From: Ginglymostoma cirratum
Taxonomy: Eukaryota
Assembly (NCBI GenBank): GCA_024137785.1
Contig: JAHRHZ010000248.1
Span: 29,568,093 to 29,632,092 of the forward strand
Length of the DNA stretch: 64,000 nt
Reading direction: 5' to 3'
Part shown: positions 1 to 64,000 of the stretch, piece by piece
Position numbering within the stretch: position 1 is the first letter of the stretch
How the letters are laid out: the number at the start of each line of letters is the position of its first letter
Notes under the pieces: generated by a model
Database searches by the model: none
The model's input: the letters and a program-made list of their open reading frames with translations, nothing else
What the model was told of the DNA's origin: nothing
Made by a program: the position numbers and the translations under genes

Positions 1-1835
1 AGATGGGGAGATTTTGAAGCTTGTGAAGTCCACATTGATACCGTTGGGCTGCAGTGTTCCCAAGCGAAATATGAGATGCTGTTCCTGCCACCTTTGGGTG
101 GCATCGTTGTGGCACTGGAGGAGGCCCAGGATGGACATGTCATTCAAGGAGTGGGCAGGGGAGTTGAAGTGGTTCGCAACTGGGAGGTGCAGTCGTTTGT
201 CGCGAACTGAGTGTAGGTGTTCCACAAAGCAGCCTCCACTTGTTTTCCCCGATGTAGAGGAGGCCACATCGGGAACAGTGGATACAGTATACCACATTGT
301 CAGATGTGCAGGAGAACATCTGTTTAATGTGGAAGGTTTTCTTGGGGAGGTGTAGGGGCAGGTGTAGCATTTCCTGTGGTTGCAGGGAAAAGTGCCGGGG
401 TGGTGGGGCGGGTGGGGAATGTGGAACGGACAAGGGAGTCACGGAGAGAGTGATCCTCCGGATGGCAGATAAGGGTGAGGAGGGAAAAATATCTTTGGTA
501 GTGGGGTCAGATTGCAGATGGCGGAAGTGCCAGAGGATGATGCATTGGATCCAGAGGTTGGTGGGGTGGTACGTGAGGACTAGGGGGATTCTGTTTTGTT
601 TGTTATTGTGGGGAGGGGGTGTGAGGGATGAGTTGCGGGAAATGTGAGAGACCCGATTGAGGGCGTTTTCAACCATTGTGGAGCGGAAGTTGTGGTCCTT
701 GAGAAACGCGAACATCTGGGATGTCCGCAAGTGGAATGCCTCATCTCGTGAGCAGATGCGGCTGAGGCAATGGAATTGGGAATAGGAAATGGCATTTTTA
801 CAGGAAGGTAGGTGAGAGGAGGTGTATTCTAGGTAGCTGTGGGAGTCAGTGGGCTTGAAATGGATATTGGTTTCCAGGCGGTTGTCAGAGATGGAAACAG
901 AGAGGTCCAGGAAGGAGAGAGAGGTATTGGAGATGGTCCAAGTGAACTTAAGGTTGGGGTGGTAGGTGTTAGTGAAGTGGATGAACTGTTCGAGCTCCTC
1001 ATAGGAGCACGAAGCGGTGCCGATACAGTCATCGATGTAACGGAGGAAGAAGTCGGGGATAGGGCCAGTGTAGATTTGGAAGAGGGATTGTTCCACGTAT
1101 CCTACAAAGAGGCAGGCATAGCTTGGGCCAATGTGGGTACCCACAGCCACCCCCTTTGTCTGTAGGAAGTGGGAGGAATTGAGGGAGAAGTTGCTGAGGA
1201 TGAGAATGAGTTCAGCTAAGCGGATGAGGGTGTCGGTGGAGGGGACCTAGTCGGGCCTGCGGGACAGGAAGAAGCGGAGGACCTTTAGGCCATCAGCATG
1301 GGGAAAGCAAGTGTATACGGACTGGACATCCATGGTAAAGATGAGGTGTTGGGGACCAGGGAATCGGAAGTTTTGGAAGAGGTGGAGTGCGTGAGTGGAG
1401 TCATGGATGTAGGTGGGGCTTCCTGGACCAAGGGGGAGAAAATGGAGTCAAGATAAGTGGAGATAAGTTCGGTGGGGCAGGAGCAGGCGGGGCAAATGGG
1501 TCAACCAGGGCAGTCAGGTTTGTGAATTTTGGCAAAGAGATAGAAACGTGCGGGGTTGGGGAATGATGAGGTTGGAGGCTGTGGGTGGGAGGTCACCTGA
1601 AGTAATGAGGTTGTGGATGGTCTGGGAGATGATGTTTTGGTGGTCGGGGGTGGGGTCATGATCAAGGGGGCGGTAGGCGGAGGTGTGAGAGAGCTGGCGT
1701 CTGGCCTCGTTGATATAGAGGTCAGTGCGCCATACTACAACTGTGCCACCCTTGTCCACCGGTTTTATAGTGAGGTTGGGGTTGGAGCGGAGGGAGTGGA
1801 GGGCTGCACTTTCTGTGGGGGAGAAGTTGGAGTAT
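1..1835 (-). mobile_element. Penelope-like retroelement, degraded RT + GIY-YIG endonuclease, cut by window edge
   Basis: ORF 140-1150(-) has AVGTHIGPSYACLFVG, RYIDD and VVYCIHC..CGLLYIGE (GIY-YIG); ORF 1514-1915(-) has IKPVDKGGTVVVW; same family as 26460-28033. Confidence 0.92.
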
Positions 1836-1899
1836 TCTAATCCTATCTTCCAGCATTCTAATCTCATTTTTGAGCTCAATAAGAGCAACACCAGAGCAA

Positions 1900-2560
1900 C
1901 AAGATCAAGAATCACATTAGCCGCTGAAGACCTTGTAAAGTGCAGCCATACAGCTGCTTATGATCATATTGTCTTATCCCAGACAGTGAAGCTGGGACTA
2001 GGTCTCTTCACTCCCACAGGAACTGGTTACCTTGCCACTACAATGACTACCATTCTGACCACTGGGTGTAAGACCAGCTGATATCAAAGACGACCAATGA
2101 GATTGTAGAATGTGTGAAAGCACACTTCAGTCTTTATGACATTCCAGACATTATGATAGTGACATTGGCCCTCAATTCACAAGTGAAGAATTTAACTGTT
2201 TCATAACGGGTTTGACACATTCAACCCATGAATTATCTGCACTCTATCCACAGGCAAAAGAAAGACTAATGCATTAGTGAAAATTACCAAAACAATCATA
2301 AGAAATTAGGCAAATCCAACACCGGCTTGTAACACTAAGTGTAGAAACACACCTACTGAAGGCATGGAAAGCAGTCCGGTCCAGAAACTAACATTACACT
2401 GCATCTAAACTATTCTTCCAATAGTGAAAAACTACTGCAGTCAGAGAAGTAATAAGTCAAGATAAAATTACAGACAGCCAAGTTTTACTTTGTCAATGAT
2501 TTGTTGGTTGTATTGGACCTGAGCATCGGAGAGCCAGTCAGAATACTGGTTCCGTGCTCT
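1900..2560 (+). mobile_element. Decayed Gypsy-type LTR retrotransposon integrase fragment
   Basis: Frameshifted manual translation gives LFT..GYL..DYHSDHW, KAHFSLYDIPD, SDIGPQFTSEEF, YPQA and RNTPTEGMESSPVQKL, the canonical rve integrase core order. Confidence 0.75.
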
Positions 2561-2606
2561 CAACCAGGTTGATAAATTACCTTCAATTCCATAAGCTTCA
2601 GCTTTA

Positions 2607-2933
2607 GGGTGGCATGTGGCTCAGTGGTTAGCACTGATGCTGCCTCACAGCACCAGGGACCTGGGTTCAGTTACATCCTTGGGTGACTGTGTGGAGTTTG
2701 GATTTCTTCCCGTGTCTGTGTGGGTTTCCTCCCACAGCCTAAAGATGTGCACATTCGGCAGACTGGCCATGCTAAAGTGTCCATATTGTCTAGGAGTGTG
2801 CAGGCTATGTGGATTAGCCATGGTAAAATGTGAGGGTGGGGGGCTGGGCCTGGTTGGGATGCTTTTCAGAGGATTAGTGCAGACTCAATGGGCTAAATGG
2901 CATCTTTCCGCACTGTAGAGATTCTATGATTCT
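2607..2933 (+). mobile_element. tRNA-derived SINE, shark HE1/V-SINE type
   Basis: GGGTGGCATGTGGCTCAGTGGTTAGCACT A-box, GGTTCAGTT B-box-like, central CCCGTGTCTGTGTGGGTTTCCTCC domain, CR1-like tail ending GATTCTATGATTCTA. Confidence 0.85.
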
Positions 2934-4492
2934 AAAAGTCTCATGAGAAACGTTATCAAATACCTCCTGGTAGTCCCTCCACTGCTTTAGTCATTTCTTC
3001 AGAAAACTTTGATCAGGCTCACTAAGTACAAATCCTGTTATTGATCCATGCTGAAATGAAAACTTCCAAGATGTTCAGTAACACTGTCCTTAATTATAGA
3101 CACTACAAATTTCCCTACAACCCATATTAGGTTAATTTACCTATAATTCCTTTTGACACCTTCCTTATATAACAAAATGATGTGCTCAATTTTCCAATCT
3201 AAAGAAATGATTCTCACCTCTTTGGAAGATTACAATCAGGCCACCTGCAATGTTCTCACCCACTCCATGTTAGATCCTGGGCTGTAAACCATTTGGGAAT
3301 TTGTCACTCTTTTAGTGCTGTCAATTTTTTTTCATTCCTGTTATTTTGCTTTCATTAATTTTGTTGATTTCCTGTCCCTAAATCAATAGCTTGCTTGGAT
3401 GTCTTGCATGCTCACCTCTTCCAACCTCCACTGTAAATACTTATGTATAACCATGATTTACAATGTCTGCCATTTTCTCACATCTATTTAAATATCACCA
3501 TTGTTGGTTTTCAATAGTTTTGCATTGCCTCTGACTACCCTCTTTTAACTAGTATAATTGTGAAAACTATTTAAAAACAACATGCAAGTTTCTTACTAGC
3601 TTTCTGTAGCCCTTCTTATCTGGTCTGTCTTTCTTTGCTGTTCTTGTCTTTCCTTTTCAACTCATCCACGTTGCCTTGCTAAAGATGCTCTCCATCCTGT
3701 TTAGATTCTCAGGAAAGTAGCTTCTCCTTTCTTGTTTCAACAGGACTCCACTCATACGAAGCTGTGTCTGCTTTCTTAACTACACTATTGGAGAATGCAA
3801 AAATAGCTTTCGCATCTTTTAACGTAAACTGCTGGAAATTTAGTCACCTCAAACACAGGAAACAAAAATACAGCCCATGTAATAAGAGAGCTTGACAATT
3901 ATAATTTACCAGAGCAGATTTTTTTTTGTAAGTTGAAGTCCAATTGGTCGTGTGTGTGCTGAAGGAGAGAACAATCTGTACCAGAACTTGTAACTTGCTA
4001 AATTGTTACTGTATTATAGTTCCTGTAACAACATTGTACCACTCTGTTCTGGGAATAAGTTGCAGTAGTCAGCTGGAGAGGAGTTAATAAACATACAATG
4101 ATTTCGTGGGAGATGTTGCAAGTGCACAGCTCAAACTTTATAGTCTTAGGAAAATCTTACACCATTCTTCTGGCCAATGTTTTGACAAAGATGTTAGATG
4201 GTTTAAAATAAGTCCTTTTATTGCACTCACAGCAAAGGAACAGGCCATTTGGATTTCCTCCGAGCTTAATATTTTATCGCCGTTAAAATAGCAACGGTGG
4301 AATATACCACATGAATGTCAAATTTTCATTCAATATTGCCAACAATAATTTTCAGTTTAAGGGTTTAAAGAACAACTCTGAGGAGCATTGTATCAGAGAT
4401 AATAGGGACTGCAGATGCTGGAGAATCCGAGATAACAAGGTGTGGAGCTGGATGAACACAGCAGGCTAAGCATCATCATAGGAGCAGGAAAG

Positions 4493-4526
4493 CTTGACGT
4501 TTCGGGCCTAGACCCTTCATCAGAAA
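4493..4526 (-). ncRNA. Minimal type-I hammerhead ribozyme motif (family A, intact core)
   Basis: Reverse complement TTT-CTGATGA-A-GGGTCTAGGCCC-GAA-ACGT-C-AAG. Confidence 0.8.
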
Positions 4527-5281
4527 TGGGGGAGGGGAAGAGGGTTCTGAAATAAATAGGGAGAGGGGGGAGGCGGATAGAAGATGGATAGAGGAGAGGA
4601 TAGGTGGAGAGGAGACAGACAAGTCAAAGAGGCGGGGATGGAGGCAGTAAAGGTGAGTGTAGGTGGAGAGGTAGGGAGGAGATAGGTCAGTCCAGGGAGG
4701 ACAGACAGGTCAAGGGGCGGGATGAGGTTAGTCGGTAGGAGATGGGGGTGCGGCTTGAGGTGAGAGGAGGGGATAGGTGAGAGGAAGAACAGGTTAGGGA
4801 GGCGGGGACGAGCTGGGCTGGTTTTGGGATGCGGTTGGGGGAGGGGCCTCCTGCGGTGCCACAATGATGCCACCCGAAGGCTGCAGGAACAGCAACTCAT
4901 ATTCAGCCTGGGAACCCTGCAGTCCAATGGTATCAATGTGGATTTCACAAGCTTCAAAATCTCCCCTCCCCCAACCGCATCCCAAAACCAGCTCAGCTCG
5001 TCCCCACCTCCCTAACCTGTTCTTCCTCTCACCTATCCCCTCCTCCCACCTCAAGCCGCACCCCCATCTCCTACCTACTAACCTCATCCCGCCCCTTGAC
5101 CTGTCCGTCCTCCCTGGACTGACCTATCTCCTCCCTACCTCTCCACCTACACTCACCTTTACTGGCTCCATCCCCGTCTCTTTGACTTGTCTGTCTCCTC
5201 TCCACCTAACATCTCCTCTATCCATCTTCTATCCGCCTCCCCCACTCCCTATTTATTTCAGAACCCTCTTCCCCTCCCCCA

Positions 5282-5315
5282 TTTCTGATGAAGGGTCTAG
5301 GCCCGAAACGTCAAG
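5282..5315 (+). ncRNA. Minimal type-I hammerhead ribozyme motif (family A, intact core)
   Basis: TTT-CTGATGA-A-GGGTCTAGGCCC-GAA-ACGT-C-AAG: conserved core, 4-bp stem II, palindromic stem III, GUC cleavage triplet. Confidence 0.8.
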
Positions 5316-6085
5316 CTTTCCTGCTCCTATGATGCTGCTCAGCCTGCTGTGTTCATCCAGCTCCACACCTTGTTATCTGAGGAGCATTGCTCTGGCTTAG
5401 GGAATAAAGCAACTAACATTAAATGATGTTCCAACAGTACTGACATTTTCGTCGTGCTATGATGATTTTGCAAATAAATGTTGTTATTATGGGGTTTGGC
5501 TTTCCAAAGTAATATTATAGAAGGAAAAATGTTACTGAATTAAAAAGGTAGGCAGTGACCAAGATAAATAATTCAATTAGGAATTAGAGTTACTGCAAAG
5601 GTTCAATAATTTAGATCTGATTCCAAAAACATGATTTTGGAGTCAGGAAAATGAGGTCAACTTATACATCAAGTCAACTATATGCCCTATGATTCATGGT
5701 ATATTTTGAAGTATATTCACTACCTTGCGTTTTTGAGGGCCACATTATCAGAGTGTTCCCAGTTGCAGGTATGAAAAACCATACAATATATGATACAGAA
5801 ATATACCATTCAGCCCAACTAGCTCATGTCAGTGTTTACATCGCACTTGAGCCCTTCCCATCTTTCCTCTACCGTCATCTCTGCAGAGACCAATAACCTT
5901 TTTGAAGTTTGTTAAATTTCCTGCTAAAAGTGAAATGGATGACTTGACAATGTTTCACGTTTTACACAAACTAAAAGCACCATTGGTTAAGTACTAACAT
6001 TGGCTGCTTGTTGTGTAAACTACAGAATCAAGCTCCATGTTCCTACTTTTAACACAACTAAAAAAAAAATCACAGGTATATCTTA

Positions 6086-6180
6086 GATAACAAGCATGGG
6101 GCTGGATGAACACAGCAGGTCAAGCAGCATCATAGGAACAGGAAAACTTGACGTTTCGGGCCTAAACCCTTCATCAGAAA
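6086..6180 (-). mobile_element. ~95-bp Penelope pLTR mini-insertion with intact hammerhead core (6147-6180)
   Basis: Reverse complement TTTCTGATGAAGGGTTTAGGCCCGAAACGTCAAG...TTGTTATC; TSD TCACAGGTATATCTTA at 6070-6085 and 6200-6215. Confidence 0.88.
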
Positions 6181-7031
6181 TCTTCACAGGTATATACCTT
6201 CACAGGTATATCTTAAACTATATTTTAAGTAGACTCAATATTGAGTAGACACTCAATATTTCTGGATCCGGTTCAAAGTGCTCTTAGCTTCCTAGGGTTT
6301 TACTCCTGGAGAGATTCCTCCCTTCAGCTGAAAGTTGGACTGTAAGAAATTGGAGCAGGAGTAGACCATTAAACCCATTGATTCAACTAGATCATTGATA
6401 ACCTTCTACCTCAACACCATTTTCACATGCTATCCGCATATTTTTTGATGTCTTTAATTTCTAAAAGCTAGAATATGGAAAAGATAGATGAAACTTCAAG
6501 TCCTGTTTAAATCTTCATTAATTTGTCTTTTCAATCTAAGCGTTAGCTTTCCTGCATAGTGAATCTGAGAGACATTTGGTCGTTATCTGCTCTCGCTCTC
6601 CTGGATTCTCCTGGAAGTAGAAACCCTCCCCATTCAAAGCGCATCTTCATGATAATGTGAATCACATTGGCTTTAATCCAGGTAGAAATATTACTTTGCA
6701 ATTATTACAATCATAGTGAAAATGGACTGCCAATAATAATCTTTCATCAATTGACATTAATACTTCAGACTTTCATGACCTCAGACTTTCATGAGCCAAA
6801 AATAGGCTTTTAAAAAGGACACGCTGACCTAAAATGGCTACTATGATCACCTGACAAGCCTAGGCAACCCACAGGAAATGCGCAAAGCCAACACTGGAAT
6901 TATCATTTTTAATCAACAGGCAGTGAAACGCAGTAAGGTGTCAAGAAAGTTGAACATCTTGTATTAATGATAATTGCATGATGACTTTGCATATTAAGAA
7001 ACGAAAGATTACCTAGAACAACAACAACAAT

Positions 7032-7166
7032 AAAAACCAAAAGAACTGCAGATGCTGTAAATCTGAAACAAAAATAAAGTTGCTGGAAAAGGTCAGCAGG
7101 TCTGGCAGCATCTGTGAAGGAAACAGAGTTAATGTTTGAGGTCCGGTGACCCTTCCTCAGAACTGA
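7032..7166 (-). mobile_element. Penelope-type pLTR mini-element (family B), degenerate hammerhead
   Basis: Reverse complement AGTTCTGAGGAAGGGTCACCGGACCTCAAACATTAACT...CAGCATCTGCAGTTCTTTTGGTTT; homologous to 8284-8425. Confidence 0.78.
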
Positions 7167-7340
7167 TTGCCTACAACTATCTGACTTAAAATTAAACAAC
7201 ACAGAATCCACAAAGGTACAATACATCAACATCAGCCTTTGAGAAAAAAAGAGAGCAAAAGTAACATGACGTGATAATAACAATAATACCTACAGCTCTT
7301 CTGTACCTCTCTCTTTTCCTCTCTCAATCTCTGAAACCAT

Positions 7341-7530
7341 GATGTGGAGGTGCCGGTGTTAGACTGGGCTGGACAAGGTCAAAAATTGCATGACACCAGG
7401 TTACAGTCCAACAGGTTTATGTGAAGACATATGCTTTCGGGGTCTTGCTCCTTCTTCGGGTGTCAGTCTGGAAGTTTGTGTCTTCAAATAAACCTGTTGG
7501 ACTATAGCGTGGTGTCGTGTGATTTTTAAT
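7341..7530. mobile_element. Hairpin-shaped pLTR-type mini-element (family D), degenerate hammerhead on minus strand
   Basis: Inverted arms ACACCAGGTTACAGTCCAACAGGTTTATGTGAAGACA / TGTCTTCAAATAAACCTGTTGGACTATAGCGTGGTGT; minus strand 7428-7462 CCGAAGA-A-GGAGCAAGACCCC-GAAAGCATA. Confidence 0.6.
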
Positions 7531-8108
7531 CTCTGAAACCAGCACTGATCTGAAAGCAACTTTGAAGAACCACTACTCACCATGAAAACAAGATTATCTG
7601 AAAGCTCCACTACTCAAGGAGACAAGGTAACAGCTAAACAGAGCACAGAGAAGCTGAATATGGACTCAGGTTTCATTCTTGCAGGATTCTTAAAAACTTT
7701 AAACTGCGACTGTTTTTGCCTTCCTTTCTGTGCCAGATACCCTTTATCTCATTCTTTTTGAGCTTATTACCTGTGTGCATATGTGTTTTATGTTGCATGT
7801 TCTTATTTTTCTCAGGTTTAGCGAGTTGTAAAACTCAATTAACCCTTGGAATTGGCTATTTTTCATTTTTGATCTGGTGAATTAAGTTTACTTGAAGAAT
7901 GGTCACTATGATCTAAAAACAATTGTTCTCACCAAGCACAATTTAAAGAGCCTCCTCACCTGTGTGTAATGCTATCCTTTAAAGCCCAGATCTCTTTTAT
8001 CTTGGAAGTAAATAGACAGTAATGATGTAACTGTCTACAACTTGACAGTCTTCACACTTTTTGGAGCCTACCAACCTAATGTGAGTATAGATGCTATTGT
8101 CTCCAAAT

Positions 8109-8616
8109 GGGGTGGCATGGTGGCTCAGTGATTAGCACTGCTGGCCCACATCTCCAGGGACCCAGGTTTGATTCCACCATTGGGCAACTGTCCGTGTGGT
8201 GTGTGCACATTCTCCCTGTGTCTGCATGAGTTTCCTTTGGGTCATCCGGTTTCCTCCCACAGTCCAAAGAAGAGCAGGTTAGGTTCTGAGGAAGGGTCAC
8301 CACACCTGAAACGTTAACTCTGATTTTTTTCTTCACAGATGCTGCCAGACCTGCTGAGCTTTTCCAGCAACTTCTGTTTTCGTTCCTGATTTACAGCATC
8401 CGCAGTTCTTTCAGTTTTCATTTATGCAGGTTAGGTGGACTGGCCAGACTAAATTGCCCATAGTATCCAGGCATGTGCAGGCTAAGTGGATTAGCCATGG
8501 AAAATGCATGATTACAGGGATTGGGTCAGGAGGTGGGGTGCTATTTGAAGGGTCAGTGTGAACTCGATGGGCTGAATAACCTGCTTCTGCTTTGTAGGGA
8601 TTCTGTGATGATTCTA
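8109..8616 (+). mobile_element. HE1/V-SINE interrupted by a pLTR mini-element
   Basis: A/B boxes at 8110-8176, central domain, tail GGGATTCTGTGATGATTCTA; homologous to 2607-2933. Confidence 0.85.
8284..8425 (+). mobile_element. Family B pLTR mini-element with hammerhead core, nested in SINE
   Basis: GTT-CTGAGGA-A-GGGTCACCACACCT-GAA-ACGT-T-AAC at 8283-8318; TSD GCAGGTTAGGT at 8274-8284 and 8426-8436. Confidence 0.85.
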
Positions 8617-9074
8617 CAAAATGTGAACACTTTACACCTTCTTCCCAGAAAGACAGTCTGAGCCTCCCTTTAATCTTTTACAATCACATCATCCAAATCT
8701 ACGTCAAGTGGATCTCAGAACAGGTCATGTGGCTCCCTTCATTTTACCCCAAGTTGAAAGTACGAATCAAAATATAACAATCTTATCAACTCAAATTTAT
8801 AAAACTACAGCTGGATCTATTGTCAAAGCCCTCCATTTCTTTCTCTGTCATGTGCTTGTCTGATTTCCACTAAAGTGCACCCATGTTATTGCCTCAGCCA
8901 TTCCAATTATAGCAAGTTTCACATACACACCACATTTTATAGAAACCAGTTTATTCTGAGTTCTCTGTTGAAGTTCTTAGTGACTATCTATAGTGATGCC
9001 ATGTAGTTATGCTCTTCCCCACAAGAGAAAACAGTGCACAGAATCATGAAGGACGTAATTACTCTGGAGAGATA

Positions 9075-9545
9075 TTGCTGAAAATATTTACTAGAATGTT
9101 GGTAGGGCTGGAGAACTGTAGCTACAAGGAGGGATTTGGGTTGTTTTCTTGGAACAGAGAAGGCGGAGGGGTAACATGACTGAGGACACAAAATTGTGAG
9201 GGGTAGATATAGAGTAGACAGGAGGAACCCGTTGCCTTGGCAGAGAGTTCAAAAACCAGGGTCATAGATTCAAGCTAAGTGGCAGAAGAATTAGAGGGAA
9301 TGTGAGGAAAATCTTTTTTACGCAGAGGGTGACGGATCTGGAATTCGCTGCCTGAGTTAGTGTTGGAGGCAAAGACCCCAAACTATTTTAGAAAAGTACC
9401 TGGATCTGCACCTTAAGTGCTGTAAGCTGCAGGGCTATGGGCTGTGTGCAGGAAGATTGGATTAGAAAGGGCATCTGGTTGTCTTTGGATCAGCATGGAC
9501 AAGATCGGCCAAATGTCTCCTTCTGTGCTGTATCGTTTCTAATAT
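9075..9545 (+). mobile_element. CR1 LINE 3' fragment
   Basis: Degenerate homology to the RT C-terminus and 3' UTR of the CR1 at 25250-25750. Confidence 0.75.
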
Positions 9546-10099
9546 TCTTGGCAAGTTGAGAACTTTTAGAAAGGCTAACAAGGATACTTAATTGGGCAAG
9601 AAACAAAAAAATCAAAATCCGACAGCAGGTCAGTGTTCAGGAAACTGTTCTGAGGTCTTTGTCGGGCCACGGATATTCATTAATACCCTAATCCACTGGA
9701 ATTATGTTCATGGGTGTAATTTTTGTTTTAAAAATCAGAATCGTGTACCAGCCTACCATATGTACTGGAAGTGTCTAGCAGGTAGACTATGTCCTCATAA
9801 ATCCAGTGAGAAAAACATCGATCAGTTTGTTAAAGTTATTTCATTGTAAATCATAATGTGGGCTGCAGAACTTGATATGAAGAGAAGCAGCAATGTTCAC
9901 ATGGAGATATTAGCCACATTCACAGAAGGTAGTGTTGGCTTAAACAGCACAGAGATCTAGCACCTGATAACATCTGGAAAAGGAAGGACCAGTCTTGCAT
10001 TATAGAGGATAGGTGGGTTGTGGTCGAAGAGGGATCCAAAGGTAATCACCATGAGGTTATCTCAACTGAAATAACGTGCACTTCTTTGTGCATGTTTCT

Positions 10100-10727
10100 T
10101 CATGGATCTGGACTTCTATGCCAGAGGTTGCATCCAATGAACTCAGCACTAGTCTTAATATTGACAAGAATGAGAAAGCAGAGGAAGAGAAAGAGAAGTG
10201 AACAGCAACAACAGCAGGTTCTGAAGCAAGAAACTCAGGGGATTGTAGCTGTGCTACAGCAAGGATCAAATGAAGAGGGGAAGCAGAATCTACAAAGCCA
10301 CCAGCCACTCTGCTGGCAGAGTAACAGCTATTTCAAGGTGGCTGAATGATGGTGCAGGCTAGATCATCATATGGCTAGTGAGTCACTCACCTATATCTGC
10401 CCTCCTGTAAGCAGTTCTGCAGCCACTCTGTTTGGGAGGAGATGCTGTGCCTGTGCTATTAAAGATCACAGCTGCACTGAATTTCTTAGCCACCAGCTGC
10501 TTTCAAAGCTCAGTTTGGGACATGTGGCATCATCCAATCTGCCTCCAAAAAATGAATTCATAGAAAAAGCTATTTGGCTTCTGCAGTTCACTGTCGACCC
10601 AAGCAGCCAAGATGCCAGAGCCACTGGATTTTCAAACATTGCTGATTTTGTTCAGGTGGAAGGGGCCTTCAGTTGCACAGAATTAGTGCTCAAAGTTCCA
10701 TGTCATCATCCAGCCAGATTCCTGAAC
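10100..10727 (+). mobile_element. Decayed PIF/Harbinger (HARBI1-like) transposase remnant
   Basis: Manual translation PVLLKITAALNFLATSCFQSS.. then QDARATGFSNIADFVQVEGAFSCTELVLKVP..PARFLN resembles the HARBI1 motifs ALxFxATGSFQ and IAGFPxVxGAIDCTH. Confidence 0.7.
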
Positions 10728-11165
10728 AACTCCAACAACACTCAAGAAGCTTGACACCATCCAGGACAAAGCAGTCTGCTTGATTTGCACCACATCTACA
10801 AACATTCACTACCATCACCACTAATGATCAATAACAGCAGTGTGTACCATCTATAAGATGTACAGCAGACCGAGATTCCTTAGGCAGCACCTTCCACAAC
10901 CATAACCATTACCATCTAGAAGGACAATGGCAGCAGATACATGGAACGTGATCACCTACAAGCCACTCCCCATCCAAACTCTGAAATATACCATTGTTCC
11001 ATCAGTGCCGCTTGGTCAAAGTCCTGGAATTCCCTCCCTGAGAGCATTATGGGTCTGCATACAACAAACGGACTGTAGCAGTTCAAGAAGGCAACTAACT
11101 GCCACCATCCTGAAACAATTAGGAATGGGCAATAAAAGCTGGCCTGGCCAGTGATGCCCACATTG
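10728..11165 (+). mobile_element. 3' end of a CR1/L2-group LINE
   Basis: TLKKLDTIQDKAVCLI..NIHYHHH..AVCTIYKM RT C-terminal pattern; tail GGGCAATAAAAGCTGGCCTGGCCAGTGATGCCCACAT is shared with the SINE at 25890-26198. Confidence 0.65.
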
Positions 11166-12290
11166 CTCCATCCAAGCAGCCTTTGTCAGGTAAGATGGCT
11201 CTTGTTGCCGTCCCTGAGGATTAGAATGTCCCCATATTCACCCACATCCTGCAGGAGCAACTCTATGGGTCAGTCGCTAAATTTTAAGACTTCTCTGTCA
11301 TCTTCTGGATTAGCTGGGGGCAGGCTGCAAGGTCTGCCAATGGTGCTGCAGCTTCAAAGAGTGAAATGTTTGCTGTACAGGTACCTTTCAAATATGGCTC
11401 CTGAACGTTGGAGCCAGGAAGCTACTCATTGGGAGTTGGGGGTGTAAGCAAAACTTTCTGCCCAACCACCAGTAAAATTTGACTTTTAACCTGTGAGATT
11501 TTTAAAGAACATAATTGCTAAGAAAACACAACTCACCCCCAAGCAGAGCAACCTCTTGCTTTTCCAATGAAGCACAGGTTCAAAAGAGAATATTGCACCC
11601 ATTGCCTCTGTATCTACTTTGTCAGAACCCTTCATAACCTTAAAGACCTATAGTAGGTCAGCCTTATTTTTTCAAGGGAAATGAGATTCACCCTGTCAAT
11701 CCTTCTCTGATTTGTTAATGCACAAATTTGTGCAATCATCCTCATACATCTCCTATACTGTTGCTGTGAGATGAATGTTCCTCACCCCTGATTAATGGTT
11801 CAGTTAAAGAATGAGGTCAAGGAATATTAAACAATTGGCTACGTTATTAACAATATTAATACTTTAGGCTATACTCATTTTTAGCACAGACTGGTACATC
11901 ACATGGCAAGAGATTGAAGGAAATTTTCCAAATCAAATATAATTTAATGATTTTAAAAAATGAAGTTGAACTTAGGCTGTTTACTCTCTTCAGTTTGACT
12001 TATACTGTCAGTTATTTGGTTCTTAACACAGGATTAAGTTCAACAAGGCTGTTCTCCTGGTGAGGAATGTCATTCAAGCAGAGCATGATCACTAAACACT
12101 TTGGGTGGATTCTGAGATCTGTGAGGTTCCACACCAGGGAATGGAGTCCAACTCAATATACTGTCCAGTCAGTTCCTGTTGAAATGAAATTTTATTGATA
12201 CATTAATTAGAAAAAACAAAACTTTCACAAACTCTGGTCAATTAACAAGTCCATTGGGTTATAAATTTAATAGCTATCAACAACATTTTA

Positions 12291-12426
12291 AAAAGCGAAG
12301 GAACTGCGAATGCTGTAAATCAGGAACAAAAACAGAAGTTGCTGGAAAAGTTCAGCAGGTCTGACAGCATCTGTGGATAAAAATCAGAGTTAATGTTTTG
12401 GGTCCAGTGATCCTTCCTCAGAACTT
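12291..12426 (-). mobile_element. Family B pLTR mini-element, degenerate hammerhead
   Basis: Reverse complement AGTTCTGAGGAAGGATCACTGGACCCAAAACATTAACT. Confidence 0.78.
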
Positions 12427-12579
12427 ATGCCGTTTACTCTCTTCAGTTTGACTCATACTGGCATAGGATTAAGTTCCCAATGCTGTTCTCCTGGTGAGGA
12501 ATATCATTCAAGAACATCGTGATCACAGATACCTCACTGAACACTTTGGGTGGATTCTGAGATCTGTGAGGTTCCAATC

Positions 12580-13122
12580 TTTCTTCTTGTCCACTAACTG
12601 TCACTGTCACTCCTGGTGTTTGACCAAGTATTTGCTAAAACTCATCTCCACAGCTATATCATATTCCTTAGTGACCACCTCCGGCTCAGACTCACCCCAT
12701 GTGGATTCCAACCAAAGTTTCATCCTTCATGTTTTGAATCCTCCCAGGATCACAGATATCTCCGTGATGTTCAACGTTCCATGGACAGCTGCTCTCGTCA
12801 CATCCTGAGATCCACACTCAGTGCCAAATGGCGTCACATGCACACTCTCGACCTTTCTCTCCAACAGCATCGCAACACACTGGCTCAGGGTTGCACCAGT
12901 CCACAGTTCCACTTCATCCTTCGGCTCAGTCGTCATGCTAACGAGAAACTTTTTGTTTTCCTTTCAGCCATTAAAGCCTACAAGATGCAACAACTCAAAC
13001 GTATCCATGGCCCTCTGGAACCTTCCTCTCCTATCCTTCCATCTGACTCCATTCCCTCTCCCAACCCCATCTCCAGTTGGGTATTCAACATCCCTCCTAA
13101 CCTTCCGCTCTCCGATGCTGAA
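12580..13122 (+). mobile_element. Penelope-like element ORF N-terminal fragment
   Basis: ORF 12616: FDQVFAKTHLHSYIIFLSDHLRLRLTPCGFQ...VFNIPPNLPLSDAE resembles the region preceding RT in fish PLE ORFs. Confidence 0.6.
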
Positions 13123-15911
13123 AAAAAATTAACAACATTTTGTTTGACTCTAGTCTTTTCTGTTAATGCAACAATGTTACTTGTAGATAATTTTTTATCC
13201 CCTCCTTTTTTTTTGCTATGTTGAATAAAGGAAACTTTCTTATAAGCTCCAATACTTCATTTAAAGGATGAAGTGAAAATCCTTATCTTTCAGACGTTAA
13301 CAGCATATTTATTTACAGCATGACCTATTTTTATTTCTGATTTCAAGAATTCACACTCGTTCTTTCAAAGCTTTCTCAGAACGAATTTCACTAGTTTATG
13401 CATGAGCAATTGGATGGAGTGGGGGGAGGGGTGGGAGGAATGAAGTAAATAGCTATACTAGTCCCATCCCACTGAGGCAGATCTTCTGTCAGCTGATGGT
13501 GGAGATTCTAAAATACGAAGATGATCTCACATGCAAAAAACACTACAGCCTAATCATTCCAGTTCTCCCAGATGAGAGACAAAACCCAGCACTGGGAACC
13601 TTTTCAAAAAAAAAAGTCCACATCACATTTGATTAGAAAGTGACACAAAGGTCCTGTCGGCTGGCATTAGACAGTTTTGGAGATACCCTTAGCAAAATGC
13701 AACAGAAGCCCTCATATCTCACTTCCAGAAAGGACAGATTACAGTCTTCCATTATCATCACAGTGCTTGCAAGTTTAATAAAACAACAGATTTTTTTAAA
13801 AAGGCTGACTAAAAAGTATCATAAATTTCCAGACAGGAAACGTTCTTTAATGTGAAAGAGAACCCAACACAATTTTATGTACACACTTCATTGCAGGCAG
13901 TCTTCTGTTATAATATGAGGTGTCAAAACAATTCACTTAACTTTAGGCACAAGGTTATTGGGAAAGGCTGTATACCTGGGATTTACACAGCAACATTTAT
14001 TCATGTTTAAACCATCACAAATACCAAGCCTTTATTTTAGTATATTTTGGAGTTATTTCACAACCTATTTAATGAATTACCTTCCTGCTCACTATTGGAA
14101 GTCAGTGATTGATACTGGTCAGTTGGTCACATGACAAAAATTGATCAGAGCAGACTGCAATTTAGAGAAAGCTCTCTAGACAGTCAGTTGCTAGGCAACT
14201 GTAGCCTTTGGTCAGCAGTGGTCAGTTAGTGTGTGCAATAGCCTTTGTCCCAAAGTGGGCAGTTGGTCTCTGACCTTTAATCTATAAATATATGCATGCA
14301 ACATATATTTAGATATATGTATTTACGTGCAGAGAAAAGTTAAATGCTTAAGGCGCCACATTTGTTTTCTCGTCTTTTACCAATATTCCATAATAACTGC
14401 TTAACCTTTTAAGCAAAGAATTTTCAGCTCTTCTCAGAAGACAAAATGGATTTACCCTTTCAAAATAGCATGAGCACCTTCAACTATAACAAAATGAGAA
14501 AATATTATTGACTTTGGGATATAAAGATTATTCTTCAGGTTGGTGGACTGCATGAAATCTATATTGAACAATAAATGTTGGTAGCAAGATATAGGACAGT
14601 AACTGAACAAAGGGATTCATAAGACATGAAAATGGAACTTTGTGAATTTCTTGACATCATCAGGTCAATCCTTGGAATCGTTCTTTTAAAATGCACATTA
14701 CCAACAACTTTTAGAGAAAAGAAAGCAAATTGTGTAAACCTTAAATAAAACAGAAAATTCTAGAAATAAACAGATTGGTAGGGATCTGGTGTACAAAACA
14801 TATTACAAGAAAAATATAGATAAGGAAAGCCATGCAACTAATTGCTACTCATCTTTTTCAAAAAAATTACCCCACCCCCACAACTTCCATCAAAATGTCT
14901 AATTGTCTTTTATATGACTCCAGGTTACTTTCCCAGGTGACGCCTTTCATCAGAATTGATTTACTATTTCTACTTGGTTAGAAGTGATTTGGTCGCATTG
15001 CTATTTGTGTTACTGATCCTGTTAAATGAAGGTACTTAAGATAAATGAAGCTCCAAATGACGTAATGAAAGAATAATGAAGATAAGGTTGGCACTGAAGG
15101 AACAGACATGTCATATTGTTAAAATAGTAATTGTAATTTTTTTTATACAACAGAAAAATACCGTGTATTGAGTAGATGAGCAAATGCAATACACCATTGT
15201 TGAATTTGAAATTTATGCCATTTACATGAATTTGTTTTGCAACTGTAAATAACATACTGTTTAATTTCCTCTGTTTGTAGAGAGGAATTTTATTAACTAT
15301 ATCAGCTAGGAGGTTTAATAGCAGAGAAATTAGCAAAGGCAATGAATTATTTGGCAGATTCCAAAAGCAAATCTACAACCTAACTGTTTAAATTGTTTGA
15401 TTAGAAGTAACAGCACTTATGTGATGCTGACTGCTTTTCCTCTGTATTCCCTGAAACATTTAATCAACAAAAGTCTGTCAATCAGAGCTTTATAATTTCA
15501 ATTATCCTAATGTCCATAGCATTTTAGGACGTGATTTTCGAATTTGTACTAATCTTTGAGTAAAGAATTGCTTCTTGAATTCATTCCTAAATGATCTAGG
15601 TCTAAATTTAAGATGTTTTCTTCCACCACCACCTCCAAGCCTCCTCCCTGACCAGAATTAAATAGTTCCTCTGTATCTACCTGATTAAATCCCTTTATCT
15701 CCCTCAATCTTCTAAACTCATGGGAATAGAAGGCAAAATGTGCGCAGTCTGGGCTCATAATTTAACCCTTTTAACTCCTGCTGCCATTCCAGTGAATCTG
15801 CACTTTTACTTCAATCCATGCTCAGTTCACCTTTCGTGATGTTTGATGCCTAAAATTGAATGCAGTGCTCCAACTACAGTTTGGCCATGGCTCTTTACAA
15901 GGATTTTAACA

Positions 15912-16262
15912 GTTTCAAAATCTCCCCACCCCGGCCTCATCCTATGACCAACCCTCCCTCTCATCCCCGCCTCCTTGGCATGATATAACCTGTCCATTTT
16001 CTCTCCCACCTATCCACTCCTCCCACTTCACTGACCAATCCCCACTACTCCCTACCTATCACCATCCCACCTACCTTCCCCAGCCCCAGCCCTCCTCTCT
16101 CTATTTATTTCTGAGTTCCCTTCCCCTCCCCCATTTCTGAAGATGGGTCCCGAACTGAAGCGTCAACTTTCCTGCTCCTCTGATGCAGCCTGGCCTGCTG
16201 TGTTCCTCCAGCTCCACACTGTGCTATGTCTGACTACAGCACTGGCAGTTCTTACCTCTCTG
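15912..16262 (+). mobile_element. Penelope pLTR fragment (family C) inside an older minus-strand CR1 remnant (~15540-16640)
   Basis: C-rich pLTR body, then TTTCTGAAGATGGGTCCCGAACTGAAGCGTCAAC (degenerate hammerhead) and CCAGCTCCACACTGTG tail. Confidence 0.75.
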
Positions 16263-18649
16263 AGCACTTCCTCACATTTGGATTCCAACTCTCTTGAAAT
16301 AAAAACCAACATCCCATTAACTTACTGATCATGCTTCGTACCTGAATGCAAGTTTTCAGTAATTTAAGTTCATAAAAAAGCTAAATCTGTTTGTTTCTGC
16401 ACATATCCTGTCCCTCACTATTAAGAAAAGGTTTTGGTTTGTCATCATCAGATCCAGAATGGATGTTGTTAACTTGCTTGGACATCAGTCCTACCCCATC
16501 CAACACATAAGGGTGCAAGTGGCACCTGAAGAATGTTTGATCGTAAAATTGAAGTGTGAATCTAGGAATCCACATATCAATCTCATTAAATTTCCCCAGA
16601 AAAGCCCATGAGTATGGTATGGGGATCTAAGTCTGGAGTAAAATCAATACACATAGCAATACAAAGCAAAATGACAATTCCAGTCTAACTATGCAATTGG
16701 CACTGTAGGCTTCACACTAGTCAATTTAGTTGCAGTGATCCACTTTCAGACTGCCATAGTACGCGTGTTACTGATATTAATGAAGTGAGCTTGTGTAGTA
16801 TGCAAAGTGTATAGGGACAAATGATAGTATGTTTTGTGGAACCTAACTTACAAATGTGACTATAAAAGATTTCACTACATGGAAAACAAGAATAGTGTCA
16901 AGTGACTGACTAAAGATTACAATATTTTAATTCTGAGAATAACACTCACAGAACAAGATTGTGAACTGAAAGTTTATTAATTCATAAGGTAAATATTCAA
17001 CAATTTCCTAATGCTGACACCCAACAATGGTATTCAAGCACTGCTGAGAGAGGGGAACCTCACCTGTTCAAGTGCATTTGAAAAATCATGAGTCCGATCA
17101 GGTAGCGGCAAATGACATTGCCAGATTTATGCTCTCACTCATGTTGTAATGAAGGTTCATAACGTAGTATTATTATTAATTGAGAACTTGAGTTCTAAAA
17201 TGGAGCAAATGTATTTTAGTTTTTCACTTCTGACACTTTTTAAAAGTCGTTTTGGTCATTGAATTTAAGACAGCATTTACAGGAAGTCATGTGACTACGA
17301 CTAAATGAACAGTAAGCCACTTGGGAAGATAATTGTTTGTTAACTTTGAGTTTTACAACACCCCAGGGAGAGAGAGAGACAGACTGACCAAAGGAGCTAC
17401 AAATAGGCTCATGCTAGGTAGGAAGAAGCCTGGAAGAACAAGTGTGCTCTTATTAGCAGTCTCCAAGCAGTCAGGGCTAAGGAGGAGTCCTGAAGTGCAT
17501 AGAAATCAGTGAGAAGAGAGCTTCAGAAGCAAAAGACTTTTGGGGTATCATAGAGTAAGACATCCCAAGTTTATGGAATCTATATTAAGTATTAGCGGAA
17601 TCTAGCAGTTTGTTTTGTAGTTTTGAGGGAGATACATTAACTAAACAAATCAGTATTGAGTAACCATGCAGAAATTTACTGAAGGAAGCTGATTACAGCT
17701 GTGCCAACAGAGCAAGAAACTCTGGCATTGTGATGGGGGAATTTTAGTGTCTATAAGTGTATTACTCGGAAAAAGTGGTGAATCTTTCTTTCTGATTTTT
17801 GTAATGTATATAATGTAATTTTGCCAATTGTTTTCTTTTGTGCTATAATGTTTTAAATTTTCTTTTGCTAAATGTATGTTAGCAGCTCTAAGGTTTTGGA
17901 GTAGATTTGTAGCTCGGGTTGTTGGTATTGTGGTTGGTTGGCTCGTTGAGCTGGTTTGTTTATTTACAGCATATATCAAAAAAAATGCAACTTTGCCTTA
18001 ATTAAACCAGCTCGACGAGCCAACCAACCACAGTTTATTAGCAGCCTTGTGTGAATATGCTCAGTGACTGATCTCCATGATAAACAATAAGAAATAAATC
18101 AAGCCAGATTTTACTCTGAGATCTGACTTGACCAGTACTACCATTAGTTGTGAACATAACAAAGTGGGAGCTCTTTGCAAGATCAAAATTACTTAAATTT
18201 AAGAACATGAATCTTGAAAACTGAGTTATGTTGAGATATTGGGCATAACAACAAGAGATTTGTGAAGTGTATTACAAAGGTTGGAATTTTAACATGGCTT
18301 TGACTATTGCTGAGACTTTTCTGGGAGTAGAAGAAATAACAGGGAATATTTTAAAATCTTTGACTAAGACAAAACTTAGAGAGCTGGTAGCTAAATTGGA
18401 GGTAGGAATAAAAGCAAAACCTCATAGAGATGAGATTCTTCAGGTATTACCCATCATATAGAAGTAAAAGGAGGAAAATTTGGAATTGATGTGTCATTGC
18501 TAGAGAAAGAGTTGAAGGAAAAACAAGAGACATGAAAAGAGAGAAGAAAGAAGTACACAGAGAACTGGAAAGAGAAGAGAAAGAAAACAAAAGCTGAAAA
18601 CAAAAAAGCTTGAAGAAAAGAAGGAAATAGAATTTTAAAATCTTAAATA

Positions 18650-20267
18650 TGACTCAGCTAAAAACATTTAAAGAAAAAAAGAAAAAGCAGGCATATGTAA
18701 GGTTTACAAAACTGAAACCAGAGAAAGCCTTCAGGAATACAAAGGAAGCAGGAAAAAAGTTTAACAAGGAACTTGGGGGGCTAAAACATGCCATAAAATG
18801 TCCTTGGCAAGTAAGATTAATGTGAATCCCGAGGCAATTTATACAAAATTAGGAGCAACAGGGTAGCTAGGGAAAGGGTAGGTCCACTCAAGGACAAAGG
18901 ATGGAATTTATGCTGGAACCAGAGAAAATGTGTGTGGTCCTTAATGAGTATTTTGCATTGGCATTCACCAAGGAGAAGGACATGGATGACTAGGGAGCAG
19001 TATGTTGATATTCTAGGGCATGTTACCATTAAGAAGGAGGAAGTGTTGGGTGTCTTCGAAAACATTAAGGTAGACAAGTCCTCAGGCCTGATGGGATCTA
19101 ACCCAGGATACTAAGGGAGGCAAGGAAGGAGATTGCTGAGGCCTTGACAGAGATCATTGTGCGCTCTTTAGCCATAGGTGAGGTTTCAAAAGCCTGGAGA
19201 ATAGCCAATTTCTTCTTTTGTTTAAAAAGGACAATTGGGATAACTCAGGAAATTATAGACTGGTGAGCCTTACATCATTAGTAGGGAAATTATTAGAGAA
19301 GATTCTTGGGGACATGATTTACTCACATTTGGAAAAGAATGGACTTATTAGGGATAGTCAATATAGCTTAGTGCAGGAGAGGTCTTGTATCACAAGTTTG
19401 TTTTTTGAGGAAGTAAGGAAAATGATTGAGAATGGGGCAGTCAATATTGTCTACATGGACTTTCCTAAAGCATTTGACAAGGTCCCTCGTGGTATGCTGG
19501 TCCAGAAGATTAAGAAAAGATCCATGAGGGTCTAGGCCCAAAACGTCAAGCTTTCCTGCTCCTATGATGCTGCTTGGCCTGCTGTGTTCATCCAGCTCCA
19601 CACCTTGTTATCTAAGAAAAGATCCATGGTGAGTTGATAAGTTGAATACAAAATTGGCTTGCCCATAGAAGACAGAGCGTAGTTGTGGAGCTGCAATTTT
19701 TTGACCGGAGGTCTGTGACCAGTGATATTCCACAAGGATCAGTGCTGGGACCTCTGTTGTTTGTAATATATAAAAATGATTTGAATGAAATGTAGATGAT
19801 CTGATTAGTAAGTTTGCAGGTGACATAAAAATTAGTGGAGTTGTGGATAGTGAGGAAGGTTATCGAAGGACACAGAAGGATCTAGCTCAGCTGGAAAGTT
19901 GCATGGCAAAATGGTAGATGCAGGTTAATCTGTACAAGTGTGAGGTGATGCATTTTTGGAAATCAAATGCAATAGGAAAGTATACAGTAAATGGTAGGAC
20001 CCTGAGGAGCATTGATATACAGAGGGATCTTGTAGTGCAACTCCATAGTGCTCTGAAAGTGGCAGCACAATTAGAAAAAGTGTTAAAGAAGGCATATAGT
20101 ATGCTTGTCCTCATTGAATATAAAAGTTTGCAAGTCATCTTGTAGCTTTATAAGATTTTAGTTAGGCCACATTCGGAGTATTGTATTCAGTTCTGGTCAC
20201 CACACTATAGGAAGGATGTGGAATCTTTGGAAAGGGTGCAAAAGAGATTTACCAGGATGATAACAAG
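18650..20267 (+). mobile_element. Degraded CR1 LINE RT fragment
   Basis: NYRLVSLTSLVGKLLE, VYMDFPKAFDKVP, KCEVMHF and LERVQKRFTRM motifs across frameshifted ORFs. Confidence 0.9.
19527..19612 (+). mobile_element. 86-bp family A pLTR mini-insertion inside CR1
   Basis: AGGGTCTAGGCCCAAAACGTCAAG...CCTTGTTATC; TSD TAAGAAAAGATCCATG at 19511-19526 and 19613-19628. Confidence 0.9.
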
Positions 20268-20309
20268 CATGGGGCTGGATGAACACATCTCCTCTAAACA
20301 TTCTGCGTC

Positions 20310-20610
20310 TGAGAAGGGGAAGAATTTCTTCATGTCTGCCTTATCCATGCCTCTCATAATTTTATACATCTCAATCATGTCCCCTCTTGATCTCATCTGC
20401 TCTGAGGAAAACAACTCCAGTCTGTCCAATTTCTCTTCATAACTGAAACTCTTCAGCCCAGGCAACATCCTGGTAAATCTCCACTGCACCTTCCCCAGTG
20501 CTATCACATCCCTCCCATAATGCGTATTCCAAAACTGCACACAATAGTCCAGTTGTGGCCTAAGCAACATTGTATACAGTTCCAGCATTGCCTCCCTGCT
20601 ATTAAACTCA
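20310..20610 (-). mobile_element. CR1 LINE RT C-terminal fragment
   Basis: ORF 20205-20588(-): LYTMLLRPQLDYCVQFW..RFTRMLPGL..RGDMIEMYKIMRG. Confidence 0.88.
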
Positions 20611-22559
20611 AAACAAGCATCAGATCTGGTGAATTCCTATGATATTTTACACAGACTGTTACATATGGAGCATGGTCATATGAGAATCAACAGGAAATTG
20701 GAGGAATAGAAAGTCAGTGAACAGGAAAGGTACTCATTTTAGGGAACAATCAGATGGAACCAAAAGCGATGTGAAAAGAATAATATGCTTACATTCTAAA
20801 AGCTAAAAGCTGGAAATTAAATGAGAGAACCATTGCAAAAGCAGGAGTGCCTAACAAATCCTCAGAAGACGAAAAGAAATGAATATTAAAACTATGTCAA
20901 TGGCATAAGTGGAGCCTATCTCCTCAGAACATACTAGGAAAAGTGAAATGGTTCAGATTATGGCTTGATTTTGACTATTGTTTCAAAAGAAGAGGTCTTT
21001 CCTTATTCTTCTAATCAAGGAGGCAAACCAATAAAGATGTTTGGAGACATTGAAGCAAGTTGGTTACAGATGCTGCCTGATTATCTGAGTTGTCTTCCAG
21101 AAAGACTAATGAAAAAAAAACTTTAATTGAAGGCATACATGGATTAGGGTTAGGATTAGGGTTACAAACCAGTCCCATTACATAGACATAGAATAAAGAG
21201 CATCTTGGTAAGTGGAGATGTTGTCATTGCAATAGTGCAACCAATCCTGATAGAAGAATTTGATTTTATCTTAAGGAATGACCCAGCTGGTTAAAAATAT
21301 TGGCCTCACTGAGGGTTTTGGTAAAAAGAAAACAGTGCAAGTGAAAGAAACTGAGGTGTTAAGAAGGAACTTCCTGAGTTGTTTCCCAGTTGTACTGTGA
21401 CTAGATCCATACCTGGCATAAAATAGAAAACCCCTGGATCATTTGCTGTACTGTTTAAAAACAAAGGAAGTTAAACGACAATTTATACATTATACAATTT
21501 AGGTCTCATAACATATGTGGGTTTCCACAAAACCTTCACCAAAGTACCACGAAATCAAACTATGTCTATGAGTTGGAACAGCTTAAATCAGGGAACAAGT
21601 AGCAGAATGAATGGAGAGCAGGCGACAATGGAAAAACAGAAAGTAGGGGTTAAAGGTCACTCTGAGGTAAATGGGAAGGGAGGGGTATATGAATGTGGGA
21701 TGGGTTGGTGGGCGAAGACAAAGTGGGGAGAGGACAGTTGATATTAATGTTGGAGGGTGCCTTCCCAGAGCAGCCTAGCCTTGCTGATGCTGGGTTGCCT
21801 GATTGGGCACAGTGTAATTGAGAACTAGGCCTCTACTGTCCACTCCCTCCAGTAGACCTCAGAAACAGACAGGATTTGCTGGTTGGTCTTCCTCGATAGC
21901 AAATTCCCCACTTGCTTGTGAATTTCCAGCAGGGGTGGAGTGAGGCCCTGAGCTGGCCAAAAGCCTCAGTTGGTCTGTTGGAGCTGTAAGGCCATCCTCC
22001 ACCCTACCCGCTTACAGCTTGTTTGTTAGGAAAGTTGATGGGACCTCCAGCCCATATCACCCCAATTGGTCAAACTGAACCCTGCCTCCAAACTCACCTG
22101 GAAGTTCTTTAGGGAGGCGTTAAATTCCTCCCACTGACTTTAAATTCCAGCTATTAAGGAGATGCCACTACAGTACTGCAGAATTAAAAATATTTCAGCC
22201 TTGGTCAGAAATGGTTATAGGAGAAACCCTGTGATTACAGACCAACTATTTTAACTTTAGTAGTGGGAAAACATTCGGAAGTTATGATAATCTAAACAGT
22301 ATTAACAATTATTTGAACAAGTACAGATAAATGAAGAAAAGCCAGCATGGATTTATTAAATTCATATCATGTTTAACTAACATAATTGAGTTTTTGATTA
22401 AGTAACCAAGATGGTTAATGAGGCAATTAGGTTCTTTTAACTTGAAAGGCCAGACAAAAAAGCTTTCTAAAGTTTTCACAGGCATCAGCATGTCATTAAA
22501 AGTCTTACTTGCAGGAATTAAGTTCCCAATTAAGTTATTCCTGAATGAGAAATAAGTAC

Positions 22560-25500
22560 CTTCAGATTTCTGAATGTTCTGGGATGCAGCTGTTGGATTG
22601 TATGAATGGCTGCCGCTTTGGGGACGTTTGTTTGACCAGGTGTTGACTGAGATCAGTTGAGATGAGTCTAAAGGGATGTGGAGCAGGGAGGCAGGCCAAG
22701 AAAAGCATCCTGCCGAGGGCACATAGTCTGGCCACGGGAGGCAAGGGAAAGTGAGAATAAGAGAAGTTAAGAAAGACAACAGAATCAATGGAGCAGATAA
22801 CTCAAGAAACGATCGTACAGTATGGCCAAGTGAAATAGGGATTGATAGGAAGGGTGAGGGGAGTAACGAATTAAAAGTATTATATATGAATGCACGAAGC
22901 ATAAGAAATAAGGTGGATGAGCTTGATGCTCAGTTGGAAATTGGCAGGTACGATGTTGTGGGGATAACTGAGACGTGGCTTCACGTGGTCAGGGCCTGGG
23001 AAATGAATATTCAAGGCTATACGTGCTATCGAAAGGACAGATTGACGGGCAGAGGGGGTGGGGTGGCCCTGTTGGTGAGGAATGATATTCAGTCCCTTGC
23101 GAGGGGGGACATAGAATCAGGAGATGTAGAGTCAGTATGGATACAGCTGAGAAATTCTAAGGGTAGAAAGACCCTAATGGGAGTTATCTACAGGCCCCCA
23201 AACAGTAGTCTGGATGTAGGATGTAAGTTGAATCAGGAGTTGAAATTGGCATGTCGCACAGGTATTGCTACAGTTGTTATGGGGGATTTCAACATGCAGG
23301 TAGACTGGGAGAATCAGGATGGTACTGACCCCAAGAAAGGGAGTTTGTGGAATGCCTCCGAGATGGATTCTTAGAACAGCTTGTACTGGAGCCTACCAGG
23401 GAGAAGGCAATTCTGGATCTGGTGTTGTGCAACGAACCGGATTTGATCAGGGACCTCGAAGTAAAGGAGCCATTAGGAGGTAGTGACCATAATACGATAA
23501 GTTTTAATCTGCAATTTGAGAGGGAGAAGGGAGAATCGGAAGTGTCAGTATTGCAGTTGAACAAAGGGAACTATGGAGCTATGAGGGAGGAGCTGGCCAA
23601 AGTTCAATGGTGCAATACCCTAGCAGGGATGGCAGTGGAACAACAATGGCAGGTATTTCTGGATATAATGCAGAAGGTGCAGGATCAGTTCATTCCAAAG
23701 AGGAAGAAAGATCCTGAGGGGATGCAGGGGCGGCCGTGGCTGTCGAGGGAAGTTAAGGACTGTATAAAGATAAAAGAGAAGAAGTATAACATAGCAAAGA
23801 TGGGCGGGAAGCCGGAGGACTGGGAAACTTTTAAAGAGCAACAGAAGATAACGAAAAAGGCAATACGCGGAGAAAAAATGAGGTACGAAGGCAAACTAGC
23901 CAAAAATATAAAGGATGCTTGTAAAAGCTTTTTTAGCTATGTGAAAAGAAATAAAATGGTTAAGACTAAAATTGGGCCCTTGAAGACAGAAACGGGTGAA
24001 TTTATTATGGGGAACAAGGAAATGGCAGAAGAGTTGAATAGATACTTTGGATCTGTCTTCACTAGGGGAGACACAAACAATCTCCCAGATGTAACAGTGG
24101 CTGAAGGACCTAGGGTAATGGATGAACTGAAGGGAATTTATATTAGGCAGGAAATGGTGTTGAACAGACTGTTAGGTCTGAAGGCTGATAAGTCCCCGGG
24201 ACCTGATGGTCTGCATCCCAGGGTACTTAAGGAGGTGACTCTAGAAATCGTGGACGCATTGGTAATCATTTTCCAATGTTCTATAGATTCAGGATCAGTT
24301 CCTGCGGATTGGAGGGTGGCTAATGTTGTCCCACTTTTCAAGAAAGGAGGGAGAGAGAAAACAGGGAACTATAGACCAGTTAGCCTGACGTCAGTGGTGG
24401 GAAAGATGCTGGAGTCAATTATAAAAGATGAAATTACAACTCATTGGGATAGCAGTAACAGGATAGGTCAGAGTCAGCATGGATTTACGAAGGGGAAATC
24501 GTGCTTGACTAATCTTCTGGAATTTTTTGAGGATGTAACTATGAAGATGGACAAGGGAGAGCCAGTGGATGTAGTGTACCTGGACTTTCAGAAAGCCTTT
24601 GATAAAGTCCCACATAGGAGATTAGTGAGCAAAATTAGGGCACATGGTATTGGGGGCAAAATACTGACTTGGATTGAAAATTGGCTGGCTGACATGAAGC
24701 AAAGAGTAGTGATAAACGGGTCCCTTTTGGAATGGCAGGCGGTGACCAATGGGGTACTGCAAGGTTCGGTGCTGGGACCGCAGCTGTTTACAATATACAT
24801 TAATGATATAGATGAAGGCATTAAAAGTAATATTAGCAAATTTGCTGATGACACAAAGCTGGGTGGCAGTATGAAATGTGAGGAGGATGTTATGAGAATA
24901 CAGGGTGACTTGGACAGGCTAGGTGAGTGGACGGATGCATATCAGATGCAGTTTAGTGTGGACAAATGTGAGGTTATCCACTTTGGTGGCAAGAACAGGA
25001 AGGCAGATTACTATCTAAATGGAGTCAAGTTCGGTAAAGGGGAAGTACAACGAGATCTAGGTGATCTTGTACATCAGTCAATGAAAGCAAGCATGCAGGT
25101 ACAGCAGGCAGTGAAGAAAGCTAATGGCATGCTGGCCTTCATAACAAGAGGAATTGAGTATAGGAGCAAAGAAGTCCTTCTGCAGCTGTACAGGGCCCTG
25201 GTGAGACCGCACCTGGTGTATTGTGTGCAGTTTTGGTCTCCAAATTTGAGGAAGGACATTCTTGCTATTGAGGGAGTGCAGCGTAGATTCACGAGGTTAA
25301 TTCCCGGAATGGTGAGACTATCATATGTTGAAAGATTGGAGCGACTGGGCTTGTATACACTTGAGTTTAGAAGGATGAGAGGGGATCTGATTGAGACATA
25401 TAAGATTATTAAGGGATTGGACACTCTGGAGGCAGGGAGCATGTTTCCGCTGATGGGTGAGTCCAGAACCAGAGGACACAGTTTAAAAATAAGGGGTAGG

Positions 25501-25787
25501 CCATTTAGAACAGAGTTGAGGAAAAACTTCTTCACCCAGAGAGTGGTGGATATATGGAATGCTCTGCCCCAGAAGGCAGTGGAGGCCAAGTCTCTGGATA
25601 CTTTCAAGAAAGAGATGGATAGAGCTCTTATAGATAATGGAATCAAGGGTTATGGGGATAAGGCAGGAACAGGATACTGATTGTGGATGATCAGCCATGA
25701 TCATAATGAATGGTGGTGCTGGCTCGAAGGGCCGAATAGCCTACTCCTGCATCTATTGTTTATTGTCTATTGTCTATTGTCTATTGT
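22560..25787 (+). mobile_element. Young CR1 LINE with near-complete ORF2 (APE endonuclease + RT), one frameshift at ~23327; ORF1 essentially absent
   Basis: 22751-23374: YMNARSI, ITETWL, GGGVAL, YRPP, MGDFN (APE); 23347-25680: SDHN, QHGF, YLDFQKAFDKVP, QGSVLGP, KFADD; 3' UTR ends in (TCTATTG)n at 25752-25787. Confidence 0.96.
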
Positions 25788-25889
25788 GTGGGATGGAGAG
25801 GCAGCATACCTGGTACCCAGTTTCAAGGGACATTAGTATTAATGTTTGCACACTCTGTAAGAATACATGTGCCTTCACTTATCTTGGAG

Positions 25890-26198
25890 ATCCTTTTATT
25901 AATTCGTTCATGGGCTGGGCCAGCATTTATTCCTAATTGTCCAGAGGGTAGTTAAGAGTCACCTATGTCGCTGTGGGTTGGGAGTCATGTGTAGGCCAGT
26001 TCATTTATGGCAGATTTCCTTTCCTGAAGGACATTATTGGTGTTGGTCATTTGGCAAAAATTTAGTTCCAGATTTTTTTTCACTGAATTCAAATTTTGCC
26101 ATCTGCCATTTTGGGTTTCAAACCTGGGTCTCTGGAACGTTAACCTGGCATTCTGGATTACTGGACTTGTGACATTACCAGTACACCACCACCTCCCC
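25890..26198 (-). mobile_element. tRNA-derived SINE (second family)
   Basis: Reverse complement starts GGGGAGGTGGTGGTGTACTGGTAATGTCAC..GGTTTGAAACCC (A/B boxes) and ends AATAAATGCTGGCCCAGCCC; related fragments at ~33540-33718(-) and ~45500-45725(+). Confidence 0.65.
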
Positions 26199-26459
26199 TT
26201 AATGAAATGATGAAACATTTCCAGCACTGCTGTTAGTAGGTGGTTGAGACGACACTGATTGTTCAAACTGACTGTCTCCAGTACTCTTTACTCAGAACAC
26301 TTGTCTTAGGTGACAAAGACTATGGCCCAGATTTTAATGCCTCCAAATTTTTCAGAATGCAGTTGGGTGGGATTTAAAACCGATGGATGAAATCCTATTC
26401 AGGAATCACCGTATCCATTCCTGAAGCCTCCAAAAAGTAGTGGCACAAATAGATTACCC

Positions 26460-28033
26460 GCATCGGCCCAAGCTATGCCTGCCTCTTTGTAGGTTATGTG
26501 GAGCAATCCCTCTTCCGTACCTACACTGGCCCTAAACCTCACCTCTTCCTCCGTTACATTGATGACTGCATCGGCGCCGCCTCATGCTCCCACGAGGAGC
26601 TCGAACAGTTCATCCACTTCACCAACACCTTCCCCCCCAACCTGAAGTTCACCTGGACCATCTCCAACACTTCTCTCTCCTTCCTGGACCTCTCTGTCTC
26701 CATCTCGGGTAACCACCTAGAAACCGACGTCCATTTCAAGCCCACTGACTCCCACAGCTACCTGGAATACACCTCCTCCCACCCACCTTCCTGCAAAAAT
26801 GCCATCCCCTATTCCCAATTCCTTCGCCTCCACCGCATCTGCTCCCAGGATGAGACATTCCACTCCCTTACATCTCAGATGTCCTCATTCTTCAAGGACC
26901 GCAACTTCCCCCCCACAGTGGTTGAGAACGCCCTCGACCGTGTCTCCCGCATTTCCCGTAACTCAGCCCTCACACCCCGTCCCCGCAATAATAACCAAAA
27001 TAACCCCCTCATCCTCACGTACCACCCCACCAACCTCCGGATCCAACGCATCATCCTCCGACACTTCCGCCATCTGCAGTCAGACCCCACCACCAAAGAC
27101 ATCTTTCCCTCCCCACCCTTATCTGCCTTCCGGAGGGACCACTCCCTCCGCGACTCCCTTGTCCGCTCCACAGTCCCCTCCAGCCCCACCACACCCGGCA
27201 CTTTTCCCTGCAACCGCAGGAAGTGCTACACCTGCCCCACACCTCCTCCCTCACCCCAATCCCAGACACCAAGAAGACTTTCCACATCAAGCAGATGTTC
27301 ACCTGCACATCTGCCAATGTGGTATACTGCATCCGTTGTACCTGTTGTGGCTTCCTCTGCATCGGGGAAACCAAGCGGAGGCTTGGGGACCGCTTTGCAG
27401 AACACCTGCACTCAGTTCGCAACAAACAACTGCACCTCCCAGTCGCAAACCATTTCAACTCCCCCTCCCATTCCTCAGACGACATGTCCATCCTGGGCCT
27501 CCTGCAATGCCACAGTGATGCCACCCGAAGGCTACAGGAACAGCAAATCATATTCAGCCTGGGAACCCTGCAGCCCAATGGTATCAATGTGGATTTCACA
27601 AGCTTCAAAATCTCCCCTCCCACAACCGCATCCCAAAACCAGCCCAGCTCATCTCCACCTCCCTAACCTATTTTTCCTCTCACCTATCCCCTCCTCCCAC
27701 CTCAAGCCACACCCCCATCTCCTATCTACTAACATCATCCCACCCCTTTGACCTGTCCGTCCTCCCTGGACTGACCTATCTCCTCCCTACGCCCCCCACC
27801 TACACTCACCTTTACTGGCTCCATCCCCGCCTCTTCGACTTGTCTGCCTCCTCTCCACCTATCCTCTCCTCTATCCATCTTCTATCCGCCTCCCCCTCTC
27901 TCCCTATTTATTTCAGAACCCTCTTCCCCTCTCCCATTTCTGGTGAAGGGTCTAGGCCCGAAACATCAAGCTTTCCTGCTCCTATGATGCTGCTTGGCCT
28001 GCTGTGTTCATCCAGCCCCACAACTTGTTATCT
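26460..28033 (+). mobile_element. 5'-truncated Penelope-like element: RT C-half, GIY-YIG, pLTR with mutated hammerhead
   Basis: GPSYACLFVGY, RYIDD, VVYCIRC..CIGETKRRLGDRFAEH, PVANHFN; one frameshift near 27240; hammerhead 27937-27970 reads CTGGTGA..GAAACATC. Confidence 0.95.
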
Positions 28034-28364
28034 CTCATTTCTAACCCAGTCACCTCCGTAGGCATCTCCTATAGTCATGTCATTTTCATGGAGTCATTTC
28101 AGCTTCTCCTCTCTCCTGGGTCTTGGCCATTTACATGAGTTGTGAACTATGATCTGTATTCATGGGCCTTTTGAAAGATAAAGTCAAGTAGCTTTGTTGA
28201 TGTTCCTTATGATTTTCCCATGTCAATGTAGGTCGCCCACCCATCCCTAATAGCCTCTCAGATCTTTAATGACATCTCATGCTCCCCATTTTCAGCTCTT
28301 CAAATAGCTCCATGTATCGTCCATGTGAACCCATGGCATTTTCCTGTCAATTCCCCTACTATAT

Positions 28365-28990
28365 AGATAGAGTCATAGAGTTGTACAGCACAGAAACAGA
28401 CTCTTCTGTCTAACTCATCCATGCTGACCAGATATCCTTTATAAATCAAGTCCCATTTGCCAGTATTTGGCTCATATCCCTCTGAGCCCTTCCTATCTAT
28501 ATACCCATCCAGATGCCTCTTAAATATTGTTACTGTACCAGCTTCCATCACTTCCTCTGGCAACTCATTCCATACATGCACCACTCTCTGCGTGAAAACG
28601 ACGTCCCTTAGGTCCCTTTTAAATCTTTCCCCTCTCACCTTAAACCTATGCCCTCTGGTTTTTGGGCACCCCACCCCAGGGAAAAGACCTTGTCTATTTA
28701 CCCTATCCATGCCCCTCATGATTTTATAAGCCTCTATGATGTCACCCCTCAGCCTATGATGCTGCAAGGAAAATAGTCCCAGCCTATTCAGCCTCTCCCT
28801 GTAGCTCAAACCCTCCAAGCCTAACAACATCCTTGTAAACCTTTTCTGAGCCCTTTCCAGTTTCACAACATCCTTCCAATAGCAGGAGGACCAGAATTGC
28901 ACACGGTGTTCCAAAAGTGGCCTAATCAATGTCCTGTACAGCTGCAACATGACCTCCCAACTCCTATACTCAATACACTGACCAACAAAT
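28365..28990 (-). mobile_element. CR1 LINE 3' end
   Basis: ORF 28300-28950(-): LQLYRTLIRPLLEH..RGHRFKVRG..FTQRVVHVWNELP; tail CTATGACTCTATCTAT. Confidence 0.93.
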
Positions 28991-29479
28991 TCTGTACAAT
29001 GAATCCTAAAGTAGCAATTCCATGTGTGGAACTGCCATTTAGGATTTTCTTTACTAAAGTGCAGCTACTAAAATGCAATAACGATGTCAATCAACTGGAC
29101 CTTTAAAATATCAGTAATGTAAGCTTGTAACGTAATAATGTAAGCACTTGGCACATCTTTATCTTATGCAAATACTCATCAAATCACCAACAAAATAGAT
29201 CACATTTAAAAAAGTTTATTATGAAATCATCAAGCTGTTGATCAGTAAAAATTTTCCTTTCTTTCCACATTAGGATCTTTTATGGGAGTCTGGGCTCTCA
29301 GCCAAGCATAATTGTTTAAATAAGCTCTTAAAAAATCATGCTTTAAAACTGAAAGCTTAATTTAATAATGAAAATAGGCCCTTAAGTGTTTATATAACAT
29401 ACTCTTGCAAGGTTTCGCTTATAAATAGAAGCCTGGAATACCAAGGCAAGTACATTGTAATTAACATTTTAAAACACAA

Positions 29480-30000
29480 TGATTTAGCTTCAACTGAAAT
29501 CATGTATCTAATTTTGGACTTCACATTTAGGGAAGAATTCAAAGGTATCAAAAAGAATGCAAAAGAGATTTACAAAAATAGTTCCAAAGATGAAGGATTT
29601 AAAGTGATTTGATTGATTGGAGATGCTGTGATTTTTCTTCCCAAAGACAAGAAAATTAAGAAAGATTTGACAGAAGTATTCAACATTATGAGAGATCTGG
29701 ATAAAAGTAAGAGAAAACTGTTGTTAAAACTTAGAAGACATTGATTTAATATAATTTACAAAGGAACCAAAATGACCAAAGTCTTGTGCAGCAATTGGTT
29801 AGGATTGGGAATGCACTTTCAGAGAGCATCGTGAAAGCAGATATAACAGATTTTCAAACACAGATGTAGATATGCACTTGAAGAGAAAAAAATTGGAGGG
29901 CAATGAGAATAAGAAAGCAGGAGAATGGGGCTCAATGATTTGCACTTGAAAATGGCATGCATGTATACAACAGACAGTATGGTCCTTTTCTGTGCTTTAT
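29480..30000 (+). mobile_element. Old CR1 3' fragment (another at ~30430-30680)
   Basis: Degenerate match to CR1 RT C-terminus (AAAAGAGATTTACAA, TGGGAATGCACT) and 3' UTR. Confidence 0.6.
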
Positions 30001-31739
30001 GATTTGTTGATTTTCTGAAGCATATGTATGAAAACTGAAGCTATGTCTTTTAGATGTCTTTTACATACTTCCACATGTGTATGCAAGGCAAGATGCCCAA
30101 GGATAGAGCAATGGGGATCATGAGAGGAAGACAAAAATAACAGTAAGAACTGCCAGAATGAAAAGTAAAAATAAACTTGCAATGAAAATCAAATTTAACA
30201 CAATTTTTGCATACTTGGAAATGAAATGGTAGTGAAGAGTAATATGGGCACTTTAGAAACAGTTCATGAACTCCTTACATTACGTGTTGGAGCTTACAAG
30301 ACAGGAGAAAGGGGTTTAAGGAGAAGCTTTGTCATTTTGTTTTCTCGGATTTAAATGAAAGAAGTCTGGCAAAAATTATATAAGGCACTAGTTACAAGAC
30401 ACCAGAAAACATAAACTGGCATTAGAGGCAGTCCAGATAAAGTTAGAACAGTGATGAGGAGGAATTTCTTCTCTTAGAATATAATCATTCTATTGAATTC
30501 TTTACCACAGAGGACTGGAGAGGTTGGGTCATTAAGCATTTTCAAGATTGAGAGACAAATGTTTAATCAGTAAGGGAATATAGGATTAAAGGGAAATGCA
30601 GGAAGAGTTGAGTTGAGGATTATCAGATCAGCATTGAATGGCAGAACTGACTCGATGAGCCGAATGGCTTCTTTCTCTTCCTATATCTTATGGTCTTAAA
30701 TAGTGACAAGGTCTGGCAGAGGACACTTAAGCCCCTCAGTGATCCAAATAGGTCTTGTAGTTGATCGATAAACCAGTTAAGTTGCATACAAACACTGAAT
30801 TGTGTTCCACATATTTAAAAGTGTGAAGATGGTGCTCAGTCCAGAGGAAATCACCAAGATGTAGGAAGATAAATATTTTACTGTAGACAACAGCATCAAA
30901 CGTGGCAAAAAGAAGGTTGTCTTAATCAGTAACACTGACGTGTATTCTTTAATATGATATCTCTGTCTCCCTCCGCATACCATGAAAAATCTTGCCCTCA
31001 GCGCATTTATAATTGCACTTTCAAGATTCAAACTTCCAAACCTTTGGTTTTTCACCTGTCACGGTAATATCCACTTCTTTTGATCTGCTCAATCAATGCC
31101 TCCTTTCTGCCTTTAACATTAAAGTTATAACTGAGCTGGCACCTGCAATGTCCTTTCTCTCAGCTGCCAGCTATGTGCCCAGTGAGATCCATTCATACAA
31201 TATCACCTTTAATCTAGTGAATAAATTCTACATATTCTTAATATCTGAGTTAGTGTTTGCAAGAGTCAAACCAATTGATGTCACATTTTCCCAAACATTT
31301 GCCTCTTTTCCTTTGAGTAGCCCAAATGGTTACTCATTCTTACTATCTGAGCTGAGATGAGAAGCAAGGATTAATCTTTTTAAATCAAGGAAGGCCAGGG
31401 AGAGAGAAGTCAGGTTAAAAATATCCAGTATTTACCATATAGTGCTGTTGAGAATGAGGAATGAAAGAAACAACAGGAGTTATGTGAAAAGAAACTCTAT
31501 ATAACATCACCATAACCTTGATTGAGCTCCTTATAATGATGGCCAACACAATCCTCCAGCCTGCTATTCTGACATCCACTATAACTTTTCCTGCAAGAGT
31601 CAAGGGATATATTAGTGAATGTTTTGTCAGGGGTGTTTAGAGAATCACGCTTTCATGATGGAACAACAGGTAGTATGTGAGATATGAGTTGTGTGCAAGT
31701 GAAAGTTGTAATAACGGGTGAGTATGAAGAAACAATCTC

Positions 31740-32775
31740 TAATGCAGAGCTGGTCCGGCAGCATGTGGGGAGAGAAACCAGAGTTACTATTCCGAGTCCA
31801 GTGAACATTCTTCAGAACTGAATGCAGCTAGGAAAAGGGTGATATAAATGCTGATGTTTGAGTGTTGTGGAGAGGGCTAGCAGGCGTGTGGAGATGGAGA
31901 TCAGAGAGAGAAGAAAAGAGATTGTTAATATTAAACACAGAGAAGAAGAAAAGCTCAAAAGATGACATTGGAAACTATGAGTAGTTGAAAATGGGTGGAC
32001 TGTGCAGAAAGCAACTCAATTTTTGACAATATCTGGGACTGTGAGAGTAGGTAATAGACATGGAAGGAGATAATCATGCTCTGAAATTGTTAAGCTCCAT
32101 GTAGAGTCCTGAAGGCTGTAAGCTATCTAAAAGGAAGATGAGGTGTTGTTCTTTCAGATTGTGTTAAGTTTCACTGGAACATTACAGCTGACCTGAGACA
32201 ATTGTTGGCATGGAAGCATGATGTATTGGAGTGGCAGGCAGTAGGAAGCTCAGGGGCACATTTACCCACAGAACATCTGTGATCTGCAAATTGGTCACCC
32301 AATCTGCATTTCACCTCCCAATTGTAGAGAGATCACATTGTGAGCAGCAAATACAGTAGACCATATTGGCTGAAGTGCAGGTAAATCATTCCTTCTTCTG
32401 GAAGCTGTGTCTGGGGCCTTGGATGGTGAGGAAGGAGGAGGAGGCTTCTAGGTGGAGCAGTGTTTTAGAGACTTCAGGATTCAACATTGAATTTAACAAA
32501 AAAATGGAAAGAGCTATGGATTCTGGAAATCGGAAGCAAAAACAAAAATTGCTGAAAAATCTCAGCAGGTCTGGCAGCATCTGTGGAGAGAAATCAGAGT
32601 TAATGTTTCGTGTCCAGTCGCCCTTCTTCAGAACAATGTTTCAAATCCAGCGACCCTTCTTCAGAACAAGATTAAGCTCTGAAGAAAGGTCACTGGACCT
32701 GAAACATTAACTTTGATTTCTTTCCACAGATGCTGCCAAACTTGCTGAGATTTTCCAGAAATTTCTGTTTTTGAT
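31740..32775. mobile_element. Degenerate Penelope GIY-YIG fragment (minus) plus several family B pLTR pieces, the last two inverted
   Basis: 32060-32440 parallels 14-360; pLTR pieces at ~31745-31820(-), 32520-32667(-) and 32677-32775(+), the last with CTGAAGA-A-AGGTCACTGGACCT-GAAACATTAACT. Confidence 0.75.
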
Positions 32776-35243
32776 TGAGTTTAACAACTTCAGAGCATGA
32801 ACACCTCCTTTCAAGCCTATTACCTACCCCACTGCCACAGGTCCTGTCATGAAATTGGTAGCTTTTAGCACAGCCAACCCATTTCCAAATACTCACAGAT
32901 CTTCCTTTACAGGCGTGAAGCCAATAGATAGTATTGTCTCCAGTTTACAGAACAATGATCAAGTAGCACAAATACCATAAGCTGTCCAAACTATTACAGA
33001 CAAGCAAATGCTGCACATGCCCCATCTCCTCCATGCCTGAATTGGTACAATTGGGTTTCTAGGCCACAGCCTTTATGTTAGTTTTACTTTACATGTACTG
33101 GTTGTCTAGAAGGTTATTACACATTTTTGAAATTGTTGTTATGACATTTGGGGAACATTTCTGTCTCCTCTGTTATTGCTGTTGTCAAGTTTTACATAGA
33201 AACAGCACCACAAAATAAAGAGATAAAGACAGATTGATTATTTGTCTAGAAATAATGCATTTGTGCTAATGCTGAATTAGCGACCATAATGCATAGGCTA
33301 GCATTGTGGTCCACTAATGCAGAAAAGGAAAATCTTGGGCTGAAAACACAGTTCACGGAGATTGTGTGTACTCAACTAGAGGGAGGTGAGAGTTTTTTCT
33401 TATTCTTTACTGGCATATCTCTTATTGCTCTTCAACTGATTAGCTTACTAAGCCATTATTCGGATGGCAATTTGAAATCAACCATTGCGTGTCAGAAGTT
33501 ACATTAGGATAGGAGTTTCTTCCCCAAATGTGGGCTTTTCTTTTTAAAAAATGATGCATGGTCACCATCACTGAGAACAACTCTCCATTCCAGCTTCATT
33601 CATGGCACTTCAACTCCACCAGCTGCAATGGTGGGAGTTGAACCCATGACTCCAAAAACATTTCACTGTCCCAGTGGAGTACTAGTCTGACAACGTCATC
33701 ACAAAACACCATCTCCCCTTTATAATCACGCATCCTATTATACATTGAGAGTCTTCATTAGAAAAAATGTTTTACATGTTATTTTTGATTGCTATCTTCA
33801 GGTATGCTATATGAATGGAATGTTTTCCATTAGGGTGAAAGATCATTGTCGACAAAGATCAAAATTTGCTATAATATCTATTCTTTACCTTGAATGGTGA
33901 ACCTGATGCGACTAACATTAAACTATGATCCCCAGTCTTACAAATAGTTTCAACAGAAATGAAATGTGATTAGCAGTCCTGCCTGAAACATTAGCTGGAG
34001 CTGGGGAGGTTTTTCTAGATGTTTGCAGCATGACTGGATTGTTGTCCTTTGCTGAGGGATATGCAGCTGTCTGCCACTTTCTTACTGGTTCCATTATCCA
34101 CGTGGTGGACCTCGAAGAGCTCAGCAGAGCTGGGAATTGACAGTTCCTCCAATTGATGCTGATTGCTGAAGGCACAGCTGCCAGTGGTTGGGGTAAAGAA
34201 ATAGGAGAAGGGCAAGAGGTCTGAGTTGCAGAAAAGGCATAGTTCTCAGAGAATTGGGGGACGATAAGGAAGTACTGAGGCCACGGAGGAATTTGAATCA
34301 AGAGGTGCGGATTTAAAATTGAGACATTGCTGGACTGGGAGACAATGTAGATCAGTGAACATGGGATGATATGTCAATGAGAGTTACTTAATGAGAGGAT
34401 ACAGGCAGCAGAATTTTGGATGAACTTGAGTTACTGGAACGTGGAAAATTGGTTAACAGTAAGCCAGCCATTGGAATAGTCATGTCTGGAGGTACAAAGA
34501 TCGTGGATGAGAGACTGGACAACAGATGGCCTGGGCCAGAGATGGGCAATCACGTTTCGAATTTATCTTTTGCTCCACACCATTAACTAGTTTTATGAAA
34601 ATGTACACTCCCGCTCATTTCTTGTTTTCCTTAGTGTATTAGCACAAGAGCTTATACTTGGCTTAAATTACATCTGCCACCTGCTTGCCCAGTTCCCTAA
34701 GCGTTACTTCTTGACGTTTTGTTTTACAGGCCTTCTTCGCTATTTGCTTAACTGTTATTTACTTGTCCCCTCCCAAACCGAACTATCTATTTCTTCCACA
34801 TGCAACAGTTCTAATTTTTTTCATACAGCCAATATAATTCAAGTGACAACATATACTTCCCTACTTTTTTTTCGAACTGAAACGCACTCGGGCATTTGCT
34901 AAGCATTCATTAATGAAACCTTGAGCTTGTCGGGTAAGGAGAGGGAGACTATTCCAGTCACATTTACCCTGCAGCCGGGGAATGGAGGGAGGCAGCGCCG
35001 GTGCAGTATGTATGTCGACTGTGGGGGTTTCACAGAGCAACGCGACGTATCACCAACGCAACCACCTACCATTTCTGCATTGCAGAATTTTGACTCCGTC
35101 CATTTTTATTTCACATATAAAGCAGCACAATACATTGTCAATATAACCGACTTACTTTTCTCTTCATTTTTTATCTCCCTCTCTTGTTAAGATAAGCGAA
35201 CAGATATGGGCCTGCTTTCCATTTACTGTTGAAGCGGTGCACT

Positions 35244-35422
35244 ATGAGGATTTGCAGGATGGTTCGTATGGCGAGTGTGCTGGGTTTGGTGATGTTAAGC
35301 GTCGCTCTGCTTATTTTATCGCTGATCAGCTATGTCTCACTGAAAAAGGATAACCTCTTCGCCACCCCACGATATCTAGGTTCAGCCGGCCCTAGGCTCT
35401 ATATGTTACACAGTGGATTTCG
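35244..35422 (+). CDS. ST8SIA3: ST8SIA3 alpha-2,8-sialyltransferase III, coding exon 1 (179 nt; cytoplasmic tail and TM signal-anchor)
   Basis: ATG at 35244 gives MRICRMVRMASVLGLVMLSVALLILSLISYVSLKKD...SGFR, matching the recalled vertebrate ST8SIA3 N-terminus; donor CG|GTAAGT at 35422/35423. Confidence 0.97.
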
Positions 35423-37139
35423 GTAAGTCAAAGGAAAAAAAAAACAACCATTTCGTTTATATGTATAAAGCCTATGATCGAAATCGACGGAATCTATGCA
35501 AAATTAGACAGCTTTATCAGTTTGCGGCCCCGGTACCCGCTTTGCTTTCCAGTCGATTGATCGTTGGATTAAACTTCAAATAGCAACAACAAAAGAACTG
35601 CATCATGTTTTATTTTCAGAAAGTAATGATGGTTTTGCTTGAAAGAAGCATGCAGACCCGTGCATCTTTGCAGGCGCAGAGCATCTCTCTGACATGTTCA
35701 ATTTCTCTGTTTACCCTTACTCCCCTCCCCCATCATCACAGTCCCTCTACAGGCACCACGATTGAACCAGCGATGTGTATTATCCATAGCCCGCCCCCGC
35801 CTCGTTCCATGTACAAGAACAGGTTGGGGTTGGGGTAGGAGGGATGGGGGGGATTTAATGGGTTGGAATATTTGGGGGCATGGGCCCGCTAGACCAGATG
35901 TTTACGGACTGTAGTCCTTTAGTGACTGATGTACGGCTGGGCTGTGGTATTGTAGCTGGACGCACGCAGTGGTCTGTCGATGCTGGTGAAGCCGTCTCCC
36001 CCACTGTCAGGGCGTCCTACAGAACAATCATCCCTCATTTAAGAGGGAGGGGATGGCTAAACACTTCAGTCGGAATGTTGCTGTTGTTTATGCGTCCAGA
36101 TAATTGTAACTGTTGAGGTTTTCATCATACGGACAGATATACCCAATGTGCTTGTAAAACAAATAACATGTTTGTTACAGCCCTCAGGCTGCATTCGCAA
36201 GCAGCACCCACCCAGTTGGAAAGAATTTGTGCAAAGTATCAAAATTTAAAGAAGAAATCGAGAACATTGTTTGGACACATCATAACCAAATGAGCATGTT
36301 CCTTTAAACATACATAAAGAATCTGATTTCATGGACTTATTTTGGAAGCGTTTGTCTAAAGTCTCGGAACCTTTCAAGAAATTAATTGTATTCCTGACCT
36401 GAGTCCTATTATCACAAGGCAGATTTGCTTTAAAGGGCTCTGATAATCAGCGCAGCTTTGTGCCAGTCGCCACAGTGTATATGAATATCAAGTGAAATCC
36501 ATTCTAAAACTTCCTGTAATGCAGGCATTGGTTCTCCTACAATTGCTGGAATTGAGATGATGGGGTGCAATTTTTCAAATATGCTATTCGTCCAATGCAC
36601 TATTTCCAATGGTATTGATCGAACGTGACGGTTCATTTGCACACACCGTATTTTGCATTTACATAGCCCCTTTAATACAGTAAAATGTTCCAAACTTATT
36701 CACAAAAGAAAAATAAATGATACGCAGACAAGGGAAACATCTGAATGGTATCTCAAAGCTGGGTCAGAGAAGTGTAATTTAAGGTGCTTCCTCAATGGGA
36801 AAAGTTTTGAATGGAGGTTTGCTGAACTTGAGGCCTCATGCACTGACAGCACAGAGATGCAGGAAAACCTGTTAAGTACATGGGACCAAAATAATAGCAA
36901 TGTGCCTTATTGCATTTAATAAAAGAGGAAATATCCAACCAGAGACAAATGTTTAACAAAGCCAGGAAAGTAATCTGGTGTAAAATCAAACAAATTTAAA
37001 ATGAACAACTCAATTCGCAGAATAGACAGTGAGCTCTATTGGTCATTGTCAAAAATAGTAGTGCATTTGATAATGGCGAATCTATTTTTATTGAATTAAC
37101 TAAACACATATAACTAGTCTGCTCACCATACGTCTCATG

Positions 37140-38510
37140 TACGCATGGTAGACTGGTTAGTGAGGTTAGATCACATGGGATCCAGAGGAAGCTAGCCAAT
37201 TGGATACAAAATTGGCTCGAAGGTAGGAGATAGGGGATGGTAGACCGGAGGCCTGTGACTAATGGTGTACTACAAGGATCAGTGCTGGGTTCACTGCTTT
37301 TCATCATATATCAACATGATTTGGATGTGGATATAGGACATATGGTTAGTAAATTTGCAGATGACAGCAAGTGTAGTGAAGATGATTTTCTCAGAGTACA
37401 ATTGAACCTTGATCAGATGGGCCAATGGGCTGAGGAGTGGCAGATAGTGTTTAACTTAGATAAATGTGAGGTGTTGCATTTTGGTAAGGCAAACCAGGGC
37501 AGGACTTATGCAGTAAGTGGTTGAGCCCTGGAGGATGTTGCCAAACAAAGAGACCCAGGAATGCAGGTGTGTAGTTCCTTTAAAATAGCGGGTGGCACAG
37601 TGGCACAGTGGTTAGCACTGCTGCCTCACAGCGCCAGGGACCCGGGTTCAATTCCACTCTCGAGCGACTGTCTCTGTGGAGTTTGCATTTGCACATTCTC
37701 CCCATATCTGCATGGGTTTCCTCTCATAGTCCAAAGATGTGTAGGCTAGGTGGGTTATAGGGGATGAGTTTGGGTGGGTACTCCGAGGGTTGGTGTGGAC
37801 TTGTTGGACCAAAGGGCTTGTTTCCACACTTTAGGTCTTCTATGATCTATGAAGTTACAAGCAGAGACGGTGGTGAAGAAGGCATTGGGAACGCTTGCCT
37901 TTGTTGGTCATAACATTAAGTATAGGAATTGGGATGTCATGTTGCAGCAGTTCAGGACATTGGTTAAGGCCACTTTTGAAATGACTTTATACATTTCTGG
38001 TCATCCTTCTATAGGAAGGATGTTGTTAAACTTGAGAGGGTGCAGAAAAAGATTTACAAGAATGTTTCCAGGACTGGAGGGTTAGAGCTATAGGGAGAGG
38101 CTGAATAGGTTCAGGCTATTTTTTCCTAGACCATCAGAGACTGAGGGTTGACCTCATACAGGTTTATAATTTCATGAGGGGCATGGATAGGGTGAATAGC
38201 CAAGGTCTTTTTCCTAGTATGGGCGAGTCCAATTCTATAGGACATAGATTTAAGGTGAGGGGGAAAGATTTAGAATGAATCTTTTTCATGAAGAGGGTGG
38301 TGCGTGTCTGGAATGAGCTGCCAGAGGAAGTGGTGGAGGCTGGTACAATTTCAACATTTAAAAGACATCTGAATGGGTATATGATTAGGAAGGGTTTGGA
38401 AGGATATGGGCCAAATGCTGGCAAATGGAACTAGCTCAGATAGGGATGCCTGGTCAGCATGGATGAATTGGATTGAAGGATCTGTTTCTGTACTGCACGA
38501 CTCTATAACA
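37140..38510 (+). mobile_element. CR1 LINE 3' portion in ST8SIA3 intron 1 with nested HE1/V-SINE (~37588-37850)
   Basis: GVLQGSVLG, SKFADD, KCEVLHFG; SINE head GGGTGGCACAGTGGCACAGTGGTTAGCACT..GGTTCAATTCC interrupts it. Confidence 0.9.
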
Positions 38511-38659
38511 GAAAGCCCTTCATAGAAAGAAATTTCAATTGTAAAGCACATTATACAATCCTAGGACATCCTACAATGTTGACAGTACTATACTTCTGTA
38601 ATGCAGTAGATGTCCTGAGGGCATAAAAACTGGGTTTGAAAGTCAGTATTTTAATGTGG

Positions 38660-40449
38660 CCAAAGGTCTGCATCCTGAAAAGAGTACACCAAGAAAAAAT
38701 GGTCCAGAAATGATTGTAACTAAATAAGTTTCAGAATTAGAGGTTAGCAAATCTGTTACATCTGTTAGGCAAAATGATCAACTCTGACTTGGCCACTGCA
38801 AACCCACAATTTTATGGTTAGATGTTGGCAGACAATGAAAGGCTTTACATGAAGAAGCACCTAGAAAGCAACATGTGAATAAGAAACAGTCAGCCTGGAT
38901 TTAAAAGGGGTGATCCCAGCTGATAAATCTCCAGGACCCATCTGATTAAATTGCAAATTAAGGAGGAAGTGGAACTCTGGAAATTATTGTTTACTTAAAC
39001 TTTCAAAAACCAATAATCAATATAAAGATACTGCATGTAACATTGCAAATAAAACTGCCAGATATGAGAATCCTGAGTAATTCTGAGAACAGGATAAAAA
39101 GAAATTGAATAAATGTGAATCAGAAATTACTTATTAAAGAATGAATGGCAGACTATACAATGGCTCTGAAGGAGGAGGGTAAGGGTCAATGATTTGACAA
39201 TGTAGAAAAGCAGTTTAAGTTAACACTTCAAAATACTCAGCAGGGCTGTGAAATCCATATCTGCTAAAAATATATCAACTATATATGCAAGTGGAAAGTA
39301 CAATTTGGCTTGGCATCTGATGACATGGGTATGAACAAAACTCAGAAGATTGATTAGAAGTATCAAGGAAATAAACTGAAAGGTGGTCATAAAATAATGT
39401 AGCACTGAAAGAGGCTATCTATTCCATTAAGTTCATAAAAATAAAAAGAGATGCAGGCCACACGTAAAGAAAAAAAAGTGGAAAATTCACTGAGGTTGAA
39501 AATTTTGCAAAATAATCTGGGTGACATGACATAGATTTAACTTAGTGCATTGATTCCAAAGGTTTGCGTCATGAAAAGAGCACACCAGGAAAAAGAAGTC
39601 CAGAAATGATTATAACTAATTAAGTTTCAGAATTGGAGATTAGCAAATCTATTACATCTATTAGGCAAAATGATCAACTCTGACTTGGCCACTGCAAACC
39701 CACAATCTTATGGTTAGATGTTGGCAGATAATGAAAGGCATTACATGAAGAAGCACCGAGAAAGTAACACGTGAATAAGAAACATTCAGCCTGCATTTGG
39801 AAGGGGTGATCCTAGCTGATAAATCTCCAGGACCCATCTGGTTAAATTGCAAATTAAGGAGGAAATAGAACTCTGGAAATTATTGTTTACTTAAACTTTC
39901 AAAAACCAATAAACCGTATAAAGATACTGCATGTAACATTGCAAATAACGCTGCTAGATATGAGAATCACAAGTAATTCTTAGAACAGGGTAAAAAAATG
40001 TCTGAATAAATATGGATCGGAAATTACTCATCGGAGAATGAATGGCAGACTGTATAATGGTTCTGAGGGAGGAGGGTAAGGGTCAATGATTTGACAATGT
40101 AGGAAAGCAATTTAAGTTAACACTTCAGAATACTTAGCAGAGCTGTGAAATCCATGTCTGCTAAAAATATATAAACCGTATATGCAAGTGGAAGGTACAA
40201 TTTGGCTTGGCATCTGATGACATGGATTTGAACAAAAATCAGAAGATTGATTAGAAGTATCAAGGAAATAAACTGAAAGGTAGTCATAAAATCTTACAGC
40301 ACTGGAAGAGGCTATTTATCCCATTGAGTTCACAAAAATAAAAAGATGTGGGCCACATATAAAATTTTAAAAAGTGTAAAATTCACTGAGTTTGAAAATA
40401 TTGCAAAATAATCTGGGTGACATGACATAGATTTAACTTCGTACATTGA
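38660..40449 (+). repeat. Tandem duplication of a ~895-bp unit in ST8SIA3 intron 1
   Basis: Copies 38660-39553 and 39556-40449 are colinear from CCAAAGGT.TGC.TC.TGAAAAGAG to GTGACATGACATAGATTTAACTT.GT.CATTGA, with scattered substitutions. Confidence 0.95.
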
Positions 40450-41144
40450 AAACATGCCACTAGAAGTTGAAGTATTGAGGGTGATCTACTTAACAGGCAG
40501 AGTCAAAGATGTGAGGAGTTTTCAATATGCAAATAGGAGCAAGAGTTTGGCAGCCTGTTCTATTCTTATGTTCAAGTTAGGAGTATTTCATTGTGAAACG
40601 CTACAGAGGGGTTCTTGGGGTCATCCATTAGGGTGTCTGTGGAGCACAACCCCGCCCTCCGGGAAAAAAGCATGGAACCTAAACGATGAACTGTAAAGGA
40701 GGTATTTCCTGGGGAGGGATGGAAATGAAACCACCTGACAGAAATTGCTAAAATGCCCAAGCAGTAATTAAGCATGGACGACGGGTATATTTTAAGATAT
40801 TTTAAAAGACTGACCATGATTTGCTGTGATACAGAAGATGAGTTCGAGTACTTGAGCCCTCTAAACAAGCAACAATGAAACTTTATATCAGCTTTTCGCT
40901 TATATTTGGATAGCTGCGTGGGGGATGGAGGGCGCTGACAACATGCAGTTCTGTCCTCTTCAGCATAAGTGATCAAATAAATAGTATTGACAGATTTAAT
41001 TTTTTTTTAATAATCCTTTAAAGGTTGGTATTTGAGATATGAGGAGATATTTTGTCGAGTGTCGTCAGTTCACGAGTGCTTAAACTGATAGGGCAACAGT
41101 AATGATGATTTCGAATTAAAACTTGGCGATTTTTCCCCCTGCAG

Positions 41145-41267
41145 GTCACAGTTTTCTTTGAAATTCCTGGATCCTTCTTTTTTGCCGGCTGGAAGTGGCC
41201 TTAACGACAATACTCGTGCCAAACCCGCAAAATGGGCTTTCAACACAACTTCCTTTTTAAAGCAAAG
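41145..41267 (+). CDS. ST8SIA3: ST8SIA3 coding exon 2 (123 nt), not in the ORF track
   Basis: Acceptor TTTTCCCCCTGCAG|G; reads (R)SQFSLKFLDPSFLPAGSGLNDNTRAKPAKWAFNTTSFLKQ(R), homologous to human SQFALKFLDPSF...KWKFNRTAFLHQR; phase 2 at both ends; ends at AAG|GCAAGT (GC donor). Confidence 0.93.
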
Positions 41268-41805
41268 GCAAGTCACCCTGAAAGCTGTGAAGTTCCAAAA
41301 GGGGCAAGAACGGAAATGATGATAATTCGTAATTCTTTGCTTTCACTGTTTAACTCTCTTTTTGACTTCTTGACCCTTTCATGCTACCTGATCCTCTCTC
41401 CAGCATCCGCCCTCGCCGCCTGACACCCACACACGTGCTCTCCCTCTTTCAAATTAAACCAGAAACCTGGTACAGTGCAGTCTGCATTATGTAGAACAAA
41501 AGTGGTATCACTGTTAGAGAGAGGTATTAAAAATAGCAGGTGAAGAGTGCCAAAGGGATGTTTTACTGTAATATCGGTAATGAGCGCATTTTAAAGTTGC
41601 AAATTCACAAAGGGAATCTTTTTTATAATTAAGATACGTTTTCCCTTCCCACCGGCTCTTTTTGATTCGATTTTTATCCACTACATTTTGAACTTACTGA
41701 GGCTTTTTTTTAAATGCACTTATTTAAAGTCTGTGTTCTGAATTCACATCTATTACCATGAATGAACTGAACTAACATGTTCTCTTTGTGCGAATTGTGT
41801 TTTAG

Positions 41806-42363
41806 GAAGGAGATCAGTCGCTATGTCGACATTTATAAAAATTTCACCTTGCTTAAGAAAAACGTGCGAGTAGGACAGTTGCTGCACTACGATTACTCTA
41901 ACCACAAATACGTTTTCTCAGTCAGCAATAGTTTTCGATCATTGCTCCCCGACGTGACCCCTATATTAAAGATGCATTACAACACATGTGCGGTGGTTGG
42001 GAACAGTGGGATTCTAATCGGGAGTCATTGCGGAGCTGATATCGACAAAACAGATTTCGTGTTCCGCTGCAATTTCGCCCCAACTGAATCTTTTGAGAGA
42101 GATGTTGGCAAAAAGACGAATCTCACGACATTCAACCCAAGCATCCTCGAAAAGTACTACAACAATCTCTTAACAATCCAGGATCGAAACAAGTTTTTCC
42201 TGAATCTTAAAAAGCTGGATGGAGCCATTCTTTGGATTCCTGCCTTTTTCTTCCACACTTCCGCTCCGGTGACAAGAACGTTAGTAGATTTTTTTATAGA
42301 ATATAGAGCACAATTGAAGGTCCAATTGGCTTGGCCTGGGAACATAATGCAGCATGTCAATAA
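41806..42363 (+). CDS. ST8SIA3: ST8SIA3 coding exon 3 (558 nt; sialylmotif L)
   Basis: Acceptor TTTTAG|G; contains CAVVGNSGILIGSHCGADIDKTDFVFRCNFAP (sialylmotif L); donor AA|GTGAGT. Confidence 0.97.
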
Positions 42364-42489
42364 GTGAGTATCTATGACCCAAAGACATTTTTACCTGAAA
42401 TTTCTTTTTAAAAAAAATTCACAAGAAGGTTCATTCTATAATTCCATCCCCAGTTGCCTTTTTTATGATCAAAATAAGTGAATGTTGTG

Positions 42490-42835
42490 ACCATTTATCA
42501 TTTTGGGATATGTCATAATGTGAGATGCCGCGGAGACTTGATAGGTTCTCCTTATGGCAGGGTCTGAAACTAAGGGATTCGGTTTATGATGAAAGATGGA
42601 GATGAGGAGATTTCTCTCTCTGTCTGTCTCTCTGAGGGTCTGGAATTTGTAGAACTCTTCATCAGAGAGCAGCGGAGGCAGGGTCGTTGAATATTTCAAG
42701 ACGAAAGTCGGCAGACTCTTGGCTAACAATTTAGATGAAGTGAATCAAAGGCTATTGAGGTAGGAAGGAGTGTGGGGTTAAGGCATATCTTATTGAATGG
42801 TGAGGAGCTGAATGCCCTCTAATGTTCCTAGGTAT
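42490..42835 (+). mobile_element. Old CR1 3' fragment in ST8SIA3 intron 3
   Basis: GATGAGGAGATTTCTCTCT..GAGGGTCTGGAATTTGTAGAACTC and CR1-like 3' UTR. Confidence 0.6.
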
Positions 42836-43020
42836 GTTTAACTTGTCCCCTTTCTTCGTTGAGTCACCCACTGCGTTGCTGCTCTTTGGTTCAGTCTCTG
42901 TGCTTCCTTGGATCATATTGATTGTTTTTCTCTTTATTCTCAAGATTTCGAACTTCAGCTATACCCTCCCCTCCCCCACAAGCATCACAGATAGATCAAA
43001 AGGCCTAAGCAAAATGGCCA

Positions 43021-43642
43021 GAGATAAAAGGTACTGCAGATGCTGGAGAATCCGAGATAACAAGCATGGGGCTGGATGAACACAGCAGGTCAAGCAGCAT
43101 CATAGGAGCAGGAAAACTTGACGTTTCGGGCCTAAACCCTTNNNNNNNNNNNNNNNNNNNNNNNNNNNNNNNNNNNNNNNNNNNNNNNNNNNNNNNNNNN
43201 NNNNNNNNNNNNNNNNNNNNNNNNNNNNNNNNNNNNNNNNNNNNNNNNNNNNNNNNNNNNNNNNNNNNNNNNNNNNNNNNNNNNNNNNNNNNNNNNNNNN
43301 NNNNNNNNNNNNNNNNNNNNNNNNNNNNNNNNNNNNNNNNNNNNNNNNNNNNNNNNNNNNNNNNNNNNNNNNNNNNNNNNNNNNNNNNNNNNNNNNNNNN
43401 NNNNNNNNNNNNNNNNNNNNNNNNNNNNNNNNNNNNNNNNNNNNNNNNNNNNNNNNNNNNNNNNNNNNNNNNNNNNNNNNNNNNNNNNNNNNNNNNNNNN
43501 NNNNNNNNNNNNNNNNNNNNNNNNNNNNNNNNNNNNNNNNNGCCTAAACCCTTCATCAGAAAGGGTTTAGGCCCGAAACGTCAAGTTTTCCTGCTCCTAT
43601 GATGCTGCTTGACCTGCTGTGTTCATCCAGCCCCATGCTTAT
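43021..43642. mobile_element. Family A pLTR hairpin insertion spanning the assembly gap, 15-bp TSD
   Basis: Left arm 43061-43141 is the reverse complement of right arm 43561-43640; TSD TAAGCAAAATGGCCA at 43006-43020 and 43643-43657. Confidence 0.88.
43142..43541. other. Assembly gap (400 N)
   Basis: Run of N. Confidence 1.
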
Positions 43643-43664
43643 TAAGCAAAATGGCCATCTCTCT

Positions 43665-43848
43665 TTGTAAGAACTGCCGACGTTGGAGTCAGAGATAACA
43701 CAGTGTGGAGCTGGAGGAACACAGCTGGCCAGACAGCATCAGAGGACATCTGAAGAAGGGTCCCGACCCGAAACGCCAACTTGCCTGCTCCTCTGATGCT
43801 GCCTGGCTTGCTGAGTTCTTCCAGCTCCACACTGTGTTACCTCTGACA
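43665..43848. mobile_element. Family C pLTR hairpin mini-element
   Basis: GTCAGAGATAACACAGTGTGGAGCTGGA..AGCATCAGAGGA inverted against TCCTCTGATGCT..TCCAGCTCCACACTGTGTTACCTCTGAC; the loop holds CTGAAGA-A-GGGTCCCGACCC-GAAACGCC-AAC (43750-43780). Confidence 0.82.
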
Positions 43849-44955
43849 ATCACTCCTTGCCCACTGCACCGTTTGCACCGTTAAGTGAAATTTATAACGT
43901 AGTAAATAATAAACAAAAATCTAAAAGTAGTCACAAGTGTTCGCATAAAAATGCATTTAACCTGCTCAAATTGATCCCACATTTTCCAATGCAGGTACAC
44001 CGTCACACCACTTCATTGATTAGCACAATCTATACAGAATGGTTCTGAGCATGACTCCTGGGTCATGCTCATTCCTTTTCTTGTTCAGCCTCGTTCCCTA
44101 GTCTTTGTCTTGGACTATTCTCTTCAACCTCTTGCTGTGTCCAAATACCCCGGCATCTTATGAAGTCATGCTATATTACTCCAGTGGACTGGCAGACCAT
44201 CCTGCAATTCAAGCTCTGATACGCGGGCAAATCCGCTTTGCCTCCCGGCCATAAACCAAGGTACTGCCCCACCCCACAGTCGAGCTAAGTTGCCCATCTT
44301 CTCACACTTTCTGTTCTGAATATCAGATTCATTAAACTGTTGAGAAATTTATCTCAGAATAGTGAGGTAGTCAAATCATTAACTGGTTTTATACATTCGT
44401 TTGTAATCAGTTAATTTTACTTTTTTTGCAAGAATATATATTTACCTAAGACCTCCTACTCCCTTCTCTTTAATCATGTGATCCCAGTCCCAATCCCGGG
44501 CTCAGACCTTGGTTTCCACTCCTTCACCATATCTTCATCTGCCTTATGCACTTCAAGGCGGTACACACCCGCAGAATTTTGTCAAAGATTTGGAACTCTG
44601 ACTTACGACAAGAAATGGTCTGATTGGCAGATGTTAAGGGGAAAAAAAAGACAGAATGAGAGAAAGCCAGACAGAAAGGAATACCGAGAATGTAAGAATG
44701 CAGAAGATGGGAGACAGGGCGGGAAAACTTAGATAAAGGGAGAAGAGTGGAAAAAATGTCACGGAGATGCAAGAATAGTAAATGCCAGATAGGCATACAG
44801 CAATAGAGAAGGGCTAACATTGAATGTCCGAGAAATAAAAATAGAACAGGAGGAAGACGGTAAAGTTTACAAAAAAAAGTGAAGCATTTTTTCATGAAAA
44901 TGAAATCCACGGATGATTGATATTTTGTCATTTTTGTTACTCTATTGTTAAACAG

Positions 44956-45241
44956 ATATTGGAAAACCAAACATCTATCCCCAAAGCGTCTAAGTACAGG
45001 CATCTTGATGTATACACTAGCGTCGGCCATCTGCGAAGAGATCCACTTGTACGGATTTTGGCCTTTCGCATGGGATCCTAACACTGGAAAGGAATTGCCA
45101 TATCATTACTACGACAAAAAGGGGACAAAATTCACAACCAAATGGCAAGAGTCCCATCAACTACCAGCAGAATTCAAGCTGTTGTTCAAGCTACATAATG
45201 ACGGCTTGACTAAACTGACTCTCTCACGTTGTGCCTCTTGA
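44956..45241 (+). CDS. ST8SIA3: ST8SIA3 coding exon 4 (286 nt incl. stop; sialylmotifs S, III, VS)
   Basis: Acceptor AAACAG|A; YWKTKHLSPKRLSTGILMYTLASAICEEIHLYGFWPF (motif S), HYYD (motif III), HQLPAEF (motif VS), TGA at 45239-45241. Four exons total 1146 nt = 381 aa + stop. Confidence 0.97.
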
Positions 45242-48124
45242 TAGGATGCTTTTGAAGTGCCAAGTTATTCCTTGTTCTCATTCTTTGTTCCGTTTTTGAT
45301 TCCAAATGCATTTTGTACCCAATGCGTTGAGATCTCTGTAGGCGACGCTTCGTGATACATTTCTCAGAGTAATTCCAACAGCTGTGGCACTGACGTGTTC
45401 ATGAGTTTTCGTGTACTGTGGTAGTAAAGCATTTATTTTATATTGGGAAGTAGCCGCAAGCATTTGCAGTAGAATTTGGGGATGGGAGTGGTTCCCGTTA
45501 AATGGGAGATTGAATATATTGAACCATTGGAACCTGATTATAGAAGTCAGTTTAGCAGTTACCAGTGGCGACAGAACGTGGGCTGGCGATATTGGGCCCT
45601 GCCAATATAGCGACGGGCAGTGTAGGTCTCAGAATTCTCTAAGCCTGGTATTTTGAAAATGGCACCCAATCAAATTAGACATGGATAATAAATGCTGGCC
45701 TTGCTACGGATGCCCACGTCCCACCCTTAAATAATTCTATGTTGCTGCCACTCAGATCGTTTCACAAGATGCATTGAGGAAAAGTATTAAAGTCAGGAAA
45801 ATGTGTCCCAATGATTTCGATCGAGCACCTTTGATATCTGACCTATTAACCTATTTCAATGGTGCCAACATCATAAAACCACAGTCTGCATGGTCGGTGC
45901 GCTCAGCACGGGAGTTGCTACAGTGAATTTGCGCGAGATTGTTTTTTGTTGTTGAAGTTTTAGGTCAATTTGTTAACATTTTAACATTAAACAGCGAGTG
46001 AGCTCCAAGTATCCTGTCTAATTTAAAAGACCGAGTTGCCCGTAGAATAAAGTGCAAACCTGCAATAATTTAGATCATCAATGAAAACGGTCCAAGCAGT
46101 AGAGGCTCGACAAAACACTTCTAATAGTGTTGGGAGAGTTTAGCCGAAAGACACGGTCTAGTAAAAAGTACATGAATTGTTTATTTAAGCATATCCTCAA
46201 ATGGAATGCATTTGGTATCTTTCAAGTCCTGTTTATATAGAATATCTTGTACGGTTGTCAAAGTGAACATGCGAGTCTTTTGCATGTACGTGGCACAAGC
46301 ATTTTTTAACCATCAAATTGGACGGTAACTGTACTACTTTTGTATTGATACTTAAAAATAGACTTGTTTTATTTCTTTTACAGCTTGAGGAGAAAACTAA
46401 GTTTCGAAGTTATATTGAGTACGTTTTCTTTTGCCTGTTTAGTTGATCCAGGTCCCTGCTGCCGTGTAAGAGCTAGGGTTTTAATGAGAGACGGCCCTTG
46501 ACTCTTCACTCTTGTATTGCGAAATTGAAGAAGTTTATTGATTCTTGTCTGTAAATTTTTTTTCTCATGCCTGCTACTGTTCATCTACACTAAATTACTA
46601 ATGTGAGAATTTTGTTTCAGTGGCGTGAGCAGTTGTTGGTAACTATATAAAGACATTTGGAACAAAGCTGCGCATACTCATTAATGGGAACATCGCCTCG
46701 AAAACATTACAAAAACTTACTTGTTTACCAAAAGCAAAACTGTTATGTTTACAATCTCACTAACAATTCTATTTTGCTTAAAAGTTCCGATCATGCCATG
46801 TCAGTTTTCATGGCTTCGGGCTAACGCAGTCCCGTGAAGATAAACAGGTTAACATATTTGATTTAGACAGCAAAGTCACGGCATACTGATCGTCACGAAC
46901 CCACAAGGAGCTTATTCCGAAATAAAAATAACGTTCTTTAAGCTTATAAAGCATCATTCGTCACTCGAATGGAGCTGACCGAATCTGAGGGATGTTGTTG
47001 CAAAATTAGAGCCACTATTCACATCTTGGCTAAACGGAGACATTGTATCCATGTCGAAATGAAGGAGAGGAAACTCTGACTAGATAAATTTGTGTATACC
47101 CACAGACATTCCAAGGGAACGTTTTCATACATATTAGGAATTAGGACGTTTGGGGGTTAATTATTATCAAATAATTAAGATGCATGCAGTTAACGTTAAC
47201 ATAACTTTAGGCCATAAATTAATTGTACGAATCACGCTCCCTCTGCGCAGAAATCTAAATATATACACAACATCGAAGAAATTATTCAATTATGCAATTC
47301 CATTTCCCATATACGCACCCGATTTGTATTTGACCGCCTCTCCAAAGCTGGTTAATGTAGTTTTGGAAAATTAGACTCCTGGATATTATTTTATGTTTTT
47401 CGCACCACATTTCCACTTGCTGCTATTCTTACTGCGGAAGTCGACAGCAGAATGCTGACTATTGCTTTCCCTCAGTTTAATCTTTAGTTTACTGAGTCAA
47501 CCGCGGTTGTTTGATCAATTTTTAGAATCCATGTCTTTAAAAAAGAAGGTTTCCGCCAACAGCCACCCGCACCGGCTTTCAGAATGTGCGACCCTTCACA
47601 ATGCCCGAGCCGAGAGCAGCGTCTCCTTTTCTGTACTATTACAAATATTTGATCAACTCCTCAAAAATTCGTTCTTACAGTACGGAGAATAAGTCCCGTG
47701 GTACAATCTATGCAAAATAAACCGTATTAAATGACAATAGCAATGAAATGGAACTATTTATCAAGACTATAATATTTCCTCTACGCCATACATTTGCGTT
47801 AATTATGCTTAGAGTCACATATCAAATTTAAAGAGAATTTTGTAAGTGCTATTTGTACATTTGACCGGACTCAACAAGTCTACATTCTACGCTATTGTTT
47901 ATATCATTCTCATTACGATAGCCGAATCATTACTTTCCATGAAAATCCTTCTCGCACTATATGGGCTGACATTTTAGGAAATATCTCCCCAAAAAACTCA
48001 TCCATAAAGCCATTAAAAGTGTATTTTACTGAATGGTATCTGACACGTTTTAATAAAAAGTGTACAGAAGGCACGAACACGGACTCCCCGTTATTACCAC
48101 ACAACTACAGGCCAGCAAGGGTTT

Positions 48125-48232
48125 GTAATCAGAAATAAAACAGAAATTGCTGGAAAAGCTCAGCAGGTCTGGCAGTATCTGTGGAGAGAACGAGAGTTAA
48201 CGTTTCCGGGCGAGTGACCCTTCCTCGGAACA
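48125..48232 (-). mobile_element. Family B pLTR mini-element
   Basis: Reverse complement GTTCCGAGGAAGGGTCACTCGCCCGGAAACGTTAACT. Confidence 0.78.
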
Positions 48233-51200
48233 TCTTTATAATCTTAGCCGAATCAACAAACCACGTGCTTTACACATACTTTCGGATACGTTTGGCAGAT
48301 GGCCTGCAGGTGACATATACGTTCAACTTTTTTTCTCTATACAGCTCTCCGAATGTACCTGCAAAGACTTTACACCGGCGGGGGAGGATGACTTGCCTCA
48401 ACAGAATTTGGTTTTAAGTTCCAATCACCTTCACTGATTATGAACGTACAAATTAACACTTTAATAGATTAAAACTGCAGTATGGGGGTGGGTGGGGGAG
48501 CAGCATCGCGAAGGTTCACTCTGTGATTGTATCTGTTTGATGTCCTCGTGTACAACAATTTGAAGAGGGGAGAGTTTGGAGAATTACAGCACTTTCAGAA
48601 AGGGAGAAGTTACGCCTAGACTGGCGAAAATGAGCAACTTGCTCAGCGTTGTTCCGAACATAGCATTTATGGCTATTCAGTGCCAATGCCATAGCACACA
48701 CCTATCAAATACCCAGCGGTGATCAGAATAAGCACCGAAACACGTGCTGAAATCCGAAGTGACAAAACTGTATATCACTCCTCGCCAATCTTTACATTTA
48801 AAACATACCTGAATCTTGTAACTTCCAAAATTGTTGGAGTCATATTTTCTGTATGTGCATTCCTTTGATCCCACAAATTAAAAGTCCCCCTTTGATTTGC
48901 ATATATGCTAACGCAGCAGCGATGAGCTTGTACAAAATTTCTGTGTCGTACCTAATAAACGGCGGATGTATGTCGGTGATGTCGCAAGTAGAGTTAGTGG
49001 GAACTCCAGCTAGCAATTAAGTGAATTGACCCTAAGTTGTCCTCGCTTTAAAGGGATTCAGTTTACAATTGCAAGAGCTATTTCGCTCGTTTTACACGGT
49101 AGCAATATAAATAAAATATAAGCTAATCATCAATTAACAACTATAACCTGGCCAGTGACATGTAAAATAATATTTTAGGTCAAACAAAGTCTTAACATTT
49201 GTTTGGAGGGCTCGCTGATTGAAGCTTGGAAAACTGTGCAGAGGGAGGAACGATCCCGAGATTTTCAGGTAAACTTGAAGGAATGTGTGCTTCTCACAAA
49301 TTCGCCAAATAAAATAAAATTACATAAAAGTAGGCCTCTTCTTTAAATTACCATTTTGGAAATAAATTCGGATTTAAAATAATGGATAACATCCCGTTTG
49401 CGCGCCTCAAATTAGTCAGCATTTTTTGATGTTCGAAGTTATTAAAAAGCAACCAACTATGGACGGCTATAGCATCCCAACTGCCTGTTATAAGTTTTCT
49501 TTTAACATTACGATCGGCCGAAAGTTATGATCAAATATATCGAGCGTAATTTCGTTGCATCAAATGACTATTTCTTAAGTTAATTAAATTGTGCAGATTT
49601 AAATTAATAAATATTTTCGAAATAGATTCGCAGAGTTAGAATGTGAATATTAAAAATCGTGGAAATGTATCAGACCTTTTTATTGCTTCAATCTATAAAC
49701 CTTACATCTAGAAATAGATTGTTATCGCTATTTTTGAGTATGCTATTTCAGAATGAATCCCTGGACGTATAATTTTACACGGAACTGGATTATGCTCTGC
49801 GTTGTAATTTGAAACACGTTTCATATGCGGATATTTTCCCAACTAACAAATCTTCGTATTTGATAGCGTTCGACGGCTACAACACAATAAGAAATCTGAA
49901 AACTGGCAAACATTGGTCAATGCGACCAAAATAAAAATTGATCCTAGCCGATCTTGGTTCTTGACATTTCACATTCAAATATTGTTTATCCTAACCAGCT
50001 GTAGTGCAAAACTTCCAAACAACAATAAATGATTAACCAAACTTGACTAATCAATTATGAGAAAGAGCACAAATTGTTACTGGTTACTGCACCCAGAAGA
50101 AGTAATCTGTAAATTAAACAAGTATATCTATAAGAATAATTAAACACAGTGGCGCAAAATACAGCGTGACAGTGAAACTGAGCTAACTTTCAAAACCTTC
50201 CCTTTGGTATCTTGCACGGAAAATCTGTCCACCTAAATGTACTTATTTAAAAGAAGCCTTTGAAACAAATGGCAAAATACTGATTTAATACAATCAGTAT
50301 TCTCAACAGATGCCCGTCACAGACTAATTGTAAATTAAAACATTTTTCCGAGGTTTCCGTCCATTTTTATTAATTGTATGAAAATAATATTCGGAAAATG
50401 TTTAATCCATGCAGTTAAACCGGTTGAATCCAAGTTTTTAAAAATCGAAGTAGAAGAATTGAAATTAAAAGGGTGCCGGACCCTCACATGTCCTCAGCAG
50501 TAAGGACATTGCATCTCTACCCTGTTTTGCAAATTATATCTGTATCACACCCGAGTCGATACATAAAATCAAAACGTACGATTGAAATAGGCATTGCTTT
50601 AGGCGTAAGAAAATGAAACGAAATTGATGAGGGCTTTGATTCCACCTAAAAAGTACAGCTGTTGAAATACTTTTAAAAATAAATTAGGTCAAAATCCAGC
50701 AGTTTACGAAGCTTAATACTTAACTTCCATTTTTTGTTTATTCCGAGTTAATAATAGTGTTCTCCACTAAAAATAATACAGCAATGTTTAATTCAAAGAA
50801 ATAATATTGCACAAAAGGTTCGTAATTACTTGTCAAGGGGGCGTGGGGGCTTCTGTAAATTGGTTTTAAACAAGCTCTGAACGTTTTTAACTCTGGCATT
50901 AATGGTCAGATAATCGCAGGAGTAAGATAAAACATTTAAACGACAGTGTTTCTACTCCTTCAGGTCATTCTTCCCATCTATCAGTAACTATTTGCAAAAG
51001 TCAGTCGTTATCTTTGAAGTTTAGAATGCGAGAAAACCACAATCTTCCCACTGGGCCTCCAAAATACGGAGCCATTATTCAGTTTGCGCTGGATCTGTAC
51101 TCGGAAGATTGGTCTTGATGCCTACAAGGGCCAACAAAGCGTAACCACTTCAAGTCTCGAAGTTTTGTTTGTCTTCCGGATCTATGCTTTCTCGCCAACA

Positions 51201-64000: not shown

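Follow-up and report, generated by a model that had tools for sequence, protein, structure and literature searches.

Minimal hammerhead ribozymes in the pseudo-LTRs (pLTRs) of metazoan Penelope-like elements (PLEs) are a ribozyme kind that has been in print since 2014 (Cervera and de la Pena 2014, PMC4209133), and minimal PLE hammerheads also appear in Lunse et al. 2017, as cited in PMC6765202. Related short units, the non-LTR retrozymes, are reported from one cartilaginous fish (PMC7229834; bioRxiv 10.64898/2026.07.22.740005). For an anole element, an internal start of reverse transcription was demonstrated in vitro (PMC11167929). In a rotifer pLTR, a putative TATA box and initiator were remarked upon before the hammerhead was known, unlinked to insertion ends (PMC3846280). 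The role of PLE hammerheads and the regeneration of pLTRs are stated open questions (PMC8557442, PMC2377424).

Here we analyse a 64,000-nucleotide stretch of the Ginglymostoma cirratum genome (the window), which contains 20 pLTR copies from three PLE families of apparent Neptune type: A (with subfamily A'), B, and C. These are inserted, mostly decayed end repeats, and they were probably reverse-transcribed from uncut RNA that is predicted to start at a TATA-initiator promoter 4–8 bases before the hammerhead core.

The pLTR copies of the window and their hammerheads

A complete minimal hammerhead is kept in four of the 20 copies, 4523(-), 5285(+), 6177(-) and 8286(+), named by the first core base, C3. 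The other 16 are decayed or truncated relics, and their core lesions are mostly CpG decay (Table 1). The original prediction had placed a motif at each coordinate it listed; a pLTR copy does lie at every one, but the full pattern is present in only 4 of 20, and the numbers, while pointing to real sites, mark helix-I ends and not C3. The list was also incomplete, missing 19527(+), 20259-20287(-), 31815(-), 7472-7533(+) and 43667-43746(-) as well as the duplicates 32664(-) and 43559(-). The CUGANGA box is absent from copies 19527(+) and 43141/43561, the latter at the N gap. Strict motif matches number four in the window, against a mean of 0.2 and a maximum of 3 in 30 second-order Markov sequences. 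The Rfam scan of the window and four loci matched no hammerhead family; its mir-607 match is a head-to-head pLTR pair. The pair at 43019..43640 lies within an ST8SIA3-like gene, in its last intron.

Table 1. Coordinates of pLTR copies and associated features in the window
Positions	Strand	Feature	C3	Core and flanks
4378..5390	both	Family A head-to-head insertion; two 5'-truncated endonuclease-3'UTR-pLTR arms, 4393-4846 (-, with ~35-nt tail) and 4844-5378 (+, without tail)		Target-site duplications of 13-14 bp at 4378-4390 and 5377-5389
4493..4526	-	Family A minimal hammerhead	4523	Intact; predicted cut after 4496
5250..5257	+	TATA-like box TATTTATT		35 nt ahead of C3; 31 nt ahead of initiator-like A 5281
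5279..5285	+	Initiator-like CCATTTC		Putative transcription start near 5281-5282, the point at which family A copies begin
5282..5315	+	Family A minimal hammerhead	5285	Intact; predicted cut after 5312; stem II GGGT/GCCC; palindrome ACGT
6085..6181	-	Solo family A stub	6177	Intact; starts 4 nt ahead of core; without tail; duplicated target on both flanks
7028..7167	-	Solo family B stub with tail	7160	Broken, CAAACATT; G12 lost, palindrome decayed
7343..7533	both	Family C head-to-head pair, 7343-7462 (-) and 7472-7533 (+)	7459 (-)	Broken, CCGA; family palindrome AGCT
8283..8422	+	Solo family B stub, inside a SINE	8286	Intact; one mismatch atop stem II; 11-bp duplication
12289..12429	-	Solo family B stub	12421	Broken, AAAACATT
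16077..16264	+	Subfamily A' pLTR with putative upstream promoter region	16137	Broken at A15.1, GAAGCGTC
19527..19613	+	Family A stub		Truncated within motif; target duplicated
20259-20287	-	Further copy		
26453..28034	+	5'-truncated family A element: RT C-terminal half, CX4CxxC linker, GIY-YIG endonuclease (frameshifted), 3'UTR, pLTR	27940	Two lesions, CTGGTGA/ACAT
31748..31836	-	Old family B stub	31815	Heavily decayed
32500..32776	both	Family B head-to-head pair	32631 (-), 32679 (+)	ACAT in both; palindromes decayed
32664	-	Short duplicate within 32500..32776		
43019..43640	both	Family A head-to-head pair spanning 400-N gap (43142-43541)		Incomplete in sequenced part
43559	-	Short duplicate		
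43667..43847	both	Subfamily A' head-to-head pair; minus copy 43667-43746	43750 (+)	Plus arm starts at core; ACGC, U16.1 lost
48137..48231	-	Solo family B stub	48228	CCGA; U4 lost

The core follows the type-I order, CUGANGA / GAAA / UH. Across 204 loci, a bulged A precedes stem II in 198, and stem II reaches at least 3 bp in 93% against 10% of shuffled sequences, a partly circular figure, since some of these loci had been selected with patterns that contain the stem. Helix III is a loopless palindrome (ACGT in 167, AGCT in 36, non-palindromic in 1), ACGT in A and B and AGCT in C. Helix I pairs across the cut by 3–4 bp in a family-specific manner: 64–78% of random within-family pairings reach 3 bp, while cross-family swaps do so in 0–17%. 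Helices I, II and III co-vary between families, confirming the prediction that stem I and stem II keep their pairing as the sequence varies. All 13 core letters, the bulged A and the paired helices recur, with different stems, in the three shark families and in 14 metagenome loci (those with a scorable hammerhead among 80; 10 were counted as independent families). Judged by sequence, the motifs are minimal type-I hammerheads in PLE pLTRs of three distinct families and are predicted to cut themselves. Folding of the family A RNA alone puts the hammerhead target at -2.6 and the minimum at -11.7 kcal/mol, and the predicted dimer minima are not hammerheads, so the models do not predict the active fold to be favoured by the RNA by itself.

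Where the original prediction spoke of three to four Penelope families, we find three, each linked to an RT/GIY-YIG frame, which in B and C lies upstream of the pLTR. The PLE ORF is single, with RT and, at its C-terminal end, a GIY-YIG endonuclease; homologues carry PF00078 and some PF01541, and Pfam gave no match on the truncated PLE frames of the window. The linker between RT and endonuclease reads CNRRKCYTC in A and CHGNRCKTC in C. A CX4CxxC linker marks the Neptune/Nematis type (PMC8557442), and we assign the elements provisionally to the Neptune type, the CX2-5CxxC linker being common to Nematis. RT-endonuclease pieces are only about 40–60% identical across families. A natural family A copy, L148, has the arrangement pLTR-ORF-pLTR with hammerheads 3,646 nt apart and its first in-frame ATG about 35 nt beyond the tail. 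The claim that none of this is visible from the ORF track fails: copy 27940(+) follows the RT-endonuclease frame 26453-27751, and 4523 and 5285 follow endonuclease tails. That several ribozyme-bearing families are or were active was overstated, with 16 of 20 window copies being broken relics, although the families are distinct. A common short ORF within the pLTR was considered and dropped, as the reading frames of A and B differ.

Abundance, decay and ends of the copies

A genome-wide pattern search returned 153,030 intact cores against 3,391 for a reversed-pattern control, in equal numbers on both strands. The original prediction's estimate of roughly one copy per 4 kb also held outside the window, at one pLTR copy per 4.0 kb (199 in 796,544 non-N bases), in a sample that is not uniform: 120 arbitrary stretches, 38 all-N ones left out and the later 40 from six contigs only. 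We estimate about 0.65 million pLTR copies in the genome. Inserted copies decay neutrally. Post-insertion non-CpG change in the core, compared with the median flank column, is 1.3% vs 2.3% in A, 5.3% vs 4.8% in B and 5.0% vs 4.5% in A', and core CpG positions decay by 7–18% in A and 32–46% in B. Solo genomic hammerhead copies are likely inert; most copies are debris of this kind, the solo ones having no tandem partner for dimer cleavage.

A more informative feature, absent from the original prediction, is a pile-up of copy starts before the core. Numbered relative to the core, starts fall within the 10 nt ahead of it in 85 of 199 sampled copies. Positions -10..-1 hold 48/129 starts in A and 34/64 in B, and positions -40..-11 only 3 and 3 (binomial P about 1e-22 and about 1e-21). 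ORF-linked 5' ends lie at -5..-1 in 12 of 29 cases, and 56/129 family A copies begin downstream, inside the motif. Few starts fall at the predicted cut site (A 1/129, B 0/64). Genome-wide, 137 apparent junctions lie at the cut site, compared with 52 and 80 for two control sites close by; of 100 listed, 33 resemble 1–4-nt indels and 8 are joins to the CTGA of the other arm, which leaves room for a mild excess at the cut site. Because starts pile up before the core and are rare at the cut site, the copied RNA is likely uncut and begins at helix I.

In A and B the match to the upstream template drops to background at -5/-6; in C it does so at about -8, where the boundary lies 3–4 nt beyond the 4-bp helix I. 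A TATA-like box tracks this boundary, lying at -35/-34 in A and B and, for C, at -37 to -40, and copies start about 31 nt after it, at an initiator-like motif. Scoring used the TATA and initiator consensus motifs. The box of 5250..5257 was scored at the corresponding site in L148, and the family A box has two mismatches to the consensus. In non-shark families, the TATA-like 8-mer is best at -40..-34 in 6 of 10 (1.8 expected; P=0.0014); the box is absent from that place in 4 of 10, three having a perfect box at -78, -80 and -114. In a run from another organism (assembled contigs), 27 contigs with unrelated flanks end at 5282. We infer a core promoter of TATA-initiator type upstream of the hammerhead. 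Only 4 of 29 ORF-linked copies, one of them the query, keep this upstream promoter, and stubs are without it. The base before ATTT in 42 stubs is C in 23, G in 11, A in 5 and T in 3; an extra G, as from cap copying, is weak in these stubs and absent in B. In the literature searched, we found no link of the start pile-up and TATA-like box to the hammerhead core. A common intron was dropped as an explanation: a branch-point and acceptor-like stretch spans the cut site in B and is lacking in A and C, and RNA runs (assembled contigs, their kind guessed) gave no consistent splice joint.

At the other end, family A copies stop at 90–96 or 126–129 and family B copies at 94–99 or 130–134, two sites about 35 nt apart that correspond to the PLE tail. 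Target duplications flank 17/55 stubs vs 7/274 controls, and 30 of 85 stubs have a head-to-head partner, which together indicate that stubs are insertions. Among the 199 copies there are 29 head-to-head and 4 close same-strand pairs, and the head-to-tail arrays of short hammerhead units that define non-LTR retrozymes were not found.

A proposed life cycle and its alternatives

Transcription from the TATA-initiator promoter would yield RNA that begins 4–8 bases ahead of the core, on which RT would start internally, about 95 or 130 nt in. A start in the 5' repeat would run off the RNA 5' end after 100–135 nt and leave a solo stub, often inserted as a head-to-head pair; a start in the 3' repeat would give the usual 5'-truncated or full-length copy, silent because the upstream TATA box is missing. 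We propose more tentatively that the hammerhead works only in the full-length transcript. Aided by protein, its two hammerheads would pair via their 4-bp palindromes and release a unit-length RNA, which would be circularised, and copying beyond the junction would restore the promoter in partial tandems. An external TATA box ahead of the RNA start would explain why partial tandems are needed.

Several other readings bear on this scheme. The start peak could be an RT stop or preferred joining point (a folded or protein-bound hammerhead, or ATTT microhomology with AT-rich targets), the stubs then being ordinary 5'-truncated 3'-repeat copies. The A and B boundary does coincide with helix I's 5' strand, ATT targets are preferred by the anole enzyme, and truncation is heavy, as the family A starts inside the motif attest. 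We nevertheless consider this unlikely: a more AT-rich patch at -35 draws no starts (3/129 in -40..-11), the B and C boundaries are not AT-rich, the C boundary lies past helix I and follows the TATA box of C, and helix I would presumably have been unwound by RT from its 3' strand already. Alternatively, the start site is correct and solo stubs arose by post-insertion recombination between the ~130-bp repeats, as solo LTRs do. Full-length copies with the same start exist (12/29) and would leave such a stub with its target duplication. This too seems improbable, as the 30 of 85 stubs that are arms of short head-to-head pairs, and the many others that start inside the motif, fit short cDNAs; a first look found 1,940 5'-ORF candidates genome-wide vs several hundred thousand repeats, and 130 bp is a short recombination tract.

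A stronger contender, which may be right, keeps the hammerhead outside copying. It would limit expression, by removing the cap 30 nt in or the 3' repeat from the RT start site, or simply ride along, with partial tandems coming from read-through RNA or from a retrovirus-like strand transfer across the 130 nt that are repeated. In the anole element core mutants insert in vitro unimpaired, and none of the RNA reads had an end at the cut (PMC11167929), Naiad PLEs proliferate without hammerheads (PMC8557442), and cut-site starts are rare in shark copies. However, a core that is invariant across families so diverged in their RT-endonuclease pieces calls for selection for catalysis in copying lineages; a regulatory role agrees with that, mere hitch-hiking does not. 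A host function for dispersed intact copies, cutting pre-mRNAs in cis or in trans via the palindrome, is very unlikely; about 150,000 intact cores exist, some intronic, and trans-dimers are formally possible through 4 bp, but core positions decay as flanks do, CpG sites fast, strand counts are equal and the ST8SIA3-like intron holds broken copies. Finally, Rfam found no hammerhead match and the folding prediction is weak, as expected if the motif were a chance look-alike inside a repeat and no ribozyme, an idea made scarcely credible by 13/13 core letters, the bulged A (198/204) and paired helices in three shark families and 14 metagenome loci.

The roughly 0.65 million insertion ends form an in vivo record, by which the copied RNA was mostly uncut and likely started at helix I, and the putative start and box give exact bases for testing. 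Speculatively, and with more doubt than the steps above, many Neptune-type PLEs might make a capped, TATA-driven RNA whose first structure is the hammerhead, 5'-repeat priming giving 100–135-nt strong-stop-like cDNAs and cut, circularised RNA giving promoter-restoring tandems. If so, several hundred thousand shark insertions would be strong-stop-like cDNAs and promoter-restoring tandems would be rare; the ribozyme, as a switch between dead-end and self-renewing copies, would answer how pLTRs are regenerated.

Comparison with described elements

The shark motifs share with known minimal hammerheads the type-I order, a full core, a single bulged base ahead of stem II, G10.1-C11.1, a loopless palindromic 15.2-16.2, a short helix I and several families per genome; most copies are single and dispersed, and full elements carry two in tandem at a distance of about 3.6 kb. 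The shark count of intact cores is far above the published figures of about 4,000 for coelacanth and 9,000 for Xenopus tropicalis, under differing descriptors. No shark was found in the searched parts of PMC4209133, nor did they describe the hammerhead position relative to a TATA-initiator start. Animal non-LTR retrozymes (PMC7229834; bioRxiv 10.64898/2026.07.22.740005) are likewise short non-coding PLE-derived type-I hammerhead units, but they form head-to-tail tandem arrays, whereas head-to-head pairs prevail in the shark (29 vs 4 close same-strand pairs per 199 copies).

Similar in its copy ends is PAc of Anolis carolinensis (Frangieh et al. 2024, PMC11167929), whose 3' ends about 35 nt apart, at the tail, match internal RT start sites, and in which the template is uncut RNA and the cut site is without ends. 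PAc belongs to the Penelope/Poseidon clade and has its start codon in stem II, whereas the shark elements have a Neptune-type linker and, in L148, an ATG past the tail; the evidence there is biochemical, and here it is what insertion ends record in the genome. Penelope of Drosophila virilis (Schostak et al. 2008, PMC2377424) and Pen2a of Adineta vaga (Arkhipova et al. 2013, PMC3846280) start transcription within the pLTR and need partial tandems, as we propose for the shark elements, and they too leave head-to-head arms and solo pLTRs. In D. virilis the promoter is internal and TATA-less, and an intron precedes the hammerhead (PMC2377424); the shark box, unlike that internal promoter, sits upstream of the start, and copying would lose it.

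Hammerhead motifs and copy number

Twenty pLTR copies (pseudo-LTRs, the end repeats of Penelope-like elements, PLEs) were found in the window by BLAST with natural references, and they cover every coordinate at which the original prediction placed a motif. The hammerhead pattern it described is intact at 4523(-), 5285(+), 6177(-) and 8286(+); the other 16 of the 20 copies are core-damaged or truncated. A strict descriptor, combining core, stem II, palindrome and H, gave four matches in the window, whereas 30 simulated sequences averaged 0.2. Genome-wide, exact family patterns returned 53,061 (A), 6,120 (B) and 310 (C) matches with no control match for any, and a generic pattern without stem constraints returned 153,030 versus 3,391 in the control. 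To determine density, we sampled 120 arbitrary 10-kb stretches, of which 38 consist entirely of N. The sample offers 796,544 usable bases and contains 199 copies (A 129, B 64, C 6), or one per 4.0 kb, confirming the predicted rate of about one per 4 kb. The generic pattern is intact in 47 of the 199, a share from which ~648,000 copies are estimated for the readable portion, itself an estimated ~2.6 Gb of the 4.36-Gb genome.

Among 204 distinct generic matches in shark DNA, the bulged A is present in 198, and helix III is ACGT in 167 and AGCT in 36. Stem II reaches at least 3 bp in 93% versus 10% of shuffled sequences, a partly circular comparison, since stem-containing patterns had themselves been used to retrieve many of the loci. 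The two strands of helix I are complementary when taken from the same family but not when taken from different ones. Four distant relatives (loci L359, L360, L361 and L367) combine a 6-nt helix III palindrome (ACCGGT, AAGCTT) with a strong TATA box at -34 to -36, counted from C3, the first base of the CUGANGA core box. In family B (for example, window 8312-8343), a branch-point-like TTAAC overlaps the predicted cut site, and a pyrimidine tract and CAG-ATG come after it; families A and C do not have this stretch.

The coding element and its surroundings

L148, a family A locus, is a natural partial tandem consisting of a 5'-truncated repeat, a 5' leader, the ORF and a second repeat, with two hammerheads in direct orientation 3,646 nt apart. 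The ORF, broken by a frameshift and stops, encodes an N-terminal domain, RT, a CNRRKCYTC linker and a GIY-YIG endonuclease; among named relatives, the protein is closest to carpet-shark sequences (93%, 89% and 79% identity), which marks the host as shark-like. Family A is young: in 7 of 20 long loci the frame stays open over 739-821 codons, and the longest alignments of these loci show 94-97% identity to L148. An imperfect 33-bp tandem repeat at L148 6340-6560 encodes an Ala/Thr/Pro-rich linker between N-terminal domain and RT, and most long family A copies begin near it. Upstream RT-endonuclease frames, ~40-60% identical to A, occur in 3 of 30 family B loci, and a Neptune-type linker plus endonuclease lies upstream in 4 of 20 family C loci. 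Neptune and Nematis are defined by the RT-endonuclease linker (PMC8557442); the shark elements would be Neptune-type by this linker motif, which Nematis also has. In sampled copies, pLTR 3' ends fall at two sites ~35 nt apart, corresponding to the PLE tail, which maps to internal RT start sites in PMC11167929.

Features of the window
Feature	Position	Strand	Remarks
Neptune-type RT-endonuclease fragment, 5'- and 3'-incomplete	5-1957	-	subfamily with ~70% protein identity to family A
PLE N-terminal domain fragment, isolated	12598-13224	+	34% to family A
CR1-like LINE, near full-length	22727-25760	+	endonuclease and RT frames, RT 783 codons
GIY-YIG fragment, decayed	32149-32442	-	downstream of family B pair
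Sialyltransferase gene (PF00777)	exons ~35196-35426, 41092-41319, 41771-42367, 44921-45241	+	Pfam
CUT-domain gene, ONECUT-like	57509-58810	+	Pfam; downstream of ST8SIA3-like four-exon gene (35196-45241, +)

The window also holds LINE fragments and SINEs. The last intron of the sialyltransferase gene, which we take to be ST8SIA3-like, contains four pLTR copies, all of them with incomplete cores as far as they are sequenced; intron 1 contains a ~900-bp direct duplication of ~90% identity (38660-40300). A 400-N gap at ~43142-43565 is the middle of a head-to-head (inverted) pair; N gaps adjoin such pLTR palindromes at many loci, which suggests assembly trouble there. The isolated N-terminal fragment has a family B stub, a solo pLTR copy without ORF, 170 nt away on the opposite strand, and a duplicated stretch on its flanks (~11950-12170 and 12410-12580). 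Stubs frequently lie inside or beside other pLTR stubs or SINEs (L018, L116, L129 and window 8110-8500).

Copy starts, decay and a putative promoter

Sampled copies start at -10 to -1 in 48 of 129 cases for A and 34 of 64 for B, versus three of each at -40 to -11. By base counts, the copy boundary is at -3 to -5 in A and B and at about -7 or -8 in C, and in contigs from another organism's run 27 unrelated flanks end at 5282 (-3). Of 30 loci fetched by the ORF 5' leader, 29 were scorable; 12 begin at -5 to -1, 13 further downstream, and four, including the query, extend past the putative promoter region. Target duplications at 17 of 55 stubs versus 7 of 274 controls, together with 30 of 85 stubs being arms of head-to-head pairs, indicate that stubs are real insertions. 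A minor start cluster lies at +3 to +6 within the CUGANGA box (L235, L239, L243, L252 and sampled copies).

Within families, non-CpG core change of inserted copies is close to that of the median flank column, and CpG positions of the core decay fastest; inserted copies thus decay unprotected. Family A has a lower rate in the core (1.3%) than the mean for the flanks (7.0%, P=2e-7), the reason being that changes diagnostic of subfamilies spare the core; B and subfamily A' show no significant difference. Selection thus worked in the copying lineages and not on stubs.

The best TATAWAWR-like 8-mer in the last 60 nt of long copies is at -35 or -34 in A and B and at -37 to -40 in C, and the A of CCATTTC, TCAGTT or CTCACT follows ~31 nt downstream. 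The box position was checked out of sample on 80 metagenome loci from distant relatives; a hammerhead could be scored in 14 of them, representing 10 independent families. The best box is at -40 to -34 in six of the ten (1.8 expected, P=0.0014); in one of these it is a perfect TATATAAG at -36 with TCAGTC after it. A perfect box lies farther upstream in three more families (-78, -80 and -114), and one of the ten has none. The cap-G signal is weak.

Element structure, counts, copy ends and decay are direct observations. We consider it probable that transcription of a capped RNA begins at helix I, driven by a TATA-initiator promoter within the repeat, and that uncut RNA is the chief template. The 5' repeat would then yield solo stubs, and the 3' repeat full-length copies without a promoter. 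One A copy and no B copy begin at the predicted cut or up to 2 nt from it; the downstream truncation rate predicts 3.9 and 1.4. Apparent junctions genome-wide number 137 at the cut site; two control sites, 4 and 8 nt downstream of it, have 52 and 80 (raw counts). By eye, the 100 junctions listed include 33 small indels, 8 joins to the other arm's start and 10 T runs, so that no clear peak stands out, but there may be an excess of as much as about twofold.

Cleavage could still contribute. In the model of PMC4209133, hammerheads cleave as a dimer and the RNA is circularised; here the two hammerheads might in this way supply a minority of tandems with a restored promoter, a tentative suggestion. 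About equally likely, the hammerhead has a limiting or regulatory role instead. RNA folding predicts that the hammerhead form is unfavoured without help. This agrees with PMC11167929 and PMC4209133, which report activity that is low or depends on protein, and with bioRxiv 10.64898/2026.07.22.740005, where one in nine Xenopus dimers cleaves.

Relation to known systems

PLE pLTR hammerheads, dispersed single copies, tails and inverted arms are already in print. A literature search, mainly of open-access papers, found no link between shark PLEs and hammerheads and no paper in which the hammerhead boundary is connected with a TATA start. The detail we consider new is the site where copies begin relative to the hammerhead core. 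The motif itself matches the min-HHR of PMC4209133. A putative TATA-initiator was noted previously in a rotifer pLTR (PMC3846280). Transcription of the D. virilis PLE starts within the pLTR, from a TATA-less promoter (PMC2377424).

Follow-up and report, generated by a model that had tools for sequence, protein, structure and literature searches.

The short hammerhead-bearing copies (mini-copies) in the window, the 64,000-nt stretch of Ginglymostoma cirratum DNA analysed here, correspond to the first ~98 or ~135 nt of a unit-length Penelope-like element. They are not a new class of mobile RNA. They probably represent the front of Neptune/Nematis-type elements, copied by an RT that starts internally and runs off its template at a predicted TATA/initiator start, four bases before the hammerhead core. 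A sharp 5' boundary is common to three families (A, B and C) and to both short and ORF-bearing copies.

Mini-copies in the window

Positions in the element are numbered with +1 as the A four bases before the C of CTGANGA, and features of the window are listed in Table 1. Seven mini-copies noted in a sequence-only reading are all present, with coordinates about as claimed. They split into two families, with the copies at 6086 and 19527 in family A and the other five in family B. Their 5' ends lie near the CTGANGA core, as had been described, at +1, -3, +2, -4, +4 and +2; the copy at 19527 starts at +12, past the box. All seven begin 5' of the site of predicted cleavage, which follows +32 in family A and +34 in family B. 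The reading gave each family a fixed 3' end; the ends are defined, but there are two per family, about 35 nt apart. Clean TSDs are present in three of the seven (6086, 8284 and 19527) and not in the other four. Two copies that had been called solo are not. The one at 32677 is paired head to head with a second mini-copy, and the ribozyme head is repeated over 33 bp between the two arms. The one at 12291 belongs to a complex insertion, where its 5' end adjoins a ~150-bp copy of nearby host DNA (about 11970–12130) followed by a family B ORF fragment. The observation was mostly right, and mobilisation of the short copies by Penelope RT is supported. Neither of the two mechanisms proposed with it, an RT stall at the folded ribozyme or a discrete retrozyme-like class, fits well. 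It was overlooked that ORF-bearing elements also have their 5' end at the boundary of the mini-copies, and that TATA-like and initiator-like words accompany it.

Table 1. Features of the Penelope-like families in the window
Feature	Position	Strand	Remarks
Inverted pair, longer family A copies	4393..5378	.	Upstream promoter-like region kept; tail on one arm only
TATA-like word	5250..5255	+	At -31 of long family A copy; putative function
Initiator-like word	5279..5285	+	Predicted +1 at 5281, where mini-copies start; putative
Minimal type I hammerhead motif	5282..5315	+	Descriptor scan; predicted cut after 5312
Family A mini-copy	6085..6181	-	+1 to +98; solo; 12-bp TSD; clusters with long family A copies in tree
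Family B mini-copy with tail	7029..7167	-	-3 to +139; no clean TSD
Family B mini-copy with tail	8283..8424	+	+2 to +141; 11-bp TSD; minimal hammerhead motif intact
Family B mini-copy with tail, complex insertion	12289..12429	-	5' end at -4
Family B N-terminal ORF fragment	12574..13120	+	Elsewhere, region directly 3' of mini sequence
Family C copy with upstream promoter-like region and tail	15901..16262	+	
Family A short copy	19527..19613	+	+12 to +98; without CTGANGA box; 16-bp TSD
5'-truncated long family A element	26453..28035	+	RT C-terminal half, CX4CxxC linker, GIY-YIG endonuclease, promoter-like region, hammerhead end
Head-to-head family B mini-copies	32500..32773	.	Arms 32500–32634 (minus) and 32678–32773 (plus, 5' end +4)
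Inverted pair of family A ends	43019..43635	.	Surrounds N gap
Head-to-head pair, short family C copies	43667..43847	.	Plus arm begins at +4
Family B mini-copy	48127..48231	-	+2 to +108; ribozyme core mutated; no clean TSD

The parent element

The ORF pieces of the parent have a YIDD motif and a weak RVT_1 match (E 0.0023, below the curated cut-off). For the C-terminal part, GIY-YIG clusters are the top ESM Atlas matches, at 0.96 (Pfam share 13–55%). These ORF pieces had no Pfam match at 1e-3, and a PDB sequence search of them gave nothing useful. The translation of 26453–27751 contains CX4CxxC; the linker of Neptune and Nematis is defined as CX2-5CxxC before the GIY-YIG motif, and the two are not told apart here. 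Judged from the pieces, the element appears to have a single ORF with RT plus, at the C terminus, a GIY-YIG endonuclease, as in EN+ Penelope-like elements. The mini sequence is the 5' UTR ahead of this ORF and is repeated at the 3' end of the element. In family B it is directly 5' of the ORF start at N-terminal loci and follows the endonuclease end at tandem loci, i.e., it has the arrangement of a pseudo-LTR (pLTR). An optional 30–40-bp tail and a head-to-head inverted partner are also present, as in EN+ elements.

The pLTR contains a minimal type I hammerhead motif, a predicted ribozyme found by descriptor and of the type described in PMC4209133. The motif at 5282..5315 has a 3-bp helix I, a 5-bp helix II and a palindromic stub that replaces helix III. 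The descriptor gave 35 matches to this predicted motif in 0.94 Mb vs. 0, 0 and 0 in three shuffles. No hammerhead model was matched in an Rfam scan; two weak miRNA matches on inverted pairs were discarded as hairpin artefacts.

The 5' boundary

The genome sample is 0.94 Mb in size and has 234 copies, of which 144 reach the 5' edge of the hammerhead and are termed at risk. There are 77 of these 144 that end at -4..+6. The end hazard in this interval is 0.074 per nt, compared with 0.004 and 0.001 upstream and 0.006 and 0.016 in the downstream shoulder (Poisson P about 2e-26 against the highest neighbouring hazard). The rising shoulder downstream and the sharp drop upstream give the shape expected of a hard end with trimming. 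The mode is at +2/+3 and not at +1, with a spread from -4 to +6. The peak is found in family A (19/64 at risk), family B (40/55) and family C (18/25). It persists when the window copies are excluded (69/132) and in copies without an inverted partner (47/92), and the inverted copies join in the same interval in 30 of 52 cases. Simulated smooth truncations gave no sign of a calling artefact: for each of the three families, 0 of the 209 copies that reached beyond -10 were wrongly placed in the peak. Thus the 5' ends are not smoothly truncated in the genome sample, and the peak at the hammerhead edge that had been asked about is present. Among the 24 best N-terminal ORF matches, 7 start at -2..+3, 8 continue into the upstream repeat and 9 were scored further in.

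The first base of helix I marks the position of the boundary. Neither the cleavage site nor the 3' foot of the helices has a peak of its own; 13 ends are found in the 10 nt around the cleavage site vs. 77 at the 5' edge, in agreement with the earlier view that the mini-copies are not copies of the 3' cleavage product.

The 3' ends are also defined. In family A they are near +98 (55/104 copies) or +133 (42/104), and in family B near +100 (42/88) or +137 (31/88). TSD scores of at least 9 were obtained for 14 of 47 solo copies in the peak and for 0 of 200 swapped-flank controls, with the TSDs located 0–11 nt from +1. An inverted partner is present in 87 of the 234 copies. Inversion joints are found at +1, as are repeats of the first 7 nt.

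Promoter-like words

The sequences were scored with TATA and initiator consensus words. TATWWA is present at -28..-34 in 43 of 46 promoter-bearing family A and C copies and at -29..-31 in 19 of 25 family B copies; the other 6 are without the word. It is unique within 1,483 nt upstream of one family A copy and within 450 nt of one family B copy. A YYANWYY word is at +1 in 7/7 references. With the TATA-like word at -31/-29 and the initiator-like word at +1, the spacing from the 5' end is that of a canonical core promoter, and we infer from it that +1 is a Pol II transcription start. The mode of the family B ends is 1 nt further in than that of families A and C, in keeping with a family B TATA-like word that is 2 nt closer. 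The start need not be at the ribozyme edge in every Penelope element: Drosophila virilis Penelope has a TATA-less promoter with a start 46 nt before a 75-bp intron, and it is the intron end that meets helix I. A sigma-70 promoter scan was set aside as irrelevant to a vertebrate. The family A TATA-like word can also be read as an antisense poly(A) signal.

Junction nucleotides and head repeats

Full-length L1 copies can have an extra cap-derived G at the 5' junction, according to the part of PMC11702581 considered. A G precedes +1 genome-wide in 1,264 of 2,498 (family A) and 862 of 1,837 (family B) non-C cases, or 47–51% vs. 26% in flanks, a comparison confounded by templated G. At inspected loci, much of this G is within inversions and head repeats, where it can be templated. 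The internal control sites (143 and 182 matches) are diluted by substitutions and inversions; the family B control has G in 33 of the 100 matches listed, counted by eye. The genome-wide excess was therefore not counted as evidence of a cap. Solo copies have G in 14 of 36 cases (p=0.066), and control solo junctions in 3 of 15.

The 33-bp head repeat at 32602–32669 ends exactly at the predicted cut and was considered as a jump onto the 5' cleavage product. This is unsupported genome-wide. The 97 head-repeat matches in family A make up ~85 separate events; by eye, ~15 of these terminate at +32/+33, and similar clusters are found at +24, +35–39 and +44–49. In family B, 0 of 10 head repeats genome-wide end cleanly at the cut.

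Origin of the mini-copies

In the proposed mechanism a nick in the target would prime the RT of the element, which would begin at one of two internal start sites near the RNA 5' end. The two 3' ends, ~35 nt apart, may correspond to these sites by analogy with the Anolis element in vitro. The template could be the front of the full-length RNA, or any truncated copy with its promoter retained could have supplied it as a transcript. The boundary would be the end of this template and not an obstacle, because +1 is the putative Pol II start. At the template end, the RT may stop and the short cDNA be joined as a solo mini-copy, often trimmed by a few nt. Meeting a second cDNA would give a head-to-head pair, slipping back would give the 7-nt head repeats, and transfer to the 3' repeat and on into the promoter would give long and tandem copies. 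Cleavage by the ribozyme would not be needed for making mini-copies. Since mini-copies are without the upstream TATA-like word, they are predicted to be mostly dead on arrival.

A larger proposal is more tentative and is offered as a possibility with the odds against it. It is a retrovirus-like route in which a target-primed strong-stop cDNA over the hammerhead repeat would transfer to the 3' repeat and continue through promoter and ORF, building pseudo-LTRs and partial tandems. Solo mini-copies (~200,000 extrapolated for this genome) would then be integrated strong-stop intermediates that record the capped 5' end. In LTR retroelements, minus-strand strong-stop DNA is the short cDNA made first, which extends from an internal start as far as the 5' end of the RNA and covers a sequence that is repeated at the 3' end. 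The mini-copies would work in a like manner, with no membership in that group claimed; strong-stop DNA is tRNA-primed, whereas mini-copies are predicted to be target-primed by the GIY-YIG nick and integrated on their own.

A stall of the RT at or just past the folded hammerhead, or a bound protein, while copying the 3' repeat of a longer RNA would make mini-copies hot-spot 5' truncations. The coincidence with the first base of helix I is compatible with this, and folding of the Anolis ribozyme is protein-assisted (PMC11167929). Some ORF-bearing copies end at the same site, which a stall would permit as well as run-off would. However, the whole ribozyme has already been copied where the mini-copies end, just past it. 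Because RT moves 3' to 5' on RNA, a fold should halt it where it first meets the helices, at their 3' foot (+25 to +38), and neither helix I nor helix II has a peak there. In addition, the 60 nt upstream of +1 are largely unpaired in predicted folds of families A and C, the fraction ending at the site differs between families of the same fold (30% vs. 72–73%), and the TATA/initiator spacing is left unexplained. A stall is thus unlikely. Hardly more probable is an RNA 5' end near +1 that comes from processing, by a 3' splice site or nuclease cut, or a boundary set in DNA by the GIY-YIG endonuclease. In family B an AG directly precedes the modal end (+3), with a branch-point-like word upstream of it, and in D. 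virilis it is at the 5' end of helix I that the intron stops; but an AG is absent from the boundary in families A and C. Likewise, +1 of family A opens with ATT, the motif that the Anolis endonuclease prefers to cut, but family B lacks it at this position. A shared upstream exon was not seen, and the closeness of the TSDs to +1 also counts against this reading.

It is very improbable that mini-copies propagate themselves as a non-autonomous class (retrozyme-like or SINE-like) that has its own master copies and passes through circular RNA intermediates. Discrete ends, TSDs and a very high copy number would suit such a class, an internal promoter, as in D. virilis, could allow some mini-copies to be transcribed, and a few short head-to-tail arrays of the ribozyme head (35–44-nt period) are among the 97 genome-wide matches. 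In the trees, however, mini-copies and long copies interleave, which is the phylogenetic outcome that the sequence-only reading had named as counting against it. The mini label changes 16 times in the A/C tree and 18 times in the B tree, with 94–95 columns and many forks unresolved, and starred branches force at least 3–4 changes. There is mild clustering in the A/C tree, where shuffling gives 19.8 changes on average against the 16 counted (18 of 500 shuffles were as low), but each subfamily that is well sampled includes mini-copies, some of which have rows identical to those of long copies. The unit starts before the cut site and does not run from cut to cut. Direct head repeats number 97 (family A) and 10 (family B) vs. 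20,074 and 5,958 exact cores, with no sharp junction at the cut, and among the 234 copies there are 0 same-family head-to-tail neighbours (2 are of mixed family).

Comparison with known systems

The EN+ Penelope-like elements in the parts of PMC8557442 and PMC3846280 considered resemble those found here. They have a C-terminal GIY-YIG, a CX4CxxC linker, a minimal hammerhead in the repeat, an optional ~35-nt tail, head-to-head inversions, partial tandems and TSDs of 8–16 bp, and a putative TATA and initiator were noted in a rotifer pLTR. In those parts, 5' truncation is variable and solo pLTRs are put down to recombination or deletion; a sharp 5' boundary at the ribozyme edge, common to short and ORF-bearing copies, was not seen in them. 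The dispersed minimal hammerheads of metazoans (Cervera and de la Pena 2014, PMC4209133) have the same motif as the mini-copies and number in the thousands, singly or as pairs on opposite strands, described as 'probably related to truncated PLEs'. Their ends and TSDs are unmapped in that paper, whereas here the single motifs are a defined product, fixed at its 5' end and at its 3' end.

Poseidon of Anolis carolinensis (Frangieh et al. 2024, PMC11167929) shares the hammerhead at the pLTR-ORF junction. Its RT has two internal start sites about 110–150 nt downstream, which define the tail, match the tail ends and require no RNA 3' end. Its template is uncleaved RNA, insertion is just as good with ribozyme-dead RNA, and both DNA strands are cut and extended. 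Poseidon is of a different clade and has its ATG within the ribozyme, compared with ~170 nt downstream in family B. Short run-off insertions are not discussed in the main text of PMC11167929; its supplements, or those of bioRxiv 10.64898/2026.07.22.740005, may show a 5' coverage step. The animal non-LTR retrozymes (PMC7761336, in the part considered; bioRxiv 10.64898/2026.07.22.740005) are also non-coding, with a type I hammerhead, kinship to PLE pLTRs and many dispersed monomers. However, they have tandem ribozyme-bearing units and circular RNA, whereas mini-copies are single or head-to-head and without lineages of their own.

Promoter regeneration in Penelope-like elements, the origin of tandems and inversions, and the role of the hammerhead are stated as open (PMC2377424, PMC11167929 and the part of PMC8557442 considered). 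The run-off model would help to explain how the promoter is rebuilt and offers one mechanism for solo motifs, inversions and tandems. The fixed 5' boundary in short and ORF-bearing copies provides a precise, testable predicted transcription start. At least for this genome, the results indicate that the abundant single hammerhead motifs are not retrozymes but arise as by-products of the autonomous element. With part of the ORF as a query, the family was found to be present in contigs of runs presumed to be RNA.

Short copies in the window

Short copies (minis) of the first ~98 or ~135 nt of Penelope-like elements (PLEs) are present at all seven window sites named in the sequence-only reading, two in family A and five in family B. 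With +1 set at the A four bases 5' of the C in CTGANGA, six begin at -4 to +4, near this core as had been described, and the copy at 19527 begins at +12. Clean TSDs (12, 11 and 16 bp) are found at three of the seven. The description of these copies as solo does not hold for 32677, which is an arm of a head-to-head pair, or for 12291, which lies inside a complex insertion together with an ORF fragment and DNA captured from nearby. The repeat of host DNA there suggests that copying switched to a neighbouring DNA template as the element inserted. In place of the one fixed 3' end per family that had been proposed there are two, ~35 nt apart; the stretch between them is the PLE 'tail'.

The genome is 4.36 Gb, and the window contains CR1-type LINE pieces and numerous PLE pieces; the kinds of repeat present may point to a cartilaginous fish. 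The linker of the RT-coding PLE piece points to the Neptune/Nematis type by the linker definition of PMC8557442. The CR1-type LINE at 23329-25680 is apparently young.

Features of the window and of the genome-wide search
Location	Feature
6086-6180; 7032-7166; 8284-8425; 12291-12426; 19527-19612; 32677-32775; 48125-48232	Short copies
8110-8207; 37590-37687	Two members of one short repeat family, which we take to resemble a tRNA-derived SINE
11970-12573	~150 bp of local host DNA duplicated between inverted mini and ORF fragment
22727-23374	Endonuclease-like frame preceding CR1-type ORF2
23329-25680	CR1-type LINE ORF2, 783-aa open frame, RT domain (Pfam RVT_1, E 1.5e-33)
26453-28035	PLE piece, RT half with YIDD, CX4CxxC linker, GIY-YIG-like domain
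32602-32669	Ribozyme head of family B (+2 to +34) in 33-bp direct repeat
38660-40302	Direct duplication, period ~896 bp, identity 90%
41771-42367; 57509-58810	Host exons: glycosyltransferase family 29 sialyltransferase; CUT-domain (ONECUT-like) transcription factor
43142-43560	N gap in head-to-head PLE pair
G000:C87:27750057-27750237; G000:C222:31293692-31293871; G000:C283:75562189-75562343	Short head-to-tail arrays of family A ribozyme head (periods 35 nt, 43-44 nt, ~99 nt)

A sharp 5' boundary

Copy ends were plotted in blocks of 50 kb, placed at round coordinates on large contigs and so not a strictly random sample. Of the initial 16 blocks, six were all-N and were dropped, and eight of the remainder were lengthened to 100 kb, giving 938,499 non-N bases with the window included. 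A minimal-hammerhead descriptor has 35 matches in this 0.94-Mb sample versus 0 in three shuffles; an Rfam scan returned no matching hammerhead model. The sample holds 234 copies (249 per Mb); in 32, an N gap or the end of a reference censors the copy. N gaps are often inside head-to-head pairs (e.g., also at loci L256, L257, L268 and L271), so that inverted insertions are likely under-counted in the assembly.

The 5' ends pile up at the 5' edge of the hammerhead in all three families (A 19/64, B 40/55, C 18/25), as the earlier reading had anticipated. Ends per nt at risk are 0.007, 0.006 and 0.016 from +56 down to +7, rise to 0.074 at +6 to -4 (77/144 copies), and are 0.004, 0.001, 0.002 and 0.001 further upstream. 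The peak holds outside the window (69/132) and among non-inverted copies (47/92). When smooth truncations were simulated and called with different references, 0 of 209 long copies, those reaching beyond -10, fell into the peak in each family. TSDs flank 14 of 47 solo peak copies versus 0 of 200 controls, confirming true insertion boundaries in those 14. Only 13 ends lie in the 10 nt surrounding the predicted cut. The mini feature is real and very abundant; by rough extrapolation there are about a million copies genome-wide, of which about one fifth are solo minis.

Origin of the boundary

Matches to the ORF fragment at 12575 show the family B mini lying before the ORF as its 5' UTR. Among the best 24 of them outside the window, seven begin at -2 to +3, eight run on into the upstream repeat and nine were scored as beginning further in. 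One of these nine, L147, has a family C repeat joined to the start of its family B ORF and may be a chimera between families or the result of a template switch. The copies were scanned with TATA-like and initiator consensus words. TATWWA is at -28 to -34 in 43/46 A/C copies and at -29 to -31 in 19/25 B copies, and no second such word occurs over 1,483 nt in one family A reference or over 450 nt in one from family B. An initiator-like word is at +1 in 7/7 references. The family A TATA-like word can also be read as a poly(A) signal in antisense; two family B references have no TATA-like word.

In an Anolis PLE, RT starts internally at two sites that coincide with the tail ends, both DNA strands are extended, and ribozyme-dead RNA is inserted equally well (PMC11167929). 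If transcription starts at +1, the RNA 5' end would be only ~98 and ~135 nt away from the corresponding RT start sites, and RT begun there would have to run off at +1, giving minis of exactly the observed extent. A template end fits the shoulder of ends on one side only, the repeats of the 7-nt head and the joining of inversions at +1. We infer that the short cDNA may transfer to the 3' repeat, by which the promoter would be rebuilt. The minis are a useful mechanistic clue.

A reproducible RT stall at the folded ribozyme, one of two origins offered earlier, would be expected where the helices have their 3' foot, and no peak lies there. Splicing or other RNA processing, mainly in family B, remains a rival to run-off because the D. 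virilis promoter is TATA-less and the start there precedes an intron that runs up to helix I. Full-length L1 insertions are known to be marked by an extra G from the cap (PMC11702581). G precedes +1 in 51% (A) and 47% (B) of non-C cases genome-wide versus 26% in flanks, a comparison confounded by templated G; 27 of 42 inspected G cases are in inversions or head repeats, where the G may be templated. Among solo copies the count is 14/36 (p=0.066).

The other origin offered, a discrete retrozyme-like class, would give short copies clades of their own. In trees of 94–95 columns, with many weakly supported forks, the mini label needs 16 changes for A/C, where 31 minis and 29 long copies show mild clustering (mean after shuffling 19.8), and 18 for B, with 39 minis, 11 long copies and 14 ORF-bearing ones (mean after shuffling 20.1). 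At least 4 changes in A/C and at least 3 in B are forced by starred branches, and two of the minis match two long copies exactly. Non-LTR retrozymes are defined by tandem units and circles (passages of PMC7761336; bioRxiv 10.64898/2026.07.22.740005), and head-to-tail neighbours of the same family number 0 among the 234 copies. The minis are a by-product of known elements, not a new mobile RNA class.

Relation to known elements

Searches of the open-access literature found neither a sharp 5' boundary at the edge of the ribozyme nor a proposed origin by run-off. PMC4209133 already attributed dispersed single and opposite-strand minimal hammerheads of metazoan genomes, like those seen here, to truncated PLEs. 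A rotifer PLE is similar in its solo pLTRs and putative TATA and initiator words, as noted in PMC3846280.

Genome-wide, the ribozyme head is directly repeated in 97 family A and 10 family B matches, versus 20,074 and 5,958 exact cores. The rare family A head-to-tail arrays come closest here to the tandem definition of retrozymes. Head repeats genome-wide have no sharp preference for the predicted cleavage site; the 33-bp repeat in the window stops exactly at it.
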